Source: an uncultured Lentisphaeria bacterium (GTDB taxonomy: Bacteria; Verrucomicrobiota; Lentisphaeria; Victivallales; UBA1829). From it: a DNA stretch of 64,000 bases. Of this stretch, positions 1 through 64,000 are shown piece by piece. The notes beneath the pieces were generated by a model. That model did no database searches. It was not told the DNA's origin and saw only the letters and a program-made list of their open reading frames with translations. The stretch spans positions 16,374 through 80,373 of the forward strand of contig CAJKAR010000018.1 in NCBI GenBank assembly GCA_905197955.1, given 5' to 3'. The translations under genes and the position numbers were made by a program. Positions within the stretch are counted from its first letter, which is position 1. Every line of letters starts with the position of its first letter.

Positions 1-2133
1 CTGCGCCTCACGGCGTTTGCCGCTCTTCTCTACTGCCTCTGCAATCCCCGCATGGAGACCAGGCGGAGCGTCAGCCAGACGCACTCCCGCAAAATCGCCG
101 TTCTGCTCGATGAATCGGGAAGCATGCAGAAACAAAACTACTGGAAACGAAGCCGCCTTCAGGATGCGATCCGATTTCTGGAGGAAAACGGAATCCGAAA
201 TTCCCCGAATCGCGAATTTCACTTTTACCGATTTGCCGATACCATCCGCGAAACAGAGAGTCCTGCGGAAACGACAAACGGAAACAACGGGAAGAAAACC
301 CGTCTTTTCCCGCTGATCGCCGAACAGGTGCCCCGATTTGCCACCGGACAGTTCGACGGAATCCTCTATCTGACCGACGGCATCGACACTTCCGGAAGCG
401 ATGTTTCCAAGGCGTTCTCCGCTCTGGCAGGATCAACCATGAAACACATTTTTGTACCCGTTACAACCGCTCAGACGGCACCTCCTTCGTTCCGCCTCCG
501 GAAAATCGAATCCCCTACTCTGGCATTCGACGGCACCGAAATTCCGTTCACACTTCTGGTTCAGCAGGTCAATCCGCCGAAAAGCTCCGATCTCCGTCTG
601 CACCTCTACCGGAACCGGGAGACCGTTCCGTTCCGCGAGATCCAGCTTCCTGCCGTCAACGGCATCCGGACCGTCAAACACCGTTTTGCGGTCAAGGGCT
701 CCGGATCCGAATCCTTCAAAGCGCAACTTCTTCTGAACGGAAAAATGGTCGATGAAAAAGTCTGGTTCCTGCAAAAAGAGATCCGTCGCGCCACGACCAG
801 CATTCTTGTCTACAACGGAGCTCTGGAATACGGCAACCGCTTTCTCAAACATCTTTATCTTGATGATCCTGCGGCGAAACTGGAGATCGTCTTTGCCAAA
901 GATGTTCTCGCGGCAAAGGAGGGAACGCGCCGCATCAACTTCTCCTCCCAGAAGGAACTTGGGGCGTATGACGTAATCGTCCTCTTCAATTTGAACCGGC
1001 GCCAGATCACGGAGCAGATGGAACAGGGACTGCGCGAATACGTCCGATCGGGCGGCGGACTCTTCTTCATCACCGGCAATCCGATGATCGCGGCAGAATT
1101 CGCAGCCTCTCCGCTGGAAAAACTGCTCCCTGTCCGCTTCTCCGGAATCGGGGATGGAGAAAAACGCTATGATGTCCGTACCGCCGCCATCGTCCGGCTC
1201 ATCACCGCCCGCAACCGGAAACCCACCAATTTCGACTCTGCTCTCCAGCGCAACAGCGAAATGAAATACAAACCTCATCCCCTCCATGATTTCATCCTGA
1301 CCGAAACCGGACGCGAAAGTCCTATTTTCCGTCAGAAACAGAACAACGGCAAACTCAGGCCGCTGATTCCCCGTTTCGAAGATTTTGCTTATGTCGAAAG
1401 CGCAAAACCCGCAGCCAACGTTCTTGCATACCATCTCGATGAAAAGAAAAAACGTCACATCCTGCTGGCCTATCAGAACTTCGGACAGGGCCGCAGCATG
1501 GTCCTCGCCACCGATCCACTCTGGCGATGGAAACTGAAGCTACCCTCCTCCGACAACTCGTTCCAGATCTTCTGGAAAAATCTCTTCTCCTGGCTCGCTC
1601 TCGGACGAAACAATCAGGCCGCATGGCAGATTCCGAATCATATTCTGTCCGATACTTCCGACATCGAACTCCACCTTTCAACCGGCGGAATCGATGCACT
1701 CCCCCAAGACATCATCTGCCATCTGGAAAACTCCGGCAGGAAACAGCGGCTTTCCCTCGTCGAACACAACGGGAAACTCTCCGCACACTTCCGCGCCACT
1801 CCCGGCCTTCATACCATCCGGGCGGAATATCAGGACAAAACCATCGCGGAAGCGCGCTTCAAAGTCGATCCCCCCTCTTCTGCACGCGACGAAGAACTCG
1901 CCGATATGACTCCTGCAATCGAAACGCTCGAACAATTCGCCACTCTCCCGAACGTGGAACTGCATCCGATGGAAGAGCCTCTGGATCTCGACAGATATTT
2001 CCCGATGGAACAACTGGAACTCACGGAGACCTCCACCCTTCCCCTCTGGCACAGATTTTCCCTTTTCGCACTGATCGCTTTCTGTTTCGGACTGGAACTG
2101 ATTCTGCGGCGGAGTCTCGGAAAACTGGTCTGA
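1..2133 (+). CDS. vWA-domain membrane protein, BatA/BatB-like; 5' end probably truncated by the window edge
   Basis: ORF 52..2133 stays open in frame back to base 1, where LRLTAFAALLYCLCNPR is a hydrophobic TM-like stretch. MIDAS-type DxSxS motif in KIAVLLDESGSMQ. Central GATase1-like block (VIVLFNLN...GGGLFFITG). C-terminal TM helix (LWHRFSLFALIAFCFGLELIL). Confidence 0.8.
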   Translation: MRLTAFAALLYCLCNPRMETRRSVSQTHSRKIAVLLDESGSMQKQNYWKRSRLQDAIRFLEENGIRNSPNREFHFYRFADTIRETESPAETTNGNNGKKTRLFPLIAEQVPRFATGQFDGILYLTDGIDTSGSDVSKAFSALAGSTMKHIFVPVTTAQTAPPSFRLRKIESPTLAFDGTEIPFTLLVQQVNPPKSSDLRLHLYRNRETVPFREIQLPAVNGIRTVKHRFAVKGSGSESFKAQLLLNGKMVDEKVWFLQKEIRRATTSILVYNGALEYGNRFLKHLYLDDPAAKLEIVFAKDVLAAKEGTRRINFSSQKELGAYDVIVLFNLNRRQITEQMEQGLREYVRSGGGLFFITGNPMIAAEFAASPLEKLLPVRFSGIGDGEKRYDVRTAAIVRLITARNRKPTNFDSALQRNSEMKYKPHPLHDFILTETGRESPIFRQKQNNGKLRPLIPRFEDFAYVESAKPAANVLAYHLDEKKKRHILLAYQNFGQGRSMVLATDPLWRWKLKLPSSDNSFQIFWKNLFSWLALGRNNQAAWQIPNHILSDTSDIELHLSTGGIDALPQDIICHLENSGRKQRLSLVEHNGKLSAHFRATPGLHTIRAEYQDKTIAEARFKVDPPSSARDEELADMTPAIETLEQFATLPNVELHPMEEPLDLDRYFPMEQLELTETSTLPLWHRFSLFALIAFCFGLELILRRSLGKLV

Positions 2134-2139
2134 AAATCT

Positions 2140-2871
2140 TCAGTTGAACATGGAATAGATATAGATATTGGCAGCCATCCGCAGGGCGAACTCGCGCTGT
2201 TTCCGGCTGAAATGGAAACCGACCCAGCCGCAATGCAGGTCGCTGGAGTTCAGCAGCGCAACCAGCCGGCCCTTGTACCACGCCCCCCACAGACCGTTGT
2301 TGACTCCCTGAAGATGCTCCCAGCGTGGAATCCGATAATAACAGGAAAATACGGGATGCACGCTCACGGGAAGACGTTTCAATTCGATCCCCGGCAGAAT
2401 CTCCTTCAACACCGCAATCACGCTGTCGAAAAAGAGATCCTCCTTGACCTGAAACAGAGCAACGCAGTCATCCACAAACAAAAAGCCACCCCGCAGAAGA
2501 TACTCTTTCAGGTTCGCTTTCTGCCGCGCGTTCAGATCCATTGCCCCCTTTCCGCTGACAAAGATCAGGGGAAAATCGGTCATCTGATCGAGACGGTCGA
2601 TATCGGCGATGTTCCACTCCAGCTTCATGTTCATCGTCGTATTCTTCCGAAGCCAGTCGACGATGATGACATCCCCCGACGGATGATAGAACCAGCCGAG
2701 TGTGCTTTTGCGATATCCCGTCGTCGGGAATTTCAAGCGCGCCCACGAGATCCGGCTCCCCCGGACATTCTCAAACGCCGCACCCTCCCTGCTTTCGCAC
2801 GGAATCCCCCAAAACAATCCCGACAGGAGGAGCAGCAGAACAAACACTCCGTTTTTCATCCGATTTCTCAT
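2140..2871 (-). CDS. DUF4159-like secreted/membrane protein (Bat/vWA operon-associated family)
   Basis: ORF 2140..2949 trimmed to the ATG at 2871, which is preceded by a GGGGAG SD. N-terminal signal/TM (MKNGVFVLLLLLSGLFWG). Overall pattern (PLIFVSGKG...LKEYLLRGGFLFVDDC) resembles DUF4159. Convergent with the vWA gene, 6 nt away. Confidence 0.65.
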   Translation of the reverse strand: MRNRMKNGVFVLLLLLSGLFWGIPCESREGAAFENVRGSRISWARLKFPTTGYRKSTLGWFYHPSGDVIIVDWLRKNTTMNMKLEWNIADIDRLDQMTDFPLIFVSGKGAMDLNARQKANLKEYLLRGGFLFVDDCVALFQVKEDLFFDSVIAVLKEILPGIELKRLPVSVHPVFSCYYRIPRWEHLQGVNNGLWGAWYKGRLVALLNSSDLHCGWVGFHFSRKQREFALRMAANIYIYSMFN

Positions 2872-2945
2872 CCACTCCCCTTTTATTTTTCCGGCAGCTC
2901 CTGTTCCGGGCGAATCCGCGGGAATCAAATGCGGCACGCAGACCC

Positions 2946-3227
2946 TCAAAGCATCAGCTTATGCAAAGCCATCGGTCCGGCGACAAGCGATTCGGTCTCC
3001 GCGCCGAACTTTTTAAAATGCGGAGTTGCCATATGAGCCTCCAGCGCGGCATCGTTCTCCCACTTTTCCTGGAAGATGAACACATTTGGATTCAGAGCAT
3101 CCTGACGGCATTCATATCCGAGGTTGCCCTGATCCATTCTGGAAGCGGCGACCAGCGGAGCAATCAGAGGTTTGAAGGTTTCGGCGGCGCCGTCTTTCAG
3201 TGTGACAATCGCAATGATCTGAAACAT
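2946..3227 (-). CDS. antibiotic biosynthesis monooxygenase (ABM) family / YgiN-like small dimeric alpha-beta barrel protein
   Basis: 93 aa. MFQIIAIVTLKDG...FIFQEKWENDAALEAHMATPHFKKF is the classic ABM-domain pattern. Confidence 0.75.
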   Translation of the reverse strand: MFQIIAIVTLKDGAAETFKPLIAPLVAASRMDQGNLGYECRQDALNPNVFIFQEKWENDAALEAHMATPHFKKFGAETESLVAGPMALHKLML

Positions 3228-3356
3228 GTTTTTTCCCTTTGCATTTAGATGGTTTCTTTTCCGGTTATTATATCGCGAAGCACTGGAAAAATCAATCCGT
3301 TATACGGAGAAAAAAGCAGGAAAAAGTATCTCGCTTCCGGAGAGTCTGACGAAGAC

Positions 3357-4223
3357 TCATGACTTCCCCGTCCGGAATTTTCCGGGCGTGGTTCCTTTCA
3401 CGATACGGAACTGACGGTTGAAACAGGACAACGTGGGAAATCCGCATCGAAGCGCAATTTCAGCAATCGTCAGATCGGTCCGAAGAAGCATCGATGCCGC
3501 CATCGTAATCCGGAGATTGTTGAGATACACCTGGGGCGAAGAACCGGTCGCTTTCGCAAAGATCCGCCGGAACTGATTGGGACTCAGAGAACAGGCACCT
3601 GCCAGACGCTCTATGGAAATTTCCTCTCCGTAACGCGACAGCATCTCGTTCAGCGCAAAATGGATCCGCTGAATCGCAGCCGATTCCGCCGCCACTCCGC
3701 CCGAACCAAATTCCCGATGCATCTCAATGGAGAAAAGAGTCAGAAGCGCTGTCATTTTCTGCTTCTGAAAAGGACTTCCCCCCGCGAGAGCGCACGCGAA
3801 CATTTCCCGAATCAAAGAACAGATCGCCGAGTGGTCCCCGGAAAAACAATTCCGGAACTCCGGACCTTGAAAACCGGAAAGATCCGCAAGTTCCGGTTCC
3901 CGGGACAATAGCCGCGTCTCATCCAGATACAGCCATCGCCAACGGCTGGTCGTATTCTGAAGACTCGTTGCCAGATGCGGTTCCCCCGCGGCAATAAACA
4001 TGCAATCTCCGCCCTGAAACGGCAGGATCTTGGAGCCGACCAGAAACACGCCTGCGCCATCCAGACAGATTCCGAATTCACAGTATTCATGAGTATGAAG
4101 GAATGTAATCTCCTGCGACTTCTGAAGATACGGCACCGAGGAAACATCATACCACCGGCTCTCCAGCCGCACCGGACTGTAACAAAGCGGAAGCGATGTT
4201 TTTTTCTGATTTTTTTCCGGCAT
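3357..4223 (-). CDS. AraC family transcriptional regulator (cupin-type sensor plus HTH_AraC)
   Basis: The C-terminal 100 aa carry the dual HTH AraC signature (ISIERLAGACSLSPNQFRRIFAKATG...IAEIALRCGFPTLSCFNRQFR). The N-terminus is cupin-like (HTHEYCEFGICLDG). Confidence 0.9.
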   Translation of the reverse strand: MPEKNQKKTSLPLCYSPVRLESRWYDVSSVPYLQKSQEITFLHTHEYCEFGICLDGAGVFLVGSKILPFQGGDCMFIAAGEPHLATSLQNTTSRWRWLYLDETRLLSREPELADLSGFQGPEFRNCFSGDHSAICSLIREMFACALAGGSPFQKQKMTALLTLFSIEMHREFGSGGVAAESAAIQRIHFALNEMLSRYGEEISIERLAGACSLSPNQFRRIFAKATGSSPQVYLNNLRITMAASMLLRTDLTIAEIALRCGFPTLSCFNRQFRIVKGTTPGKFRTGKS

Positions 4224-4360
4224 TTTCCAGAAAATCTCCTTCTTTTCCCGATTATTATAACGGAAAAAGAAAAAACAGCAAGCGCAGCATTTGAACTTTT
4301 TTCCGGAAATTTTATATTACGGGAAAAAACAACACAATAAAACTGCATGCGAACCGTTCT

Positions 4361-4939
4361 ATGGTCAAAAGGGAAGAGAGAATGGATACGATGGAAGACG
4401 ACGGAGTGCTGATTCAAGCGTATCTGGCCGGAGACGTCAGTGCCTTTGACACTCTCTACGCCAGATATAAACGTCCGCTCTACGCGTACCTCAACCGGAT
4501 GACGGGGAACCATGCGCTTGCAGACGATCTTTTCCAGCAGACCTGGCTGCGGGTCATCAAAAAACTGGAAAAGTACGAAAGCAAACAGAAGTTTTTCGCA
4601 TGGCTGACGATGATCGCGCATAATCTGGCGATCGACCACTTCCGGAAGGAGAAAACGTCGGCGGAACTGCCTCTGGACGATGAAAACATCGCGGTCAGTG
4701 AACCAGTCTCCCATACGGAACCGTGGATGAAAATGCATAACAGGGAACTGGAAAAGGCATTGAAGACGGCAACAGATGAACTGACTCCGGAACTCAAGGA
4801 GGTCTTCCTCCTCCGGCAGCAGGGAATCTCCTTCAAGGAGATCGCGGAAGTGCAGAACTGCTCGATCAATACCGTGCTCGGCAGAATGCAGTATGCAATC
4901 CGGAATCTGAGAAAACAACTGAACGAATGGGTCTCTTAA
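4361..4939 (+). CDS. ECF-type RNA polymerase sigma-70 family factor
   Basis: Sigma region 2 (LYARYKRPLYAYLNRMTGNHALADDLFQQTWLRVI...FFAWLTMIAHNLAIDHFRK) and region 4 (LTPELKEVFLLRQQGISFKEIAEVQNCSINTVLGRMQYAIRNLR). Confidence 0.9.
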   Translation: MVKREERMDTMEDDGVLIQAYLAGDVSAFDTLYARYKRPLYAYLNRMTGNHALADDLFQQTWLRVIKKLEKYESKQKFFAWLTMIAHNLAIDHFRKEKTSAELPLDDENIAVSEPVSHTEPWMKMHNRELEKALKTATDELTPELKEVFLLRQQGISFKEIAEVQNCSINTVLGRMQYAIRNLRKQLNEWVS

Positions 4940-4959
4940 ATCAGGAAAGGCGGCGGAAA

Positions 4960-5403
4960 ATGAAAAAAATATGTGACAATGTGATGATTGCGCTCGCGGA
5001 AGGGGAACAGCTTACCCCCGAACTGGAACGGCATCTGAACTCCTGTCCGGACTGCGCGCTCTTCCACCGGACGATGAACCTGAACGTCGATCAGACATAT
5101 GATCAGGTCCCGGAAGCGCTTGATGCGGCCATTCATGAAGCGGCTCGGAAACAGATGATCTCCCGGAAATGGAGAGTCTGGAAAATTGTTCTTCCTATTG
5201 CGGCCTCGTTTGCGGTCTGTTTCGGATTTGCATTCTACGCCTATCTGCCGCAGACTGCTCAGGTTTCTCCCCAGAATATGCCGAAAACAGCAGCGGTCTC
5301 CTCGTGGAGCACCAGCGATTTTGATGACAGTCTGATTACCCTCACCTGCGATGTCGCAAGTGGATATACCGCCATCACCAACGTCTATGATACGTTAAAC
5401 TAA
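4960..5403 (+). CDS. anti-sigma factor with zf-HC2 zinc finger and a single TM helix
   Basis: H-x3-C-x2-C motif (HLNSCPDCALFH) and one TM helix (WKIVLPIAASFAVCFGFAFYAYL). Lies immediately downstream of the ECF sigma gene. The alternative start at 4927 would overlap the sigma gene by 13 nt. Confidence 0.75.
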   Translation: MKKICDNVMIALAEGEQLTPELERHLNSCPDCALFHRTMNLNVDQTYDQVPEALDAAIHEAARKQMISRKWRVWKIVLPIAASFAVCFGFAFYAYLPQTAQVSPQNMPKTAAVSSWSTSDFDDSLITLTCDVASGYTAITNVYDTLN

Positions 5404-5413
5404 GGAGTCTTCG

Positions 5414-6025
5414 ATGAAACTGACCTCTCTTTTGTTTTCCCTGATTCTCCTTTCCGCTCTTCCGCCGCTTCTCTCGGCTCAGGGCCCGGAAGGGGAACCG
5501 CCTCCGCCGCCGCATCATCAGCCACGCCCCGAAAAGCAGTTCAGACCGGGGCATCCGCTCCTTCGAATTCTGGATTCCGATGAATTCACGGAAGAAGAAC
5601 AGGCCCGCCTGAGAAAACTCTCCATTGACAATCCCCCGGAGTTCGCAAAAGAAATGCGGAAAGTATTTCGGATTCGCCGACAGACAAAAGCGAAAAATAT
5701 GCTAGCTCTCCGGCAGGCTTATCTGGATGCCAAAACTCCGGAGCTCAAGGATGCCGCCCGAAAAAAAATTCAGGAAACCATCCGGAAAGATTCCGAACGT
5801 CATCTGCTCTTCCAGAAAAAGGTTCTCGATGATACGGAACGCTCTCTCCGTCAGATGGAAAAACGACTTGCCGATATGAAAAACCGATATGAAAAACAAC
5901 GGGCGGAAAAAGATGCCATCATAGAGAAACGGACGCAGGAACTTCTTGCTCCGGAACCGCCCCAGCACCTTGTCCGCGAAGCCGCCGGAGATTTCCGGAA
6001 AAAGCCGCCAAGGAAAAAAAGATAA
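5414..6025 (+). CDS. periplasmic coiled-coil protein, Spy/CpxP/ZraP-like (LTxxQ-type)
   Basis: Signal peptide (MKLTSLLFSLILLSALPPLLSAQG), a Pro-rich linker and an LTxxQ-like FTEEEQ motif, followed by Lys/Arg/Glu-rich helices. Third gene of the ECF operon, 10-nt gap. Confidence 0.55.
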   Translation: MKLTSLLFSLILLSALPPLLSAQGPEGEPPPPPHHQPRPEKQFRPGHPLLRILDSDEFTEEEQARLRKLSIDNPPEFAKEMRKVFRIRRQTKAKNMLALRQAYLDAKTPELKDAARKKIQETIRKDSERHLLFQKKVLDDTERSLRQMEKRLADMKNRYEKQRAEKDAIIEKRTQELLAPEPPQHLVREAAGDFRKKPPRKKR

Positions 6026-6041
6026 ATTTGTTCCACCACTG

Positions 6042-6070
6042 CTCCGGGTCTTTTGCCCGGAGCTTTTTTT
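6042..6070 (+). terminator. rho-independent terminator of the ECF operon
   Basis: Stem CTCCGGG (6042-6048) pairs with CCCGGAG (6056-6062), loop tcttttg, followed by cTTTTTTT. Confidence 0.8.
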
Positions 6071-6203
6071 GTTTCCGGATCACACCTATTCCTGAAATTC
6101 CTGTCAGCACACACCGTCTGAAACGGAAGAAAGCTGCTCTTGCGTTTTTTTCAGAGCATGATATATTATAGCCCCATCAACAAACGTATCGCATGGACTT
6201 CTT

Positions 6204-7022
6204 ATGATCAGACTCATCGCCACCGACATGGATGGAACTCTGCTGGATTCCCGGAAAAAACTGCCGGAAGGATTTTTCCGCGTTCTGCGCGATCTCCGAA
6301 TGAAGCGGATCCGCTTTGCCATCGCCAGCGGAAGGCAGTATTATAATCTGCTGAACTATTTTCCGCCGTCAGAAGCGGAAGACCTCTTCTTTCTCGCAGA
6401 CAACGGAGCGGATGTTTTTGAAAACGGAACGTGCATTTTCCTGAGCGAAATGAAACAGAAAGTCCTGCCGGAAATCATAACGGCAATCCGGGCGGTTCCA
6501 AACGTTCAGCCGGTTGTCTGCGGACTGAAATCCGCTTATGTGGAATCTACCGGAGAGTGCTTCCTGAAAAATGTGAAGCTCTACTATGAACGTCTGGAAA
6601 TCGTACCGGATGTGCTTGATGCAGCAACGCGGGATCGAGTCTGCAAGATTGCCGCATTCGATCCGGAAAATGCAGAAGAACGCGCATATCCCTTTCTGAA
6701 GCAGTTCAGCAGAGAATTCAATGTGGTTCTCTCCGGACGACTCTGGATCGACTTCATGAACCCGGCAACCGACAAGGGAACCGGACTGCGTTTTCTGCAG
6801 AACCGTCTTGGCATCACGCCGGAAGAAACAATGGCTTTCGGCGACTATCTCAACGACGCCGGTATGATGCGGACCTGCCGATACAGCTTTGCGATGGCGA
6901 ACGCTCATCCGGACCTGAAAAATCTCTGCGCATACCGGACGGAATCCAATGACGAAAACGGCGTGCTGAATGCCATTCACCGCTCATCCAGCTTATTCAT
7001 CTCCACGGAGGAATCCGCATGA
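6204..7022 (+). CDS. Cof-type HAD-IIB family hydrolase (sugar-phosphatase-like)
   Basis: Motif I DMDGTLL at the N-terminus, a Cof-like cap, and a C-terminal GDYLNDAGMM (motif IV). Confidence 0.85.
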   Translation: MIRLIATDMDGTLLDSRKKLPEGFFRVLRDLRMKRIRFAIASGRQYYNLLNYFPPSEAEDLFFLADNGADVFENGTCIFLSEMKQKVLPEIITAIRAVPNVQPVVCGLKSAYVESTGECFLKNVKLYYERLEIVPDVLDAATRDRVCKIAAFDPENAEERAYPFLKQFSREFNVVLSGRLWIDFMNPATDKGTGLRFLQNRLGITPEETMAFGDYLNDAGMMRTCRYSFAMANAHPDLKNLCAYRTESNDENGVLNAIHRSSSLFISTEESA

Positions 7023-8410
7023 TTAAAGATATGACCGCGGGGAATCCCACGAAACTGCTTCTTCAGTTTTCCATTCCCCTGCTGATCGGCAATATATTCC
7101 AGCAGTTTTACAATATGGCGGATACGGCAATCGTCGGACGGACTCTCGGAGATGAAGCGCTCGCGGCGGTCGGTTCAACGGGTGCCGTAATGTTTCTCGT
7201 TTTCGGATTCTTTTTCGGACTCACGAACGGACTTGCCGTCATCACGGCTCAGAGGTTCGGAGCGGGTGATTATGACGGAGTAAGGAGATCCGTCACAACC
7301 TCGACTTATCTCTGCACAATCGTCACACTGATCATGACAATTCTCTGTGTCCTTCTGTGCCGTCCCATGCTGGAGTGGATGAACACACCGGAAAACATCA
7401 TTGAAGATGCCTATGCGTATCTGATTGTCATCTTCGGCGGCACCTGGACCATTGTCTTTTACGGAATGATCTCCAGCATCATCCGCGCACTGGGAGACAG
7501 CATCACGCCGCTGGTCTTTCTGATCATCGCCTCCATTCTGAATATCATTCTGGACTACCTGTTCATTCTGAGTTTTCAGAGCGGTGTTGCAGGCGCGGGA
7601 TGGGCTACGGTAATCTCGCAGGCGGTGTCGGGCTTTCTCTGCCTCTTCTACGTCGGCAGAAAGTTCCCGATCCTGAAGCTGAAACGGGATGACTGGAAAC
7701 TCGATATTCCCTTCTGTCTGGAACATCTCCGGGTTGCGGTGCCGATGGCGCTTCAGTTCTCCATCACGGCGGTCGGAGTCGTAATTCTTCAGACAGTTCT
7801 GAATTCCTTCGGCTCCGTCTACATTGCCGCCTATACAGTTGCCTCCAAGGTGGAACAGGTTGCCATCCAGCCGCTGTTTTCGTTCAGCATTGCCATGGCG
7901 ACCTTCACGGCGCAGAACTTCGGAGCGGGGAATCTGGAACGAATTCGTCAGGGTCTCCGGAAATGTTCGGCGATCACGATTCTGTTCAGCATCTGCATCG
8001 GAGCTTTTCTGATTCTTTTTGCAGCCCCCCTCACCCGTCTCTTTCTGAAAACGGCGCATCCGGAAACGCTTCAGGAGATTGTGCACGGATCCCAGATCTT
8101 TCTGAACACATCCGCAAGCTGCTACATTATTCTCGGAATGCTGCTGATCTACCGGAATGTTCTGCAGGGCATGGGGCACTCCTTCATTCCGATGATGGCG
8201 GGTGCGGCGGAACTGGTACTGCGGATCATCGGAGCGCTGCTGCTCGCACGCTGGCTCGGATATCTGGGGGTCTGCCTCTCGAATCCGCTTGCGTGGGTCG
8301 GCGCGACCCTGATGCTCTGGATCGACTATCTACTGGTGATGCGGACTCTCCGGAAACGTCAAATTAATCCTGAGGATCCCTTGACTTTTCGTTCCGCGCC
8401 GTTATCTTAG
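7019..8410 (+). CDS. MATE family efflux transporter
   Basis: 463 aa with about 12 predicted TM segments. The N-terminus (GNPTKLLLQFSIPLLIGNIFQQFYNMADTAIVGR) is the typical MATE/NorM signature. 4-nt overlap with the HAD gene. Confidence 0.9.
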   Translation: MIKDMTAGNPTKLLLQFSIPLLIGNIFQQFYNMADTAIVGRTLGDEALAAVGSTGAVMFLVFGFFFGLTNGLAVITAQRFGAGDYDGVRRSVTTSTYLCTIVTLIMTILCVLLCRPMLEWMNTPENIIEDAYAYLIVIFGGTWTIVFYGMISSIIRALGDSITPLVFLIIASILNIILDYLFILSFQSGVAGAGWATVISQAVSGFLCLFYVGRKFPILKLKRDDWKLDIPFCLEHLRVAVPMALQFSITAVGVVILQTVLNSFGSVYIAAYTVASKVEQVAIQPLFSFSIAMATFTAQNFGAGNLERIRQGLRKCSAITILFSICIGAFLILFAAPLTRLFLKTAHPETLQEIVHGSQIFLNTSASCYIILGMLLIYRNVLQGMGHSFIPMMAGAAELVLRIIGALLLARWLGYLGVCLSNPLAWVGATLMLWIDYLLVMRTLRKRQINPEDPLTFRSAPLS

Positions 8411-8466
8411 AAATATCCGAAGCATCCGGCGGAGGAATCAATTCTGAACAGAGGAAGGGGAAGTTC

Positions 8467-8736
8467 ATGGTTACAGCGGTGATTCTGGTGAATGTCGAAC
8501 GGCACAAACTGAACGAAGTCATCCGGGAACTGATGCAAATTGACGGCATCACAGAGGTCCATTCCGTCGCAGGGGAATACGATATGGTTGCCATTGCAAG
8601 AGTCAAGGACAATCAGCAGCTTTCGTCGATTGTCGCCGATAAAATGTGTTCCCAGATCGAAGGAATTCTCCACACAAAAACCCTGGTATCTCTGGGCTCC
8701 TATTTTAAGTACGATGCGGAACAGCTTTTTCAGTAA
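8467..8736 (+). CDS. stand-alone Lrp/AsnC ligand-binding (RAM) domain protein
   Basis: 89 aa. VILVNVERHKLNEVIRELMQIDGITEVHSVAGEYDMVAIARVKD matches the AsnC-type RAM domain. No HTH is present. Confidence 0.7.
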   Translation: MVTAVILVNVERHKLNEVIRELMQIDGITEVHSVAGEYDMVAIARVKDNQQLSSIVADKMCSQIEGILHTKTLVSLGSYFKYDAEQLFQ

Positions 8737-10051
8737 AAAACATCCGGCATGGTGCGCCGTTTTCCAAATGGCGCATCTTCTGTTTGCCGGTCTTCTCCTC
8801 TGGTCACTTCCGCTTTTCGCCGAGGACGGCGGAACGGAACAGGATCCGCTTCGAGCCAAAGCCGCAGAAGGCAATAAAATCGCCATGTTCAAACTCGGCG
8901 ATGAATATTTTTACGGAACAAAAACGCGTCTTCCGAATCCGACTCTCGCCGCCTACTGGTACAAAAAAGCCGCCGATGCCGGTCTTCCGGAAGCCATGTT
9001 CAATTATGCCGTTTGTCTGGAACGCGGAACCGGAGTCGAGAAAAACCGATTCGAAGCCTATGACTGGATGAAAAAAGCCGCTGATGCCGGGGTCAAAATG
9101 GCCCGCTTCCAGCTGGCGATGACAGATCTTTACGGCATCCCCGAAGACAAGGAACGGGGACTTCCCGCGAAACCGCCCCTTGCAACTTACGCTCTTTCCC
9201 AGCTGGAACAACTCGCCGAGGAACAGTTCATTCCGGCGGAAACCGTTCTGGCGGAACTGCTTCTCCGTCAGAACAATGCAAATTCGGTTGCAAAAGCGGT
9301 TCAAATTCTGGAACGGCTCATTGCTCTGAAGGATCCTCCACCCGCGGCTCTGCGGATGATGGCGGACTGCAAATACGCAGGGGTCGGAGTCAAACGCGAT
9401 CCGGAAGAGATGATCCGTCTGCTCCGCCAGGCCGCCCGACAGGGCGATGCAGAAGCGCTCGGAAAACTGGCGTTCTGCTATGAATACGGCAGAGGAGTCG
9501 GTGCGGATCTGAAAAAGGCCTTCGGGCTCTACCGGGTTTCAGCGGAACGTGGCAATGCGATGTCGCAGTTCAAATATGCTGAATTCATCGCAAACGGCAC
9601 TATTTCGAAGGAGCCCGATATTCACACGGCACTCCCCTGGTACCGGAAAGCCGCCGAACAGAAAAATCCGCAGGCGCTTTTCAAACTCGGAGTCTTCTCT
9701 CTGGAAGGGATCGGCATGAAGAAGGATACGCATCAGGCGGCACAGCTTTTCTTTGAATCGGCGACAAGGGGATATCCACGTGCACAGTACAATCTGGGCT
9801 GTCTTTATGCGGCGGGAGAAGGCGGACTCGTCAAAGATGAGAGCGCGGCCGTCTACTGGTTCTCGCTTGCGGCAAAAGGAGGAGATGCGGTCGCTCAGCG
9901 TGCTCTGGCTCTCCGTTATCTGGAAGGACGCGGTGTCACCCGAAGCATCACAAAAGGCGAGGAGTGGCTGATGAAAGCCGCGCAAAACGGAGACTTCGAA
10001 GCTGGGGAACTCCTCCGAAGACGCGGTCTTGCTGCGCCTTCCCTCTGGTAA
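8714..10051 (+). CDS. secreted Sel1-repeat (SLR/TPR-like) protein
   Basis: At least 8 Sel1 repeats of the form A..WY.KAA..G...A...LG.CY..G.GV. Signal peptide around MAHLLFAGLLLWSLPLFAEDG. The start is ambiguous (8714 or 8768). The 8540 ORF extension overlaps the AsnC-like gene and is rejected. Confidence 0.8.
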   Translation: MRNSFFSKKHPAWCAVFQMAHLLFAGLLLWSLPLFAEDGGTEQDPLRAKAAEGNKIAMFKLGDEYFYGTKTRLPNPTLAAYWYKKAADAGLPEAMFNYAVCLERGTGVEKNRFEAYDWMKKAADAGVKMARFQLAMTDLYGIPEDKERGLPAKPPLATYALSQLEQLAEEQFIPAETVLAELLLRQNNANSVAKAVQILERLIALKDPPPAALRMMADCKYAGVGVKRDPEEMIRLLRQAARQGDAEALGKLAFCYEYGRGVGADLKKAFGLYRVSAERGNAMSQFKYAEFIANGTISKEPDIHTALPWYRKAAEQKNPQALFKLGVFSLEGIGMKKDTHQAAQLFFESATRGYPRAQYNLGCLYAAGEGGLVKDESAAVYWFSLAAKGGDAVAQRALALRYLEGRGVTRSITKGEEWLMKAAQNGDFEAGELLRRRGLAAPSLW

Positions 10052-10065
10052 ATCCGCTGGTCCTG

Positions 10066-10109
10066 AAAAAAAATTCCCGCGTCAATCGTCGGAAAACGAT
10101 CCGCGGGAA
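10066..10109 (-). terminator. terminator hairpin between convergent genes, canonical on the minus strand
   Basis: TTCCCGCG (10074-10081) pairs with CGCGGGAA (10102-10109), with an inner stem ATCGT/ACGAT. On the minus strand the hairpin is followed by T8 (plus-strand A8 at 10066-10073). Confidence 0.75.
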
Positions 10110-10140
10110 CTTCTTCTCATGCCAGCTGAATGCGCAGCGT

Positions 10141-11616
10141 TCAGACCTCCTCCTCATTATCAAAGAAGGTGTAGGGCAGCCATTGTCTGTCAAGAGTGCC
10201 AGCCACCCCCATGACCCAGTAGATGTTCTCATCCGGCTCATTCGGAGCAACTCCGACGACCAGGGTATGGACGCCCGCCTCGACTTCCACATCGACATAC
10301 TGATTCAGCGGAACCGAGGAATAGGAAGGCGACATCCATCCGCCATCGCGCCCGAACGCAAATTCGCCGTCGAGCCAGACTCTGGAAACCGCATTGGTAT
10401 TAAAGATCACACGCACCTGCTTGCGTTCCTCGATCTTGAACTCAAATTCCATCATATAGAGCGAGTTTGCCGGCACCTCATAGGAATCCAGATAGTTGAA
10501 GCAGCCTGGAAAGGTATAGGAAGTCTTGATGCATTCCATATCCGGCGGGGTCCGCCGCTCGTCCAGACGCGACCACTTGCGGAACACTCCGCATTTGACC
10601 GGAATCAAATACTGTTCCCAATCCGGTTCATCCGCTGCAAGCGGCTCGCCAAGAACCACCTGTTCCGAAAGCTCAAGAAGCGTTTCAATGAAGACATCAA
10701 GAGTCGGCGGCGGATCCTCTACATCCACAATATTTTCGCTGAGAACAAGACGATGCGGAAGGTCAGCCAGCCATTTTTCTGGAATCTCTTCCGGATTCAG
10801 CAGTCCGAGGATCTCTCCGACAATCGCCGCATTCGCCGCCGTATTCTTCGCACAGTTTGCCGCAATCAGCACCGATCGTTCAAAGTCCCCCTCCCCAAGC
10901 AGAAGCGCCGCAACAATAAATCCGAAATTCATCACGGTATCCGTGAGATTCTCACATTCATATTTGGCAAGCAGTGCGGACCGCACCTCCATCCAGTCAT
11001 TTTTCTCTGCGCAGAACGCACGCGCATCCGCGATCACCGCCGCCAGACGACAATCCTTCGGAATAAAGGATAAGCCGATCTCCAGCAGTTTGTTCATATC
11101 ATTTTCAATAAATGCGGCGCTTTCCAGAGCCGCGATGAACAACGCCGCATAGATTCCATCGGAATCATGATCGACACACGCATCCTCGTAAGCGAGCTGA
11201 GCGGCGAGTTCGCACTTGGTCGGAGCCAGCCATGCCCACAGACCGGCACGATGAGCTGCACCGAATCCGTCGCAATAAAAATTATCAAAACTACCGGACC
11301 ACGGCGGCATGATGTTGTTCTTCAAATTCCGCAGAGCCACCGCATACTCGTTCTCCGAATACCGGACGTGATCCAGCCAGCACTGGGCAAAAAGATCACG
11401 ATCTGCCACCGGACCGACCGGCAGCTTTCTCAGAACTCTCATCCAGAGAATCTGAAAATCCAGATTACAGAGGGATTCATTTTCACCAGGAGCAGGATCG
11501 TAAAACGTCAGATCCATGGGATCGTTCATGCCGATAAAGGGACGACCGAGCGCCTCCCCGACACCTCTGCCGAGCAGACACCCCCTCAATTTCCGTTTCA
11601 AATAATCCTTATCCAT
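10141..11616 (-). CDS. ADP-ribosylglycohydrolase family protein with an extra ~150-aa C-terminal beta-sandwich-like domain
   Basis: N-terminal LRGCLLGRGVGEALGRPF matches the G-D/E-A-L-G signature, with later DSDGIYAALFIAALESAAF. The ATG at 11616 has a GGGG SD 6-8 nt upstream, and I prefer it to the GTG at 11625. Confidence 0.8.
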   Translation of the reverse strand: MDKDYLKRKLRGCLLGRGVGEALGRPFIGMNDPMDLTFYDPAPGENESLCNLDFQILWMRVLRKLPVGPVADRDLFAQCWLDHVRYSENEYAVALRNLKNNIMPPWSGSFDNFYCDGFGAAHRAGLWAWLAPTKCELAAQLAYEDACVDHDSDGIYAALFIAALESAAFIENDMNKLLEIGLSFIPKDCRLAAVIADARAFCAEKNDWMEVRSALLAKYECENLTDTVMNFGFIVAALLLGEGDFERSVLIAANCAKNTAANAAIVGEILGLLNPEEIPEKWLADLPHRLVLSENIVDVEDPPPTLDVFIETLLELSEQVVLGEPLAADEPDWEQYLIPVKCGVFRKWSRLDERRTPPDMECIKTSYTFPGCFNYLDSYEVPANSLYMMEFEFKIEERKQVRVIFNTNAVSRVWLDGEFAFGRDGGWMSPSYSSVPLNQYVDVEVEAGVHTLVVGVAPNEPDENIYWVMGVAGTLDRQWLPYTFFDNEEEV

Positions 11617-11752
11617 ATAAAACACCCCACTGTTTTATTAAAAATGAACTGAAATTCTTTTTTGAGCAAAAATGCAAAACACTCTTCCAAACCGCAAACA
11701 GAAAACAGATTCCGCCTTCTCTTCCCAGGCTCCGATGCAGATCACGAAACGC

Positions 11753-11801
11753 AGAAAAAGATCCGAGTTTTTCTCCGGATGGTTCCTCTTCTCCGGGAAC
11801 C
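11753..11801 (-). terminator. tandem hairpins plus U-tract inside the long leader; candidate attenuator or sRNA terminator
   Basis: Read on the minus strand: GGUUCC-CGGAGAAGA-GGAACC, then AUCCGGAG-AAAAA-CUCGGAU, then CUUUUUCU. Located about 140 nt upstream of the ATG at 11616. Confidence 0.4.
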
Positions 11802-11936
11802 TCAGATTCCGCAGCAATACTGGAGAACGCGGCCTGAAAACCGCGGCAATGACATTCCGATATGGACTTCGTTCCGACAAGGATTGCGTTCAAATTCATT
11901 CAACTGTCCCCTGTTGCAAACGCTCTCTCAAAGTCT

Positions 11937-11964
11937 AGAATAACACAACAACCTGAAATGTCAA
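11937..11964 (-). promoter_or_regulatory. sigma70-like promoter on the minus strand
   Basis: Minus strand reads TTGACA (11964-11959), a 16-nt spacer, then TATTCT (11942-11937). Confidence 0.45.
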
Positions 11965-12020
11965 ATCCAAATCAATACATTCTTTCAAAGAAAAAGAGAT
12001 TTTCAAACATTTTATAAGGG

Positions 12021-12057
12021 AGAAAACGCCGTTGAGCCTTCCGGCGCGGCGTTTTTC
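12021..12057 (-). terminator. terminator of the SEDS-ygiQ-PPC operon
   Basis: AAAACGCCG (12023-12031) pairs with CGGCGTTTT (12047-12055). The minus-strand reading gives a hairpin that ends in UUUU. Lies about 30 nt downstream of the stop at 12085. Confidence 0.5.
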
Positions 12058-12084
12058 CCGAACTGTGGATTCCGGAAAACGGAA

Positions 12085-13764
12085 TCAGGCAAGAGTCAGA
12101 AGATCCCGTGCATTGCCGCTGAACTCGTTCTGAGCGGAAAGTCCCGCAGAGGCGGATGCTCCGTACACGACAGGAGAATTCGGAGTAATCAGGACATCGT
12201 AATCCGTATTCTTCTTTCCTTTGCCATGGTCGGCGGAAGAAATTTCCAAATAGATCCGGTCTCCGGTCTGCACTTTGAGACGGTCGAAATCAAGAACGGT
12301 GGACTCTCCGGTCTTCAGGGTATCGAGCGTCTTGTAAGACTTGCCATTGTAAAGGGTGATCTTCAAGGTAGCCATTCCCTTGTCGCCGTTGAAGGAGAAG
12401 GTGTACTTGTCATTCCGTTCCGCGGGAACGACGAAAAAGAAATGATCCTCGCTGTCGCCGAATCCGACCCAGTCGTCTCGAACTCCGCCATCCTCAAGCA
12501 GGATTTCCTGCGCTGTGACGCGGGTATTATTGGAACCGTCATCGGCTTTCACAAAGAGTTCGCCCGCCATGGAGCCGAGAGCGTAGTCCGTATTTTTTCC
12601 ACTTTTCCAGCTCGGGGCTTCCACCGCGATGTAATAGGTGCCGCGATCCAGAAGCAGCGGTTTTTTCAGGGTTGTCGAACTACCTTTGGTCGGAGTGTAG
12701 GAGATGGACCCCAGCGATTTCTTCTTTCCCGTGCCGCTGATGGTGTAAACACTCATCTTCACTTTGTTCTGAAGATTCTGAATACTGAAATTGTAATACC
12801 CCGGAGTGGTGATATTGATGCGGATCCAGTCGACCGAATCGCCGAATCCGACCCATTCATCGGAAAGGAAGGTTTCCGCGGCACCGCCAATCGAAAATTC
12901 CCGAACCCCCGGATCACTCCAGTTGTCATCCGCATAGTTCGCTTTCGAGTAGGAGGTGCCATCCACATGGACGGCATAATCGGTGTTCCGTCCTTTTTTC
13001 CAGTCCACGGCCTCGATGGTCACATAATACTCTCCCGAGTCCATGAGAAGCTCTTTGGTTCCCTTCTTCTGATTGCCCGCAGCGGTTATGGAGGTCATCT
13101 TCTTCACTTTTTCAGAACCGTCCTTGTTGTATGTGACCGAATAGACGGTCAGACGGACCTTGTTCGTAATATCCGAAAGGAAGAAACGATACGCTCCGGG
13201 CGAATTCAACTCGATCCGGCGGCAGTCGATCGTATCGCCATAGCCGACCCACTCATTCGAAATAAGATCACCGGAACCGTTCACCTCCAAGGTATAGGCA
13301 TCCGGGAGGGCATTGTTTTTAAATTCGTCGTCCTCGTTATTGCCTTTTGTGAAGAGGTCCGCAATCACACCGATATTATAATCGGTTCCGCCGTATTTGG
13401 TTCCCTTGTATTCGATTTTCAGGTAGTAGTGGCCGGGATCCAGCAGGACATTTTTGGTATCTTTGGATTTGCCGGTTGAAATGGAGGTCAGCTTTTTCAG
13501 CGGAGAGGAGGGATTTTCCGGATCTTTCCGCTCATAAACTGTCAGAGTCAGCTTCTGGGAGAGGTTCGAAACATTGAAGAAGAAGGAACCGGGATCGTCG
13601 ATAATGAACTCCCGGTAATCCACCCGGTCCTCGTAGCCGACCCATTCGGAGTTCACGATATTGCCGGATTCCGTAATTTTAAAACGGTATTCTTCGGGCA
13701 GAGTGCGATAATCGTCATCAAGATGACTTTTCGGATTTGAAGACGGAGGAATCTGCATAGCCAT
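12085..13764 (-). CDS. protein made of four tandem ~135-aa PPC-like (pre-peptidase C-terminal type) beta-sandwich repeats, with no signal peptide
   Basis: Four repeats share the pattern (E/D)WVG(Y/F)(G/E)D..D...(I/F)....PG.Y.F........K..(L/M).VY ... G.YY(L/V/I).(I/V)E........TDY. The ATG at 13764 has an AGGTGA SD that overlaps the ygiQ stop. The GTG at 13773 in the ORF track is less likely. Confidence 0.75.
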   Translation of the reverse strand: MAMQIPPSSNPKSHLDDDYRTLPEEYRFKITESGNIVNSEWVGYEDRVDYREFIIDDPGSFFFNVSNLSQKLTLTVYERKDPENPSSPLKKLTSISTGKSKDTKNVLLDPGHYYLKIEYKGTKYGGTDYNIGVIADLFTKGNNEDDEFKNNALPDAYTLEVNGSGDLISNEWVGYGDTIDCRRIELNSPGAYRFFLSDITNKVRLTVYSVTYNKDGSEKVKKMTSITAAGNQKKGTKELLMDSGEYYVTIEAVDWKKGRNTDYAVHVDGTSYSKANYADDNWSDPGVREFSIGGAAETFLSDEWVGFGDSVDWIRINITTPGYYNFSIQNLQNKVKMSVYTISGTGKKKSLGSISYTPTKGSSTTLKKPLLLDRGTYYIAVEAPSWKSGKNTDYALGSMAGELFVKADDGSNNTRVTAQEILLEDGGVRDDWVGFGDSEDHFFFVVPAERNDKYTFSFNGDKGMATLKITLYNGKSYKTLDTLKTGESTVLDFDRLKVQTGDRIYLEISSADHGKGKKNTDYDVLITPNSPVVYGASASAGLSAQNEFSGNARDLLTLA

Positions 13765-13769
13765 GGAGA

Positions 13770-15509
13770 TCACCTTTTCCCTTTCCTGCTGAAATTCTGA
13801 TTCTGATATCTGGACCCGCGTTTTTTCTTCAGCATTTTAATCTGAGTCCTGCGTTCCCGCAGGCCGCGGTTGACAACGATTTCCTCTCCTGTATACGGAT
13901 TGAGTCCGCTGTAATACATGGCAGCCCCCATTGTCATGGGCAGAGGAATATAATCCTGAACCTGCTGAGGACTCCAGTGATGCTTTTCCAGGAAGTCATC
14001 CACAACCTTCATTTCGGACTCGGTGCAGCCGGGGAAGTTCGAAATGAAAAGCGGGATCAGATACTGTTCCTTGTGCGCTTCGCGACAGCAGCGTTCGAAC
14101 AGCTTCATAAAGGCCTCCAGTTCGCCGGGCTGTCCTTTCCGCATCAGGTTCAGCACACGCGGGTGCAGATGCTCCGGAGCAACCTTCAGGTGACCGGAAA
14201 CATGATGCCGGATGATCTCTTCCGTCAGTTCGGGCTGGCGAAGAGCAAGATCCAGGCGCATTCCCGAATTCAGAAACACTTTCCGCACACCGGGAGTCGA
14301 ACGGAGTCTGCGCAGAAGATTCTGAAGCACGGAACCGTCCGGGACATAGTTTTTGCACGGTTTCGGCCACATGCAGGAGACCCGGTGACATTTTTCACAC
14401 ATGGAATGATCCGCAATCCGGTTGCCGAAAATATTCGACGCCGCACCGCCGATGTCACTGACGATCCCGTTGTATCCCGGCAGCTTCTTCAGCCGTTCAA
14501 CGCTCCTCATCACGGATTCCGGAGAACGGGACACCAGATGCCGCGTCTGATGCGCCACCAGTCCGCAGAACGCACAGCCGCCGGGACATCCGCGGACCGC
14601 CGGAATCGAAAATTTCACCGTCTCATACGCCGGCACCGGTTCCTTGTAGCTCGGATGCGGTCCCATCCCGTAGGGCAGTTCGCAGACATGATCGAACTCC
14701 TCCTGGCTCAGCGGCGGATTCGGACGTTCCAGAACCAGAAGCCGATCCCCGTAGCGCTGAACCAGACGCCGGCCGCACCACGGATTCATCTCCGCCTCAA
14801 TCGTAATGGTCTGTTCGACCAGAGCCTTTTTATCACTGCAAATCCGGTCATAGTCGGGCAGCACGGCGCATCCGGAAAGATCGAACTCCCGGGAAGCACG
14901 GCCGCCGAGAAGAAGCGCGGTTCCCGGAATTCCTTCAAGCGGACGTCCGTCGCGAATCCGGGTATAGACCTCCAGAGAAGCCGTCTCCCCCATGCCGAAA
15001 ATCAGAATGTCCGCCTTGGAATCGACCAGAACCGAAGGATGCATCTTATCCTGCCAGTAATCGTAATGCGCCACGCGGCGGAGACTTGCCTCCGTTCCGC
15101 CCAGAACCGTCTTCACCCCTGGAAACGCACGCTTTGTCAGCTGCGTGTACACCACCGATGCCAGCGGCGGACGAAGTCCGGTTTTGCCGCCGGGCGAATA
15201 CATGTCATCTTTCCGCAGACGCCGGCCGGCCGTGTAAATGCAGACCATCGAATCCATATTTCCCGAGGAGATGCCGCACGCGATATTCGGCCGTCCCATC
15301 GCCTTCAGCGATTCGGGATCCCTCCAGTCCGGCTGCGCCGCGATCCCGACCCGGAACCCCTTGTCCAGCAGATACCGTCCGATCACCGCGGTGCCGAACG
15401 AAGGATGCTCCACATACGCATCCCCGGTTACCAGCAGAATATCAATCGAATCCCACCCAAGCGCCTCCATCTCCTTCCGGGACATCGGCAGAAATTTCAC
15501 TTCCTTCAT
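13770..15509 (-). CDS. ygiQ: YgiQ family (UPF0313) radical SAM protein
   Basis: N-terminus FLPMSRKEMEALGWDSIDILLVTGDAYVEHPSFG is close to E. coli YgiQ as I recall it. CX3CX2C radical-SAM cluster motif (GCPGGCAFCG). Lys/Arg-rich C-terminal tail. Confidence 0.9.
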   Translation of the reverse strand: MKEVKFLPMSRKEMEALGWDSIDILLVTGDAYVEHPSFGTAVIGRYLLDKGFRVGIAAQPDWRDPESLKAMGRPNIACGISSGNMDSMVCIYTAGRRLRKDDMYSPGGKTGLRPPLASVVYTQLTKRAFPGVKTVLGGTEASLRRVAHYDYWQDKMHPSVLVDSKADILIFGMGETASLEVYTRIRDGRPLEGIPGTALLLGGRASREFDLSGCAVLPDYDRICSDKKALVEQTITIEAEMNPWCGRRLVQRYGDRLLVLERPNPPLSQEEFDHVCELPYGMGPHPSYKEPVPAYETVKFSIPAVRGCPGGCAFCGLVAHQTRHLVSRSPESVMRSVERLKKLPGYNGIVSDIGGAASNIFGNRIADHSMCEKCHRVSCMWPKPCKNYVPDGSVLQNLLRRLRSTPGVRKVFLNSGMRLDLALRQPELTEEIIRHHVSGHLKVAPEHLHPRVLNLMRKGQPGELEAFMKLFERCCREAHKEQYLIPLFISNFPGCTESEMKVVDDFLEKHHWSPQQVQDYIPLPMTMGAAMYYSGLNPYTGEEIVVNRGLRERRTQIKMLKKKRGSRYQNQNFSRKGKR

Positions 15510-15515
15510 CTCACG

Positions 15516-16685
15516 TCACTCCTCACTGTTTCTGTTGCGTCGGACGTAAACGGACTGCACAATCCCCAGATAGGACAGCGACGCCAGCATGAATGTTCCT
15601 CCGTAACTGACCAGCGGAAGCGGCTGTCCCGTCACCGGCATCAGACGGATGCTCATGCCGATATTGACGATCGAATGCATCGCAAACACCGTCCCGACTC
15701 CCACACACAAATATCGCCCGAACTCATCCGGCGCATTCAGCGCCGTCCGGAAAATCGAAATCATCAGCAGCACATACATCAGAAGAAGAAAGGAGGCTCC
15801 GAGAAAACCGGTCTCCTCCGCAATCACCGGAAAAATAAAATCGGAATTCGAAACCGTCTGCGGCAGATACCCCAGCATGCTCTGCGTTCCCTGCATGAAT
15901 CCTTTTCCGGTCAGCCGTCCGCTCCCCACCGCCATCTCCGACTGACGCTGATTCCAGCCTTTGTTCAGCGGATCCAGATCCGGATTCAGAAACACACGGA
16001 TCCGATCCCGGTGATACGGTCTCAGCAGTCCGTAGTACCCCACCGGCGCACAGATCGAAATCACAATCAGTCCGATCAGCAGATATTTCCATTTGAAACC
16101 CGCACAGAAAACAATCGCAAACGCGCACATGCAGAGAGTCAGCGTCATACTCAGATTCGGCTGTTTCAGAATCAGCACCGCGCAGGGCGCCAGCAGACCG
16201 ACCAGCAAAAGCAGCGTTTTCCAGTTGTTGACCGGAAAACGCTTCAATGACAACAGCCACGAAACCAGAAGAATCACCGCCAGTTTCGCAATCTCCGCCG
16301 GCTGCACGCTCACTCCGGCGATATCCAGCCAGCGACGCGCTCCGAACCGCAGCACTCCGATCCCCTTCACCAGCACCAGTGCCAGAAGCACCAGCGCCAC
16401 CGCGTACAGAAGAATCGAGGCGGGTCCCAGATATTTATAATTGAAAAAAGAAAAAAACAGCCAGAGGCACAATCCGATCGAAACCCATATGATCTGCCGC
16501 TTCCAGAAAACCTCGGCATGAACCCCTCCGACCTGCTGGCCGGTCCCGTAAACAAAGATGATCCCAAAGGCCAGCAGCACCAGCATCGGGATCAGCTGCA
16601 GCGGATCAAAATGCGAGAAGAATGACCGGAGAGCTGAACTCACCGGAGAAGTTTCCGACACTCTTTTATCATGAATCAACGGCAT
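15516..16685 (-). CDS. SEDS family peptidoglycan glycosyltransferase (RodA/FtsW)
   Basis: 389 aa with about 10 TM segments. Conserved SEDS blocks (QPAEIAKLAVILLV, SDFIFPVIAEETGF, PVTGQPLPLVSYGG). RodA and FtsW cannot be told apart here. The stop is 6 nt from the ygiQ start. Confidence 0.85.
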   Translation of the reverse strand: MPLIHDKRVSETSPVSSALRSFFSHFDPLQLIPMLVLLAFGIIFVYGTGQQVGGVHAEVFWKRQIIWVSIGLCLWLFFSFFNYKYLGPASILLYAVALVLLALVLVKGIGVLRFGARRWLDIAGVSVQPAEIAKLAVILLVSWLLSLKRFPVNNWKTLLLLVGLLAPCAVLILKQPNLSMTLTLCMCAFAIVFCAGFKWKYLLIGLIVISICAPVGYYGLLRPYHRDRIRVFLNPDLDPLNKGWNQRQSEMAVGSGRLTGKGFMQGTQSMLGYLPQTVSNSDFIFPVIAEETGFLGASFLLLMYVLLMISIFRTALNAPDEFGRYLCVGVGTVFAMHSIVNIGMSIRLMPVTGQPLPLVSYGGTFMLASLSYLGIVQSVYVRRNRNSEE

Positions 16686-16810
16686 CTTTGTCCAAATACT
16701 CTACTGCTGAAAATGCAAACCGGCAGAAACTTCCACTGCAAAAAAAACACAAAAGCACCCGATGTTTTCAGGCGGATCTTTGAAATCCGCCCGAATCCCC
16801 GGTCCGGAAC

Positions 16811-18190
<1,380 letters not shown>

Positions 18191-18256
18191 TCAAACTTTT
18201 TTCCGGAAATTCAGAAAAAATCCCACCCTGGAGCTCACGCCCGACGCAGGAACATG

Positions 18257-19072
18257 TCACAACGCCACTGAAAGATGTCCCCGCTTCCCATCCACATCGG
18301 TGTGGTCGATCCGGAGACGTCCATCGGAAATCGCTATGGAATTCACATGCTTGTCTCTTCCGACCGCGATCTTTTCCTTCACCTTCCCGTCCTTCCACAC
18401 GACAATCATCCGATACGGCAGCTTTCCGGCGGGACTGCACACGATTTCCCCCGCAAGCAGATCCCCCGAAGCCAGACACAGCTCCGGCGACAATTTGAAT
18501 ATATCGCGTTCCCCCTCCCGGAACTCTCCACGGTACCGGCCGTTCTGAAAACGCCGTTCGATCCGATCCATTCCGGTAAACGACAGATCCTTCATTTGCC
18601 GGAACGCCTCCCGCGCCTCCGGTGACGCATTCAGATACTGAAGACGATCATACAACAACGTTCCCGCCCGCATGGAAAGATCAAACGCCGCAAGACTCCC
18701 TCCCTCATAATCCGAAGGCTCCTTCAACGTGCGGAAATATTCCTCCTCCCACTGTTTCTGCTCCAGAATTGCCTCCTCCCGCCGCTCCTCCGGCAGAGAA
18801 TTCAGGTAATCCCGGAAAAAGGCGTACAGTTCCGCCTGTCGCAGAGTCGTTCCGGCGGCAGCGCAGAGATTCATATCGGTCTGTGTCCGGACGCGCTGGA
18901 GCATTTCATCCATATATTCCGCTCCGTGGCGGCAGGCTTCCGGTTCGAACAGCGGTTCCGGCATCGGCATCTCCTCCCGGCTCTCCGGCAGAGCGATCCC
19001 GATCAGAACTCCCGCCGCAAACAGGCATACCCCGCAGGCTCCGGCAACAATCATCATGGTTCTTTTGTTCAT
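18257..19072 (-). CDS. membrane-anchored protein with a DUF1311 (LprI-like) N-terminal region
   Basis: N-terminal TM helix (MMIVAGACGVCLFAAGVLIGIAL). The pattern C..T..M..C......L...Y......Q..W resembles lysozyme-inhibitor LprI/DUF1311. The C-terminal half is unassigned. Confidence 0.5.
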   Translation of the reverse strand: MNKRTMMIVAGACGVCLFAAGVLIGIALPESREEMPMPEPLFEPEACRHGAEYMDEMLQRVRTQTDMNLCAAAGTTLRQAELYAFFRDYLNSLPEERREEAILEQKQWEEEYFRTLKEPSDYEGGSLAAFDLSMRAGTLLYDRLQYLNASPEAREAFRQMKDLSFTGMDRIERRFQNGRYRGEFREGERDIFKLSPELCLASGDLLAGEIVCSPAGKLPYRMIVVWKDGKVKEKIAVGRDKHVNSIAISDGRLRIDHTDVDGKRGHLSVAL

Positions 19073-19169
19073 GATTCAAACACTCCCCGTATTTTCATCC
19101 ATCCGCCGGAGATCCGCTGCGGACCTGGCAGATCGGAATGATCGCAGGAAAAATCCGTGAAACGGGTCA

Positions 19170-20201
19170 TCACCATTTCACGACCTCCGGTTTCAAAATC
19201 ACCTCTTCCGGAACAAACGACGAATCCGTCAGAAGCCGGTACAGGTTTTCCGCACACAATTCCGCAGTCCGCAGAGGGGAAAGGACCACCTCCGCCTCCG
19301 GTCGATGCTTCACGCCGTAAAGAGCAAACGGAGTGTCATCCGTCACAAAGACACAGCGCTCCGCGGCATCCGCGGGCAGAAGGGAAAGAGCCCGGTCGCC
19401 CACGGCGGTCTCGGTTCCGAACGAAAAGAGACCGTCAACGGAATGCTTCTCGAACAGGGCGCAGATTTTTTTCGTGATATCCTCCGAGGTATTGATCCGG
19501 AGTTTTCTGTCGCAGAGGATCCCCCGCGCGGCGAATTCATCGGACCAGCCCCGGTAGACCTCCCGGCGGACACCGCTGCTCTCGTAGCCAGAAAAAATCA
19601 CATTCCGACAGCCGGCATCCAGAAAATAAGCCGCAAGAAGCCGTCCCGCAAGCACATAGTCCAGCGTGATATTGCAGGGGTGCCCGCCGACTACATCGCC
19701 GATCGTATAGACGGGCACTTCGCGGCGGAGCTTCTTAAGAACGGAAAGAACGGAACGGGATGGACGAATCCAGATGATGCCATCCGGTTTGCTGACCGTC
19801 AGCTCGGAAACCATGTCGTCGCCAACCACATTCACGATCTGCACCTTGACCGGAAGCGAAGCAAAAACATGGAATATCCCGTTCAGGAGCTTCATCGTGA
19901 AACCGTCGATGGAAGAATATTTCGCCGTGTCGATCAGAATGATGATCTTATAGGACTTCAACAGGGAAAAGGAGTCGTTGCGCCGGTTGGTCGCCCGGAT
20001 GAACATACCGCGTCCCGGACGGTTGTAGATGTAGCCGTCATTCACCAGATCCCGCAGAGCGTTCCGGACGGTGGTCCGGCTCACATGAAACCGGGCGGAA
20101 AGCTCGCGCTCCGATGAGATCCGGACCTCGCTGTCCCTGTGTTCAAACACCATGTCAATGATGTACTTCCGTATATGCATGTAAGACGGAACATTCGCCA
20201 T
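19170..20201 (-). CDS. AraR-like regulator: GntR-type winged HTH fused to a LacI/PBP1-type sugar-binding domain
   Basis: N-terminus ISSERELSARFHVSRTTVRNALRDLVNDGYIYNRPGRGMFI is a GntR HTH. The remaining ~260 aa have alternating beta-alpha character like LacI/GalR effector domains. Confidence 0.8.
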   Translation of the reverse strand: MANVPSYMHIRKYIIDMVFEHRDSEVRISSERELSARFHVSRTTVRNALRDLVNDGYIYNRPGRGMFIRATNRRNDSFSLLKSYKIIILIDTAKYSSIDGFTMKLLNGIFHVFASLPVKVQIVNVVGDDMVSELTVSKPDGIIWIRPSRSVLSVLKKLRREVPVYTIGDVVGGHPCNITLDYVLAGRLLAAYFLDAGCRNVIFSGYESSGVRREVYRGWSDEFAARGILCDRKLRINTSEDITKKICALFEKHSVDGLFSFGTETAVGDRALSLLPADAAERCVFVTDDTPFALYGVKHRPEAEVVLSPLRTAELCAENLYRLLTDSSFVPEEVILKPEVVKW

Positions 20202-20398
20202 TCAAAAAACCCCTTCCGGTAACTTCAAAAAAAAACAAGATAATTTAAAACAAAATTGGAAAAATACAAGAAAACCTATCGGAAATATTTGAAACAGCCC
20301 TCTTCCGCCGTTCTCTTTTCCTTAAATAAAAAGAGAAAATACCAGCGGTTTTCTGCAAGAAAAAACGCTTTTTTCGTCATTTCGTATCTTTCCCCCTC

Positions 20399-20427
20399 TT
20401 GACATCTACTACATTTTTTGATATAAT
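20399..20427 (+). promoter_or_regulatory. consensus sigma70 promoter of the 11.4-kb regulator-pseudopilin-giant protein operon
   Basis: TTGACA (20399-20404), a 17-nt spacer, then TATAAT (20422-20427). A near-palindrome GTGTAATAGAC (20433-20443) just downstream is a possible GntR-type GT-N7-AC operator. Confidence 0.7.
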
Positions 20428-20460
20428 ATATAGTGTAATAGACAAAAAAAGGAAAAGACC

Positions 20461-21579
20461 GTGGTTTCTCAGAAAATCAAAACCAAAGGACGCGATCCGG
20501 TAAAACGGGAGGAAATCCTCTCTTATATCCGGGAGCGGGTTCATCGCGGCATCTGGAGACCTGGGGACAAACTGCCGCCGCGCACCTGGTTCGAACAGCA
20601 GTTCGACGCCGCGCCTTTAACCGTGCAGCGCACGTTCCAGATCCTGATCGACGACAAAGTCCTGTGCTCTGAAAAACGGATCGGCACACGGGTCAGTCTC
20701 CGGCAGCCGCATCTCTCCAGATACGGAGTCATCCTGTACGGTACGCGAAAACTGGAAAGCATGTTTTCTCAGGTTTTCATCAAGGCTCTTGAACAAGTGG
20801 CGGAGAAGGAGGAGATTGACATCGACTGTTTCTTTGTCCTCGGTCTCACCAAAGACGCCGAGGATTACCGCAGACTCCTCTATGGAATCGAAAACGGTCT
20901 TTTTGCCGGACTCTTTTTTGCAACCATTCCCAATTCTCTGGCAAACACGCCGGCCGTCTGCAACGATCTGCCGAAAATCGCGATCGGTCATCCATCCCGT
21001 GAGTTTCCGGAACTGCCGACGATCAATCTGGATACGGAAGGAGTCGTCACGGAAGTCCTCCGATATTTCTCCAAATGCGGATGCCGAAGAATCGCCGCCA
21101 TTCTTTCCGGAGAAAATTCGCATCTGGAAAACTGTGTTTCTTTTCAGAAAAAAGCGGCGGAATTCGGACTGGATGCTCCGGCGGGTTATGTTCTGGAGCT
21201 CAGTGCGGTTTCGCCGTTTCAGGTCAGACCGCTGACGCATCTGCTCTTCTCGCCGGACAACAGCCAGCCGCCGGAAGGACTCTATGTCGGCGACGATAAC
21301 TTTCTGCCGCATGTGATCGATATTCTCCGCGAACGCTTCGGCGACGATGCGGAACAGAAAGTCAAAATTGTTTCACAAGTCAACTTTCCGCGAATCTCTG
21401 AATATGACTTTCCCGTCAAATTCTTCGGTTTCGATCTCGCGGACCTGTTTCTCCGGTGCATCAAGACCATGCGGGAACTCCGGAAAAACGCGCAGCCGAC
21501 TCCCGCCTTGCTCTTCGAACCAATGGAAGACTCCGCTACTATGGATTCCCATACAACAAAGAAAGAAGGAACAAGATGA
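20461..21579 (+). CDS. AraR-like regulator (GntR HTH plus PBP1 sugar-binding domain), first gene of module 1
   Basis: GTG start with an AGGAAAAG SD. The HTH region is [41 protein letters not shown]. The C-terminal domain is PBP1-like. Confidence 0.8.
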
Positions 21580-22379
21580 AGAAGATTTTCACACTGATAG
21601 AGCTCCTCGTCGTAATCGCCATCATCGCCATCCTGGCGGCGCTTCTGCTTCCGGCGCTGCGGAAAGCCAGGGAAAAAGGAGAAGTCGCATCCTGTATGAG
21701 TAATCTGCGTCAGATGGGACAGGTCATACAGTCTTACGCCGGAGACAACAACGACTCCATGCCGATGTGTAAAAATGTGACCCAGCTCTGGTATCGTCCG
21801 AGTTTCGAAGGCTTTCTCTATCAGGAAGACGCCTCCGACAAATATCTGGCAACCTATGTCCCCGCCAGAAGCGACCTTCTTTACTGTCCCTCTCTGAAAG
21901 ACACTCTGAAAACTCAGACGAAAACCCAGTATATGGGATATATCATTCTGGGGATCTCCAGCTTCTATCCTCTCGACGGAACTGGCAACTCCACCGGAGA
22001 CGCCCATTATCTGACAGACTGGGCAAACTCCTACGGCAGATATTCTCTGAGCCGTCTTGCAACCAGTTCAATGCCCTATTCCAATGAAAACAATTCCGCC
22101 CCCAGGGCTTTTTCCAAACGGATTCTGGCTTCCGATCTGCTTTACCGCCCCAAAGACTCCGCCTATTTCGGACCCAATTTCGGACAAATTCCGGAACGAG
22201 GCGGCGCCCATTCCTGGCAGGGAGGCGGAAGCGTTTTTTCCGACGGCCATGTCGAATACCGGAACAATGGCCTGGGACGAGTCCCCGTCTCCTACGAGGA
22301 ATACAGCTACATGAGCGCAAACAAATCCTTCTATGCCGGACACTGGGCTCAACGCCCCTATGTTGCTCTGGCGAAGTAA
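21576..22379 (+). CDS. pseudopilin-like protein (prepilin-type N-terminal domain, degenerate H-X9-DG-type C-terminus), module 1
   Basis: [29 protein letters not shown]-terminus. C-terminus is [18 protein letters not shown] (H-X10-DG). The ATG at 21576 overlaps the regulator stop (ATGA). The 21456 ORF extension is rejected. Confidence 0.9.
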
Positions 22380-22399
22380 TCACGTAAGGAATATCACCG

Positions 22400-25300
22400 A
22401 TGAACAAACACCTTCTTCTCTTTTCCCTCTCCCTTTTGTGCGCAGGCGCTCTGCATGCGGAGGAACCGTTCCAGAACCTGTTTCTCCAATGGCTCCGCTC
22501 CGGAAAAATCAATACGGCCAAAAGCGGAGAATCTCCCGCCATGTTCCAGCCGCAGGACCGCGACGGAAGATGGCGCAACACCTTCTGCACCGGAGTTCCC
22601 ATTCCCTACTATGAAACCTGGCGGACAAAACCCGTTCCATCCGATGCGCCGCAAACGTTGACCGTTCAATTCAACGGCACCGTCAATCCGGGAACCATCC
22701 TCGCATTTGCCGCCGATACGACCGATACGCTCTTCACCATCGAAGGCTTTTCCGCTCCGCCTGCCGGCATCATCACGCTTCCCGTCGGCAGGGAGATCGG
22801 ATCCCTGACGCTCAAAAGCACAAAACTCGAACCCGTCCTCATCAACAACTGGGGCAGCAGGAAAGAGCTGACCACTCCGCTGAAAGCCTATCAGTTCTCC
22901 CTGCATGGACTCTATGCCATGGTGGAACAGCGGGTCAATATTGCTCCGTTTGCCCGTCCGCAGGTCTCCGGAATCTCCCTCCAGAAGCAGGCAGATGCTC
23001 CGAGAATTTCCGCAGCGGGACTCAACGACAACTCCACCTGGCATTTCTGGCGCAGCGAAAAACTTTCCTCCGGTCAGACCGCCCGTGCCGAACTGCTTTT
23101 TCCCTCTCCCGCAACCGTCCGGGAAACCGTTCTCTATTTCGCAGGGCGAGCTTACGACCTGATTCCTAAAGCCGTGAAAGTCTCGGCGGAAACGGAGAAC
23201 GGATCTCTGGAAATCGGAACCCTCGAAGGACTTAAAAAGGAACAGTTCAAAGGAAAATTCTTCTACCGGCTCCGCAATCCGCAGCCGGATGCCAAAATCA
23301 GAAAGCTGATTTTTGAGTTCACTCCGCAGAAAGATGTTGCCGCAGTCAGCGAGATTCTCGTTCTTGCCGCCCCCGGCGACAATCCCGGATTGAAACTCCA
23401 TGCCGACAAGCCCTATTCAAAAGAGTTTTCCATTCCCCGGAACGGCGGGACCTTCGCTTCGGCAGTCCTTGTCAGCCGGACCGGTGAACGGGTCCGCAAC
23501 CTTGCGCCGGGAAGAGCCGACGGGGATAAATTCATCTTCTCCTGGGACGGCCTCGATGAATCCGGTCTTGTCGTCCCGGAAGGCACCTATCAGCTGAAAG
23601 GCGCCACGCGCGGAAATCTCCGGGCAGAATACAACAGCACCCCCTACATGCCCAATCCGATTCCATGGGTCACGCCCGATCGAAAAGGCGGATGGCTCTC
23701 GGATCACGTTCCGGCAAGCACAATCGAATTCGCCGGAGGAGCTCTCTGGATCGGAGCGCCATTCGCGGAAAGCGGCGACACCATCATGCAGCTGACTCAG
23801 GAAGGGAAAAAACTCTGGGGAGTCCGCTGGCTGAACCTTTCAGGAGCCTGGACCATCCGGGAACAGGGCGGCAAAATCTATGTTGCCTCAGGCGGCGGAT
23901 GGCTCGGAAACAAACTGTTCGTCACGGAACTGGACCCCGCTGCCAAGGACTTCAAACAGCTCCTGAAAATCGAGGTCCCGAAAGAAATGGCTCAGAAAAA
24001 AGACTGGAAAAGCCGCTCCTTCAACGGATTCGCAGTCAATGAGAACACGCTTTACCTCTCCTACTCCAAACTCAACCGGATTGATGTGTATGGAAAAGAC
24101 GGGAAAAAGATCCGCACCATCGCCCTCCCCGCTCCCGGAGCCATGCGTTTCCATAACGGGGAACTGTATCTGATCTCCGGCAATAAGCTTCTCCAATACG
24201 ATCCGGCAGCCGGAACCAGGAAAGAGATCATCTCCAAAGGACTGGTCAAGCCGGGCGATTTCTCCTTCCACAACGGAAAAATCCTTGTCGCCGACACGGG
24301 AGCCAATCAGGTCAAACTCTTTTCCATGAAAGGAAAACTCCTGAAAACAATCGGCAAAGGGACTCCGCGCAAAGCCGGAAAGTTCGATCCGCTGGTTCTG
24401 GACTCCCCGATCGCGGTCGCGGCGGACTCCCGCGGGCAAATCTGGATCGCCGAATTCTCGACCCTTCCGAAACGCATCAGCGTCTGGAGTCAGGAAGGAA
24501 AGTTCCTGCGCGACTATCTCGGCCCCGCACGCTACGAGGCGGGAAGCTGGATGGATCCCGACGACATCAACACCTACTACGCCGAAGGCATGATCTTCAA
24601 ACGGATTCGCGGCGAATGGAAACTCGATTCCGTATATCTGGATACGACACCTGCGTTTGTCCGGGTGTTTCTGGAAAAGACCATGATCCCGGAACGTCCG
24701 CTGAAACTGAACGGGAACACGTTCCTGGCCAATGACCGTCACTGGTCGCAGCCGCTGATCTGGTACGGGGTTCTGGAACAGGATCACATTCTCAAACCGC
24801 ATATGGCTCTCGGCACCTACGAAAAAATCATCGGGCTCTTCCGGGAACGGCCCGAAAACTATTCCGGCAATCCGAAGGACTACACCTTCCTCTGGGTCAA
24901 CCGCAACAACGACGGCAACATGCAGTGGAATGAGATCCAGTTTCTGAAACGTCCGTTTGCCCGCCTCCAGTGGTGCGAACGGATGGGACGGGATCTCACG
25001 CTCTACTGGCAGAGCGGAAACGAAATCAAAAAACTCCAGAGGAAACCCGGAAGCGGACTGCCGGACTACGATCTTGCCAAAGCCGAAACACTCCGGACCC
25101 TCGCCCCCGGCGAATACCTCTACGCGATGGCGCCGCTGACCGACGGTCAGCTTCTCCTGAACATGAAGCCCCTGACCTGTATTTCCCAGACGACCGGCCG
25201 TACCCTCTGGACCTATCGCAATGCCTATCCTTCGAACTCGCATGACAGTCCCCTGCCCGCGCCGGGTGAAATTCAGCACACCCTCAACGCGGAAGGAGAA

Positions 25301-26353
25301 GTTTCCGTTCCCAACTTCGGCAAAGTCTTCCTGCTGAACGGCAACAAGGGACTCCGCTATCTCTTCAGCGGCGACGGCATCTTCCTCGGCACCCTCTTCG
25401 CCGATCAGAGACTTGCCGAACCGCTCTCCATCTCCAACGTTCAGGAGGGAATGGATCTTTCGCACTACTCCCTGATGGATGAAGCCTTCTGCGGAACCTT
25501 CGAGCGCGGAGCCGATGGAAAAGTCTACTTCTCCGGCGGCAAGAACCACCATTCGATCTATGAGATCAAAGGACTGGATTCCCTGAAACGTTTCTCGCAG
25601 GACATCCGCTTCTCCTCCGAAGAGCGGAAACAGGCGGAGGAATCGCGCATCCGCGAGATTCAGAAGAAAAAAGCCGCTCTTATTGAAACGCCCTCCGTCC
25701 TGCCCCGCATTCAGGGCAATGACTGGAAAAAGGTTCCGGAACAGAAGGTGTTCAGCAATGGAAAAGTCTTCTACACCTATCGTCTGGCTTACGACAACAC
25801 CCATCTCCGCGGACAATTCCAAGTCTACGATCCGACCCCCTTCCTCAACAACGGAGGCGACTGGAAAATGCTCTTCAAAACAGGCGACTCCATCAATCTG
25901 GAATTTGCTTCGGCAAACGGGAAAGCGCCCTCAATCGGCGATATCCGTCTGCTGATCGCCCCGCTCCGCGGCCAGGCGGTCGCCGTTGCCTACCGCTACA
26001 AACTGGAAGGGGATCACAGCAAAACTGCCTCGGAATTCTCCTCGCCCATCGGGAAAACAGTCGTGGACAAGGTGGAAATTCTCAAGAACGCGAAAATTCA
26101 TGTGAAGCGCGGCGGGAACTACTACCAGGTCGATCTCTCCATTCCGCTGGCGGACCTTCCGCCGCTGGCAAAAGAGACGTTCTATTATGACGCGGGGGTC
26201 ATCTTCTCCGACGCAAGCGGAAGCCGGAACAGTTTCAATCTGTTCCATCACAGCCCCCTGAAAGGCATCACGGCCGATGTCCCAAGCGAAATACGGCTCA
26301 CGCCGAATTATATGAAAAAAATCACGAAACTCATGAAAGGCTCCACAAAATGA
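22400..26353 (+). CDS. 1317-aa secreted multidomain protein (beta-sandwich/discoidin-like x2, FlgD-Ig-like, NHL-like beta-propeller, CBM9/DOMON-like C-terminus); paralog of 27908..31816
   Basis: Signal peptide MNKHLLLFSLSLLCAGALHAEE. FlgD-Ig-like FIFSWDGLDESGLVVPEGTYQLKG. NHL-like blades (ILVADTGANQVKLFSMKGKLLKTIG; IAVAADSRGQIWIAEF). C-terminal blocks align by eye with the paralog. Confidence 0.85.
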   Translation: MNKHLLLFSLSLLCAGALHAEEPFQNLFLQWLRSGKINTAKSGESPAMFQPQDRDGRWRNTFCTGVPIPYYETWRTKPVPSDAPQTLTVQFNGTVNPGTILAFAADTTDTLFTIEGFSAPPAGIITLPVGREIGSLTLKSTKLEPVLINNWGSRKELTTPLKAYQFSLHGLYAMVEQRVNIAPFARPQVSGISLQKQADAPRISAAGLNDNSTWHFWRSEKLSSGQTARAELLFPSPATVRETVLYFAGRAYDLIPKAVKVSAETENGSLEIGTLEGLKKEQFKGKFFYRLRNPQPDAKIRKLIFEFTPQKDVAAVSEILVLAAPGDNPGLKLHADKPYSKEFSIPRNGGTFASAVLVSRTGERVRNLAPGRADGDKFIFSWDGLDESGLVVPEGTYQLKGATRGNLRAEYNSTPYMPNPIPWVTPDRKGGWLSDHVPASTIEFAGGALWIGAPFAESGDTIMQLTQEGKKLWGVRWLNLSGAWTIREQGGKIYVASGGGWLGNKLFVTELDPAAKDFKQLLKIEVPKEMAQKKDWKSRSFNGFAVNENTLYLSYSKLNRIDVYGKDGKKIRTIALPAPGAMRFHNGELYLISGNKLLQYDPAAGTRKEIISKGLVKPGDFSFHNGKILVADTGANQVKLFSMKGKLLKTIGKGTPRKAGKFDPLVLDSPIAVAADSRGQIWIAEFSTLPKRISVWSQEGKFLRDYLGPARYEAGSWMDPDDINTYYAEGMIFKRIRGEWKLDSVYLDTTPAFVRVFLEKTMIPERPLKLNGNTFLANDRHWSQPLIWYGVLEQDHILKPHMALGTYEKIIGLFRERPENYSGNPKDYTFLWVNRNNDGNMQWNEIQFLKRPFARLQWCERMGRDLTLYWQSGNEIKKLQRKPGSGLPDYDLAKAETLRTLAPGEYLYAMAPLTDGQLLLNMKPLTCISQTTGRTLWTYRNAYPSNSHDSPLPAPGEIQHTLNAEGEVSVPNFGKVFLLNGNKGLRYLFSGDGIFLGTLFADQRLAEPLSISNVQEGMDLSHYSLMDEAFCGTFERGADGKVYFSGGKNHHSIYEIKGLDSLKRFSQDIRFSSEERKQAEESRIREIQKKKAALIETPSVLPRIQGNDWKKVPEQKVFSNGKVFYTYRLAYDNTHLRGQFQVYDPTPFLNNGGDWKMLFKTGDSINLEFASANGKAPSIGDIRLLIAPLRGQAVAVAYRYKLEGDHSKTASEFSSPIGKTVVDKVEILKNAKIHVKRGGNYYQVDLSIPLADLPPLAKETFYYDAGVIFSDASGSRNSFNLFHHSPLKGITADVPSEIRLTPNYMKKITKLMKGSTK

Positions 26354-27897
26354 AATTCTTTCTCTCAGCAATCACCGCGGCGGCGCTTCTGCTTCCGGCA
26401 AGTTCGTTCGCGGAACGGATTCTTGTCGTCGGAGACAGCATCACGGGACACTCCATGAACTTGAAGTTCGGGTATACGCATCAGGTACGCAAAGCGCTCA
26501 AGGAGTGCGGAGTCGGCGATGTTGAATTCATTCCGCTCGGCGGAAGCGGTCAGTCGGTCACCTCCTGGCGAAACGTGATCCGGGACTCCCGGGCGAAAAA
26601 CCAGAAGCTCGACATCCCCGGAATCTTCGTCAGAGAGGAGTTTGACAAGGGTGCCGATACCGTCATCATCTTTCTCGGCATGAACGACGCCCTTGCTCCG
26701 TACACCGATTTTTCCTCTCTCCAGCGCTGGAAAGAGGACTACCGGAAACTCGTCAGCGATCTGAAAGCCAGACTCAAATTCAAAAAACTCATCCTTGCCT
26801 CTCCCACCATGCTGACCGAAACGCCATTTTCCTACAAAAACACCCTGATGGATGAAATGGCAAAAATCATCCGCGATCTGGCGAAGGAACTCGGTGCCGA
26901 ATATCTCGATACCCGCGAAAGTTTTCAGCAATATCATGAAGCCATGCGGAAGCAGAATCCGAAACAGAACTTCATGCTGGATTACGTGCATCCGAACGAA
27001 CGGGGCCACAACAGTCTGACGCACTCCTTTCTGAAGGCGATCGGCCGGAAAAATGTCTCCGATCACTACCTTCAGAAAACCATGCCCGCTGCCATGAAAG
27101 TTGCGCAGAAGCCCGGCATGAGCCTTTATGTGCAGAACAGTCGTGTTCCGGGGGAATTCACAATCCGCGGCTCCCTCGCCGGGGGCGATTTCAAGGATCT
27201 CAAAGCTCAGCTTCCGGAAGGACTGACCCTCAAAAAGATCGACGGTTCGGCAAACGATTTCACGCTCACGGTAACCGGAGAACCCCGACAGCTGAAAAAC
27301 ACGGTCACGGTCACCGCCGGCTCCGTGAAACAGACCCTCGCGCTGAACGCGCCCTTCCTGATCTCCACCGGCTACGACAGCGGACGCTGGTTCAAGCCGG
27401 CCGACTTCCAGAAAGAGAAAGCGGAAACGCAGATCGACCGCGATGCAAAAGCCGGAAAGGATGTCACACAAAGCATCGTCAATGGAAAGAAAACGGAATG
27501 GCTGGTCTACTACCCGACCGCCGATGTCACCGGAGGGGACGACCCGAATGCAGTGGATTTTGCCTCCGTCACCAACGGCAAACCGTTTGAATCGGGATAT
27601 CTTCTGCGCTATATCCATTCCCCGGAAGCAAGGAAAGTCAATCTGAGTGTCGGATCGAAAACTTTCGCAGGCCAGGAACAGGTCACGGTCTACCTCAACG
27701 GGAAAGAGGTGTACAGCGATGTCATCACCTCGAAAAAAGGAAAACGCGATTCCGTTCCGGTGGAACTGAAAAAAGGCTGGAACACGCTGATTGCACGGGT
27801 CAGTCACGTCACCTGGCAGTGGGCGGCAAGCGTAGGACTCAAGAATGCAGACGGATCGGATGTCCCGGACCTCACCAGCTCCATCACAGGCAAATAA
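26350..27897 (+). CDS. secreted SGNH/GDSL hydrolase (carbohydrate esterase-like) with a C-terminal beta-sandwich region
   Basis: Signal peptide present. Block I is ILVVGDSITG, block III is IFLGMNDA, block V is DYVHPNERGH. ATGA overlap with the upstream gene. Confidence 0.85.
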   Translation: MKFFLSAITAAALLLPASSFAERILVVGDSITGHSMNLKFGYTHQVRKALKECGVGDVEFIPLGGSGQSVTSWRNVIRDSRAKNQKLDIPGIFVREEFDKGADTVIIFLGMNDALAPYTDFSSLQRWKEDYRKLVSDLKARLKFKKLILASPTMLTETPFSYKNTLMDEMAKIIRDLAKELGAEYLDTRESFQQYHEAMRKQNPKQNFMLDYVHPNERGHNSLTHSFLKAIGRKNVSDHYLQKTMPAAMKVAQKPGMSLYVQNSRVPGEFTIRGSLAGGDFKDLKAQLPEGLTLKKIDGSANDFTLTVTGEPRQLKNTVTVTAGSVKQTLALNAPFLISTGYDSGRWFKPADFQKEKAETQIDRDAKAGKDVTQSIVNGKKTEWLVYYPTADVTGGDDPNAVDFASVTNGKPFESGYLLRYIHSPEARKVNLSVGSKTFAGQEQVTVYLNGKEVYSDVITSKKGKRDSVPVELKKGWNTLIARVSHVTWQWAASVGLKNADGSDVPDLTSSITGK

Positions 27898-27907
27898 GGA
27901 GCGGAAG

Positions 27908-30900
27908 ATGAAATTTTCAAAATATCTGACGGCACTTTTCACAGGAGCCTCCTTCATTCTGCCTCTCGGAGCTCTGGATATTATGGATGGGGTCATGTAC
28001 GCCGTCCCGGCGCCTGCGAAGATCAGGATCGACGGCAAACTCAACGACTGGGATCACTCCGGAAAAGAGTGGCTCGCCCTCTCCCGCGAAGTTGCCGACC
28101 GCTTCTCCGGCGATGTCATGGTCATGTACGATGACAACGCCCTCTATCTTGCCGCCGATATCCTCACCGGCGGCGGTCCCATGAAAAACACCAACAAACC
28201 AGGAGAAAAACCGTGGATCGGCCATAATCTGGAGTTCCGCTGCATCGCGACACCGAAAGCGCCGCATCCCCTGCGCATTGCGAAAAACGACATCTCCGAT
28301 CCGAGCGTGAAGGACTACGCTCCCTATATCAAAACCATGGCGATCTGGATGGAAACCGTCACCCGTACCCCCCATATCACCTTCCAGGACGGCCCCCCGT
28401 ATCAGGGCAAAATGATCCACGATCCGGAAGGAGTGCAGCTTGCATTCGGAGAGACAAAAAATCCCGACCGCTATCAGATGGAAGCCCGCATTCCCTGGAA
28501 ACTCCTCGGCGTGGAATCCGGCAAAAATCCATTCAAGCCCGGCGAAGCCATGACGGCATTCTGGACCGTTCTCTGGCCGCAGAGCATCACCCAGCGCGCG
28601 GAGGCGCTCCGCATCGCGCCGACCACCGGATTCGGATGGGCATGGCACGGAGTCAATAAATGGGGCAGAATCGTCTTTGCTCCCGACAACAAGCTCAAAC
28701 GGCGCAATCCGGATCTGAAGACCTATCTGGCGCAGAGTGCGGAGGTGCCTGACTGCGACAGTTTCACCGTCAATATGCCGAAAGATGGAATGCTCTCGGT
28801 CAGCATCATCGGAAAAGACGGTTCCGTTCTTCGGGAAATCGCCGGAGGGGAACGTCATAAAAAAGGTCCCGTCACCCTCTACTGGGACGGCTTCGACTGG
28901 CGCGGCAACAAAATGCCTGTCGGCGAATACACCTGGAAAGCCTATGTTCATGATCCGCTGAAAGTCACGTTCACCGGAGCCGCCGGCACCTCCGCCAAGG
29001 TCCCGTATGAAACACAGGACGGCAGAGGAAACTGGGGCGGAAACATGGGACCCGCCACCGCCGTCGCCAGCGACGAACAGGGACTGTATTACCTCTGGGG
29101 CAGCAATGAAGGCGGACAATCCATCGTCAAAACCGATTTCGACAACAACGTCCTCTGGCGCACCACTCCGTATGTGATCGACGGCGGCTACGGTCCCCAT
29201 ACCGCCATCGGAGCCAACCGGAAATACGTCTATGTTCTTTCCGGCTGGTTCAACACCTTCCTCACCCGCTACGATGCGAAAAACGGACTCACGGCGCCGT
29301 TCGGCGATCAGCGTTTTCTCACGCTTGATTCCTACGGGAAAACCCCTCCCCAGCAGCTCGACTGGAATACGCCGATGCCTTCCGCCAACTCCATTGTCGT
29401 CACGGAAAAGGAAGTCTTCGTCCCCCTCCACTACAAAGGACAAATCCATGTCTACGACGCCGAAACCGGCGCCCTGAAACGCACCCTTCCCTGCGAATGG
29501 GCGCGCGGAGCCGCTCTCGACCGCAACGGCGACCTCTATGTTCTCACCATGCGCGACACCAACGGCTGGCACAACCGGGGCGCGGAACTGCATCGCTTTG
29601 CCAAGGCGCAAGGGAAATCCCGCATGGTCATGCGTCTGCCCGGACAGATCCAGAATCCCTGGAGCATCACAGCCCATGACGGAAAATTCTATATTTCCGA
29701 CAACGGATATTCCAATCAGATCTGGATTGTCTCGAACGGCAGGATCGCCGGAAGGCTCGGTACGGAAGGCGGTCGCCCGTGGTACGGTAAATACGATCCG
29801 AAAGGACTGCTTCATCCCGCAGGACTCCACATCGACCGGTTCGGCAAGCTGCATGTCGCGCAGGCCGCCATTCCGAGCGTCTTCCAGAAATACGATGCAA
29901 AGACTCTTGCGCTGGAGGGAGAGCTCTTCGGAGAGGTCGGGTACTGTCCGCCGAGCTGGCCGGACTGCGATGATCCGCTTCTTGTGTACGTCAAGGACTA
30001 CTTCTCCAACGGTCTGATCCGCAGCCGTCTCAAAGGCGACGGCACCTCCTCCGGAACCGAAGCCTACTGGCGCTTCTCCAAAATGGACTGGCCCTATTCA
30101 CTGCAATCCTGGCTCTCCAATTACAAGGTTCCGCGAGTCTTCCGGGGACCGGGCAATCTCAAGTACATGTTTGCCGCAGGACTGAATGCGAATCCCGCCG
30201 TGCTCGTGCGCATGGAAGGCGATACGCTCAAACCGGTCAACAGCTTCGGCACCGACGGCATCCGGAACGGACTCAAAGTCTGGAGCGACCGCAACGGAAA
30301 CGGAAAAATCGATCCGGAAGAAATCCGCATCGTCACAAAACTTGCCGGACAGACACTCGATGCAAAATGGCAGGCTCATGCAAGCAAAGTCGATGACCGC
30401 GGCAACATCTATCTCACGGCAAGCGACAACAAAGTCTACTTCATTCCCTTCCGCTCGCAGGGGAAAAACGGCTGCATGGAGTGGGATTTCGACCGATCCA
30501 GGATTCTCGTCCGGGAAATCATTCCGGGAGCCAGAACGCCGCTGTTCTACACCGCGCGCGAGCAGATCACCGGAATCGACGAGGACAGCAAGGGAAATCT
30601 CTATCTTTCGTTCAACACGAACCTCAAGTACGCCTCGCCCGAATGGACAAGCAAACTGAAGTTCGGACTCGGTCACAGCGGACGCTTCAATGCGGTCAAG
30701 ATCGTCTCGTTCGATCCGCAGGGCAGACAGCGTTTCCTGGTTGGCCGGAAAGCCACCGGAGTCCTGCGCGACGGCGAAATGTATCATCACTGGACCCAGG
30801 CGGGAATGCTCGGCGATCACTATGTGGCAGTCGGCTCCGAATGGACCCCCTTCACGCTCTATACCTCCGACGGTTTCTTCGTCCAGTCGCTTCTGGCGGA

Positions 30901-31816
30901 CCCGAACCGCGGCGAAACACCGAGTCCGTTCAGTCTCGGCGGCGGAGAGACCTTCGCCGGTCAGCTCCGTTATTTCCCCGAACGCTCCGAAGCCTATCTC
31001 TATACCGGCAACACGCACGGAATGGTCTATCGGATCGAAGGGCTCAACAAGGACGGGACAATCAAAGGGGAAAAACGCTTCTCCGGAACAATGAAACTGA
31101 CACGTCATCTTGACCCGTTCGCGGAAAAAACGGAAACGGCAAAGGCGGTCTTTGAACCGCTCAGCGATCCGCTCCGGACGGGTGAATGGAAAAGTTCCGT
31201 CGTACTCAACGACAACAGCGGACGCCGTCTGGCAGACGTCAGTTTCGGATACGACAGCTCCATGCTTTATGCCCGCTTCCTCGTCCGGAATCCGAAGCCG
31301 TTCGTCAATCGTGCGGATGATCCGGCAATGGCATTCAAGATGGGCGATTCCGTCGGATTCTATCTCGGAAAGCCCGGCAGAAAAGCTCCGACCGATACGG
31401 TCCGGATTCTTGCCACCATTCTGAAAGGCAAACCCGTCGTCATCGGTTTCTTCCCGAAGTCCGGAGCTTTGAAGCAGCCGTATGAGTACTTCACAACAGC
31501 GGGCGGGCGCGTCAGGTATGAGTTCGCCGGAGTCATTCCGGATGCGCGCGCGGTCTTCCGGCCGAACAACGGAGGATATACGGTCGAAATCGCCGTTCCC
31601 CGCAGAGCTCTGCCGGATTATGAATTCAAAAAAGGCGGTAAGATCGCTCTGGAAGCCGAAGTGCTTCTCTCCGGAAACGGAATACGCGGACTTCAGACCC
31701 TCTCCCGCAACCACCTCTTCACGCCGCGTTCCGCCGGACAGGCAAAGATGGTGGATGATATTCCGAGCGAAGCCAGAATCTATCCGCAGTACATGAAAAA
31801 CGCGGAAATCAGATAA
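27908..31816 (+). CDS. 1302-aa secreted multidomain protein (N-terminal CBM9-like, FlgD-Ig-like, NHL-like beta-propeller, CBM9/DOMON-like C-terminus); paralog of 22400..26353
   Basis: The ATG at 27908 gives signal peptide MKFSKYLTALFTGASFILPLGA. The 27845 extension is rejected. CBM9-like IRIDGKLNDWDHSG. FlgD-Ig-like VTLYWDGFDWRGNKMPVGEYTWKAYV. NHL-like blades are present. The C-terminus ...DDIPSEARIYPQYMKN parallels ...ADVPSEIRLTPNYMKK in the paralog. Confidence 0.85.
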   Translation: MKFSKYLTALFTGASFILPLGALDIMDGVMYAVPAPAKIRIDGKLNDWDHSGKEWLALSREVADRFSGDVMVMYDDNALYLAADILTGGGPMKNTNKPGEKPWIGHNLEFRCIATPKAPHPLRIAKNDISDPSVKDYAPYIKTMAIWMETVTRTPHITFQDGPPYQGKMIHDPEGVQLAFGETKNPDRYQMEARIPWKLLGVESGKNPFKPGEAMTAFWTVLWPQSITQRAEALRIAPTTGFGWAWHGVNKWGRIVFAPDNKLKRRNPDLKTYLAQSAEVPDCDSFTVNMPKDGMLSVSIIGKDGSVLREIAGGERHKKGPVTLYWDGFDWRGNKMPVGEYTWKAYVHDPLKVTFTGAAGTSAKVPYETQDGRGNWGGNMGPATAVASDEQGLYYLWGSNEGGQSIVKTDFDNNVLWRTTPYVIDGGYGPHTAIGANRKYVYVLSGWFNTFLTRYDAKNGLTAPFGDQRFLTLDSYGKTPPQQLDWNTPMPSANSIVVTEKEVFVPLHYKGQIHVYDAETGALKRTLPCEWARGAALDRNGDLYVLTMRDTNGWHNRGAELHRFAKAQGKSRMVMRLPGQIQNPWSITAHDGKFYISDNGYSNQIWIVSNGRIAGRLGTEGGRPWYGKYDPKGLLHPAGLHIDRFGKLHVAQAAIPSVFQKYDAKTLALEGELFGEVGYCPPSWPDCDDPLLVYVKDYFSNGLIRSRLKGDGTSSGTEAYWRFSKMDWPYSLQSWLSNYKVPRVFRGPGNLKYMFAAGLNANPAVLVRMEGDTLKPVNSFGTDGIRNGLKVWSDRNGNGKIDPEEIRIVTKLAGQTLDAKWQAHASKVDDRGNIYLTASDNKVYFIPFRSQGKNGCMEWDFDRSRILVREIIPGARTPLFYTAREQITGIDEDSKGNLYLSFNTNLKYASPEWTSKLKFGLGHSGRFNAVKIVSFDPQGRQRFLVGRKATGVLRDGEMYHHWTQAGMLGDHYVAVGSEWTPFTLYTSDGFFVQSLLADPNRGETPSPFSLGGGETFAGQLRYFPERSEAYLYTGNTHGMVYRIEGLNKDGTIKGEKRFSGTMKLTRHLDPFAEKTETAKAVFEPLSDPLRTGEWKSSVVLNDNSGRRLADVSFGYDSSMLYARFLVRNPKPFVNRADDPAMAFKMGDSVGFYLGKPGRKAPTDTVRILATILKGKPVVIGFFPKSGALKQPYEYFTTAGGRVRYEFAGVIPDARAVFRPNNGGYTVEIAVPRRALPDYEFKKGGKIALEAEVLLSGNGIRGLQTLSRNHLFTPRSAGQAKMVDDIPSEARIYPQYMKNAEIR

Positions 31817-31842
31817 ACGGCACGATCGGACAATCTGAAACG

Positions 31843-31878
31843 GGGCCGTCGGAACTCACTCCGGCGGCTCTGTTTTTT
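31843..31878 (+). terminator. rho-independent terminator of the module-1 operon
   Basis: 11-bp stem (31843-31853 pairs with 31860-31870, including two G-U pairs), loop actcac, followed by tgTTTTTT. Confidence 0.85.
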
Positions 31879-31917
31879 CCAAGTGCAATCACCAAGTGCA
31901 ATCACCAAGTGCAATCA
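31879..31917. repeat. three perfect tandem copies of the 13-mer CCAAGTGCAATCA (plus a partial fourth, CCGAGT)
   Basis: Read directly at 31879-31891, 31892-31904 and 31905-31917. Sits between the terminator and the putative -35 of the next gene. Confidence 0.95.
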
Positions 31918-31924
31918 CCGAGTC

Positions 31925-31952
31925 TTGCATCCGCGCCAAATAGCGGTACATT
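31925..31952 (+). promoter_or_regulatory. putative promoter of 31983..33647
   Basis: TTGCAT (31925-31930), a 16-nt spacer, then TACATT (31947-31952). An AGGAG SD lies at 31971-31975. Confidence 0.35.
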
Positions 31953-31982
31953 ATCCATACATCAAAAAAAAGGAGTCTGCTC

Positions 31983-33647
31983 GTGAATATGGACAAACTG
32001 TTGAAATCCGTCGAACCGCGATTCGACGAAGCCGTTTCCATGCCTTCTTCGATCTGTCATTCCATCGGCTACCACAGCCGTCTGCCCGACGGGTGCATCT
32101 GTCACAGCACTAGAGAAGCGATTTATTACGCGCTGGCGCTGATCCGCTCCGGAAAAAAGAAAAATCTTGAACGAGCCGAAAAGGTCATCCGCGCCGTTCT
32201 GGCGCTTCAGGAGACCAATCCTTACAAACAGACCTACGGCATCTGGCCGTGGTTCCAGGAGGAACCCCTCCCGAAAATGGCGCCGCCCGACTGGAACTGG
32301 GCGGATTTCATCGGAGCCGCGCTCTGCCATATCCTGATCGAACACAAAAAAGAGCTTCCGAAACCGCTCGTCAAAGAGATCACCGATGCTTTGGAACGGG
32401 CAGCATGGTCCATCTTCCGGCGGAATGTGCAGCCGAATTATACGAACATCGCTCTCATGGGAGCCGCTGTCACATCCGCGGCAGGACGGATTCTCAAAAA
32501 CGATCTGCTCACCGAATACGCCCGGGAACGGATCAAAGCGTTCTGGGAATTCACGGAGGAGACCGGCGGACTCAATGAATACAACAGTCCGACCTATACC
32601 TTTATCGCCCTCTTTGAAACAGAACGCATTCTCCAGCTCTCCAAAGACCCTGAAACGTGCGAATATGCGGAAAAGCTCCGCCGTCTTATCTGGCAGTCGC
32701 TCGCGGACCACTACCATCCCGCGACCGGACAGCTAGCAGGACCGCACAGCCGGGCCTATGCCTCGTGCCTTAATCCGGGAATCATCCGTTATCTCACGGA
32801 AATGACCGGAGTCGACATCCCCGGGGCCGATCCGAAAGAGGAAAAAACTGATCTGAGTCTCTTTTCCGGTGAAACCCATCTGCCATGTCCGAAAAACATC
32901 GCAAAACGCTTCCGCAAACTCCCGAAAAAAGAGCTGGAATCCACACAGCGATTCATCAAACGGGAGCCGGATTCCGATTCCTTCTACGGCACCACATGGA
33001 TGACAGAACAGGTAGCATTCGGTTCCATCAGCCGCTGCTGCACCTGGGTGCAGGGACATCCGCTGATCGCCTACTGGGTCAACGGGAAAAAACCGGCGGT
33101 CTTCCATTTCAACTTCCTGAAAAACGGAAGAGAGTTCTCCTCCATGGGACTCCGCACGGCGCAGAAGAAAAACATCGCTCTGACCGCCTTCCATCCGCTG
33201 ACCGACCGCGGAGACTATCACATTCATCTCGACCATCCGGCGGATCAGACTTTCCACGCAGCCGAACTCGTTCTCCGCTACAAGCTGGAAGCCGAAAATG
33301 CGGAAGTCTGCGAACTCTCCGATGCGGTATTTGAACTCCGTGCCGGAGACTGGAAGGCTGTCGTTCACGTTCCGGAGGGATCGTTCGAAGGAGCTCCAAC
33401 GGCCTGTGCCTGCGGAAAAACAGAAAACGGCGCATACGTCGATATCATCTGCTATGCCGGCCCTGAAAAGGCATTCAAGTTCGATGAATCCCTTCAGGAT
33501 CAGCTGGCGGTCTCAGTCGAGATCCTCAAAGCGGATGAAAAAGTCTCCGCAGACCTGCCTGATGTAAAATCCAAAGGCGACACCGTCACCGCCGCATGGC
33601 GCGGACTTAACGTCACAGTCCCCCTCCACGGTGTCCCATACGACTGA
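31983..33647 (+). CDS. cytoplasmic protein of unknown function, mostly helical N-terminal half (possibly alpha/alpha-toroid-like) and beta-rich C-terminal half
   Basis: 554-aa ORF. The GTG at 31983 is 7 nt after the AGGAG SD (alternative ATG at 31989). No signal peptide. Trp/aromatic-rich helical segments (YGIWPWFQEEPLPKMAPPDWNWADFIG). No motif I can assign to a named family. Confidence 0.6.
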   Translation: MNMDKLLKSVEPRFDEAVSMPSSICHSIGYHSRLPDGCICHSTREAIYYALALIRSGKKKNLERAEKVIRAVLALQETNPYKQTYGIWPWFQEEPLPKMAPPDWNWADFIGAALCHILIEHKKELPKPLVKEITDALERAAWSIFRRNVQPNYTNIALMGAAVTSAAGRILKNDLLTEYARERIKAFWEFTEETGGLNEYNSPTYTFIALFETERILQLSKDPETCEYAEKLRRLIWQSLADHYHPATGQLAGPHSRAYASCLNPGIIRYLTEMTGVDIPGADPKEEKTDLSLFSGETHLPCPKNIAKRFRKLPKKELESTQRFIKREPDSDSFYGTTWMTEQVAFGSISRCCTWVQGHPLIAYWVNGKKPAVFHFNFLKNGREFSSMGLRTAQKKNIALTAFHPLTDRGDYHIHLDHPADQTFHAAELVLRYKLEAENAEVCELSDAVFELRAGDWKAVVHVPEGSFEGAPTACACGKTENGAYVDIICYAGPEKAFKFDESLQDQLAVSVEILKADEKVSADLPDVKSKGDTVTAAWRGLNVTVPLHGVPYD

Positions 33648-33666
33648 TCTCCATCCTCAAAACGCC

Positions 33667-33713
33667 AGAGCCGTTTGCTTCCCCACTCCGGAAACAAACG
33701 GCTCTTTTCTTTC
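33667..33713 (+). terminator. rho-independent terminator
   Basis: AGAGCCGTTTG (33667-33677) pairs with CAAACGGCTCT (33695-33705), followed by TTTCTTTC. Confidence 0.8.
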
Positions 33714-33781
33714 TCTGAACAATTTCCATACCAAAATCAGCCAATTTTCCAAAAAAATCTCTTTTTTTCCAAAAATCAGGC

Positions 33782-33810
33782 TTGACAGGGACATGTTTAA
33801 GATGTATTAT
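33782..33810 (+). promoter_or_regulatory. consensus-like sigma70 promoter of module 2 (GH5-regulator-pseudopilin)
   Basis: TTGACA (33782-33787), a 17-nt spacer, then TATTAT (33805-33810). Confidence 0.65.
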
Positions 33811-33834
33811 CACAACATGTTTAAGATGTATTAT
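33791..33834. repeat. direct duplication of the 20-mer ACATGTTTAAGATGTATTAT at a 24-bp period; each copy holds a 15-bp near-palindrome and a -10-like hexamer
   Basis: Copy 1 is 33791-33810 and copy 2 is 33815-33834, and they are identical. In ACATgTTtAAgATGT 6 of 7 arm positions pair. Confidence 0.9.
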
Positions 33835-33871
33835 TCAACTGATTTCAGGAAATCAAACAAGGGGAACACCG

Positions 33872-35518
33872 ATGAAACAAATGAAATCTGCCGGATTACT
33901 GTTACTGCTGCTCCTCCTTTCATTCGTGACAGGCGCCGGGGCGAGAGAACAGAAAGTGTTCTTTGCCGGAGACAAAAACGCGAACTGGTCGCTGAGCGAA
34001 TACGCCAGCTGGGTTGAACTTCCCGATGGAAACACTGCTCTGGAGATCCGGATCCCCCGGAACGCACCGATTCAGAACATCACCTACGGAGCAAGCCGGG
34101 AACTGGATCTGCGCTCTTTCCGGGGAAAACAGATCGTCATATCGGGAACCGTCAGCGCCAAAGAGGTTCCGGAACGGAACGAGGGGCACCGCTGCGTGAA
34201 ACTCATGTTATATCATCGGGGAAAAACAGGGAATCGTTACATTCCCTCCTCGTATCGTCTGTGGGGATCGTTTCCGGAAAGCAGACTGGAACTGGCATTC
34301 ACCGTTCCGGAAGATGTCGGCAAAAACACCCTGATGGTCGGCGTACAGCACAACACAGGCGTTGTTCTGGCAAAAGACCTGAAACTGGAAGTCAAAGAGT
34401 TCTATCCGGCGCCGGTCCCGATTCCGGATCATTTCCGCTGCGAGTATTCCGACGCGGTCCGGAACGCACCGCGTCTGCGCGGAGCCGGACTGATCTCCAC
34501 GGCAACGCCGGCGGACATACGGTCGCTGGCAGACAACGGAGCGAACCTCGTCCGCTGGTGGATCCGCTACGACCACAACGACAAGACCCTGAAAAGTCTG
34601 GATCAGGCTCTGGACCGTCTGGAATCCCTGCTGCCCGAATTCGAAAAACAGAACCTGAAAGTGATTCCCGTCCTCAACAACATCCCCGGCGGCCGATTCG
34701 CCAAACCGGTCATGCTCGGAATCAACGCTGCCGATGAAATCTCCAGAAGCCAAAGCAATTTCCAGCTTTTCTTCGACCGGGAACTGCTGGATCTCTATGT
34801 CCGAATCTGGGAAAAAACCGCACAGCGTTTCCGGAACAGGCCCGTCATCTACGGATACAGCGTCATGAATGAGCCGTCGCAGTTCGGCAAAGTTCCGTAT
34901 GATTATCTCTACTGCCAGTACCTTGCGGCAAAAGCGATCCGCCGGATCGATCCGGAAAAACCGATCTACATCGCCGCAAACAACTGGGATAAAGCCGATG
35001 CGTTCGCCTATCTCAAACCTCTTCCGCTGAAAAACATCCTCTATGAAGTCCACATGTACACGCCGCATGGCTATACTCATCAGGGAGTCGGTGCGACCAT
35101 CGAAAACATCAAACGGGGAAAATTCTTCGCCTATCCCGGAAAAATCGGAGATATGGAATACAATCGCGCCATTCTCCGCCAGACCCTCCAGCCCGCTGTG
35201 GATTTCCAGAAAAAATACGGAGCCAAAATCTACTGCGGCGAATTCTCCGTGATCCGCTGGGCTCCCGGCGGAGCGCAATATCTGGAGGACCTCTGCTCCA
35301 TCTTTGAAGAACTCGGCTGGGACTGGTCATACCACTGCCATCGGGAATGGATGAACTGGAGCTTCGAATATCCGAGCTCCTACGGCAGCAACAAAACGGC
35401 GCAGGAACCGACAGACCGTCAGAAAGTCCTTCAACGCTACTGGAAGAAAAATGCGTCCGCCTCTTCCGTCATTGCATCCCCCTCCCCCCGGCAGGCGGAC
35501 AGAAAGGCGGGACAATAA
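33872..35518 (+). CDS. secreted glycoside hydrolase family 5-like enzyme with an N-terminal beta-sandwich domain
   Basis: The ATG at 33872 gives signal peptide MKQMKSAGLLLLLLLLSFVTGAGA. The acid/base motif is YSVMNEPSQ and the nucleophile motif is IYCGEFSVIRW. Paralogous to 49261..51477. Confidence 0.8.
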   Translation: MKQMKSAGLLLLLLLLSFVTGAGAREQKVFFAGDKNANWSLSEYASWVELPDGNTALEIRIPRNAPIQNITYGASRELDLRSFRGKQIVISGTVSAKEVPERNEGHRCVKLMLYHRGKTGNRYIPSSYRLWGSFPESRLELAFTVPEDVGKNTLMVGVQHNTGVVLAKDLKLEVKEFYPAPVPIPDHFRCEYSDAVRNAPRLRGAGLISTATPADIRSLADNGANLVRWWIRYDHNDKTLKSLDQALDRLESLLPEFEKQNLKVIPVLNNIPGGRFAKPVMLGINAADEISRSQSNFQLFFDRELLDLYVRIWEKTAQRFRNRPVIYGYSVMNEPSQFGKVPYDYLYCQYLAAKAIRRIDPEKPIYIAANNWDKADAFAYLKPLPLKNILYEVHMYTPHGYTHQGVGATIENIKRGKFFAYPGKIGDMEYNRAILRQTLQPAVDFQKKYGAKIYCGEFSVIRWAPGGAQYLEDLCSIFEELGWDWSYHCHREWMNWSFEYPSSYGSNKTAQEPTDRQKVLQRYWKKNASASSVIASPSPRQADRKAGQ

Positions 35519-35519
35519 C

Positions 35520-36584
35520 ATGGCTCAAATCATGCCGGAATACATGCGGGTGCGACAGTACCTCTACAATCTCATCAGCAACTGCGACGGGGAATCCATG
35601 CAGATCCCGCCGGAAAATGAACTCTGCCGAATTTTCGGAGTCAGCCGCGTCACCGTCCGCGGAGCCATCCGCGAACTGATCCGGGAAAATCTTCTGGTCA
35701 CCCGGCGCGGTCTCGGAACCTTCATCCATCCGGACGCCGTCCCCAAACAGCACATCCGTCTGCCGGTCATCGGGATTCTCTCCGGCGACGGCCGCCAGAC
35801 CTATCAGTCCTCCGATCCCACCGTCATGCAGGCGATCCGCCGCTGCGCCATGCTCTCCGAATCCCTTTATCTTCCGGATTCCAAAACCCCGGAACGACTG
35901 CTGGAAATCATCCGCAACAACATCGCCGGCGTGATCTGGACCGAACCTTCCCCAAAACTGATACCCTATCTTCAGGCGATCCGCAACAGCGGAAAACCTC
36001 TGCTCCTCATAAGCAACAGATTCGACCGGGATTTCGATTCCGTCCGGGATGCCCCCGCCGAACGCGGCATGCTTCTGGCAAATCACTTCGTTTCACTGGG
36101 ACACCGCCATGTTCTCTATCTGCACAACTATCCGGCGGAAGGCGGATTCGATCGGCCAGAACAGCCGGAGACAACTTCGGGATCTCTCATGCGTCATCTG
36201 CATGAGCTCACGGGAAACGGATCCGTCGGCTTTCTCTCCCTGCTCGAATTCGAACAGTTCCTTGCGGAACACGGCATCGGCAAATATACGGTTCTCTATT
36301 CCGATGCAAATCTGGTCCGCCCGGTGATGAAGCTCCTGAACGATGCGGAGATCCGGGTCCCGGAGGATATCTCCTATCTCACCGCCTGGCAACCCTCCCC
36401 CAGATTCTTCCACGGAGAAACGCCCGCATGGCTCGACTGCGATTCCGATAAAATCGAATGCATTGTCGAATGGCTCCAGCGGAAAATCATCGACGGCGAA
36501 CAGGCACCCTTCCTCGCCACAGCCTCCACCACGCTCCACAACGGAAATACCCTGCGTCCCAATAAAAAGAAAGGAAACGCATGA
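35520..36584 (+). CDS. AraR-like regulator (GntR HTH plus PBP1 sugar-binding domain), module 2
   Basis: [19 protein letters not shown]...[41 protein letters not shown]. Starts 1 nt after the GH5 stop. The 35451 ORF extension is rejected. Confidence 0.85.
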
Positions 36585-37351
36585 TGAAACGAATCTTCAC
36601 TATGATAGAACTTCTTATTGTCATCGCAATCATTGCCATTCTGATTTCGATTCTTCTTCCAGCACTCCGGAAAGCAAGAAACAATGCCCATGAACTGGCC
36701 TGCAAATCGAATCTGAAAACAATCGGATCGGCATCGGCGATGTACAGTTCCGACTATGACGACTGGATCGTCTACATCAACGACCGCTCCTGGTCCGCCA
36801 GCTGGAAGGCAACAGATTTCTGGACGGGAAAACTCAGCATGTACGGAGCAAAACACGGGAAAAATGCAACGGAATGCCTGAATCCAGCCCGTCCCTCCGT
36901 CTTCCGCTGTCCCGCCTATCCGGACTGGAGAAGTCAGGAAGATGCGTCGAATGCCGGTTATTATCTCTCCACCTCCTCCCACTACGCGGCAAACGTCTTT
37001 CTCTGCGGCAAAACGCCGACTGCGGCCATTCAGAATTACGCCCACAGGAATATTGATCTCCGGGCACCGACCCGTGTCATTTTCGCCGGAGACTCCCTGC
37101 TCACAATCGACAGTCTCCAGGGAACCTATTCCTTCTATTACCGGCACGGCAGCGGCGATCCCCGTCCGAAAACCAGCGCAACGGTCAATAACGACTACAC
37201 TTCCATGATCGCCGGACGCGCCAACACTCTCTATGCGGATGGTCATATCGCATCCCGTTCGTTTCAGCCGGATCAGAACCGCTGGCATCCGCTGGCCAAC
37301 GAGGGATTCTACGGCGACACCTATACGGCCCGGGGCTCCCGGATCCAGTAA
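36581..37351 (+). CDS. pseudopilin-like protein (prepilin-type N-terminus), module 2
   Basis: [30 protein letters not shown]-terminus is ...[16 protein letters not shown] (DGH retained, upstream His displaced). ATGA overlap with the regulator stop (36581-36584). Confidence 0.9.
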
Positions 37352-37352
37352 T

Positions 37353-37385
37353 CCCGCTGCAGGCTATCCTGCGGCGGGAAAAAAA
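37353..37385. other. strong hairpin at a convergent gene boundary (possible non-canonical terminator)
   Basis: CCCGCTGCAGG (37353-37363) pairs with CCTGCGGCGGG (37368-37378), tetraloop ctat. Followed by A7 on the plus strand, so neither strand has a canonical 3' U-tract. Confidence 0.4.
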
Positions 37386-37396
37386 TCAAGCGCACA

Positions 37397-38347
37397 TCAC
37401 ACGGCAAAAAGACGTTTCAGATTCCGGAACAGAAGTTCAGACCCGGAATCATTCGGATGAATGCCATCCACATAATATGCAGGATCGTCCGGCAGAAGAG
37501 TCCGTCCGTCGATGAAGCGCACCTCCGGGAATTCCGAAGCCAAGTTGCAAAGCGCTTCGCAATAGTCATCCAGATGCAGCCCCAGATCATTCGGTTCGGT
37601 CCGTCCCGCCCACGGAATCGGACCGAGCAGGAAGACTTCCGCCTCCTTCCGGGAAAGAAGCGGAAGAAGCGCCCCCTTCATATCCTCCAGATACGCCCCC
37701 AGTGGACGCGACGTATTGAAATCGTTGACCCCGAATCCGAGAACCGCGCGATCCCATTCATATTCCAGCGCACAGGAACCGAGCCGTTGATCCGCGGTCG
37801 CTCCGGCGACACTCAAATTGCAGTATTCGCTCTCCAGCAGGCGCGCAAGCCGGTCCGCATACGCCAGCGACGGACGCGACACCGTCATTCCCTGCATAAT
37901 GGAATCCCCGATGAACAGCATTGCATGATCCTTCCGGGGAACGTTCTCCACCCGCGCGCCCTCGTCCACTTCAAGCGCCCCGACAAAACATTCCACCAGA
38001 TGCGGAAGCTCCATTTCCACTTCATGCATTTTCCCGTCAAGGACAATTTCAAGCACCTCTTTCTCAAAGGAATACGCCGTTTCCATCCCATCGACCCATA
38101 CGCTGAAGGCAAAGACCGGCCGCGCAATTCTGCCGAACACAACAGGAAGCCTCAGTTTTGCAGAATCCGTTTTCAGCAGGATCCGGATCCCGGAAGGGCA
38201 GAGCGCACGGATCTCCCGATGCTCCGTACAGCGATAGATCGACAGAAGAGAAGATGTCAAACGATGAAGTTGAAGACCGCGCTCCTTTACTTCCCACGAA
38301 ACACATCCGCGAAGCAGTCCGCCATTTACCCGTAAATCAAGCAGCAT
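37397..38347 (-). CDS. cytoplasmic SGNH hydrolase with an N-terminal beta-sandwich (CE2-like acetyl esterase architecture)
   Basis: Block I is LFIGDSIMQG, block III is GFGVNDF, block V is DGIHPNDSG. The ~140-aa N-terminal domain precedes the SGNH fold, as in CE2 enzymes. No signal peptide. Confidence 0.75.
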   Translation of the reverse strand: MLLDLRVNGGLLRGCVSWEVKERGLQLHRLTSSLLSIYRCTEHREIRALCPSGIRILLKTDSAKLRLPVVFGRIARPVFAFSVWVDGMETAYSFEKEVLEIVLDGKMHEVEMELPHLVECFVGALEVDEGARVENVPRKDHAMLFIGDSIMQGMTVSRPSLAYADRLARLLESEYCNLSVAGATADQRLGSCALEYEWDRAVLGFGVNDFNTSRPLGAYLEDMKGALLPLLSRKEAEVFLLGPIPWAGRTEPNDLGLHLDDYCEALCNLASEFPEVRFIDGRTLLPDDPAYYVDGIHPNDSGSELLFRNLKRLFAV

Positions 38348-38427
38348 AATAAACCTCTCTGGTGAAACAGAAACTCAAAACAAGAACAAAATAATATACA
38401 TTTCTCCCGGAAAAAGTAAAATCCGGA

Positions 38428-38456
38428 TTGAAAAATCACCATCCCTTCATTATGGT
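38428..38456 (+). promoter_or_regulatory. putative promoter of the CE4-GH95 unit
   Basis: TTGAAA (38428-38433), a 17-nt spacer, then TATGGT (38451-38456). A 10-bp perfect palindrome GAATCGATTC (38470-38479) lies between the -10 and the SD. Confidence 0.35.
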
Positions 38457-38501
38457 ATGAACATGATCCGAATCGATTCATTTTTATGAAAGGAGAATCC
38501 C

Positions 38502-40541
38502 ATGACATCGTTGTACAGACGGGGCCTGCTGCTCTCTCTGGCCGCACTTTCTCTCACTCTTCCGGCAAAAGCGGCAGCAGACTGGACTCCCGAACAGAGC
38601 AGAAAATATGAACAGCATTTTCTCCAGCCGGAAAATCCGCTGGGATTTCCCGAATATCTCCAGACCATCACGGTGAAATACGCTTCTGCGGAAGCGGCGG
38701 AAAAGGCAAAACTCATCTTTCCCGTCCTGCCGGAAGAACAGGAAATCGCCTTCTCCACCCGATGGGACGATGTCAACGACCGTCATCTGAAAATGGCACA
38801 GCTTCTCAAAAAACACGGCATGAAGGGAACCTTTTTCCTGACACGTCCCTGGAACAGAGAGTATTATCGGAAAATCGGAGAAAAACTGCTGGAAAACGGC
38901 TGTGCGATCGGCAGCCACACCATCTCGCATCCCTCGCTGCCGACTCTGATTCCGAATGAGGCATTCCGTCAGATGATGCTGATCCGTCCGGAACTGGAAT
39001 CGAATCTCAACACCTGCGTTGTGGCATTCGTCCTGCCCGGATGCGCTCTGGGAAGCAGAATCGAAAACCAGACCGCTCTCACTGTGGGGCAGACCATTCA
39101 GCGCTGCGGCTATCTCTCCAATCCGGAATTCTGGAACGACAACGAAAAACGCTACGGACTCAAGCCCGGCACCTGCTTCGCAACCAATCTCTTCGATGCA
39201 AACGATAAAAATCCAACCATGGAACGCTTCGAAAAAGGACTGAAATGGCAGCTTGACCGAGTGAAAAAGGATCCATCCAATCCGCATGTCACGCTTGGGG
39301 TTCACACCTGGCAGGATGACAAGGGTTTCGAAGAACTGGACCGGATCTTCACAAAATACGGACACAATCCGAAATGGTGGTACTGCACGGAAAATGAATA
39401 TGCGGCCTACCGGTATCAGGCACTCCATAGCAGAGTCGTTTCTGCGGATCGGAAAGGCGAAAACGTCACCTATACGATCCGCCGCATCACGCCGCATCAT
39501 CTCGGATCGGAGATTCCTCTCAGCTTGAAATTTTCGGAAGCGCCGCTTTCCGTTCAGACCACGAAACCTCTTTCACCGGTCCGCCAGGATCTCTACAAAC
39601 TTCCGCATGATGCGGACCGCCGGATTCCTCAATACATCGAACTGATCAAAAATCCCTCCAACCAGCCCCTGAACACGGCAATCTTCGACTCAAGGAAATT
39701 TCCGGGTCTTTCCGTCGGGCTCCATTGGGATGAATCCAGACAGCAGCTTCAGGGGTTCATCCTCAACCGTTCCAGAGTTCCCCTGCGGCAGATCCAGAAA
39801 ACCATCTATTTCCCGATGCAGTGGAAAACGCCGGTCCGTTCCATGAAAAGCTGGGAAATTCTGCCGGGCAATCGCGATGCGTTCCTCTTCACGCCTCCGG
39901 CGGAAGACAAGCATCCGGATCTGAATTTCATCGAAGGCTCGCATCTCTACGTTCTCCAGTGCGATTTTCTCATGGATGGCAAACCGCAGAGAATCTATGC
40001 CACTGCGGAAGTCCGTCAGTCCGTCATTCCCTATCCCTGTGCCAGAGACAAAGCGGTTTTTCTGGGTCCAGTTCTTCCCGAAATCATTACGGATGAACTG
40101 CTGGCAAGACTTTCCGTTCCCGGAAAAAAACTGGAACCTGTCGGAACCAACGCCATGGAAGTCTGGAGACCCCAGGCCGAGCGGCAGAATGTGAAAAGCT
40201 ATATTCTCAATGCCTTCAGCACGGATAAAAAATGGATCAATGAGACTCGCGAACTCTTCAAACAGAAAAAAGGAAATCAGCTCATTGCTCTCGACTTTGA
40301 TTCTCCGGAAGAGGGCAAAAGCTATCAGCTCTTCTGTTCGCCGAACCACTTCCGCGAAGCATGGCTGAACGGGGAAAAACTGCCGAAACTGAAAAACAAA
40401 CTTCCGCTCAAAACGCGGAAAGGGATCAATCGCCTTATTCTCGTCCGGAAACCGGTCAACTGGCCGCAGACCAGTCTGGAGCTGGCAGTTGCCGAAAAGG
40501 ATCCCTTCCAGCCGGTGAAATGCGTACAGCCGGAATTTTGA
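38502..40541 (+). CDS. secreted polysaccharide deacetylase (NodB homology, CE4-like) with a large C-terminal extension
   Basis: Signal peptide MTSLYRRGLLLSLAALSLTLPAKAAA. NodB motifs FSTRWDDVNDRH and GCAIGSHTISHPSL. 679 aa in total. Confidence 0.8.
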   Translation: MTSLYRRGLLLSLAALSLTLPAKAAADWTPEQSRKYEQHFLQPENPLGFPEYLQTITVKYASAEAAEKAKLIFPVLPEEQEIAFSTRWDDVNDRHLKMAQLLKKHGMKGTFFLTRPWNREYYRKIGEKLLENGCAIGSHTISHPSLPTLIPNEAFRQMMLIRPELESNLNTCVVAFVLPGCALGSRIENQTALTVGQTIQRCGYLSNPEFWNDNEKRYGLKPGTCFATNLFDANDKNPTMERFEKGLKWQLDRVKKDPSNPHVTLGVHTWQDDKGFEELDRIFTKYGHNPKWWYCTENEYAAYRYQALHSRVVSADRKGENVTYTIRRITPHHLGSEIPLSLKFSEAPLSVQTTKPLSPVRQDLYKLPHDADRRIPQYIELIKNPSNQPLNTAIFDSRKFPGLSVGLHWDESRQQLQGFILNRSRVPLRQIQKTIYFPMQWKTPVRSMKSWEILPGNRDAFLFTPPAEDKHPDLNFIEGSHLYVLQCDFLMDGKPQRIYATAEVRQSVIPYPCARDKAVFLGPVLPEIITDELLARLSVPGKKLEPVGTNAMEVWRPQAERQNVKSYILNAFSTDKKWINETRELFKQKKGNQLIALDFDSPEEGKSYQLFCSPNHFREAWLNGEKLPKLKNKLPLKTRKGINRLILVRKPVNWPQTSLELAVAEKDPFQPVKCVQPEF

Positions 40542-40587
40542 TTCAACAATATACCGATCCAAACAAAAAAAAAGGATTTTTTGATTC

Positions 40588-42921
40588 ATGAAAGCATCAC
40601 AAGTTCTCTTTTACCGGGAATCGGCCCCCTATTGGGAGGCCGCACTGCCGATCGGAAACGGACGTCTCGGAGCGATGGTTTACGGAGGAGCGGAACAGGA
40701 AAAACTCGCACTCAACGAAGACACCCTCTGGTCGGGACGGCCGGAAAACCGGTACAGTCCGGAAATCTACCAATCTCTTCCGGAAGCCCGGCGCCTGATC
40801 GCCGAACGGAAATTCTCTGAGGCCGATGCCTTTATCTCCACGCACATGGGCGATCACGACTCCCAGAGTTATCTGCCTGCCGGTGATCTGAATCTCCGTT
40901 TCCGTCATGCGGGTCCCATCGAAAACTATCAGAGGAAACTGGATCTTTCGAACGCTCTTTTCTCCATGGAATACACCGCAGGAGGGATCTCCTTTCAGCG
41001 GGAGGCGTTTGCCTCCTCCCCCGCACAGACGATTGTCTACCGGATCACTGCGGGAACACCGGGAGCGGTAAATCTGGAAGCGGAATTCGCATCGCAGATT
41101 CATGGACAGGCGGCTTCTCTCGGCAAGGACATCGTCTTCGACGGCGAATGTCCCGTTCACGACCGCCGAGATCAGATCATCTGGAAAGATGAACAGGGCC
41201 GTACCGGAATCTGTTACCGCATGCAGCTGAGAGCCATGGCGAAAGGAGGAACCGTCCTCTCGGAAAACGGAGTCCTGAAAATCGAGGGAGCCGATTCTGT
41301 CACGCTGCTTCTTTCCATCCGCACCAATTTCAAAAACTGGAGCACCATGCCGGAAGAGAGCGGAATCGACTGGAAGGCCCTCGCCTCGTCGGATCTGGAG
41401 AATGCGGAAAAAACCGGATTTGACACGTTGAAGCTCCAGCATATCGAAGACTACCAGACTCTTGCGGGGAAATCCGTTCTGGAATTTCCGGAACAGCCGG
41501 GAGATGAGGGAACCGTTCCGGAGCGTCTTGCTTTGGAACAAAACCGGGAGATTTTTTCTCCCTCGCTTGCGGCACTGCTCTACAACTATGGAAGATATCT
41601 GATGATTGCCTCCTCCCGTCCGGGAACGCAGGCAACGAATCTCCAGGGCATCTGGAATCCGCTTCTCTTCCCGCCCTGGGGCTGCAACTACACAACCAAC
41701 ATCAATACCGAGATGAACTACTGGCCGGCGGAAAACGCCAATCTTGCCGAATGCGCTGCACCGCTCTTCCAGTTCATCCGGGATCTCTCCGAGAAGGGCA
41801 AGGATGCGGCACGGGAACTGTATCATCTTTCCGGCTGGTGCCTCCATCACAATTCGGATCTCTGGCGCTACTGCTCCACAGCCACCGGACGGGCGCAGTG
41901 GCTCTTCTGGCCGGTCTGCGGCGGATGGCTCTGCCGTCATCTGATGGATCATTACAGGTATTCGCTGGACAAGGAATTTCTTGCCCGTTTCGAGCCGGTC
42001 ATCCGCGGTGCCGCGGAATTTTTCCTCGGACTTCTGCAGGATCACAACGGCGTGCTGGAGACCTGTCCTTCGACTTCACCGGAAAACAACTTCATTGATC
42101 CGGTGACTGGAAAATCCGCTGCGGCGGCTTCCGGCTCGGTCATGGACATGTCCATCATCAAGGAGACCTTTGAAAGTGTTCTGGAATGTGCAGAGGCACT
42201 CTCCACGGAAGATGATTTCGTCCGGAAGATCCGCGAAGCCCTGCCGAAACTCCGGAAACCTTCGATCGGTTCCGAAGGCCAGCTCCTCGAATACGGCGAA
42301 GATTTTCAGGAAGCGGAAATCCATCACCGCCATGTCTCCCACCTCTATGGAGTCTATCCGGGGTCGGACTTCACTCCGGAGCACAACAGGGAATATTATG
42401 ACGCCGCCAGAGTCTCGCTGGAACGCCGCGGCGATCTGAGCACCGGATGGGCAATGGGATGGAGAGTCGCTCTCTGGGCGAGATTCCTCGACGGCGATCA
42501 TGCCTGCCGGGTCATCCGGAATCTGCTGACCCCCGTCTTCCCGCAGGGTACGCCGAACTACGTTGCCGGCGGCGGAGTCTATCCGAATCTGTTTGATGCA
42601 CATCCGCCGTTCCAGATCGACGGCAATTTCGGCGTCACAGCGGCCATCGGAGAAATGTTTGTCCAGAGCCACAAGAAAACTCCGGAAGGGGAAACGATCG
42701 TGGAGCTCTTCCCCGCGCTTCCCTCCGCATGGAGCGCAGGACGCATCACCGGACTGCGTGCTCAGGGGGATCTGACAATCGACCTCAAGTGGAACGCTTC
42801 AGGCGCAGCAGATTTCCTTGCGGAAATCACCGCCGGGCATGACGGATCGTTCCTCTTTCGCACCCCCTCCGGCAACGAGAAAAAACAGCTTCGCGCGGGA
42901 GAAAAACTGACTCTCTCCTGA
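40588..42921 (+). CDS. glycoside hydrolase family 95 (alpha-L-fucosidase/alpha-L-galactosidase type), no signal peptide
   Basis: The N-terminus [42 protein letters not shown] is the GH95 signature. Also [15 protein letters not shown] and [13 protein letters not shown] blocks. Confidence 0.9.
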
Positions 42922-42945
42922 TCCGGATTTTTCCGAAACATTCCT

Positions 42946-42991
42946 CCCCTTCCCCGAGAGCATATCGACTCCGGTGAAGGGGTGTTTTTTT
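42946..42991 (+). terminator. rho-independent terminator after GH95
   Basis: CCCCTTC (42946-42952) pairs with GAAGGGG (42976-42982), with a long loop, followed by TGTTTTTTT. Confidence 0.6.
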
Positions 42992-43018
42992 CAACGTATC
43001 TATTTCCGGGAAACGGCT

Positions 43019-43894
43019 TCAAAAACGCAGCATCCGATACGTTTCCGGCGTACAGTTCAGATGTTTCCGGAAGGCATAACAAAAGTAACATTCACTTGAA
43101 AAGCCGCTTTGCATGGCAATCTCCTTCACGCTGAGCGGAGTTTCCAGAAGCATCCGGGCGGCGCAGCGCAGCCGGAGGCGTCCGAGATATTCCGACGGTG
43201 TCAATCCAACACAGCGGCGGAACAGCTGACGACATCGTACCTCTCTGATTCCCGCCGCCGCGGCAATATCCCCCACCCCGATCGCGTTTCGGAAATTGGC
43301 CTCCAGAAACCGCAACGCCGCGATAAAACGGGGATTCCGCTCCCCCAGCGTTGCAGATGCAATTTCACCGCGCAGGGCAAGATCGAACAGCAGACGATTC
43401 AGAAACAGCTCCCAGTAGCGCAACCCGACACTTCCTCCGGACTGCGTCTCCCCGATCATCCGTTTCAGATTTTCCTTCTCTCCCGCCTCAATCGGAAACC
43501 GATGGCACGGAGATTTCAGACGATCCACCGGATTCTCCAGCGAAAATCGGCCGGGAAGAGTGTGAAGAATAAAATGCTTCACCTGATTTTCGCCCTCCGG
43601 AAGACCGAACGCATGAAACACCTCCGCCCCCAGCAGGAAGCAGTCGCCGGGATGCAGAAGATATTCCGCGTGATCCAGACATAATTTCAGGGAGCCTTCC
43701 AGCACAAAAAGACAGAAATTGTCCATCAGTCTGCGACGAGTCACAAACCACGGATCATAATTCTCCCAGTATGAACAGGAGAGCACACGCATCGGGTTCT
43801 CCGCAACGACTTCCAATGCGCCGCGATCCAGAGATGCCGCGTAGCCGCTCAGATCAATCCAGCGCTCGTCACCGAAAGGGGATTTTCTGTCCAT
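43019..43894 (-). CDS. AraC family transcriptional regulator (cupin sensor plus HTH_AraC)
   Basis: C-terminus is IGVGDIAAAAGIREVRCRQLFRRCVGLTPSEYLGRLRLRCAARMLLETPLSVKEIAMQSGFSSECYFCYAFRKHLNCTPETYR. N-terminal cupin (GDCFLLGAEVFHAF). Confidence 0.9.
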   Translation of the reverse strand: MDRKSPFGDERWIDLSGYAASLDRGALEVVAENPMRVLSCSYWENYDPWFVTRRRLMDNFCLFVLEGSLKLCLDHAEYLLHPGDCFLLGAEVFHAFGLPEGENQVKHFILHTLPGRFSLENPVDRLKSPCHRFPIEAGEKENLKRMIGETQSGGSVGLRYWELFLNRLLFDLALRGEIASATLGERNPRFIAALRFLEANFRNAIGVGDIAAAAGIREVRCRQLFRRCVGLTPSEYLGRLRLRCAARMLLETPLSVKEIAMQSGFSSECYFCYAFRKHLNCTPETYRMLRF

Positions 43895-43931
43895 AGTGTC
43901 GATTTTCTATATAAAATGCGTTTTTTTCATC

Positions 43932-43960
43932 TTCATGACAGACGTTTTTCGGAATATAAT
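43932..43960 (+). promoter_or_regulatory. putative activator-dependent promoter of 44011..45594
   Basis: A perfect TATAAT (43955-43960) sits 17 nt after a weak -35 TTCATG (43932-43937). Divergent from the AraC gene. Confidence 0.35.
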
Positions 43961-44010
43961 ATCCCGGAAGAGAAATCGCAACCTGAAAAACGAAAAACAA
44001 GGAGATTTTC

Positions 44011-45594
44011 ATGAGTGTCCAATTCAAAGCGGATTTCGATCCGACAGCAGGAACGGTCCTTCCGGTTCCCTATCTGGAATCGAAGACAGACGAAGTAAAG
44101 CTCGAACGCGGGCGCCAGCTTTTCGTGGACGATTACCTGATCGAATGGAACACGTTCCGCCGTATCTGGCATCCGGCGGAAGAGTATGCATACAATCCCG
44201 TACTGGAACCGGAAACGGAAATCGAACTCGATCACGGCGAAGCGCCAATGGCGGCTCCGTTCAACGACGGACTCTGGTACGATCCACAGGACAGGCTCTA
44301 TAAACTATATTATCACGCGGGCTGGTTTCACGGAACGGCGCTGGCGATCAGCAGAGACGGGATTCATTGGGAACGTCCGGATCTGGGGATCGTCGGACAC
44401 ACGAATCTCGTCATTCCGCCGCGTCCGGGCTATGAGCGCGACGGCTGTCTGGTCTGGCTCGATCAACACGCCGAAAAGAAAGAGGAACGCTGGAAAATGT
44501 TCCTTTTCTTCCGTCATCCGAATGGCGAGAACGGCGAACTCCGCACCTCCGCCGACGGCATCCACTGGAACTTCCGCGAATTCACCGGCGACTGCGGCGA
44601 CAATTCCAGTTTCTTCCATGATCCCTTCCGCAAACAGTGGATCTTCAGCGTCCGATGCGGCTTTCCATCAACGGAACGCGCCCGCGCCTGGCTTCCGCGC
44701 AGCGAATTCATCGCTCCCCCCTGGAAACAGAGACAGCCGGATATCCTGAACCCGGATTATCCCGATCCCGACATGATCCCCTGGGCAAGAGCCGATGAAC
44801 TCGATCCCTTCGAAGAAGAAACGCAGTTCCGGCCTCAGCTCTACGACCTGAACGCCGTTCCCTACGAAAGTCTGCTGCTCGGACTCTTCGCCATCTTCCA
44901 CGGACCGGAAAACAACAACTGTGAACTTCTGGCATGTCCGAAACGAATCGATCTGCATCCGGCCTTCAGTCGCGACGGCTATCACTGGTCGCGCCCGGAG
45001 GAACGAATCCCGCTCCTGCGCTGCACTCGGAAAAAAGGCGACTGGAACCGCGGATATCTCCATGCCGCCGGCGGAATCTGTCTCACTTTCCGCGACAAAC
45101 TCCGCTTCTATCACGCCGGATTCAGTGCGAAATCCAATCTCGGTCCCGGCGAAAAAGGCTCCTCCAGCCGCGGAGCCTACGCCATGTACGCGGGAGCTTC
45201 GACCGGATTCGCTGAACTCCGCCGTGACGGATTCGCCTCGCTTCATACCGATATGGAAGGCATCCTCATCACACGTCCGATGATCCCCAACGGACGTTTC
45301 CTCCGGATCAATGCCACGGCAGAAACCCTCCGAATCGAAGTGCTCGACCGGGAAAGCCGTCCCGTTCCCGGATACTCGATCGTGGAAACCGTTCCCTTCC
45401 GCGGCGACTCCACCTCCGCACAGATCCGCTGGAAAACCAGCGATACCCTCCCGGAAACCTCACCCATCCGCCTCCGATTCACCATGGAGAACGGCGACCT
45501 CTATTCCTTCTGGTTCACAGACGATCCCGATGGAAAAAGCGGAGGATATCTCGCCGCCGGAAGCGAAGATTACTCTTCCGACCGAGATCTTTGA
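44011..45594 (+). CDS. cytoplasmic beta-propeller glycoside hydrolase-like protein (GH32/43/130-type fold suspected) with a C-terminal beta-sandwich
   Basis: Motifs such as NPVLEPE, APFNDGLWYDPQDRLYKLYY, ISRDGIHWERPDLG, SADGIHWNF and FSRDGYHWSRPE recur like propeller blades. No signal peptide. The family assignment is not secure. Confidence 0.55.
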   Translation: MSVQFKADFDPTAGTVLPVPYLESKTDEVKLERGRQLFVDDYLIEWNTFRRIWHPAEEYAYNPVLEPETEIELDHGEAPMAAPFNDGLWYDPQDRLYKLYYHAGWFHGTALAISRDGIHWERPDLGIVGHTNLVIPPRPGYERDGCLVWLDQHAEKKEERWKMFLFFRHPNGENGELRTSADGIHWNFREFTGDCGDNSSFFHDPFRKQWIFSVRCGFPSTERARAWLPRSEFIAPPWKQRQPDILNPDYPDPDMIPWARADELDPFEEETQFRPQLYDLNAVPYESLLLGLFAIFHGPENNNCELLACPKRIDLHPAFSRDGYHWSRPEERIPLLRCTRKKGDWNRGYLHAAGGICLTFRDKLRFYHAGFSAKSNLGPGEKGSSSRGAYAMYAGASTGFAELRRDGFASLHTDMEGILITRPMIPNGRFLRINATAETLRIEVLDRESRPVPGYSIVETVPFRGDSTSAQIRWKTSDTLPETSPIRLRFTMENGDLYSFWFTDDPDGKSGGYLAAGSEDYSSDRDL

Positions 45595-45636
45595 TCCTCC
45601 GGCCGGGAAGCGCCATTTTCCCGACTCCCGGCAAAG

Positions 45637-45665
45637 CCTTCCTTCGATTCCGGAGGAAGGTTTTT
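45637..45665 (+). terminator. rho-independent terminator
   Basis: 10-bp stem CCTTCCTTCG (45637-45646) pairs with CGGAGGAAGG (45651-45660) with one G-U pair, tetraloop attc, followed by TTTTT. Confidence 0.85.
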
Positions 45666-45761
45666 CCGGAAATCACACTCTTTTCCCGAAGCAGGATTTG
45701 ACAAATCCGGAACGAAAGCCCATTATTCATTATTACGCAGGAGATGGATCGCCTATGCTAC

Positions 45762-45810
45762 TGGCGGCTCCTGTCTGACGGCTCCTGCCTGGCGGCTCCG
45801 ATCTGCCGGC
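45762..45810. repeat. imperfect 14-bp tandem repeat x3.5 (TGGCGGCTCCTGTC / TGACGGCTCCTGCC / TGGCGGCTCCGATC / TGCCGGC)
   Basis: Read directly. Lies 38 nt upstream of the ATG at 45848, between the terminator and the beta-helix gene. Confidence 0.85.
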
Positions 45811-45847
45811 ACAACGAAAATGAGATGAAAGGAAAGGAAAAGAAATC

Positions 45848-47260
45848 ATGAAATTCTCTTTGCTGATTGTGCTCTCTCTGCTCCTTGCGTCAACGCTCGC
45901 GGGCAAGGATGTCTATGTGGACAACGTGAAGGGCAGCGACCGTGCGGCGGGAACGGCATCCGCACCCGTCCGGACGATTCGCCGAGGCATGGAACTTCTC
46001 TCTTCCGGCGACACATTGCATCTGACTCCGAATGCTCAGCCTTATACGGAGTCCATCCATTTTTCAGGAAAGAACCGTCACCTTGCCGGCAAGCCGGGCG
46101 CCCCGACCATCGTGGATGGACATGGTGCCCGTTTCAGCGGACTCCGTCACCGGGTTGCGTCCGAATGGACAAGAAGTGCGAGCGATATCTACACTCTCCA
46201 GCTCAACAATAACGCATGGGTTATGGATCAGCAGGGCTACTGGTCCGGCTTCCCGATCGTCTTTGCGGACGGCAAACCGCTTCCCTGGAAAAAATCGAAA
46301 GCGGAACTTCTCCCGAACTCCTACGTTCTCACCAAGGTGTTCGGAGCCAAAAAGACGGCGGAACACAATCAGCTCCACGTCCGCCTGGAACCCGGAAAGA
46401 CTCCCGCCGATGTAAAACTCGAAACACCCGCCGGAGATTACGCGGTCTGCGTGGAGGGCGTGGATCACGTGACAATCCGGAATATCCGGGCGGAATACTA
46501 TCCCGGCGACGGATTCGATTCCGCCTGGCGGAAAGTCGTCTTCGAACACGTGGAAGGTTCCCGGAATATGGATCAGGGAATCAGCGCACACGCATCGGAA
46601 ATCGTTGTGAAACATTCCCGCTTCCATGGCAACGCAGGCGGCGGAGTCGTGGATGTCGGAATGCCTTCGGGCGGAAAGACACACCGCTCGAAGGTCCGCT
46701 ACATCGACTGCATCATGGAAGACGATGTCTTCCGCAACGATGTGCAGTTCTATCATACCGACGCACTCCTCGAAAACTGTATCATCCGCGTGCGCCGCGG
46801 AAACGCCATCACCGCGGAAAAAGAATCGAACGTCGTCCTGAAAAACTGTATTCTGTTCAATCTCGCAAAATCGGGAACAAATACGGCCGTTCTCGTCTCC
46901 GGTACCGCATCGGTTTCCATGGAACGTTGTACCGCTATCGGATTCGGAACCGTGTTCGCCATTCATGAAAAAGGCCGCATCCACAGTCGGAACAATCTGT
47001 TTCTGAACTGCAATACGATCGTCTCCTCGTTCGGAGTAGGAAACTACACCGGGCAGGCGAACCTCCAGACCTCCCAGCACTACTTTTTCCACCCGCTGCA
47101 TTACCGGACTCTCGATGAGTTCCGAAAAGCCAAAAAGCAGGATCAGACTTCCAGATACGATCCTTCCGCCACACTCAAACCTTTCCCGGATGCGGGAGCC
47201 GATGCAGAGATGATGGAAAAAATAAAAACGTGTCACAGCAGTCTCCGCAGCGGAAAATGA
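45848..47260 (+). CDS. secreted right-handed parallel beta-helix protein (pectate-lyase-fold)
   Basis: Signal peptide MKFSLLIVLSLLLASTLAG. N-terminus YVDNVKGSDRAAGTASAPVRTIRRGMELLSSGDTLHL is typical of beta-helix (DUF1565-like) proteins. Repeated V.I.N/C.I.. coil motifs. Confidence 0.7.
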   Translation: MKFSLLIVLSLLLASTLAGKDVYVDNVKGSDRAAGTASAPVRTIRRGMELLSSGDTLHLTPNAQPYTESIHFSGKNRHLAGKPGAPTIVDGHGARFSGLRHRVASEWTRSASDIYTLQLNNNAWVMDQQGYWSGFPIVFADGKPLPWKKSKAELLPNSYVLTKVFGAKKTAEHNQLHVRLEPGKTPADVKLETPAGDYAVCVEGVDHVTIRNIRAEYYPGDGFDSAWRKVVFEHVEGSRNMDQGISAHASEIVVKHSRFHGNAGGGVVDVGMPSGGKTHRSKVRYIDCIMEDDVFRNDVQFYHTDALLENCIIRVRRGNAITAEKESNVVLKNCILFNLAKSGTNTAVLVSGTASVSMERCTAIGFGTVFAIHEKGRIHSRNNLFLNCNTIVSSFGVGNYTGQANLQTSQHYFFHPLHYRTLDEFRKAKKQDQTSRYDPSATLKPFPDAGADAEMMEKIKTCHSSLRSGK

Positions 47261-47388
47261 ATAGACTTATCGCCTCCCGTCCCTGCATGACTCTTCCGAA
47301 TCCGCTGAAGCGTATCATTCCAAGCGACTGGGTTTGATACTGCCGGAATGGAAACTGCTTTTTTCTCTGTTTTTTTCTGGACACCCTC

Positions 47389-47417
47389 TTGACATCTTCC
47401 GCGAAATGTAGTATAAT
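47389..47417 (+). promoter_or_regulatory. consensus sigma70 promoter of module 3
   Basis: TTGACA (47389-47394), a 17-nt spacer, then TATAAT (47412-47417). It shares the 14-mer CCCTCTTGACATCT with the module-1 promoter. Confidence 0.7.
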
Positions 47418-47424
47418 TATATCA

Positions 47425-47440
47425 TCTGAAACGTTTCAGA
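47425..47440. promoter_or_regulatory. LacI-family operator (perfect 16-bp palindrome TCTGAAACGTTTCAGA)
   Basis: Perfect inverted repeat with a central CG and a TGAAACGTTTCA core, which fits the cre/LacI-GalR operator consensus TGWAANCGNTNWCA. Starts 8 nt after the -10 and 37 nt before the LacI-family gene. Confidence 0.75.
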
Positions 47441-47476
47441 AAAAAAAAAGAAAACAATCAAAAAGAGCGGAAAAGA

Positions 47477-48505
47477 ATGGTTTCGATCAAGGACATTGCC
47501 AGACATACGGGATACGGAGTATCGACCGTTTCGGCAGTGCTGAGCAACAAAGCGGGCAGTCTGGGAATCAAACAGGCGACCTGTGATAAAATTACCGCAG
47601 CCGCCGCCGAACTTGGTTATCGACGCAACAACATCGCTGCGCAGATGCAGTCCGGCCGCTCCAGAATGCTGGTGCAGTTTCTCCCCGATTTTCATGGAGA
47701 TTACCTCTCCCGAAGCGCACTGATGGCGAATATCGCCGCGCTCAAACTCGGCTACACAACCAGGGAGATCGTTTTCAGCCGGAACAGCGATTTCCGGAAA
47801 CTGGTGGATAATGCCATCGAACAGCGACCTGCCGCATTTTTCGCCTGGAACATTCAAGGGCCCAGACTGGAAATCCTTCTGCATGATTCCCGCAGATACA
47901 AGATTCCTCTTGCTCTGCTGGACATTGATGTCGAAGAAGCGGATCTCTGCGTGATCACGGATGACCTTTCCGGAATCCGTCAGGCAGTCGATCACCTTTA
48001 TGAACTGGGGCATCGCCGCATCGTGCACGCGACAGATACTTTTAAGGCACAATATGCGAAAAACCGTTTCAACGCCTATGCACAGTGTCTGAAGGAAAAA
48101 GGTCTCGTTCTGGACAAATCGCTCTGCTACCACGACTACATGACATCCAATCCGGAAAAGCTGATCGAATATGTGAAAATGCTGACATCTCTGCGGGAAC
48201 CGCCAACCGCCGTCACCTGCGGATCCGACTATATGGCATTCAAGCTGATGATGCTTTTTCCGCGTTTTGGATTCCGGGTTCCGGAGGATATCTCTCTGAT
48301 CGGATTCGGCGGACTGCCGCTTGCCGAAGTCGCGGTTCCAATGCTGACGACAATCGACCAGTCGCTGGATCGGCTCGGTGCAAATGCCGTCGAGACCATG
48401 ATCCGGCTTCTGAACCGAAAATCCGTTCCCGCACGCATCCTCCAGCCCACCACCTTGAACATTGCTCAAACAACAACTATACCAAAGACAGGAGTGCAAG
48501 TATGA
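47477..48505 (+). CDS. LacI family transcriptional regulator, module 3
   Basis: N-terminal [28 protein letters not shown] followed by a PBP1 effector domain. Confidence 0.9.
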
Positions 48506-49233
48506 CAGCTGAATACCCGGTCCATCTCAGAAAAGAAAGGATGATTTTCACACTCATTGAACTGCTTGTTGTAATTGCAATTATAGCAATTCTGGCAGCA
48601 ATTCTGCTGCCGGCCTTGAATTCCGCAAAGCTGAAAGCCCGTCAGATCGAATGTGTGAACCATCTCCGCATGTTCGGTCAGGCAGGCAATACCTATGCCG
48701 CCGATTACAACGATTTCTGGTTTCCCAGAGATGCAAAAGTTCCGGACAAAACAAATCCGACCACCTTCATCAACAATCTGACCATCCGGGCGAAATATCT
48801 GAATATCGACATCCGGAAATACAGTGTCGAAGGCTGGATTCCCCGTAACCTCCTCTGTCCCGTTTCCTCCGCCATGCAGAAAAATTATTCCTACGGCAGC
48901 TATTTTTCCAACTCCTACGGCATCACTTACAATGGCACGGAAAATGAGAATCCAGCTGGCTCCGGGTTCCGGGGATTCAAACTGACTCAGATCAAACGTC
49001 ATTCGGCCGCCATGGCAATGGCGGATGCGCAGGACTACCTGATCTGGCAGACCAATTATTATGAGTATATCAAGAAACGGGAAAACGTTTCTCTCAATTC
49101 CGGAAACGGAATGCTGGCATACCGGCATTTCGAGGGATTCAACGGAGTTTTCTTCGATGCGCATGTGGAAAATCTCCGTTACGGAGCATTTGTGGAACGG
49201 AAAAGTGCTCTGATGTATCCTCTGAATCCATAA
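48502..49233 (+). CDS. pseudopilin-like protein (prepilin-type N-terminus, H-X9-DA C-terminus), module 3
   Basis: [40 protein letters not shown]-terminus is [19 protein letters not shown]. The ATG at 48502 has an AGGAG SD 7 nt upstream and overlaps the LacI stop (ATGA). The 48085 ORF extension is rejected. Confidence 0.85.
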
Positions 49234-49260
49234 ACAAAAAACATGAAAGGAAAAATTCAC

Positions 49261-51477
49261 ATGAAACTGCGTTTTCTTCTTCTGCCGCTGCTCTGCGGTC
49301 TGATACAGAGTCATGCGGCACCGGAGAAAGAGGTGGCGTTTCCCGCGGGAAGTGTTCTCTTCTCTGAAAACTTCGACGGACTGAAACACTGGAGTCCCGA
49401 CCCCTTTGCCTCCACGGCGGAAAATACACTGACCATTCGTGCAGGAAGCAGCGGAACTTCACGCTCGGGCAACGAAATTCTGGCGCAGGATGTCTTCGGC
49501 GATCAGACCCGGGCAACGACCAACAATTATACGATCACCCGGGGCATCAACGCCTTTCTGAGTCGGGCAAAAGGATATGGAGCGGAACTTCTGTTCGAAG
49601 CGAAAGCGGAAGGCGTTCCCCGTCCGGCGGTCCCGTGGGAAGGTATCCGAATTGCGCTCAATTACGCAACGGAAGTCGATCACTATGCTGATTCCTACAA
49701 CGGTCTTTCCGGCTCGTTCCCGTGGAAGCAGTTCCGGCTGAAAATCCGGATTCCCGCCGATCTGCGCGATGCCTCCCTGACACTCGGAATTCTGGGAAAA
49801 CAGGGAAGTGTCTCATTCCGGAATGTCAAAATCGTTGTAACAGGTCCCCCTCTCGCCGCACTGGCCAGGGACAATGCGCCTCCACCGTACAAAGGGCATG
49901 ATCTCAAGGCCCTGCGCGGGTTCAATACCTGTGACAACATTCTCCCGAACGGCAGAATCGGACAGACAGTGAAAGAGTGGAATGTCAATCTTCTGAAACT
50001 GCATCTTCATCTCCGGGATCTTCCGTTCAACCTCTCCGATTCCGAACTGGACAAGCAGCTGGAAAAGACCTTCCGGAAATGGGATAAAGCACTCGCAGAA
50101 GCCGATCAGTGCGGAACATATCTGATCTTCCAGGCGTTTGCTCCGTGGAGAGAGAACAATGACTGGGCTCATTCCGATCTCTTCTACACTCGTCCCGGCT
50201 ATGCGGAATATTTCGTCAAGATCTGGCAGAAAATCGCCAGACGCTATCAGGGGAATCGCAGAATTTATGCGTTCGAACTGCTTAACGAAAGCTGTTTCCG
50301 GGTCGAAAAACAGCCGGGGTTCCCGGACTATGAAGAGCTGATGGAACGTGCCGCACAGGCCATCAATGCGATTGATCCGGAACGGACTATTCTGGTTCAG
50401 CCGGAAGAATGGTTCGGACAGCGGGCATTTCAATCGCTGCGTCCGATCCGGGCAAAAAATGTCGTTTACGCCGTGCACTTCTACTCGCCGTTTTCCTATA
50501 CGCATCAGAGAATCGGTTCCGGAAGAGCGCAAAGTGTCACATATCCGGGGAAGTGCGAAGGCAATTACTGGGACAAAGCCATGCTGCGCAAAGCCCTTCA
50601 GCCGGCGCGGGATTTTCAGCGGGCATACAACGTTCACATACTGGTCTCTGAATTCAGTGCAATCGCATCCGCACCGAACCGGGAGAAATATCTGAACGAT
50701 CTTCTGGAGATCTTCGATGAATACGGATGGGACTGGACCTTCCACGCCTATATGGAATTTTACGGCTGGGGACCGGATTACATCACCGCACCCGATTACG
50801 AACAGAAATACTGGGACAAGGCAAAATCCTGGATCCGCAAACCCGATAATCCGACAGCAGCAGTCCTGAAACGATTCCTCCGGAACAACGAACTCCGCAA
50901 AAAAAAGTTTGACCGGAAAGCATTCGATCGCGAATTTCCTCCCTCTGCCAAAGCGACCCATTCCGGAGCGATCTATGTAACAGCCGACGCAGGCAATCAC
51001 CTGCGTCCCGTTCCCATGCGCGAACTTCCCGGCTCCTGTTCCAACCCGAACTGGGACAAGAAATCCATCTGGGCCAACACGCCGCAGCTTCCGGACGGAA
51101 AATGGGTTCCCTTCACCTTCGCCTTTCTCCCCGAAAAGGACGGAGAGATCACCCTGACCTTTATCGTCAACGACTGCGTGAACCGCTCGGATAAAACCCC
51201 CAATCTCTGTACACTGGCATGGGATGATCTCACGCTCGAAGGCGCCCGGCTCATCAACGGAGATTTCGAACTCCGCGATGCAAAGGGCAAATACACCACA
51301 TGGCCCTGGTTCGGCGGCAGCGCCTTTCAGCACGACAACATTCCACCGCACGGCGGAAAACGGATGCTGATCCTGAAAGGAAAACAGCAGGCGGCACAAC
51401 GGAAGATCAAAGTGAAAGGCGGACAGCCGATCACCTTCCGCGGATCGCTCCGCGTGATCGACTGCTCTAAGAAATAA
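49261..51477 (+). CDS. secreted glycoside hydrolase family 5-like enzyme with N- and C-terminal beta-sandwich domains
   Basis: Signal peptide MKLRFLLLPLLCGLIQSHA (alternative start 49243). Catalytic-type motifs FELLNES and ILVSEFSAI. Long blocks are collinear with the GH5 at 33872..35518. Confidence 0.8.
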   Translation: MKLRFLLLPLLCGLIQSHAAPEKEVAFPAGSVLFSENFDGLKHWSPDPFASTAENTLTIRAGSSGTSRSGNEILAQDVFGDQTRATTNNYTITRGINAFLSRAKGYGAELLFEAKAEGVPRPAVPWEGIRIALNYATEVDHYADSYNGLSGSFPWKQFRLKIRIPADLRDASLTLGILGKQGSVSFRNVKIVVTGPPLAALARDNAPPPYKGHDLKALRGFNTCDNILPNGRIGQTVKEWNVNLLKLHLHLRDLPFNLSDSELDKQLEKTFRKWDKALAEADQCGTYLIFQAFAPWRENNDWAHSDLFYTRPGYAEYFVKIWQKIARRYQGNRRIYAFELLNESCFRVEKQPGFPDYEELMERAAQAINAIDPERTILVQPEEWFGQRAFQSLRPIRAKNVVYAVHFYSPFSYTHQRIGSGRAQSVTYPGKCEGNYWDKAMLRKALQPARDFQRAYNVHILVSEFSAIASAPNREKYLNDLLEIFDEYGWDWTFHAYMEFYGWGPDYITAPDYEQKYWDKAKSWIRKPDNPTAAVLKRFLRNNELRKKKFDRKAFDREFPPSAKATHSGAIYVTADAGNHLRPVPMRELPGSCSNPNWDKKSIWANTPQLPDGKWVPFTFAFLPEKDGEITLTFIVNDCVNRSDKTPNLCTLAWDDLTLEGARLINGDFELRDAKGKYTTWPWFGGSAFQHDNIPPHGGKRMLILKGKQQAAQRKIKVKGGQPITFRGSLRVIDCSKK

Positions 51478-51494
51478 AGATTTTTCCCCCGTTC

Positions 51495-51524
51495 TCACCG
51501 CTTCTTCCATCAATGAAGCGGTGA
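51495..51524. other. hairpin between convergent genes (possible terminator, no U-tract)
   Basis: TCACCGCTTC (51495-51504) pairs with GAAGCGGTGA (51515-51524), with a 10-nt loop. Confidence 0.4.
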
Positions 51525-51549
51525 CCGGCGGGAGCTCTTGAAATCAGAA

Positions 51550-52311
51550 TCAATTTAGAGTACGGAGAAAGGATTCGATCCGCTCTTCAATATCGCGATG
51601 CAGTTTGTGAGGATCGCTCCGGGGAATCCAGATGCAGTGTCCGTCGTTGCTGCGATTGTAATAATAGGTTTCGATCCGCGTTCCATTCTTCTCGACGGCG
51701 GAAACGAATACCTTGGCGGACTCAATCGGCACAACGGTATCATAAAGAGCATGTGTGCAGAGAATCGGCGGACTCTGTTTTGTCAGGAAATTCGCAGGCG
51801 TGATGGCATCCAGATCCGCCTCGGTAGGCGCATGCCCGAAGAGCTGTGTGTAACGGCCCGGAGCGATTTTCCAATCCGCCCTGGGATCGTCGATTCCGGA
51901 GATGGATACGATCCCGGAGACCCGTTCCGGCGGAAGACGGAGCCCGGTCATCAGCGCCAGATGCCCTCCGGCGGAGGCCCCGACCACAAAAACCCGTCTC
52001 CGGTCAAAACCGCAGAGTTCTGGCCGATCCGCATTCAGAAAGAAATCCGCGGCCTCCAGACAGTCATCCCCGCAGGCGGGCCACGGCGCAATGGTCGAAA
52101 GGCGGTAGTGAATGTTGTAAACGGCAAATCCCAGTCCGCAGAGGAATTCGGCGACCCCGGCAAAACTGTACTTTTCCATAGCGGACCAGCCGCCGCCATG
52201 AATCGTCAGAGCGGCAGGGGGCTGTGCCGAAAGGGAATCAGGCAGATACAAATCCCCCAGTCCGCGCTCCCCGTAGGCCGGCTGATAGACGAAATCTCTC
52301 ACAATCTTCAT
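51550..52311 (-). CDS. alpha/beta hydrolase fold-3 esterase
   Basis: Oxyanion-hole motif HGGGW and nucleophile elbow GASAGGHLA. The ATG at 52311 gives MKIVRDFVYQP. The longer ORF start at 52353 is less likely. Confidence 0.8.
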   Translation of the reverse strand: MKIVRDFVYQPAYGERGLGDLYLPDSLSAQPPAALTIHGGGWSAMEKYSFAGVAEFLCGLGFAVYNIHYRLSTIAPWPACGDDCLEAADFFLNADRPELCGFDRRRVFVVGASAGGHLALMTGLRLPPERVSGIVSISGIDDPRADWKIAPGRYTQLFGHAPTEADLDAITPANFLTKQSPPILCTHALYDTVVPIESAKVFVSAVEKNGTRIETYYYNRSNDGHCIWIPRSDPHKLHRDIEERIESFLRTLN

Positions 52312-52374
52312 TTTCAACCTCATAAAAAAGGCCGTCCGGAAGTGGACAGCCATCTGTTATTTTCTGCGCAGAAA

Positions 52375-52845
52375 TTACTTTGCAGGTTTGATTACAACGG
52401 CACACGGAATGCCGTAATTGCCATCGGCCTTTCCATTGTGCGCAGGGACTTCGATTTTCCCCGCCTTGACCTGTTTTTCATAAACGGTGTCAGCTCCGGC
52501 GCTCCACTGGACTTTCATTGAAGTTTTCTTCCAATCCGCAGGAATGGTCGGAGTTCCGCGGTCGTGCACGAGAAGATAAACGGTCGCAGGCTGATCAATC
52601 GTAAGCGAGAATCCGGCACCGGGCTTTTTCATCGATCCACGCGAAACGGTAACGATCGGAAGACCTTTCAAGGAATCAGGGACCTTCATGAAGACAAAAG
52701 ATCCTCCGGTTGTACGAGTCTTTGCTTTCTGCTCAATCTTAGCTACCTTCGCGCTTCCGGTCAAACCGGAAATCTTGACCTCGGCAGCGGAAACACAGAT
52801 GGCTCCGGCGCACAGAACAGCAGCGATCACACTCATGAATTTCAT
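52375..52845 (-). CDS. small secreted protein of unknown function (beta-rich)
   Basis: 156 aa with signal peptide MKFMSVIAAVLCAGAICVSAAE. No recognisable motif. Lies 63 nt upstream of the esterase gene on the same strand. Confidence 0.55.
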   Translation of the reverse strand: MKFMSVIAAVLCAGAICVSAAEVKISGLTGSAKVAKIEQKAKTRTTGGSFVFMKVPDSLKGLPIVTVSRGSMKKPGAGFSLTIDQPATVYLLVHDRGTPTIPADWKKTSMKVQWSAGADTVYEKQVKAGKIEVPAHNGKADGNYGIPCAVVIKPAK

Positions 52846-52983
52846 TTGCTCTCCTCCTTTTCTTTGGTGTTTTCTATAATAAACCGAAAAAAAGAAAAGT
52901 CAAACGGGGAATGGAAAAATCATGATTTTCCGCAGAGAGAGATCCGCATCTGCCACAGTCGGAAAACCGACGGATTCCCTGGA

Positions 52984-53883
52984 TCAAAGGCTCTTGAGTT
53001 CGCGCCGGAAGGGAATCGAATCCGCCGCGCCGAGGCGTCCGACACAGAGACCGGATGCCGCAGCCGCCGTTTTCATCGCCTTTTCCGGAGAAGCTCCGAG
53101 AGCCGTCTCCGCCAGGAAATAGCCGATAAACGTATCTCCCGCGGCAGTCGTATCCACCACTTTCTCCACGCTCGATGCCGGCACGAACACCACGCGCTCC
53201 TCCGCACGACCGAGATACATGGCTCCGCTTGCACCCAGAGTCATCAGCAGATTGGCAGAAGGATACTTTGTCTGAAGGGATCGGATCACCTGTTCCGGTC
53301 CGCTCTCCGCATCGGTTCCGGCAAGACCTGCAGCTTCAATCTCGTTCACAATGAAAGTATCCACCTGTTCCAGCGGATACGAAAACACACGATCATTCAT
53401 CGGGGCGGGATTGAAAAAGATACGCAGTCCGGCTCTGTCTGCGGCTTCCATGATCTCCTTCATGCGGCTGATCTCATTCTGAAGAAGCAGGAAATCGCCG
53501 CGCTCCATCGACTGGATCGAACGGAGAATCTGCGCTTCCGAAATCCGCATGTTGGCGCCGCCGAAGAGGACGATGCAGTTCTCGCCTTTTGCAGAGACTT
53601 GAATCATCGCATGTCCCGTCGGCTCTTCCGGTGCGACTTCCAGCAGAGAGCAATCCACGCCGGAAGATTCCAGTTTCTCCTTCAGAAAAAGTCCGTCGGA
53701 ACCGATCCGCCCGGCGTGAAGCACCTCCGCGCCCGCCCGCGCCAGAGCAATCGACTGATTCAGCCCCTTTCCTCCGCAGAAACGGGAGTAGTTTTCCGCC
53801 GAAATCGTCTCCCCCGGCTTTACAAAATCGGCGACATTGTAAACATGATCGATATTCAGCGAACCGAAATTCAGAATCTTCAT
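52984..53883 (-). CDS. rbsK: ribokinase (PfkB family)
   Basis: The ATG at 53883 gives MKILNFGSLNIDHV, preceded by an AAGGAG SD. Motifs GGKGLNQS and DTTAAGDTF match the ribokinase signatures. The 113-aa N-terminal ORF extension to 54222 is rejected. Confidence 0.85.
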   Translation of the reverse strand: MKILNFGSLNIDHVYNVADFVKPGETISAENYSRFCGGKGLNQSIALARAGAEVLHAGRIGSDGLFLKEKLESSGVDCSLLEVAPEEPTGHAMIQVSAKGENCIVLFGGANMRISEAQILRSIQSMERGDFLLLQNEISRMKEIMEAADRAGLRIFFNPAPMNDRVFSYPLEQVDTFIVNEIEAAGLAGTDAESGPEQVIRSLQTKYPSANLLMTLGASGAMYLGRAEERVVFVPASSVEKVVDTTAAGDTFIGYFLAETALGASPEKAMKTAAAASGLCVGRLGAADSIPFRRELKSL

Positions 53884-54103
53884 ACCCCGCATTCTCCTTG
53901 TTTGAAACAATACTAAATCACGCGGAAGAGAAGGAATCAAGTGGCTGCCGCAGGATTTTCTGCGGAAAAAACAACACAAAATGCTTTTTCTCCATTCTCC
54001 GGAACAAATGAAAATTACCTTTTGATGAAAAATCCTGTTTTCGATTTGCACAAACCGTGCCGAAGCGTTATAGTTCCGAGTCAAACATGCAACAGGAGGA
54101 ACC

Positions 54104-54964
54104 ATGAGCGTCAAAATCGCCCTTTTGCAAAGCCGCGCATTCGAGACAAGAGAGGCATCCATCGCCGAACACGAAAAACGGATCGCGGAAGCCGCCGCAA
54201 ACGGCGCAAACATCATCTGCACGCAGGAACTCTGCTTTACCCCGTATTTCTGTCTGAATCAGGACCCTGCGAACTTCGATCTAGCAGAACCGATCCCGGG
54301 GCCGGTGACGGATCACTTTTCTGAAATTGCCCGGAAATATCAGGTGGTCCTGATTCTGTCGCTGTTCGAGCGGCGCGCCCCCGGACTCTGTCACAACACC
54401 GCGGCGATCATTGATGCCGACGGCACTTTTCTCGGCAAATACCGGAAAATGCACATTCCGCAGGATCCTGGATTTGAAGAGAAATTCTACTTCACCCCCG
54501 GCGATCTCGGCTTCCGCGCATGGCAGACCCGGTTTGGAAGAATCGGAGTCATCATCTGCTGGGACCAGTGGTATCCGGAATCGGCACGGCTGACGGCGCT
54601 CGACGGAGCGGAGATCATTTTCTGTCCGACGGCAATCGGCGGAATCGACTCGGAACCCGAAGAGCTTGCCAATCTCCAGCGGAAAGCCTGGCTGAATGCG
54701 CAAGTCTCCCATTCCGTCGCGAACGGATGCTACTACGCCGCAGTGAACCGGGTCGGCCGGGAGGGAGGCACCCGCTTCTGGGGGACTTCGTTCGTGTGCG
54801 ACTTCTACGGGAACCGGATCGCGGAGGCTTCGCAGGACAACGAGGAGATTCTCTACGCCACCTGCGATCTGCGCGCCATGGAGGAACACCGCCGGATGTG
54901 GCCCTTCTTCCGGGACCGCCGCATCGACGCATACCAAAATCTGCTGAGGAGATACAATGACTGA
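54104..54964 (+). CDS. aguB: N-carbamoylputrescine amidase (carbon-nitrogen hydrolase)
   Basis: CN-hydrolase catalytic triad context (CTQELCF, YRKMHIP, IGVIICWDQWYPE). Overlaps aguA by 8 nt. Confidence 0.9.
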   Translation: MSVKIALLQSRAFETREASIAEHEKRIAEAAANGANIICTQELCFTPYFCLNQDPANFDLAEPIPGPVTDHFSEIARKYQVVLILSLFERRAPGLCHNTAAIIDADGTFLGKYRKMHIPQDPGFEEKFYFTPGDLGFRAWQTRFGRIGVIICWDQWYPESARLTALDGAEIIFCPTAIGGIDSEPEELANLQRKAWLNAQVSHSVANGCYYAAVNRVGREGGTRFWGTSFVCDFYGNRIAEASQDNEEILYATCDLRAMEEHRRMWPFFRDRRIDAYQNLLRRYND

Positions 54965-56009
54965 TTTTCCTGCCCCCTCGGAATACGGATTTGCGATGCC
55001 GCCGGAATGGAGCCGTCAGGAAGGGGTCTTCCTGAGCTGGCCGCACAATCCCGCCACCTGGCCCGCGACCATGCCGGAAATCCGGAAAATTTTTGCGAAG
55101 TTTGCCGCCGCCATCTCCCGGTATGAAAAAGTCTGCATTCTCCGCGGGAACGCTGCGGCGGAATCCATACTGGAGGAGCTCTGCGAAGCCAATGCAACCA
55201 TGAACAACGTCCGGATCTTCGACATCCGGACCAACGATGTCTGGTGCCGCGATCATGGACCGGTCTTTGTCCGGAACGCCGCCACCGGAGAGCGCGCGAT
55301 CGTCGATTTCAACTACAATGCGTGGGGCGGAAAATTCCCGCCGTGGGATGCCGACAACGCCGTTCCCGGACGCCTCGCGGAAGAACTGAAGATGAAACGC
55401 TTCTCCATTCCGATCGTCTGCGAGGGCGGAGCGCTGGAGATCAACTCTCTCGGCGACCTCATGACCACAGAAACGGTTCTGCTCAATCCGAACCGGAATC
55501 CCGGAATCGGAAAAGAACAGATGGAGACCATTCTGAAAGCGGCACTCGGAGCAAAAAACATCCTCTGGCTGAAACAGGGTCTTGTGGGCGACGATACCGA
55601 TGGACACATCGACACTCTCGCCCGCTTCGTCCGCGACGACGCCATCCTTGCCGCCGTTGACGAGACCCCCTCCGGACGCAATCGCGAAGTTCTCCGCGAA
55701 AACATCCGTATTCTGGAACGAAACTGCAATTTGAAAGGCGAAAAATTCGAGATCATCCCCCTCCCCTGCCCCGATCCGATCGAACCCGAAGGCTGGCGCG
55801 AAACCGTTCTCCCCGCCACCTATACGAACTATCTGATCCTGAACGGAGCCGTTCTCGCGCCTTCCTACCGGAACGACAAATACGACGCAAAAGCCTGCGA
55901 GATCCTCTCCCGCTGCTTCCCGCGCCACAAAGTGGAAATGATCGACTGTTTCGACATCATTCTGGAAGGCGGTGCCCTGCACTGTCTCAGCCAGCAGATG
56001 CCGGCATAA
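54957..56009 (+). CDS. aguA: agmatine deiminase
   Basis: PPEWSRQEGVFLSWPHN, DVWCRDHGP and DGHIDTLARF blocks, plus the C-terminal catalytic Cys motif EGGALHCLSQQ. Confidence 0.9.
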   Translation: MTDFPAPSEYGFAMPPEWSRQEGVFLSWPHNPATWPATMPEIRKIFAKFAAAISRYEKVCILRGNAAAESILEELCEANATMNNVRIFDIRTNDVWCRDHGPVFVRNAATGERAIVDFNYNAWGGKFPPWDADNAVPGRLAEELKMKRFSIPIVCEGGALEINSLGDLMTTETVLLNPNRNPGIGKEQMETILKAALGAKNILWLKQGLVGDDTDGHIDTLARFVRDDAILAAVDETPSGRNREVLRENIRILERNCNLKGEKFEIIPLPCPDPIEPEGWRETVLPATYTNYLILNGAVLAPSYRNDKYDAKACEILSRCFPRHKVEMIDCFDIILEGGALHCLSQQMPA

Positions 56010-56098
56010 ACCATTCGTCCGATCCCTGCGTTTTCCGTTCGACGGCTCCATCCCCCGGAACTCAGCAGAACAACAACGAAAAAAATAACAAAAAACAA

Positions 56099-56135
56099 CG
56101 GAGTTCTCCTCGCAGGAAGAGAACTCCGCTTTTTT
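56099..56135 (+). terminator. rho-independent terminator after aguBA
   Basis: CGGAGTTCTC (56099-56108) pairs with GAGAACTCCG (56119-56128), followed by CTTTTTT. Confidence 0.85.
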
Positions 56136-56159
56136 ACAAACCGATCCAGGTAATCGCAA

Positions 56160-57281
56160 TCAGATGGACGGCAGTTTCACATCCTTTGCCGGAACGATCA
56201 CCAGTTTCGCCCCCTTCAGAGCAAGCTGACGATTCGCCCAGCGGCGGAACTCGTTGATCCCGTAGACATCCAGATGCGGCAGAGATTTCATTCTAGCCCT
56301 GTCCTGATGCGCGGCGCAGGTGCAGAAGACCGGCACAACGTTTGTCACAGCCAGCACATCCCCCTCCTGCAGATCCGCCAGCTTCCGGCGGACCCATTTT
56401 TTCAGCACATTGAGCACGCCAGGCGCGGCAAAGCAGGGTAGCGATTTCACGGGATTTCCAGCGCCATCGTATGCAAGAAGCGTCTCGGGCCAGTCGAATG
56501 CCGCCATGTCGAACACATCCTTGTATTTTGCAGAAGTTCGGGCTCCGCCTTTTTTCCTCCATGCCAGCAGGAAGTTCATTCTGCGGTTGCGTCCGAAAGG
56601 CACCTCGACCTCCGGCCGGGGGTGGAACTCGTACGGGAGCCAGGAGGCCTCAAGTCCGTTTTCCGTTTTTGTCAATGTATAGCGGGAAACAGTATCCGGC
56701 GCGGATGCCGTCCAGCGCCAGAAATCCTCGCCGGTTGCGATCTCCAGAATGGTCCCTTCCCCGCTTTCCGCCAGAAGCGCAACCGGAGGCTGCGCAGAGT
56801 CGTAAATGACAGAACCTTCCGCAACGGAATCAAAACTCTTCCACTCCGGCTGCGGCAGAGCGGCTCCGGATTCCGGCGCGGAAAGCACCGCAAAGCGCGC
56901 AATGCCGCCCTCCAGACGGTATCCGCCCGCAAACAGACTCCGCACCTGAAAGGAGGCGCGGATCAGAAAATCCGTCGTCACGGAAAGCAGGCCGTCCGAG
57001 AGCTTGAATTTCCGGGCGATCCCCGGCTCGGCTCCGAACGGAATTCTGCACGAAGATTCAAACTGCGCCTCCCTGCCATCGTTGGAATGATGCACCTTGC
57101 GCCGTTCGTGAAGCGCGGAGGCCTCCTCCAGATTGTCGATCACGGCAAAACGGGAAACGAACGTCAGCGACCGATCCGGACGAAGCGTGAACAACCCCGG
57201 CTTCGGGGCATCGAAAACAACCTCCCAGTTCTTCCCGGACGAACGGAAGGTTCCATCGGACTGTCTCGTGATCTCCAGCAT
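56160..57281 (-). CDS. cytoplasmic protein of unknown function (373 aa)
   Basis: Long ORF with normal amino-acid composition. The start ATG shares one base with the upstream stop (TGATG). No motif recognised. Confidence 0.6.
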   Translation of the reverse strand: MLEITRQSDGTFRSSGKNWEVVFDAPKPGLFTLRPDRSLTFVSRFAVIDNLEEASALHERRKVHHSNDGREAQFESSCRIPFGAEPGIARKFKLSDGLLSVTTDFLIRASFQVRSLFAGGYRLEGGIARFAVLSAPESGAALPQPEWKSFDSVAEGSVIYDSAQPPVALLAESGEGTILEIATGEDFWRWTASAPDTVSRYTLTKTENGLEASWLPYEFHPRPEVEVPFGRNRRMNFLLAWRKKGGARTSAKYKDVFDMAAFDWPETLLAYDGAGNPVKSLPCFAAPGVLNVLKKWVRRKLADLQEGDVLAVTNVVPVFCTCAAHQDRARMKSLPHLDVYGINEFRRWANRQLALKGAKLVIVPAKDVKLPSI

Positions 57282-57784
57282 CAGATGACCTCGAACACCT
57301 TGGAAACATCTTTGCGCGCGAAGGGTCCGGGCCCATCCTTGGCGTACCCGAGCGGCGAGAGCGCAACCGAATGTTCCGAAGGCTTCACGCCGAGAATCGC
57401 ATCGACCGCGGCGCGGTCATACGCGCAGACCCAGCAGGTTCCGAGTCCCTCTTCCGTTGCCGCAAGCACAAAGTGCTCCATGGCGATTGCGGCATCCACA
57501 TCGACAATCGAATCTCCTTCCAGACGTTTCCACGCCGCGGAGGCATCCCCCACCACAACCGCGATCAACGGCGCTTCGGAAAGCCATGCCGCCTTGTACA
57601 CCCGGCAGATCGCCGCCCGCTTCTCCGGATCCTTCACCACGATGATGCGGAACGGCTGACGGTTGCACGCAGTCGGCGCCATATTCACCGCCTCGGCAAT
57701 GCGTTCCAGCGCATCCTCCGGAACGGGAACGGGACGATACGAACGAATACTTCTTCTCAAACGGATCACATCATAAAATTCCAT
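57281..57784 (-). CDS. nitroreductase family protein
   Basis: The N-terminus IRLRRSIRSYRPVPVPEDALERIAEAVNMAPTACNRQPFRIIVV is the classic FMN nitroreductase signature. Confidence 0.9.
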   Translation of the reverse strand: MEFYDVIRLRRSIRSYRPVPVPEDALERIAEAVNMAPTACNRQPFRIIVVKDPEKRAAICRVYKAAWLSEAPLIAVVVGDASAAWKRLEGDSIVDVDAAIAMEHFVLAATEEGLGTCWVCAYDRAAVDAILGVKPSEHSVALSPLGYAKDGPGPFARKDVSKVFEVI

Positions 57785-57796
57785 GTTTCAACCTCC

Positions 57797-59368
57797 TTAT
57801 GATTTCGAAAAACGCCGCAGAAGTTTTCCCGTCACAATCCGGGCTTCGCGGATACTAAGCAGAAATGCCAGCGCTGTAAATATAGCACCAAACAGCGCAC
57901 TTGCGCAAATCAGAGAAAGAATATTTTTCGGCAATGCCGCAAAAAAGCCAATTCCCTCCAGCTCCGTACAGAGATACCGCGCCGGAAGAGCCGCCACCGC
58001 TGAGATCACTAGCAGCTGGACAAACAGATATCCCGCACTCTTCAGCGGCATCCGTCCAAGACGCTTTCTCAGCAGATACAGAAGAATGAAATTGTTCAAA
58101 TACGCGGTAATGCTCGTTGCCAGAGCAATCCCCCCCTGCCGCATCACATCCATCAGGGAGATGCTGATCATCACATTCAGGACAATACAGAAGATCGAAA
58201 CCAGAACCGGCGTTTTCATGTCCTTTCTGGAATAGAAGCCGGAAACCGTCACCTTCGTTGCGGCAAACGCGGGAATCCCGAACGCATACCAGTAAAGCGC
58301 CAGCGCCGACTCATTCAAAGCAACCGTGTCGAACGCACCCCGGCGGAACAGAAGATCCAGAAGCTCACGCCCGAAGCAGATCATGTACGCCGCAAGCGGA
58401 ACCGTCAGAAAAAGAAGCTGACGCATGGAACCGAACATCATAATCAGCATCGTCTTGAGTCTGCCGGCTGCCGCAAGACGCGACATCAGAGAAAGAGAAA
58501 CCGTACCGAACGCCACCGCAAAAATTCCAATCGGCAGATAGATGAGCCGGTCGCTGTAATACAAAGCCGCAACCGCGTGGTTGCCGATCGCCATCGCAAT
58601 CGTCCGGTCGCAGATCACGCTGACCTGAAGAGCCGACATCCCGATCAGTCCCGGCAGCGCCAGATGCCAGATCTCCCGGATCGCCGGCGCATTCCACAAC
58701 GTCCGTCCCGACAATTCCGGCAGCATCCCCTCCTTCTTCAGCAGCCACCCGAGCACCACCATCTCCGCAAGCCCCGAAAGCAGCACCGCCACCGAAAGCA
58801 CATACAGACAGTTCACCGGTTCTTTCCGCCCCCCCGAACAGAAAAACAGAAGCGCTCCGATCAGGAACACATTCAGCAGCAGACTCGCCATCGCAGGCAG
58901 GAAAAACTGCTTCATGCTGTTCAGAAGCGAGGTTGCTATCCCGATCAGGCAGATCATAATGCAGTACGGCATCACCACCGGCGTTGCAAGGAGCGCCATC
59001 TTCCAGCGTTCCGTCGTCACATACGGCTCAATCAGCAGCGCGGGAAGTGCCACCAGCACCGTAATCAGCGCCAGAAGAAAGGTCAGCCAGATCACAATCG
59101 TGGAGAACTTGCGCCGGGCGGAATCCTGTCCCTCTTTTTCCAGCGTATGGGAGATCATCGGGATCAGAGCGGTCCCCAGCGCCCCCTCCCCCAGAATGCG
59201 ACGGAAAAGATTCGGAAGCGTAAACGCAAGCGCCCATGCGCTCATCAGCATTCCGCCTCCGATGAACTGAGCAGTCAGAATCTCCCGGATCAGCCCCAGA
59301 ACGCGGCTCAGAAAGGTGGCTCCGGAAAGCCCCATCGTGCTTTTGAAAACACCCCGATCCGAAGCCAT
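57797..59368 (-). CDS. murJ: lipid II flippase MurJ
   Basis: 523 aa with about 14 TM segments. The N-terminus GLSGATFLSRVLGLIREILTAQFIGGGMLMSAWALAFTLPNLFRRILGEGALGTALIP matches the MurJ/MviN signature. Confidence 0.9.
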   Translation of the reverse strand: MASDRGVFKSTMGLSGATFLSRVLGLIREILTAQFIGGGMLMSAWALAFTLPNLFRRILGEGALGTALIPMISHTLEKEGQDSARRKFSTIVIWLTFLLALITVLVALPALLIEPYVTTERWKMALLATPVVMPYCIMICLIGIATSLLNSMKQFFLPAMASLLLNVFLIGALLFFCSGGRKEPVNCLYVLSVAVLLSGLAEMVVLGWLLKKEGMLPELSGRTLWNAPAIREIWHLALPGLIGMSALQVSVICDRTIAMAIGNHAVAALYYSDRLIYLPIGIFAVAFGTVSLSLMSRLAAAGRLKTMLIMMFGSMRQLLFLTVPLAAYMICFGRELLDLLFRRGAFDTVALNESALALYWYAFGIPAFAATKVTVSGFYSRKDMKTPVLVSIFCIVLNVMISISLMDVMRQGGIALATSITAYLNNFILLYLLRKRLGRMPLKSAGYLFVQLLVISAVAALPARYLCTELEGIGFFAALPKNILSLICASALFGAIFTALAFLLSIREARIVTGKLLRRFSKS

Positions 59369-59384
59369 GACAAAACGAACCTCC

Positions 59385-60485
59385 TCAGACGGAGAAGCGG
59401 ACGAACACGCAGTCGCCGTCCTGCACGATGTACTCTTTTCCTTCGATCCGGAGCTTTCCGGCCTCTTTCGCGCCGTTCCAGCTTCCGTATTTCATCAGAT
59501 CGTCGTAGGAGACGACCTCCATGCGGATGAAGCCGCGCTCCATATCGGTATGGATTTTTCCAGCCGCCTGCGGCGCCGTCGAACCGCGCGTGACGGTCCA
59601 GGCACGGGTCTCATCGGGACCGGTCGTAAAGAATGTCAGGTAGTTCAGAAGCTGATAGCCGGTATGAATGACTCGTTCGAGTCCGCTTTTCTCCACGCCG
59701 ATATCTTCCAGAAACGCGAGAGCCTCATCGGGTTCGAGCTGGGCAAGATCCTCTTCCAGCTTCGCGCAGACGGGAACGACCTCCATGCCATGTTTTGCGG
59801 CATCGGCAATCAGCTTTTTCGAGACCTCGTCTTTACCGAAGTTCCGGAACGCCTCCTCATCGGTATTCGCGCAGACGAACGCCGGAGTAAGAGTCAGCAG
59901 CTGCATGGATTTCACAATCCGCACCTGTTTCGGATCCTCCTTGTCATAGACCGGGAGAGTTGCGTTCTCCAGATTTTTCACAAAGGAATTGGCAAGTTCG
60001 AGTTCCAGTTTCAGTTCGGGATCGCCGCTGCGGGCGAGCTTTTTCGATTTGTCGATTTTCTTCTGCAAATATTCCAGATCCGCCAGCATGAGTTCGGTCA
60101 GGATCAGTTCGAGGTCCCGGGAGGGATCGACCACCTCCTTGACATGCACCACATCCGGATCCTTGAACAAGCGGACAACATGCGCCACGGCATCCACATT
60201 GCGGATATGACCGAGGAACTGGTTGCCGAGCCCCTCCCCCTTGCTTGCGCCTTCGACAAGTCCGGCGATGTCGATAAACTTCATTGTTGCCGGCACAACC
60301 TTCGCCGAGTGCTCCAGCTTGACCAGCTCATCCACGCGCTTGTCGGGAACCGGTACGACACCCGTATTCGGATCAATCGTGCAGAACGGAAAATTGGCGG
60401 CTACCGCCCCGCCTTTGCACAACGCATTGAAAAGGGTTGACTTCCCGACATTCGGCAATCCTACAAAACCACAGGCAAATCCCAT
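59385..60485 (-). CDS. ychF: redox-regulated ATPase YchF (Obg-like)
   Basis: MGFACGFVGLPNVGKSTLFNAL P-loop, a TGS-like C-terminus and DGDCVFVRF at the end. The ATG at 60485 is preferred over 60500. Confidence 0.95.
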   Translation of the reverse strand: MGFACGFVGLPNVGKSTLFNALCKGGAVAANFPFCTIDPNTGVVPVPDKRVDELVKLEHSAKVVPATMKFIDIAGLVEGASKGEGLGNQFLGHIRNVDAVAHVVRLFKDPDVVHVKEVVDPSRDLELILTELMLADLEYLQKKIDKSKKLARSGDPELKLELELANSFVKNLENATLPVYDKEDPKQVRIVKSMQLLTLTPAFVCANTDEEAFRNFGKDEVSKKLIADAAKHGMEVVPVCAKLEEDLAQLEPDEALAFLEDIGVEKSGLERVIHTGYQLLNYLTFFTTGPDETRAWTVTRGSTAPQAAGKIHTDMERGFIRMEVVSYDDLMKYGSWNGAKEAGKLRIEGKEYIVQDGDCVFVRFSV

Positions 60486-60644
60486 TGGTGAAAACTCCAT
60501 TCTTATTTTTTTGAATCAGTTCAAATGGAAATTTACCATTTCATTTGTTTTTTTCAACCGTCCGGAGATTTAAATTCCGCAAATCCGGTGTAAGTTTACA
60601 ACACCTGTTTACAGATTGCAGTCAAACTTCTGAGGAAATGAGAA

Positions 60645-61982
60645 ATGGAAGAAGAAAATAAGAGGGTTCTGATCCTCGGATTCGGGATCAGCGGAAGAGC
60701 CGCCGCACGGCTCGCGGAACATCTGAAAATGATCCCGGTTCCCGTCGACGCCAGACATGCGCCGGATGAAGCGCTCTTCCGGGAATCCGCCTTCGGCTGG
60801 CAGGAGGGAACGCCTCTGCCCCATGCGGATCTGGCGGTCATCAGTCCCGGCATCCGCCCCGATTCCCCGATGGCACAGGCAGCTCGGAATGCCGGGGCAT
60901 CTATCATCGGAGAACTCGAATTCGCCTGCCGCGTCCTTCCCTGCCGGATCGTCGCCATTACAGGAACCAACGGAAAAACCACCACAACGGAACTTACCAC
61001 AGCACTTCTTCAGGCAAATGGAATCCGGGCTCAGTCCGCGGGAAATATCGGAAACGCCCTCAGCGACGCCGCTCTCGACGTGCTCCTCCACAACAATCTC
61101 GATGTGCTGGTTGTGGAATCCAGCTCGTTTCAGCTTGAGACCATCCAGTCCTTCCGCCCCTCGACCGGCGCGCTCCTGAATCTGGCAAGCGACCACATCA
61201 ACCGTCACGGCTCCATGGAGGGCTACGCCGAAGCCAAACTGCGGCTCTTCCGGAACATGGAAGGCGGCAATGCCGTCATCAACGCCAACCTTCCGGAACG
61301 TTACGCCCAGCAAATCCGCGCCCGCTGCCGCACCGAAACATTCTCCGCCGCGCAGAATGCCGATTTCATGCTTGAAAACGGAAGCATCCGCTTTCATGGA
61401 AGACCCGTCATTCCGCTGGCGGAAGTTCCGCTCAAAGGGAACCATAACGCAGAAAACATCATGGCGGCGCTCGCAATCTTGAAGGCGGAAGCCGGGGAAG
61501 AGGCACTCTTTTCCGAAGCGACCGCGGAGGCACTCCGCAGTTTTCACCCGGATGTTCACCGGATGGAGTTCTTCGCGGAACACAATGGTATCCGGTTCGT
61601 CGATGATTCCAAAGCGACGAATCCCCATTCGGTCAACGCCGCTCTGAACACGTTCGGCGGGAAGAAGAACGTCATCCTGATCCTCGGCGGACTCGACAAG
61701 CAGATGGATTTCTCCTCCATCCGGGACGATGCGGACAAAATCAAATGCGCCTTTCTCATCGGGGAATGCAAAGAGAAAATCTATGCCGCTCTCCACGATC
61801 TCTTCCCCTGCACCCTCTGCGCGACGCTGGAAGAGGCAACGGAACAGGGAGCCCGCTCCGCCGCCCCCGGCGACATTCTCGCCCTCTGTCCCGCCTGCGC
61901 CAGCATGGATATGTTCCGGGATTACAAGGAGCGCGGCAACCGTTTCAAAGAGGCGGTCCACCGGCTGATCCGGAACTCATAA
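60645..61982 (+). CDS. murD: UDP-N-acetylmuramoyl-L-alanine--D-glutamate ligase
   Basis: N-terminal Rossmann ILGFGISGRAAARL. Mur ligase P-loop ITGTNGKTTTTEL. C-terminal DMFRDYKERG. Confidence 0.9.
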   Translation: MEEENKRVLILGFGISGRAAARLAEHLKMIPVPVDARHAPDEALFRESAFGWQEGTPLPHADLAVISPGIRPDSPMAQAARNAGASIIGELEFACRVLPCRIVAITGTNGKTTTTELTTALLQANGIRAQSAGNIGNALSDAALDVLLHNNLDVLVVESSSFQLETIQSFRPSTGALLNLASDHINRHGSMEGYAEAKLRLFRNMEGGNAVINANLPERYAQQIRARCRTETFSAAQNADFMLENGSIRFHGRPVIPLAEVPLKGNHNAENIMAALAILKAEAGEEALFSEATAEALRSFHPDVHRMEFFAEHNGIRFVDDSKATNPHSVNAALNTFGGKKNVILILGGLDKQMDFSSIRDDADKIKCAFLIGECKEKIYAALHDLFPCTLCATLEEATEQGARSAAPGDILALCPACASMDMFRDYKERGNRFKEAVHRLIRNS

Positions 61983-62020
61983 CCCATTTTCCTATCTCCA
62001 CCGGGAGTTCGGAACCGGAA

Positions 62021-63781
62021 TCACGATTTCGGTTCCGAAAGCACCCGCGCGGATCGCGCCGGAAGATGAATGGCAAACGAGTCCGCGACCGCTTCCCCCG
62101 TCCAGAAATCACTCAGACCGCGGGAGGTCTCCGGCAACCGGAAGTCCGCGGAACCGGTATCATCCCAGTTGAAGAAAAAGTGAAGCGTGCGGTCCGGCAG
62201 ATCCATTCTGCCATACCGGAACGAGGTGTCCGAAAAACGCGCGGTGTGACCGTAACATGCCATGATTTTGCGGATCGTTTCCAGAGAGGATTCCGAAAGC
62301 TGCGCCAGTTTGTCGCTGGAAAGGATCATGCCGCCGGAAGCCAAGATGTGCGCTTTGTGGAAACTGAACTCGTTCGGAGAGAGCGAACTGGTCTGACGGC
62401 TGGTCGGCACACCGTCGGGGCCCATGATATCGACCCGAAGATTTTCGAGGACAAGACAATCCGGATCGTTGATCCAGAGCCGTCCGTTCTGCCAGTTGCG
62501 GAGGAAACACTCCCGCGCCAGAGTCTTGAACACCGGCCACGAACGGCTGATGTCGCCCGTGATCCGCATGGCGTTGCAGACGCCGATCGAAGGCCACATC
62601 GGAGCATTGCAGCCCAAGATGACGGAATCCGCTCCCGCGCCCTCCATCACGGCGCGCATTCCGGCGCGGTAGGCCTCAACGCTCGTGACAGACGGATTCC
62701 GCCGCCGTCCGAACGGCATGCACCCCCACATGATGCCGTCGAGTTTGAAATAACGGCACTGCCACTCGCGGCGCATCGTGCGGAACACATCGCGGATGTA
62801 GTCGAGCACCTCCGGGATCGTGCAGTCGAGCATGTACCACGGAGCCGCGCGCCAGCCGCCGAACGAATACCGGGAGGAAGGAAGAGGAAGTCCATCGTCA
62901 TCGGTCAGGAACCATTCCGGATGCGACCGGAAAAGCTCCGACTCCGTCTCGGCAATGAACGGAGAAACCCAGATCGCAGGCTCCAGACCGTTCTCCCGGA
63001 TCTTCAGGCACAGGGAACGAATCCCGGCGGGAAAGTTCCGATGCGGAATCAGCCAGTCGCCCATGTGCGCCTGATAGCCGTCGTCGATCTGAACAAAGCG
63101 GAGGAAAGGAAGTTTCTCCTTCATTGCCTTCATATTCTCCTCGATGTCCCGTTCCGTCACATCGGGTCCGTAGCAGTACCAGGAGCACCAGCCGGTGATC
63201 TGATCCTTGTACTCCGGAGTCGGATGATGAACAGCAATCCGGTCCGCGAAATCCGCAAGCAGCGTCTCTCTGGAGGTACCGTACTGATAGAAAAACTCCT
63301 CCAGCTCCAGCGTTCCATCCGCGGAGAGCTCCAGTCCGCCGCAGTCGATCACGAATTCGAACGAGCGGGAATTGAAACGGATCTCATTGGAAAATCTCCG
63401 GCAGGAGGAAAATCCCGCAAGCAGAATCTCTTTCCCCTCCGGAAAGAGAAGCAAAAGATTGTAGCAGGTGAAGAAGCCCTTCTTCGCAGGAAGTTTGTAG
63501 TGATAGAGATCGCTGTACGCTCCGGCGAGTTCAAATTGATCGAGGGTTCCCTGATACTGGGAAAGCATGTTGAACCCCTCGCCGTAGAAACGCGTGGAAG
63601 CCGGATACGGCATCCCGCCCCGGAATACGACAACTTCCTTCAGAAAGACCGCCTCTCCCGAACGGTTCTTCAAGGAAAACGAACAGCGATTTCCGTTCCA
63701 GGACCGGACCAATTCCACATTTTTGGCAATAGAACCACCGGCGAGCACAACCGCGGACTCGAGTTCTTCGAATCGAATCAT
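62021..63781 (-). CDS. alpha-galactosidase-like glycoside hydrolase (GH36/GH27 clan D), cytoplasmic
   Basis: GWCSWYCYG, FVQIDDGYQ and RYFKLDGI (nucleophile context) blocks. No signal peptide. Confidence 0.8.
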   Translation of the reverse strand: MIRFEELESAVVLAGGSIAKNVELVRSWNGNRCSFSLKNRSGEAVFLKEVVVFRGGMPYPASTRFYGEGFNMLSQYQGTLDQFELAGAYSDLYHYKLPAKKGFFTCYNLLLLFPEGKEILLAGFSSCRRFSNEIRFNSRSFEFVIDCGGLELSADGTLELEEFFYQYGTSRETLLADFADRIAVHHPTPEYKDQITGWCSWYCYGPDVTERDIEENMKAMKEKLPFLRFVQIDDGYQAHMGDWLIPHRNFPAGIRSLCLKIRENGLEPAIWVSPFIAETESELFRSHPEWFLTDDDGLPLPSSRYSFGGWRAAPWYMLDCTIPEVLDYIRDVFRTMRREWQCRYFKLDGIMWGCMPFGRRRNPSVTSVEAYRAGMRAVMEGAGADSVILGCNAPMWPSIGVCNAMRITGDISRSWPVFKTLARECFLRNWQNGRLWINDPDCLVLENLRVDIMGPDGVPTSRQTSSLSPNEFSFHKAHILASGGMILSSDKLAQLSESSLETIRKIMACYGHTARFSDTSFRYGRMDLPDRTLHFFFNWDDTGSADFRLPETSRGLSDFWTGEAVADSFAIHLPARSARVLSEPKS

Positions 63782-63856
63782 TTTTCTCTCCTCGTTTGAT
63801 TGAAAAGTGCAGTTTCAGAAACTATCTTACCATAGACGCAAAACAAGGAAACGCCC

Positions 63857-64000
63857 ATGTCTTCTTCCTTAAAAATCATATCCAATTCGACAAAACATTC
63901 CGGATTTCTCTCCTGTACCTCGTTCCGTTCGGAGCGGGATCTTCCTTCGCTGGAGGAGCGCGGCATCCGGAACGGCGGAATCGCCGCCATTCAGGCACCG
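63857..64000 (+). CDS. 5' fragment of an unidentified gene running off the window, divergent from the GH36 gene
   Basis: The ATG at 63857 has an AGGA SD 7 nt upstream, and 48 codons stay open to the window end (MSSSLKIISNSTKHSGFLSCTSFRSERDLPSLEERGIRNGGIAAIQAP). Too short to assign. Confidence 0.35.
   Translation, partial: MSSSLKIISNSTKHSGFLSCTSFRSERDLPSLEERGIRNGGIAAIQAP

Follow-up and report, generated by a model that had tools for sequence, protein, structure and literature searches.

Positions 20399-31879 of the window, i.e., of the whole 64,000-nucleotide stretch of DNA analysed, carry five genes that are best, albeit tentatively, explained as a sugar-responsive operon whose three exported proteins form a module directed at an O-acetylated glycan. 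Two of the exported proteins, paralogs of about 1300 residues referred to below as giants 1 and 2, would represent an undescribed carbohydrate-active family. The giants may plausibly be catalytic; binding without catalysis is almost equally likely.

Organization of the operon

The operon is read on the forward strand and begins with a sigma-70 promoter (20399-20427; TTGACA-17-TATAAT with an extended -10 TG, 12/12 positions matching), the sole perfect match of its kind within 19500-33000. It ends with an intrinsic terminator (31837-31879) consisting of a 17-bp stem, a 6-nt loop and a U-run, the hairpin of which (31837-31876) has a folding energy of -28.7 kcal/mol (z = -6.65; equally stable shuffles, 0/200). 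Between them lie the genes of a GntR regulator (20461-21579; Pfam GntR, 33.9 bits), a prepilin-type (pseudopilin or DUF1559-like) protein of 267 aa (21576-22379), giant 1 of 1317 aa (22400-26353), a secreted SGNH/GDSL esterase of 515 aa (26350-27897) and giant 2 of 1302 aa (27908-31816), whose start codon position is shared with close homologues. The junctions are, in order, an ATGA overlap, a 20-nt gap, a 4-nt overlap and a 10-nt gap. The perfect promoter, the strong terminator and the five packed genes bear out the single operon proposed in an earlier note on this DNA, along with the coordinates and gene order given there.

The regulator combines a GntR winged-helix N-terminus with a C-terminal effector domain of ~290 aa that is LacI/periplasmic-binding-like in its homologues (those of locus L005 carry both GntR and Peripla_BP_3). 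Its gene is also the first one in the syntenic loci L003, L004, L030, L031 and L038. The next protein has the N-terminus of a type IV pilin or T2SS pseudopilin, with a short leader followed by F-T-L-I-E and a hydrophobic helix, and scores 21.4 bits against NCBIfam IV_pilin_GFxxxE (TIGR02532; cut-off 16.3). Such GntR-plus-pseudopilin heads are found on other operons of the window too; the pair may be the usual operon head in this Victivallales genome and need not be specific to the giants. The host is an uncultured bacterium of the gut.

By sequence, the esterase is intact and secreted: blocks I, III and V of SGNH/GDSL hydrolases (GDSIT, GMNDA and DYVHPN), with the Ser-Asp-His triad, and a signal peptide are present. 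Pfam Lipase_GDSL_2 matches at 65.3 bits (cut-off 32.9, E 1.3e-17), and a C-terminal domain of ~280 aa is uncharacterised. Its best PDB match is the acetylxylan esterase 4oap (Axe2; 2.3e-07), its NCBIfam match, AxeA1, is likewise of the acetylxylan-esterase type, and no CE12 structure in the PDB matches it at E <= 0.01. By Pfam, the operon holds this esterase and no other candidate depolymerase.

Domain architecture of the giant proteins

The giants share 22% identity over ~1090 residues (BLASTP, E = 4e-37), which at the level of sequence identifies them as true paralogs; all four motif pairs picked out by eye in the earlier note are aligned with each other. In giant 2, a signal peptide and a CBM9-like module (~aa 25-265) precede a core composed of a FlgD-Ig domain (~283-360), an NHL propeller (~383-722), a second propeller (~740-1050) with an EF-hand-like loop, D794-x-N-x-N-G-x-I-D-x-x-E805, and a CBM9-like sandwich (~1055-1302). 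In giant 1, a signal peptide and a family-specific module of ~320 aa are followed by the same core, with boundaries transferred by alignment from the giant 2 model: FlgD-Ig ~340-416, NHL propeller ~439-755, second propeller with the Ca loop ~775-1063 and CBM9-like sandwich ~1068-1311. Judging by the AF2 models of giant 2 (pLDDT 91.7 and pTM 0.90; pLDDT 92.0), the core is a rigid ~1000-residue unit of four beta domains, to which each giant adds a binding-type module at its N-terminus.

FlgD-Ig, NHL and CBM9 are all sub-threshold in Pfam for the window giants, and the three names, already proposed from the sequence, are upheld by profiles, structure and relatives. The FlgD-Ig domain (PF13860) reaches 24.7 and 24.6 bits in the giants (cut-off 27) and 38-40 bits in relatives, the FlgD structure 3osv is matched by profile at 3e-09, and the motif WDG...G.Y is retained, with W326, D327, G328 and Y341 conserved at 94-99%; the core thus contains a FlgD Ig-like domain. 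Propeller 1 belongs to the NHL-repeat superfamily: its profile matches the PknD sensor (2.7e-28), TRIM71 (3.7e-22) and Pizza designs (to 1e-50), and Pfam NHL gives 18.4 bits on the window giants (cut-off 20) and scores above the cut-off in relatives. Like the PknD sensor and TRIM-NHL propellers (PF01436), it bears the signature VaD...NhR. Unlike them, it is fused to three further domains within a secreted protein of 1300 aa, is accompanied by a second, unrelated propeller and flanking carbohydrate-binding-type modules, and seems 7-bladed by strand count, whereas theirs are 6-bladed.

The C-terminal domain is a CBM9 by fold and HMM. It superposes on CBM9-2 of Thermotoga maritima Xyn10A (1i82; Foldseek E 6.5e-07, TMt 0.62) and on the Caldicellulosiruptor modules 7nwo/7nwn, and Pfam CBM9_1 matches this domain of relatives P0092 and P0145 above the cut-off (32-46 bits), although solved CBM9s have no detectable sequence match to it. 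In contrast to a simple appended CBM, it forms a rigid unit with the rest of the core (pTM 0.90), and N1134, R1166, D1284 and E1288 are nearly invariant throughout the family, which is more than would be expected of such a module. The N-terminal module of giant 2 scores 18.3 bits with CBM9_1 (cut-off 23.4), and the same module 44 bits in P0082. Of two other proposals of the earlier note, one was not confirmed, the "two discoidin-like sandwiches" at the N-terminus of giant 1 having no Pfam match even at E 0.5, and the other calls for correction: the conserved middle region of "~500 aa" comprises two propellers with ~680 residues in total.

Searches of Pfam and NCBIfam, of the PDB by sequence and by profile, and with Foldseek link the core to no known catalytic family of the GH, PL or CE classes, in agreement with the description of the giants as paralogs without a recognisable catalytic domain. 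The suggested kinship with beta-propeller lyases was not borne out: PL11, PL22, PL24/25 and PL42 are matched by neither giant in Pfam and NCBIfam (E <= 0.01) or among PDB sequences (E <= 1), the best 60 of the 93 matches obtained by profile in the PDB include none of these lyases, and there is no PL entry among the top 50 Foldseek PDB matches of both models. GH74 xyloglucanases and Bacteroides hybrid two-component sensors such as BT4663 (4a2l) likewise combine two consecutive propellers, an Ig-like domain and glycans, and 4a2l is among the top Foldseek matches of the core (E 1.9e-13). However, global superposition is poor (TM 0.19-0.27), and the core is devoid of BNR/Asp-box or Reg_prop repeats and of a kinase or membrane part. 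No GH74 entry occurs in the PDB sequence or Foldseek lists, and BNR, Sortilin and PSII_BNR do not match the core; some relatives have BNR-type modules, but solely as additions at the N-terminus.

Conserved residues and two clades

In ~75% of 213 family members, and in 16/16 giant-1-type members, the NHL propeller bears the signature D-H / E / [KR] / R. Giant 1 retains D435-H436, E457, R657, E685, K691-R692 and Y712, whereas giant 2 has lost five signature residues, with N379, M380, Q652, S657 and V658 in their place. The signature is lost stepwise within the giant-2 clade, and in 9/10 adjacent giant pairs an R658 paralog stands beside a V/I658 paralog. Giant 1 is the canonical and giant 2 the derived paralog. 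They represent two old clades that several PVC lineages have maintained next to each other, and giants usually occur as such a pair; one ORF, P0082, holds two cores.

The strand order, with the residues on B-C and D-A loops, would place the cluster on the "top" face of the modelled NHL propeller, where the D-H loop, E401/E457, R623/R657, E652/E685, [KR]-R and Y679/Y712 (giant 2/giant 1 numbering) would come together. Of these, E401, E652, K657 and R658 coincide with positions of VaD...NhR, the signature common to NHL repeats, and may be fold determinants rather than parts of a site. E805 is accounted for by Ca2+ binding in the predicted EF-hand-like loop, which sits in propeller 2, apart from the cluster. 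The earlier note had set against its enzymatic reading a confident match of the central region to a non-enzymatic scaffold with no site-like pocket. Propeller 1 does match NHL scaffolds confidently, but a conserved polar cluster exists, and catalysis is therefore neither shown nor excluded.

Family breadth and genomic context

The family is large, amounting to several hundred 50%-identity clusters or more, and occurs in PVC bacteria and Armatimonadota; the best 150 cluster representatives all match at E < 1e-172 and cover the whole 1028-position core. No source names a function for it. Variable N-terminal modules are placed on the constant core, being CBM9-like in 140/213 members and of BNR or SGNH esterase type elsewhere, and giant-like ORFs adjoining giants in other loci carry PA14 or F5/8-type-C domains. 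SGNH esterase genes of three subtypes adjoin giants in 13/44 loci, and in P0154 both esterase domains are fused to a giant core (phmmer 7.6e-76; Pfam). Of the lyase-acetylesterase pair postulated in the earlier note, the esterase half has stronger support than was then apparent, and the lyase half gains none that is specific to it.

The glycan-degradation setting assumed in the earlier note is supported, the window and related loci encoding GH95, GH5, CE4, GH29, GH2, GH13, GH38, GH130 and sulfatases; a six-hairpin GH is also found among the neighbours of giants. Sugar-type regulators and CAZyme neighbours characterise most PVC loci, and many environmental loci have a single giant with no recognisable CAZyme near. 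The neighbouring enzymes differ between loci, as could be expected equally of a general capture function and of an enzyme family that has diversified. A pseudopilin adjoins or separates giants in 15/44 loci, three secretins follow a giant in L024, and a beta-helix, chondroitinase-B-like protein adjoins one in L051. No GH88/GH105 or Kdu/Kdg genes were found among the ~45 neighbours scanned or the pre-annotated ones, which partially cover ~25 loci.

Discussion

In the proposed module, the CBM-like ends of the giants would hold the polymer, the esterase would strip acetyl groups, and the "top" face of the NHL propeller would be the working site. Since it keeps the full conserved residue set, giant 1 is the likely active subunit, with cleavage of a glycosidic bond, by hydrolysis or elimination, being favoured; giant 2 is probably a binding or specificity partner, possibly complexed with giant 1. 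This interpretation is supported by the unity of the operon, the confident fold model, the NHL and CBM9 identities, and a large conserved family with CAZyme-like architecture, i.e., a constant core with variable N-terminal modules. Further support comes from the Rosetta-stone fusion in P0154, the recurrent SGNH adjacency, the glycan-degrading neighbours and the lack of another depolymerase in the operon, as well as from the conserved signature, the mixed pairs, the old clades and the two-core P0082. The absence of any known catalytic family, the resemblance of both propellers to binding scaffolds, the position of cluster residues on the NHL repeat signature, the assignment of E805 to Ca2+, the heterogeneous neighbours and the CAZyme-less environmental loci count against it.

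It is possible, though rather doubtful, that the core founds a new enzyme family with its catalytic centre on the NHL propeller, working as an obligate pair of a canonical and a pseudo-enzyme-like subunit and coupled to O-deacetylation. To our knowledge, no family of glycoside hydrolases or polysaccharide lyases has so far been based on the NHL-type propeller fold. A sialidase-like site for a sugar that is acidic and O-acetylated would likewise be compatible with the conserved basic residues, Tyr, Glu and Asp-His.

A substantial possibility is that the giants are non-catalytic glycan-capture platforms, at the surface or in the periplasm, that hold the polymer while it is processed by the esterase and by glycosidases whose genes lie elsewhere. 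They would then be a PVC counterpart of the SGBPs of Bacteroidota or of the sensor domains with tandem propellers known from hybrid two-component systems, and may be displayed on the pseudopilin/secretin machinery or handed over by it. The closeness of propeller 1 to non-enzymatic NHL scaffolds, the match of the whole core to tandem-propeller binders including the heparin sensor BT4663, the two CBM9-type modules per protein and the pilin and secretin genes near giants all agree with such a role, as does the variation of CAZyme neighbours from locus to locus; a heteromeric scaffold would be consistent with the stable pairing of paralogs and with the tandem fusion. However, such strong conservation over 1000 residues between phyla would be unusual in glycan-binding proteins, the cores that bear added CBM-type and esterase modules are normally catalytic, the operon would hold an esterase without a depolymerase, and the pilin link is not specific, given the similar heads of other operons in the window.

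It is improbable that the giants are cell-envelope or adhesion proteins, such as NHL/PknD-like sensors or PilY1-like Ca-regulated pilus tips, with the sugar operons being incidental. NHL and FlgD-Ig domains are generic, the EF-hand-like loop presumably recalls PilY1, pseudopilins and secretins occur nearby, and several environmental loci have no CAZyme; yet most members carry CBM9-type modules at one or both ends, the esterase is fused or adjacent to giants, sugar regulators and CAZymes accompany them in most PVC loci, and Pfam detects no PilY1/PilC match in the giants.

Finally, a new beta-propeller lyase acting with the acetylesterase on an acetylated uronic-acid polymer of pectin or RG-I type would be a narrower case of the carbohydrate-active module favoured here. 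In Bacillus subtilis, the PL11 propeller lyases YesW/YesX are partnered with the CE12 SGNH esterases YesT/YesY, and the giant loci likewise bring together a propeller protein and an acetylesterase, with the tight esterase link, a Ca2+ site, conserved Arg, Lys/Arg, Tyr and His of the types used by lyases, and the chondroitinase-B-like neighbour in L051. This variant is nevertheless very unlikely, and nothing specifically backs it: the giants have two propellers where PL11, PL22, PL24/25 and PL42 have one and match none of them in sequence or fold, the Ca2+ loop lies away from the conserved cluster, the esterase is acetylxylan-esterase-like rather than CE12-like, unsaturated-uronate genes are absent from the neighbours covered, and the recurrent ones encode enzymes for neutral or sulfated glycans (fucosidases, GH2, GH13, GH38, GH130, sulfatases).

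PVC bacteria (Victivallales, Kiritimatiellia, Verrucomicrobia, Planctomycetes) play an important part in breaking down complex glycans in the gut and the ocean, and their glycan loci are often full of unannotated large proteins. As far as we know, they have no Sus-type machinery of the kind that accounts for the use of glycans by Bacteroidota. The giants are a large family with a strongly conserved 1000-residue core that recurs in glycan loci across phyla. If non-catalytic, they would be the first widely distributed module for glycan capture to be described in PVC bacteria. If catalytic, they would add a new CAZy enzyme family and fold with a retained pair of active and degenerate paralogs, and an NHL-based enzyme of this kind could constitute a major class of depolymerases so far overlooked in PVC bacteria.

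Operon organization and surroundings

The genes of giants 1 and 2, two large secreted proteins, lie within a single tightly packed transcription unit on the forward strand (20399-31879). The unit opens with a TTGACA-17-TATAAT promoter bearing a TG extension (20399-20427), the sole 12/12 match between positions 19500 and 33000, and closes with a terminator composed of a 17-bp hairpin and a U-run (31837-31879; -28.7 kcal/mol, z -6.65), the stability of which was reached by none of 200 shuffles. The first ORF, a GntR regulator (20461-21579), shares an ATGA overlap with a pseudopilin gene (21576-22379) recognized from its N-terminus. A 20-nt gap separates the latter from giant 1 (22400-26353, 1317 aa), which overlaps by 4 nt an SGNH esterase gene (26350-27897), followed after 10 nt by giant 2 (27908-31816, 1302 aa). 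The start of giant 2 at 27908 matches that of its close homologues. Signal peptides were found at the N-termini of both giants and of the esterase, which retains intact GDS, GMND and DxxH blocks. The paralogy of the giants, noted earlier by eye, is borne out by alignment (22% identity over ~1090 residues, E 4e-37), in which the partners of all the motif pairs then quoted fall opposite each other.

The closest genomic matches are MAGs labelled uncultured Victivallales (94%, 90% and 88% identity). The window is rich in carbohydrate-active genes, namely two GH5, a CE4 and a GH95 together with genes for a BD-FAE esterase and a beta-helix protein. A second GntR regulator followed by a DUF1559/prepilin (pseudopilin) gene occurs at 35451-37351 (+), and a third GntR gene (19170-20201, -) diverges from the giant operon. 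The GntR-pseudopilin head, recurring in this way, is therefore a general feature of sugar operons in this genome rather than specific to the giants. A PilY1-like pilus-tip identity of the giants was also considered and rejected, as no Pfam match favours it and pseudopilins are not linked to giants alone.

Several other elements of the window deserve mention. Immediately after the operon terminator, and ahead of the next gene, lie 3.5 tandem copies of the 13-nt unit CCAAGTGCAATCA (31879-31923, 96% matches). The unit is absent from the rest of the window, and the copies may serve as an operator array. The following 554-aa ORF (31983-33647, +) has no Pfam match, holds the same place downstream of giant 2 in the related loci L004 and L009, precedes a GH5 gene (33782-35518), and may encode another unannotated glycan-active protein. 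A 271-aa ORF (18257-19072, -), likewise without a Pfam match, is kept upstream of the operon in loci L004 and L008. At 54104-56009 (+), a carbon-nitrogen hydrolase adjoins a Porphyromonas-type peptidyl-arginine/agmatine deiminase, in what looks like an agmatine-to-putrescine pair.

Domain architecture of the giants

When all five proteins were scanned against Pfam and NCBIfam, the giants received only binding or scaffold modules, with FlgD-Ig, NHL and CBM9 all below threshold. PDB sequence searches with each giant returned TRIM-NHL and FlgD matches only, and nothing beyond NHL and FlgD emerged from the C-terminal domain alone or from a seven-sequence profile (best 60 of 93 matches). The N-terminus of giant 1 gave no Pfam match even at E 0.5, so that its earlier description as discoidin-like is left unconfirmed.

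Residues 270-1302 of giant 2 gave an AlphaFold model (1033 residues, 68 homologues; pLDDT 91.7, pTM 0.90) that is all-beta and comprises, in order, an Ig-like domain with the FlgD-Ig motif WDG...G.Y, a conserved 24-residue loop (consensus PPWxTxDGxGxWGxDH), two propellers and a C-terminal sandwich. Propeller 1, in which we counted seven four-strand groups, is of NHL type according to a profile built from seven divergent cores and searched against the PDB (PknD sensor, 2.7e-28; TRIM71, 3.7e-22; Pizza designs, to 1e-50). In a Foldseek search of the PDB with a second model (residues 727-1302, pLDDT 92.0), propeller 2 resembled, among the best 50 matches listed, generic propellers only, including PAL (3fvz), NHL domains and designer proteins, and the C-terminal domain proved CBM9-like (1i82 at 6.5e-07, TMt 0.62; also 7nwo and 7nwn). 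The Pfam CBM9_1 cut-off is passed in relatives, on N-terminal and C-terminal modules alike. Propeller 2 of giant 2 also carries a canonical 12-residue EF-hand-type loop, D794-R-N-G-N-G-K-I-D-P-E-E805, with an invariant last Glu; judging from the motif, it would form a structural Ca2+ site.

The best 50 PDB matches listed for the 1033-residue model were generic tandem propellers (TMq <= 0.36), including Utp/WD40 proteins and the BT4663 heparin sensor (4a2l) at low TM-scores, with no enzyme family among them; a Foldseek search of viral models gave nothing informative.

Conserved residues and two paralog classes

The polar positions that are nearly invariant across 213 members are spread over all four domains, those of the Ig domain corresponding to the FlgD-Ig fold motif. 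The propeller 1 set comprises (giant 2 numbering) D379-H380, E401 (100%), R623, E652, [KR]657, R658 and Y679. By strand order, each of these falls in a B-C loop, in a D-A loop or immediately ahead of strand A of blade 1. Since all three locations lie on the same side of any beta-propeller, the set would share one face, a placement deduced from strand order and propeller topology rather than from distances. We initially took E401, E652, K657 and R658 to form a catalytic cluster; this argument was downgraded, since the residues fall on the generic NHL repeat signature VaD...NhR and may serve to determine the fold.

About 75% of the 213 members and 16/16 giant-1-type proteins carry the five-position signature DH-E-[KR]-R, which is lost stepwise in the giant-2 clade, from DHEKV/I through DHQxV to the NMQSV of giant 2 in the window. 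Nine of the ten loci with adjacent giants pair one R658 paralog with one V/I658 paralog, and a neighbour-joining tree places the two types in separate old clades, each spanning several PVC lineages. Giant 1 is therefore the canonical form and giant 2 its derived partner.

Family size and modularity

Word-indexed searches recovered 19 relatives of giant 1 and 60 of giant 2, informative names being almost absent. An exhaustive search of 1.84 billion representatives with a 1028-position core profile yielded 2,537 proteins at E <= 1e-30. Looser cut-offs also draw in unrelated NHL-repeat proteins, P0215 among them, which inflate the counts. The best 150 representatives all scored below 1e-172, nearly all covering the full 1028-position core. 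The named carriers are Victivallales, Lentisphaeraceae, Kiritimatiellia, Verrucomicrobia (among them Puniceicoccus vermicola), Planctomycetota, Armatimonadota and one Bacteroidetes MAG.

Within the 213 members a constant core is combined with a variable N-terminus: 140 carry a CBM9-like module, 16 a giant-1-type module, 40 other modules such as a BNR/Ycf48-like propeller, and 17 none. PA14 or F5/8-type-C modules also occur on giant-like ORFs adjoining giants in loci L001 and L006. Protein P0154 (1416 aa) is a natural fusion, in which a complete two-domain esterase of the window operon's type directly precedes the giant core (phmmer 7.6e-76). In P0082 (2378 aa), one predicted ORF contains two cores: a full CBM9-type core spans 269-1302, and the second extends from 1560 to the C-terminus. 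The arrangement reflects a genuine tandem fusion or else a stop codon missed in the assembly.

Genomic context of relatives

In a set of 44 loci, each 9 kb or longer, two giants occur in 22, a pseudopilin adjoining or between giants in 15, a GntR regulator in 14 and an SGNH esterase in 13 (10/41 once close relatives of the window are collapsed). These esterases fall into three subtypes: that of the window, that of L027/L028, and the GDSL_3 type (L046/L050). Further neighbours include GH29, GH95, GH2, GH13, GH38, GH130, DUF1861, six-hairpin GH and GH42-like proteins, a beta-helix protein, sulfatases and Gly_rich_2 proteins; no GH88/GH105-type genes were found among the neighbours covered in about 25 loci. 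Many environmental loci hold a lone giant without recognizable neighbours. Gly_rich_2 (PF21722) proteins of 577-647 aa stand immediately upstream of giant pairs in L021 (6274-8025), L028 (6796-8739), L022, L025 and L027, from Lentisphaeraceae, Verrucomicrobia and Kiritimatiellia. Three secretin genes in a row directly follow the giant on an Armatimonadota contig (L024, 4189-9584), once among the loci.

Discussion

The CBM-type modules, the adjacency and fusion to an esterase, the sugar regulators and the CAZyme neighbours support a carbohydrate-directed role of the giants coupled to O-deacetylation; a role unrelated to glycans is accordingly improbable. Within this role, we tentatively favour, at somewhat less than even confidence, a bond-cleaving enzyme pair with giant 1 active and giant 2 as its partner. 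Variable modules on a constant core are CAZyme-like, conservation across phyla is unusually strong, and the operon holds no other depolymerase. The scaffold-like folds, the overlap of conserved residues with the NHL motif and the heterogeneity of neighbours weaken the case for catalysis, and a non-catalytic glycan capture platform is a serious, if less probable, alternative. The narrower reading that follows the earlier note's comparison with beta-propeller polysaccharide lyases, in which the propeller region would itself be a lyase, now appears very unlikely, as nothing positive was found in its favour and some evidence runs contrary to it. A PQQ/AA12-plus-DOMON oxidoreductase was set aside, given no GSDH/PQQ match above noise and hosts that we take to be anaerobes.

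All domain folds of the giants are already known, and no description of the family was found in the literature searched; what is new relative to that literature is the four-domain core, the size of the family, the retained pair of canonical and derived paralogs, and the coupling to an esterase. The interest of the giants would rise sharply if activity were shown.

Follow-up and report, generated by a model that had tools for sequence, protein, structure and literature searches.

Why would genes for pilin-like proteins start on the stop codons of sugar-type repressor genes, and do so three times within one stretch of DNA? In the 64,000 nucleotides analysed here (the window), from a gut bacterium of the order Victivallales, the motif FTLIELL occurs exactly three times in the six reading frames, each time behind a regulator gene. 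All three pilin-like genes that carry it start on the stop codon of a repressor, twice of the GntR-HTH/AraR-like and once of the LacI type. Permuting the gene labels within the window gave an expectation of 0.18 regulator–pilin adjacencies for the three observed (p = 3e-4).

Repressor–pilin junctions in the window

Direct reading of the sequence agrees with the three ATGA junctions of the initial annotation, each with its own SD sequence. At the first, the pilin ATG (21576-21578) overlaps the regulator TGA (21577-21579), and GAAGGAA (21565-21571) ends 4 nt before the ATG. The second joins an ATG at 36581-36583 and a TGA at 36582-36584, with AAAGGAAA at 36570-36577; a second ATG at 36584 would be an alternative start with a 1-nt overlap. 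The third consists of an ATG at 48502-48504 and a TGA at 48503-48505, with AGGAG (48490-48494) 7 nt upstream. Pilin 3 also has an internal ATG at 48541, which would leave the short leader MI ahead of FTLIELL. The start at 48502 is favoured, because the AAAGG before the internal ATG abuts it with zero spacer and the orthologue in the related locus L090 (86% identical) has the long-leader start only, 1 nt after the LacI stop. The overall identity of the three pilin-like proteins is about 33%, and where residues of the conserved segment are identical, the codons differ at 12/19, 17/23 and 13/20 of them, in agreement with the view that they are old paralogs.

The first pair heads unit A. About 35 nt before regulator 1 (R1; 20461-21579, + strand, 372 aa), the first gene, lies a sigma-70-type consensus promoter (20399-20427, +; TTGACA-17-TATAAT, 12/12, with a TG extension). 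The GntR HTH of R1 (PF00392) scores 33.9 bits against a cut-off of 27. The C-terminal half has no Pfam match; residues 179-354 weakly match a LacI effector domain (PDB 9nt3, E 0.002). With a GntR winged-HTH and a weak LacI-type effector domain, R1 is therefore AraR-like. Pilin 1 (21576-22379, +; 267 aa, leader MKKI) overlaps the regulator stop and is followed after 20 nt by a 1317-aa Sec-signal protein (22400-26353, +), for which a weak FlgD_ig match was the only one found. Downstream are an SGNH/GDSL esterase of 515 aa (26350-27897, +), whose start overlaps the preceding stop by 4 nt (26350-26353), and a further protein with a Sec signal (27908-31816, +; 1302 aa), which matches FlgD_ig weakly. 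In this operon 4-nt overlaps are not confined to regulator and pilin but also join two enzyme genes, a point against the reading favoured below. Divergent from R1 runs a fourth AraR-like regulator gene (19170-20201, -), which has no pilin-like gene downstream and is thus an internal counter-example to the pairing.

Unit B begins with an enzyme. A promoter-like site (33782-33810, +; 11/12), just downstream of a terminator-like hairpin (33667-33705), precedes the first gene, which encodes a GH5 cellulase-family enzyme with a signal peptide (33872-35518, +; 548 aa). The AraR-like regulator 2 (R2; 35520-36584, +; alternative ATG at 35532) starts 1 nt after the GH5 stop. Its GntR HTH scores 46.9 bits (PF00392, cut-off 27), and its best PDB match is the DNA-binding domain of Bacillus subtilis AraR (4egy, E 1.6e-7). 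Peripla_BP_3 remains below cut-off (16.7 against 26.5), and weak PDB matches extend to ribose/Cra regulators and the AraR effector domain (E 0.04-0.22). The last gene is pilin 2 (36581-37351, +; 256 aa), joined to the regulator stop by the ATGA overlap. An ORF on the + strand behind it was rejected as spurious. Next to pilin 2 there is in fact an SGNH esterase gene in convergent orientation (37397-38347, -), so that pilin 2 closes the unit with no enzyme after it. The placing of the pairs in operons with Sec-secreted glycan-active proteins, made in the initial annotation, was supported.

The third pair is part of a LacI–pilin–GH5 unit. A consensus promoter (47389-47417, +; TTGACA-17-TATAAT, 12/12) is followed, just past the -10 hexamer, by the perfect 16-bp palindrome TCTGAAACGTTTCAGA (47425-47440), which is built like a LacI-family operator. 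The palindrome occurs nowhere else in the window, and the orthologous locus L090 retains the core TGAAACGTTTCA. Regulator 3 (R3; 47477-48505, +; 342 aa) is a LacI-family repressor with LacI HTH, Peripla_BP_3 and Peripla_BP_1 domains, each above cut-off (PF00356 41.9 against 27, PF13377 108.8 against 26.5, PF00532 44.6 against 22.2). Pilin 3 (48502-49233, +) has 243 aa from the ATGA-overlap start, or 230 aa from 48541, and 9 nt behind it begins the gene for a GH5 cellulase-family enzyme of 744 aa with a signal peptide (49243-51477, +).

Pairing in related genomes

The sample comprised 44 Lentisphaerota/Victivallales loci and 36 Verrucomicrobia and other loci. In the former, 25 regulator-to-pilin adjacencies were counted, against 4.6 ± 1.9 expected and a maximum of 12 in 10,000 permutations. 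The adjacency enrichment that had been proposed as a check on the initial annotation was hence found in Lentisphaerota/Victivallales. It was absent from the other group sampled: none of the 44 pilin-like genes in the Verrucomicrobia and other loci has a sugar regulator upstream. Among evaluable pilin-like genes, 22/61 have a regulator upstream, where such regulators make up ~7% of genes (binomial p = 1.7e-10). Of the regulators not adjacent to the pilin gene on which their locus was fetched, 5/18 are directly followed by a pilin. Since about two thirds of the pilin-like genes have no adjacent regulator, the pair is frequent and not obligatory; together with the pilin-free fourth regulator of the window, these counts contradict the "obligate 1:1" relation originally assumed.

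The 30 pairs, from many species, comprise about 20 GntR-type and about 10 LacI-type regulators, which share as little as 20-25% identity. As had been supposed, the arrangement is old, is not due to chance and occurs with both DNA-binding families. The LacI–pilin–GH5 triad is retained at regulator identities of 83, 51, 43 and 43%, and the succession of GntR regulator, pilin and 1317-aa protein in L087 and L088, where the pilin gene also still overlaps the R1 orthologue by 4 nt. L087 contains a GntR–pilin–GH42 unit as well. The syntenic L090, from a related species, carries an extra inserted GntR–pilin–GH71 cassette, and a related regulator there is listed with GntR and Peripla_BP_3 in the precomputed Pfam table. 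Regulator–pilin pairs were also seen in Victivallis vadensis DSM 14823 (L016 and L058). The gene after the pilin almost always encodes a large signal-peptide protein, 10-30 nt downstream, and many CAZyme families are represented. The usual unit is a promoter/operator, a repressor gene, a pilin-like gene and the gene of a large Sec-exported CAZyme. Within the window's clade the ATGA overlap is typical (8/11 junctions); as a general trait of the association it does not stand, the spacer elsewhere being 3 to about 200 nt.

Both gene types are common in Victivallales glycan operons, and because repressors tend to head operons and new operons copy existing ones, their order might have been inherited and not selected, with no function specific to the pair. 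Several observations fit this explanation: the regulator is upstream of only about a third of the pilins, pilin-like genes in the sampled loci also lie behind enzymes, behind other pilins or alone, spacers are highly variable outside the window's clade, and the co-phylogeny of regulators and pilin heads outside the orthologues is weak (Mantel r = 0.17, p = 0.03). However, the permutation within loci controls for local gene abundance, and the excess is nonetheless 5-fold. Two unrelated DNA-binding domains, on regulators of 20-25% identity, occur in such pairs, the regulator-to-pilin order is retained in unit B even with the enzyme first, and the overlap persists across orthologues with pilin heads down to 42% identity. 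We therefore consider an order without pair-specific function unlikely. No earlier description of the regulator–pilin pairing was found in the literature; it links a large protein family annotated without function to glycan use in Victivallales.

The pilin-like protein

By their N-terminus the window proteins belong to the pilin class. All three pass TIGR02532 (21.6, 18.9 and 22.7 against a cut-off of 16.3) with a match that begins at model position 4 and thus skips the Gly position, and all stay below the Pfam cut-off of 21.2 for PF07963 (N_methyl; 19.7, 16.2 and 20.7). Each has F1, E5, P22 and ~20 hydrophobic residues, in a segment that ends in (L/I)LLPAL and whose F, T, E and P do not vary in alignments of 60 and of 98 relatives. 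Profile searches of the PDB matched the N-terminal helix only, in Thermus thermophilus PilA, geopilin, PilE and GspG. Similarly, the match to the GspG model (TIGR01710; 32.3, 29.4 and 31.5 against 88.85) is confined to the N-terminal helix (positions 3-59 of 134), and scores for the GspH, ComGC and PilA models are far under their cut-offs. The AF2 model of pilin 3 (pLDDT 83.6) predicts a 50-residue alpha1 helix and a four-stranded sheet. Foldseek matched this model to gonococcal pilin over the helix (prob 0.99) and found no solved structural relative of the head in the PDB. Two invariant cysteines, C40 and C104, fit an extracytoplasmic head.

The residue before the cleavage site is unusual. 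Position -1 is Ile in all three window pilins, in place of the Gly(-1), or more rarely Ala, of prepilin-peptidase sites. Among Lentisphaerota copies Gly was found at this position in 3/70 and Ala in 4/70, as compared with Gly or Ala in 49/50 of the Verrucomicrobia and other copies; among relatives of pilin 3 it is Gly or Ala in 26/118. As Strom and Lory reportedly established in 1991, canonical prepilin peptidases require Gly(-1). Its absence makes the processing and filament assembly of the window pilins uncertain. No gene for a filament machine or a peptidase was noticed in the annotation of the window, or in that of the related loci with gene tables.

The proteins are also related to the DUF1559 family (PF07596, cut-off 23.3). 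Pilins 2 and 3 score 20.3 and 17.6 over profile positions 2-45 of 268 only, and pilin 1 has no match to it in the Pfam search. Database relatives carry PF07963 and PF07596, many of them with PF07596 at about 33% identity, for which reason we regard the window pilins as divergent DUF1559 relatives and not as clear members. TIGR04294 (H-X9-DG) gave no NCBIfam match at E <= 0.01. By eye, the C-terminus of pilin 1 reads H-X10-DG, that of pilin 2 ends in ANTLYADGH with no upstream His, and that of pilin 3 reads H-X9-DA; at this end of the protein, relatives hardly vary in R-H, N and D-G-H. A fold like that of solute-binding proteins, as the name "SBP_bac_10" for DUF1559 implies, was not seen, the AF2 model of pilin 3 having no Foldseek match to periplasmic binding proteins in the PDB.

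Sequence identities show the head to change much faster than its neighbours, as exposed pilin heads do. In L088 it is 42% identical to the window copy, while the neighbouring proteins are 80% and 86% identical; in L094 no head identity is detectable next to neighbours at 43% and 42%. The sole cytoplasmic part, the leader, has 3-15 residues and varies between orthologues (e.g. MKPIPVQNEMWRQN). This bears on the proposal that the pilin is an anti-regulator, which would hold the regulator at the membrane by tethering or sequestration and thereby control it. All that favours such a role is the co-expression and the close overlap of stop and start; against it stands this short, unconserved leader. 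Moreover, one kind of pilin pairs with two DNA-binding folds and very divergent effector domains, and many regulators have no pilin and many pilins no regulator. A tether also sits badly with the mode of action of LacI and AraR repressors, which work in solution as dimers or tetramers under ligand control. Of the two roles put forward in the initial annotation, we regard this one as very improbable.

If it escaped both cleavage and incorporation into a filament, the pilin-like protein might instead act as an inner-membrane-anchored periplasmic chaperone or secretion adaptor for the enzymes of its locus. The short basic leader with one transmembrane helix would suit such a function, as would the lack of Gly(-1), at a position so variable that it includes Pro, Asp and Glu. 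The large Sec-signal enzyme directly downstream in most pairs and the minimal cassettes of regulator, pilin and one enzyme point the same way. There is a precedent in Acinetobacter, where LipB and CpaB are described as adjacent membrane-bound chaperones for individual T2SS substrates (PMC4713064). A plain anchor, however, does not need the near-invariance of F1, E5 and P22 across thousands of paralogs in two phyla, and a dedicated chaperone would hardly be expected to have a head as divergent as that in L088 (42% identity) next to an enzyme at 86%. No enzyme gene follows pilin 2, and the pilins number one for each regulated unit and not one for each enzyme. Such an adaptor thus appears doubtful.

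Proposed role and comparison with known systems

We favour, with a probability of roughly 0.55, a reading in which each pair is part of a compact, self-regulated glycan-utilisation operon and the pilin is the envelope component of its own locus. A strong promoter with an operator would drive the gene of a cytoplasmic sugar-binding repressor (LacI or AraR-like); the pilin-like gene comes next, and behind it, as a rule, at least one gene for a large, Sec-exported glycan-active enzyme. Entry of the cognate sugar into the cell would make the repressor leave the operator, and regulator, pilin-like protein and enzymes would be made together; this step is taken from how repressors of the LacI and AraR families are known to behave. 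In this reading the pilin-like protein would not be a partner of the regulator. Its near-invariant helix (F1, E5, P22) may tie it to a shared machine of the type-IV-filament/T2SS class, or to the membrane platform of one, while its fast-evolving periplasmic or surface head would provide the locus-specific function, most likely glycan capture or uptake for the locus, or export or retention of its enzymes. The faster divergence of the head relative to the enzymes makes it less likely that the head tightly and specifically recognises a conserved glycan or enzyme. The stop/start overlap in the window's lineage would reflect operon compaction and also fix the ratio of pilin to first cistron; it is no evidence that regulator and pilin-like protein touch. 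A locus-specific envelope partner of the exported enzymes, the other role initially suggested, is still the best reading, and we infer it as the most likely one.

A more specific and quite tentative version would make the pilins per-locus specificity subunits for glycan capture or uptake, each switched by its repressor, on one shared retractile type-IV-filament or T2SS-like machine. If true, this would be a pilus-based counterpart of SusC/SusD, and it would explain both how glycans are acquired by polysaccharide degraders of the PVC superphylum that have no TonB-dependent uptake systems and the strong expansion of pilin-like paralogs in this superphylum. It would also imply a non-canonical maturation that does not need Gly(-1).

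The closest known relatives are the DUF1559/H-X9-DG families of Planctomycetes and Verrucomicrobia (PF07596, TIGR04294), which have the same N-terminal helix, a length of 220-290 aa, a C-terminal H...N...DGH motif and hundreds to thousands of paralogs. Such proteins have been called unknown or "solute-binding" (PMC2754498, PMC10632474). The window copies differ from them in falling under the Pfam cut-off and leaving TIGR04294 unmatched, the Lentisphaerota copies in the loss of Gly/Ala(-1); the sampled Verrucomicrobia and other pilin-like genes, for their part, never lie behind a sugar regulator (0/44). With T2SS pseudopilins (GspG-K) and type IV pilins the window proteins share the class III signal-like N-terminus with F1, E5 and P22 and, in the pilin 3 model, the long alpha1 helix on a small beta-sheet. 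Unlike them, they score low (GspG 32 against 88.85), have no Gly(-1) and possess a head without a solved structural relative, and their genes are single and scattered in catabolic operons, not grouped in a machine operon.

Carbohydrate binding by filaments has been described in other bacteria, a possible parallel to the Victivallales pilins. The genes of the minor pilins PilA and PilC of Streptococcus sanguinis sit in a pilus operon and not beside sugar repressors. These pilins are reported to be carbohydrate-binding subunits of a type IV filament (PMC9934059). In the Planctomycetes P. limnophila and G. obscuriglobus, gold-labelled dextran was located on pili-like fibres (PMC5394234); the comparison here is with the fibres as such. 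On the regulator side, AraR of B. subtilis, a sugar-operon repressor, combines a GntR winged-HTH with a LacI/GalR-type effector domain. R2 matches its DNA-binding domain best among solved structures and LacI-type effector domains weakly, and R1 is similar but weaker; their effector domains are very divergent, with Peripla_BP_3 under its cut-off, and AraR itself has no pilin-like gene after it.

In organisation only, the units resemble the PULs of Bacteroidota (SusC/SusD with a sensor-regulator), in which each locus likewise has its own sensor and envelope component and co-regulated exported glycan-degrading enzymes. The putative envelope component is here pilin-like instead of a TonB-dependent transporter or lipoprotein, and the sensor is a cytoplasmic LacI/AraR-type repressor instead of a hybrid two-component or ECF/anti-sigma system. 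The regulator–pilin pair could serve as a marker of glycan-utilisation loci.

Regulator-pilin junctions in the window

Profile searches with Pfam and NCBIfam identify two GntR-HTH regulators (R1 at 20461 and R2 at 35520) and one LacI regulator (R3 at 47477) in the window. The sugar-binding domain is clear in R3, weak in R2 and weaker still in R1, and among solved structures R2 comes closest to the B. subtilis AraR DNA-binding domain. Exactly three FTLIELL-type N-termini were detected in the 64 kb by a six-frame motif search, each in a pilin-like gene located after one of these regulators (pilins 1, 2 and 3, at 21576, 36581 and 48502). All three proteins pass TIGR02532 and stay under the Pfam cut-offs for N_methyl and DUF1559; the NCBIfam model TIGR04294 (H-X9-DG) is not matched by any of them, the motif being present in approximate form only.

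At the R1/pilin 1 (21576-21579), R2/pilin 2 (36581-36584) and R3/pilin 3 (48502-48505) junctions, the TGA of the regulator shares three bases with the in-frame ATG of the pilin-like gene, and the ATGA overlaps thus read as claimed in the initial annotation. A Shine-Dalgarno-like, purine-rich element is located 3-7 nt 5' of all three pilin ATGs. For pilin 3, an alternative ATG at 48541, abutted by AAAGG, would leave a short leader. The start at 48502 is favored, as AGGAG lies 7 nt 5' of it, an 86%-identical orthologue lacks an internal Met, its sole start being 1 nt past the LacI stop, and the long form is also the one given in public gene calls. R2 most likely starts at 35520, 1 nt past the stop of the upstream GH5 gene; the database gene call places this start at 35532.

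The 4-nt overlap also occurs at 26350-26353, between two enzyme genes, and at 7019-7022, between two unrelated genes, and is rare among the remaining same-strand junctions of the window. It is found at 8 of the 11 regulator-pilin junctions in the window's clade (the window and the related loci L087-L094), and is kept in R1 orthologues even where the pilin is just 49% identical. R3 homologues of 83, 51, 43 and 43% identity keep the LacI-pilin-GH5 order with spacers of +1, +4, -4 and -4, respectively, and in other Victivallales the regulator-pilin spacers range from 3 to ~200 nt. Adjacency is the conserved feature, and translational coupling is lineage-specific; in the window's lineage, the stop/start overlap would serve operon compaction and a fixed stoichiometry. 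The coupled expression had also given rise to the idea that the pilin-like protein is a membrane tether controlling the regulator. With a leader of merely 3-15 residues, unconserved between orthologues, such a function is very improbable.

Pairwise identity of the three window pilin-like proteins is ~33%, and the codons differ at 12/19, 17/23 and 13/20 identical residues of the conserved helix in the three comparisons. As most codons differ at identical residues, the three genes are old paralogs, as had been proposed. A recent duplication or gene conversion behind the three copies was ruled out by the saturation of synonymous sites.

A fourth AraR-like regulator, at 19170-20201 on the minus strand, is divergent from R1 and followed by a gene for a 271-aa membrane protein (18257-19072, minus strand) without pilin motif, an arrangement that is kept in the related loci L001 and L088. 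Pairing with a pilin is therefore not universal for such regulators.

Enrichment of the adjacency in Lentisphaerota

Within the window, permutation of the gene labels gave 0.18 expected adjacencies (p = 3e-4). Genomes of relatives, one per GTDB species, were scanned with the pilin alignment, which yielded 80 loci, 44 of them from Lentisphaerota and 36 from Verrucomicrobia and other groups. In these loci ORFs were called, pilin-like genes were recognized by their N-terminal motif, and LacI and GntR+PBP regulators were found with a profile built iteratively, starting from the four regulators of the window; an upstream regulator was counted if it ended <250 nt before the pilin-like gene. The genes of the window are present on contigs from gut and other metagenomes, the nearest named relatives being Victivallales/Lentisphaeria.

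In the Lentisphaerota loci, a regulator lies upstream of 22 of the 61 evaluable pilin-like genes (18/41 for the pilin genes that had served to retrieve the loci and 4/20 for the other pilins there). The regulator-side view covered the regulators that do not adjoin the locus-defining pilin, together with three look-ups of R3 homologues. Of 18 such non-adjoining regulators in the Lentisphaerota loci, five are directly followed by a pilin, and six more have one on the same strand within 3.5 kb downstream. The obligate 1:1 pairing that had been proposed for regulator and pilin is not compatible with these counts. Permutation within each locus, which preserves the local abundance of both gene types, gave 4.6 ± 1.9 expected adjacencies and a maximum of 12 in 10,000 permutations, against 25 observed in Lentisphaerota; none of the 44 pilin-like genes in the loci from Verrucomicrobia and other groups has a LacI or GntR+PBP regulator upstream. 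Hence the enrichment over chance, which the initial annotation had left to comparative genomics, is real and in this sample limited to Lentisphaerota; an extension to Planctomycetes is not supported.

In L090, from a related species (GCA_949292215.1), an extra cassette at 3277-7340 is located between genes that are adjacent in the window (45595-45847) and consists of a GntR+PBP regulator, a pilin joined to it by an ATGcTGA overlap, and a GH71 gene; L087 contains an additional GntR-pilin-GH42 unit. Regulator, pilin and enzyme thus behave as an insertable unit that can be gained and lost. The pilin heads, the parts beyond the conserved N-terminal helix, are almost unalignable between non-orthologous pairs and show no partition by regulator type, and the co-divergence of regulator and pilin head is weak (Mantel r = 0.17, p = 0.03), so that a joint duplication of both genes is demonstrated for orthologues at most. 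The weak co-divergence would suit a gene order that was simply inherited and has no pair-specific function, an explanation that we consider improbable in view of the enrichment.

Maturation and structure of the pilin-like proteins

Canonical prepilin peptidases need a glycine at position -1, the residue before F1 of the FTLIELL motif. All window pilin-like proteins instead have Ile at this position (21573-21590, 36590-36598 and 48541-48549). In the Lentisphaerota loci (within L007-L086) it is occupied by R, K, S, I, N, T, P, D and others, with G in 3/70 and A in 4/70 cases, and just 26 of 118 database relatives of pilin 3 have G or A, compared to 49/50 of the copies from Verrucomicrobia and other groups. 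Apparently, the whole phylum has lost the canonical prepilin-peptidase site, with F1, E5 and P22 remaining invariant. It is possible that the proteins are matured by an enzyme of different specificity, or that they stay uncleaved and membrane-anchored. That F1, E5 and P22 are so strongly conserved points to a continued engagement with filament-type machinery, whereas the missing Gly(-1) argues against it.

Invariant or nearly so among the pilin relatives are F1, T2, E5 and P22, two cysteines (residues 40 and 104 of pilin 1) and a C-terminal R-H...N...D-G-H motif. Compared with solved structures, a profile of 60 relatives matches the N-terminal helix only (T. thermophilus PilA, geopilin, PilE and GspG). 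For pilin 1, AF2 gave a model of unusably low quality (pLDDT 58.6), and its Foldseek search returned noise. Pilin 3 gave a good model (pLDDT 83.6, pTM 0.82) with a 50-residue alpha1 helix, a four-stranded sheet and a C-terminal helix, of which the alpha1 helix alone matches type IV pilins in the PDB. For the head of this model Foldseek retrieved no solved relative from the PDB, hence a lectin-like or GspG-like head is neither supported nor excluded. Nor was any likeness to a periplasmic binding protein detected in the same search, and a label as 'solute-binding protein' would gain no support from the model.

Comparison with L088 and L092-L094 shows that the heads (21681-22379 and 48652-49233 in the window) change at a much higher rate than the regulator and enzyme beside them. 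In L088, identity is 80% for the regulator, 86% for the enzyme and 42% for the pilin head; in L094 it is 43% for the regulator and 42% for GH5, with the pilin head undetectable by BLASTP. This fast evolution calls for caution with any model requiring precise recognition. In a locus from Verrucomicrobia (L015, minus strand, strand-relative 7049-8672), three short pilin-like genes are arranged in tandem, and their N-termini are divergent (FTMIELV, FTLIEVA and FTVMEVM). In this they are similar to a set of minor pseudopilins and differ from the pilin-like genes of Victivallales, which are solitary.

Operon organization and proposed role

In 30 full pairs, ca. 20 regulators have a GntR-type and ca. 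10 a LacI-type HTH, and the regulators are mutually only 20-25% identical. The gene 3' of the pilin, 10-30 nt away, is almost always large (~250-1500 aa) and carries a Sec signal; its families include GH5, GH42-like, GH71, GH123, GH39/CBM9, sulfatase, ConA-like and beta-helix proteins, which bears out the glycan context initially assigned to the pairs.

Unit A of the window comprises a promoter, R1, pilin 1, a 1317-aa protein, an SGNH esterase, a 1302-aa protein and perhaps a 554-aa protein. Unit B consists of a promoter, GH5, R2 and pilin 2 and terminates against a convergent esterase gene, and unit D of a promoter, an operator, R3, pilin 3 and GH5. Sigma-70 promoters of the form TTGACA-17-TATAAT, with 12/12 consensus positions, lie directly 5' of R1 (20399-20427) and R3 (47389-47417). 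The latter is immediately followed by a perfect 16-bp palindrome of the LacI-family operator form, TCTGAAACGTTTCAGA (47425-47440), which is single in the window and whose core is kept in the orthologous locus (L090:8925-8936). Together, the consensus promoters and the conserved LacI-type palindrome suggest, at the sequence level, that the regulator-pilin units are autoregulated operons.

Other features of these units were noted. A plus-strand ORF of 292 aa after pilin 2 (37457-38335) has no family matches and was rejected as spurious, the true gene in the database call being the convergent SGNH/GDSL esterase (37397-38347, minus strand). Unit A encodes two Sec-signal proteins of ~1300 aa each (22400-26353 and 27908-31816) in which no catalytic domain was recognized; the sole match in either is a weak FlgD_ig-like one, similarly placed in both. 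They may be paralogs from an undescribed family of glycan-active proteins. A hairpin with a 16-nt stem of 94% complementarity (AGAGCCGTTTGCTTCC ... GGAAACAAACGGCTCT; 33667-33705) separates the 554-aa gene from a promoter-like site at 33782 and is probably the terminator of unit A.

The regulator-pilin adjacency is a real feature, robust in statistical terms, and its conservation extends across an order. Known parts are combined here in a new arrangement, whose function is inferred. In the best-supported reading, with a probability of roughly 0.55, the pair is part of a self-contained sugar-induced operon in which the pilin-like protein would serve its locus as a dedicated envelope component on a shared platform. 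This platform would be of the type-IV-filament class and carry the pilin-like protein, which would act with the exported enzymes or their glycan and not work with the regulator. Lack of the canonical cleavage site would fit an uncleaved, membrane-anchored chaperone or adaptor serving the neighboring enzyme. The presence of one pilin per regulated unit and the regulator-then-pilin order in unit B speak slightly for a role per locus, e.g. in capturing or taking up glycan, rather than per enzyme, and we regard the chaperone or adaptor as doubtful, though a better candidate than mere inheritance of the gene order.

As far as determined, the pair is previously undescribed; no description of the association was found in the searchable literature, an incomplete collection. 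In one order, pilin-like genes are tied above chance to LacI/AraR-type sugar repressors and exported CAZymes, and this tie predicts an inducing condition for each pilin-like copy. The cultured Victivallis vadensis DSM 14823 contains regulator-pilin pairs (loci L016 and L058), so that a very large family without assigned function becomes accessible to experiments in an organism that can be grown. The regulator-then-pilin pair could also mark glycan-utilization loci in Lentisphaerota, where no SusC/SusD-type marker exists.

The organization of the units is similar to that of Bacteroidota PULs by analogy only. For the pilin-like genes, the closest family is the DUF1559/H-X9-DG expansion known from PVC bacteria. 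Its proteins have no assigned function and rank with the largest paralog families of this group; Planctopirus limnophila has 68 and Rhodopirellula baltica 74 copies (PMC2754498, PMC10632474). Planctomycetes have fibres that bind dextran (PMC5394234), and Kiritimatiella apparently lacks TonB-dependent uptake (PMC5148204); both observations make a hypothetical pilus-based route of glycan acquisition conceivable.
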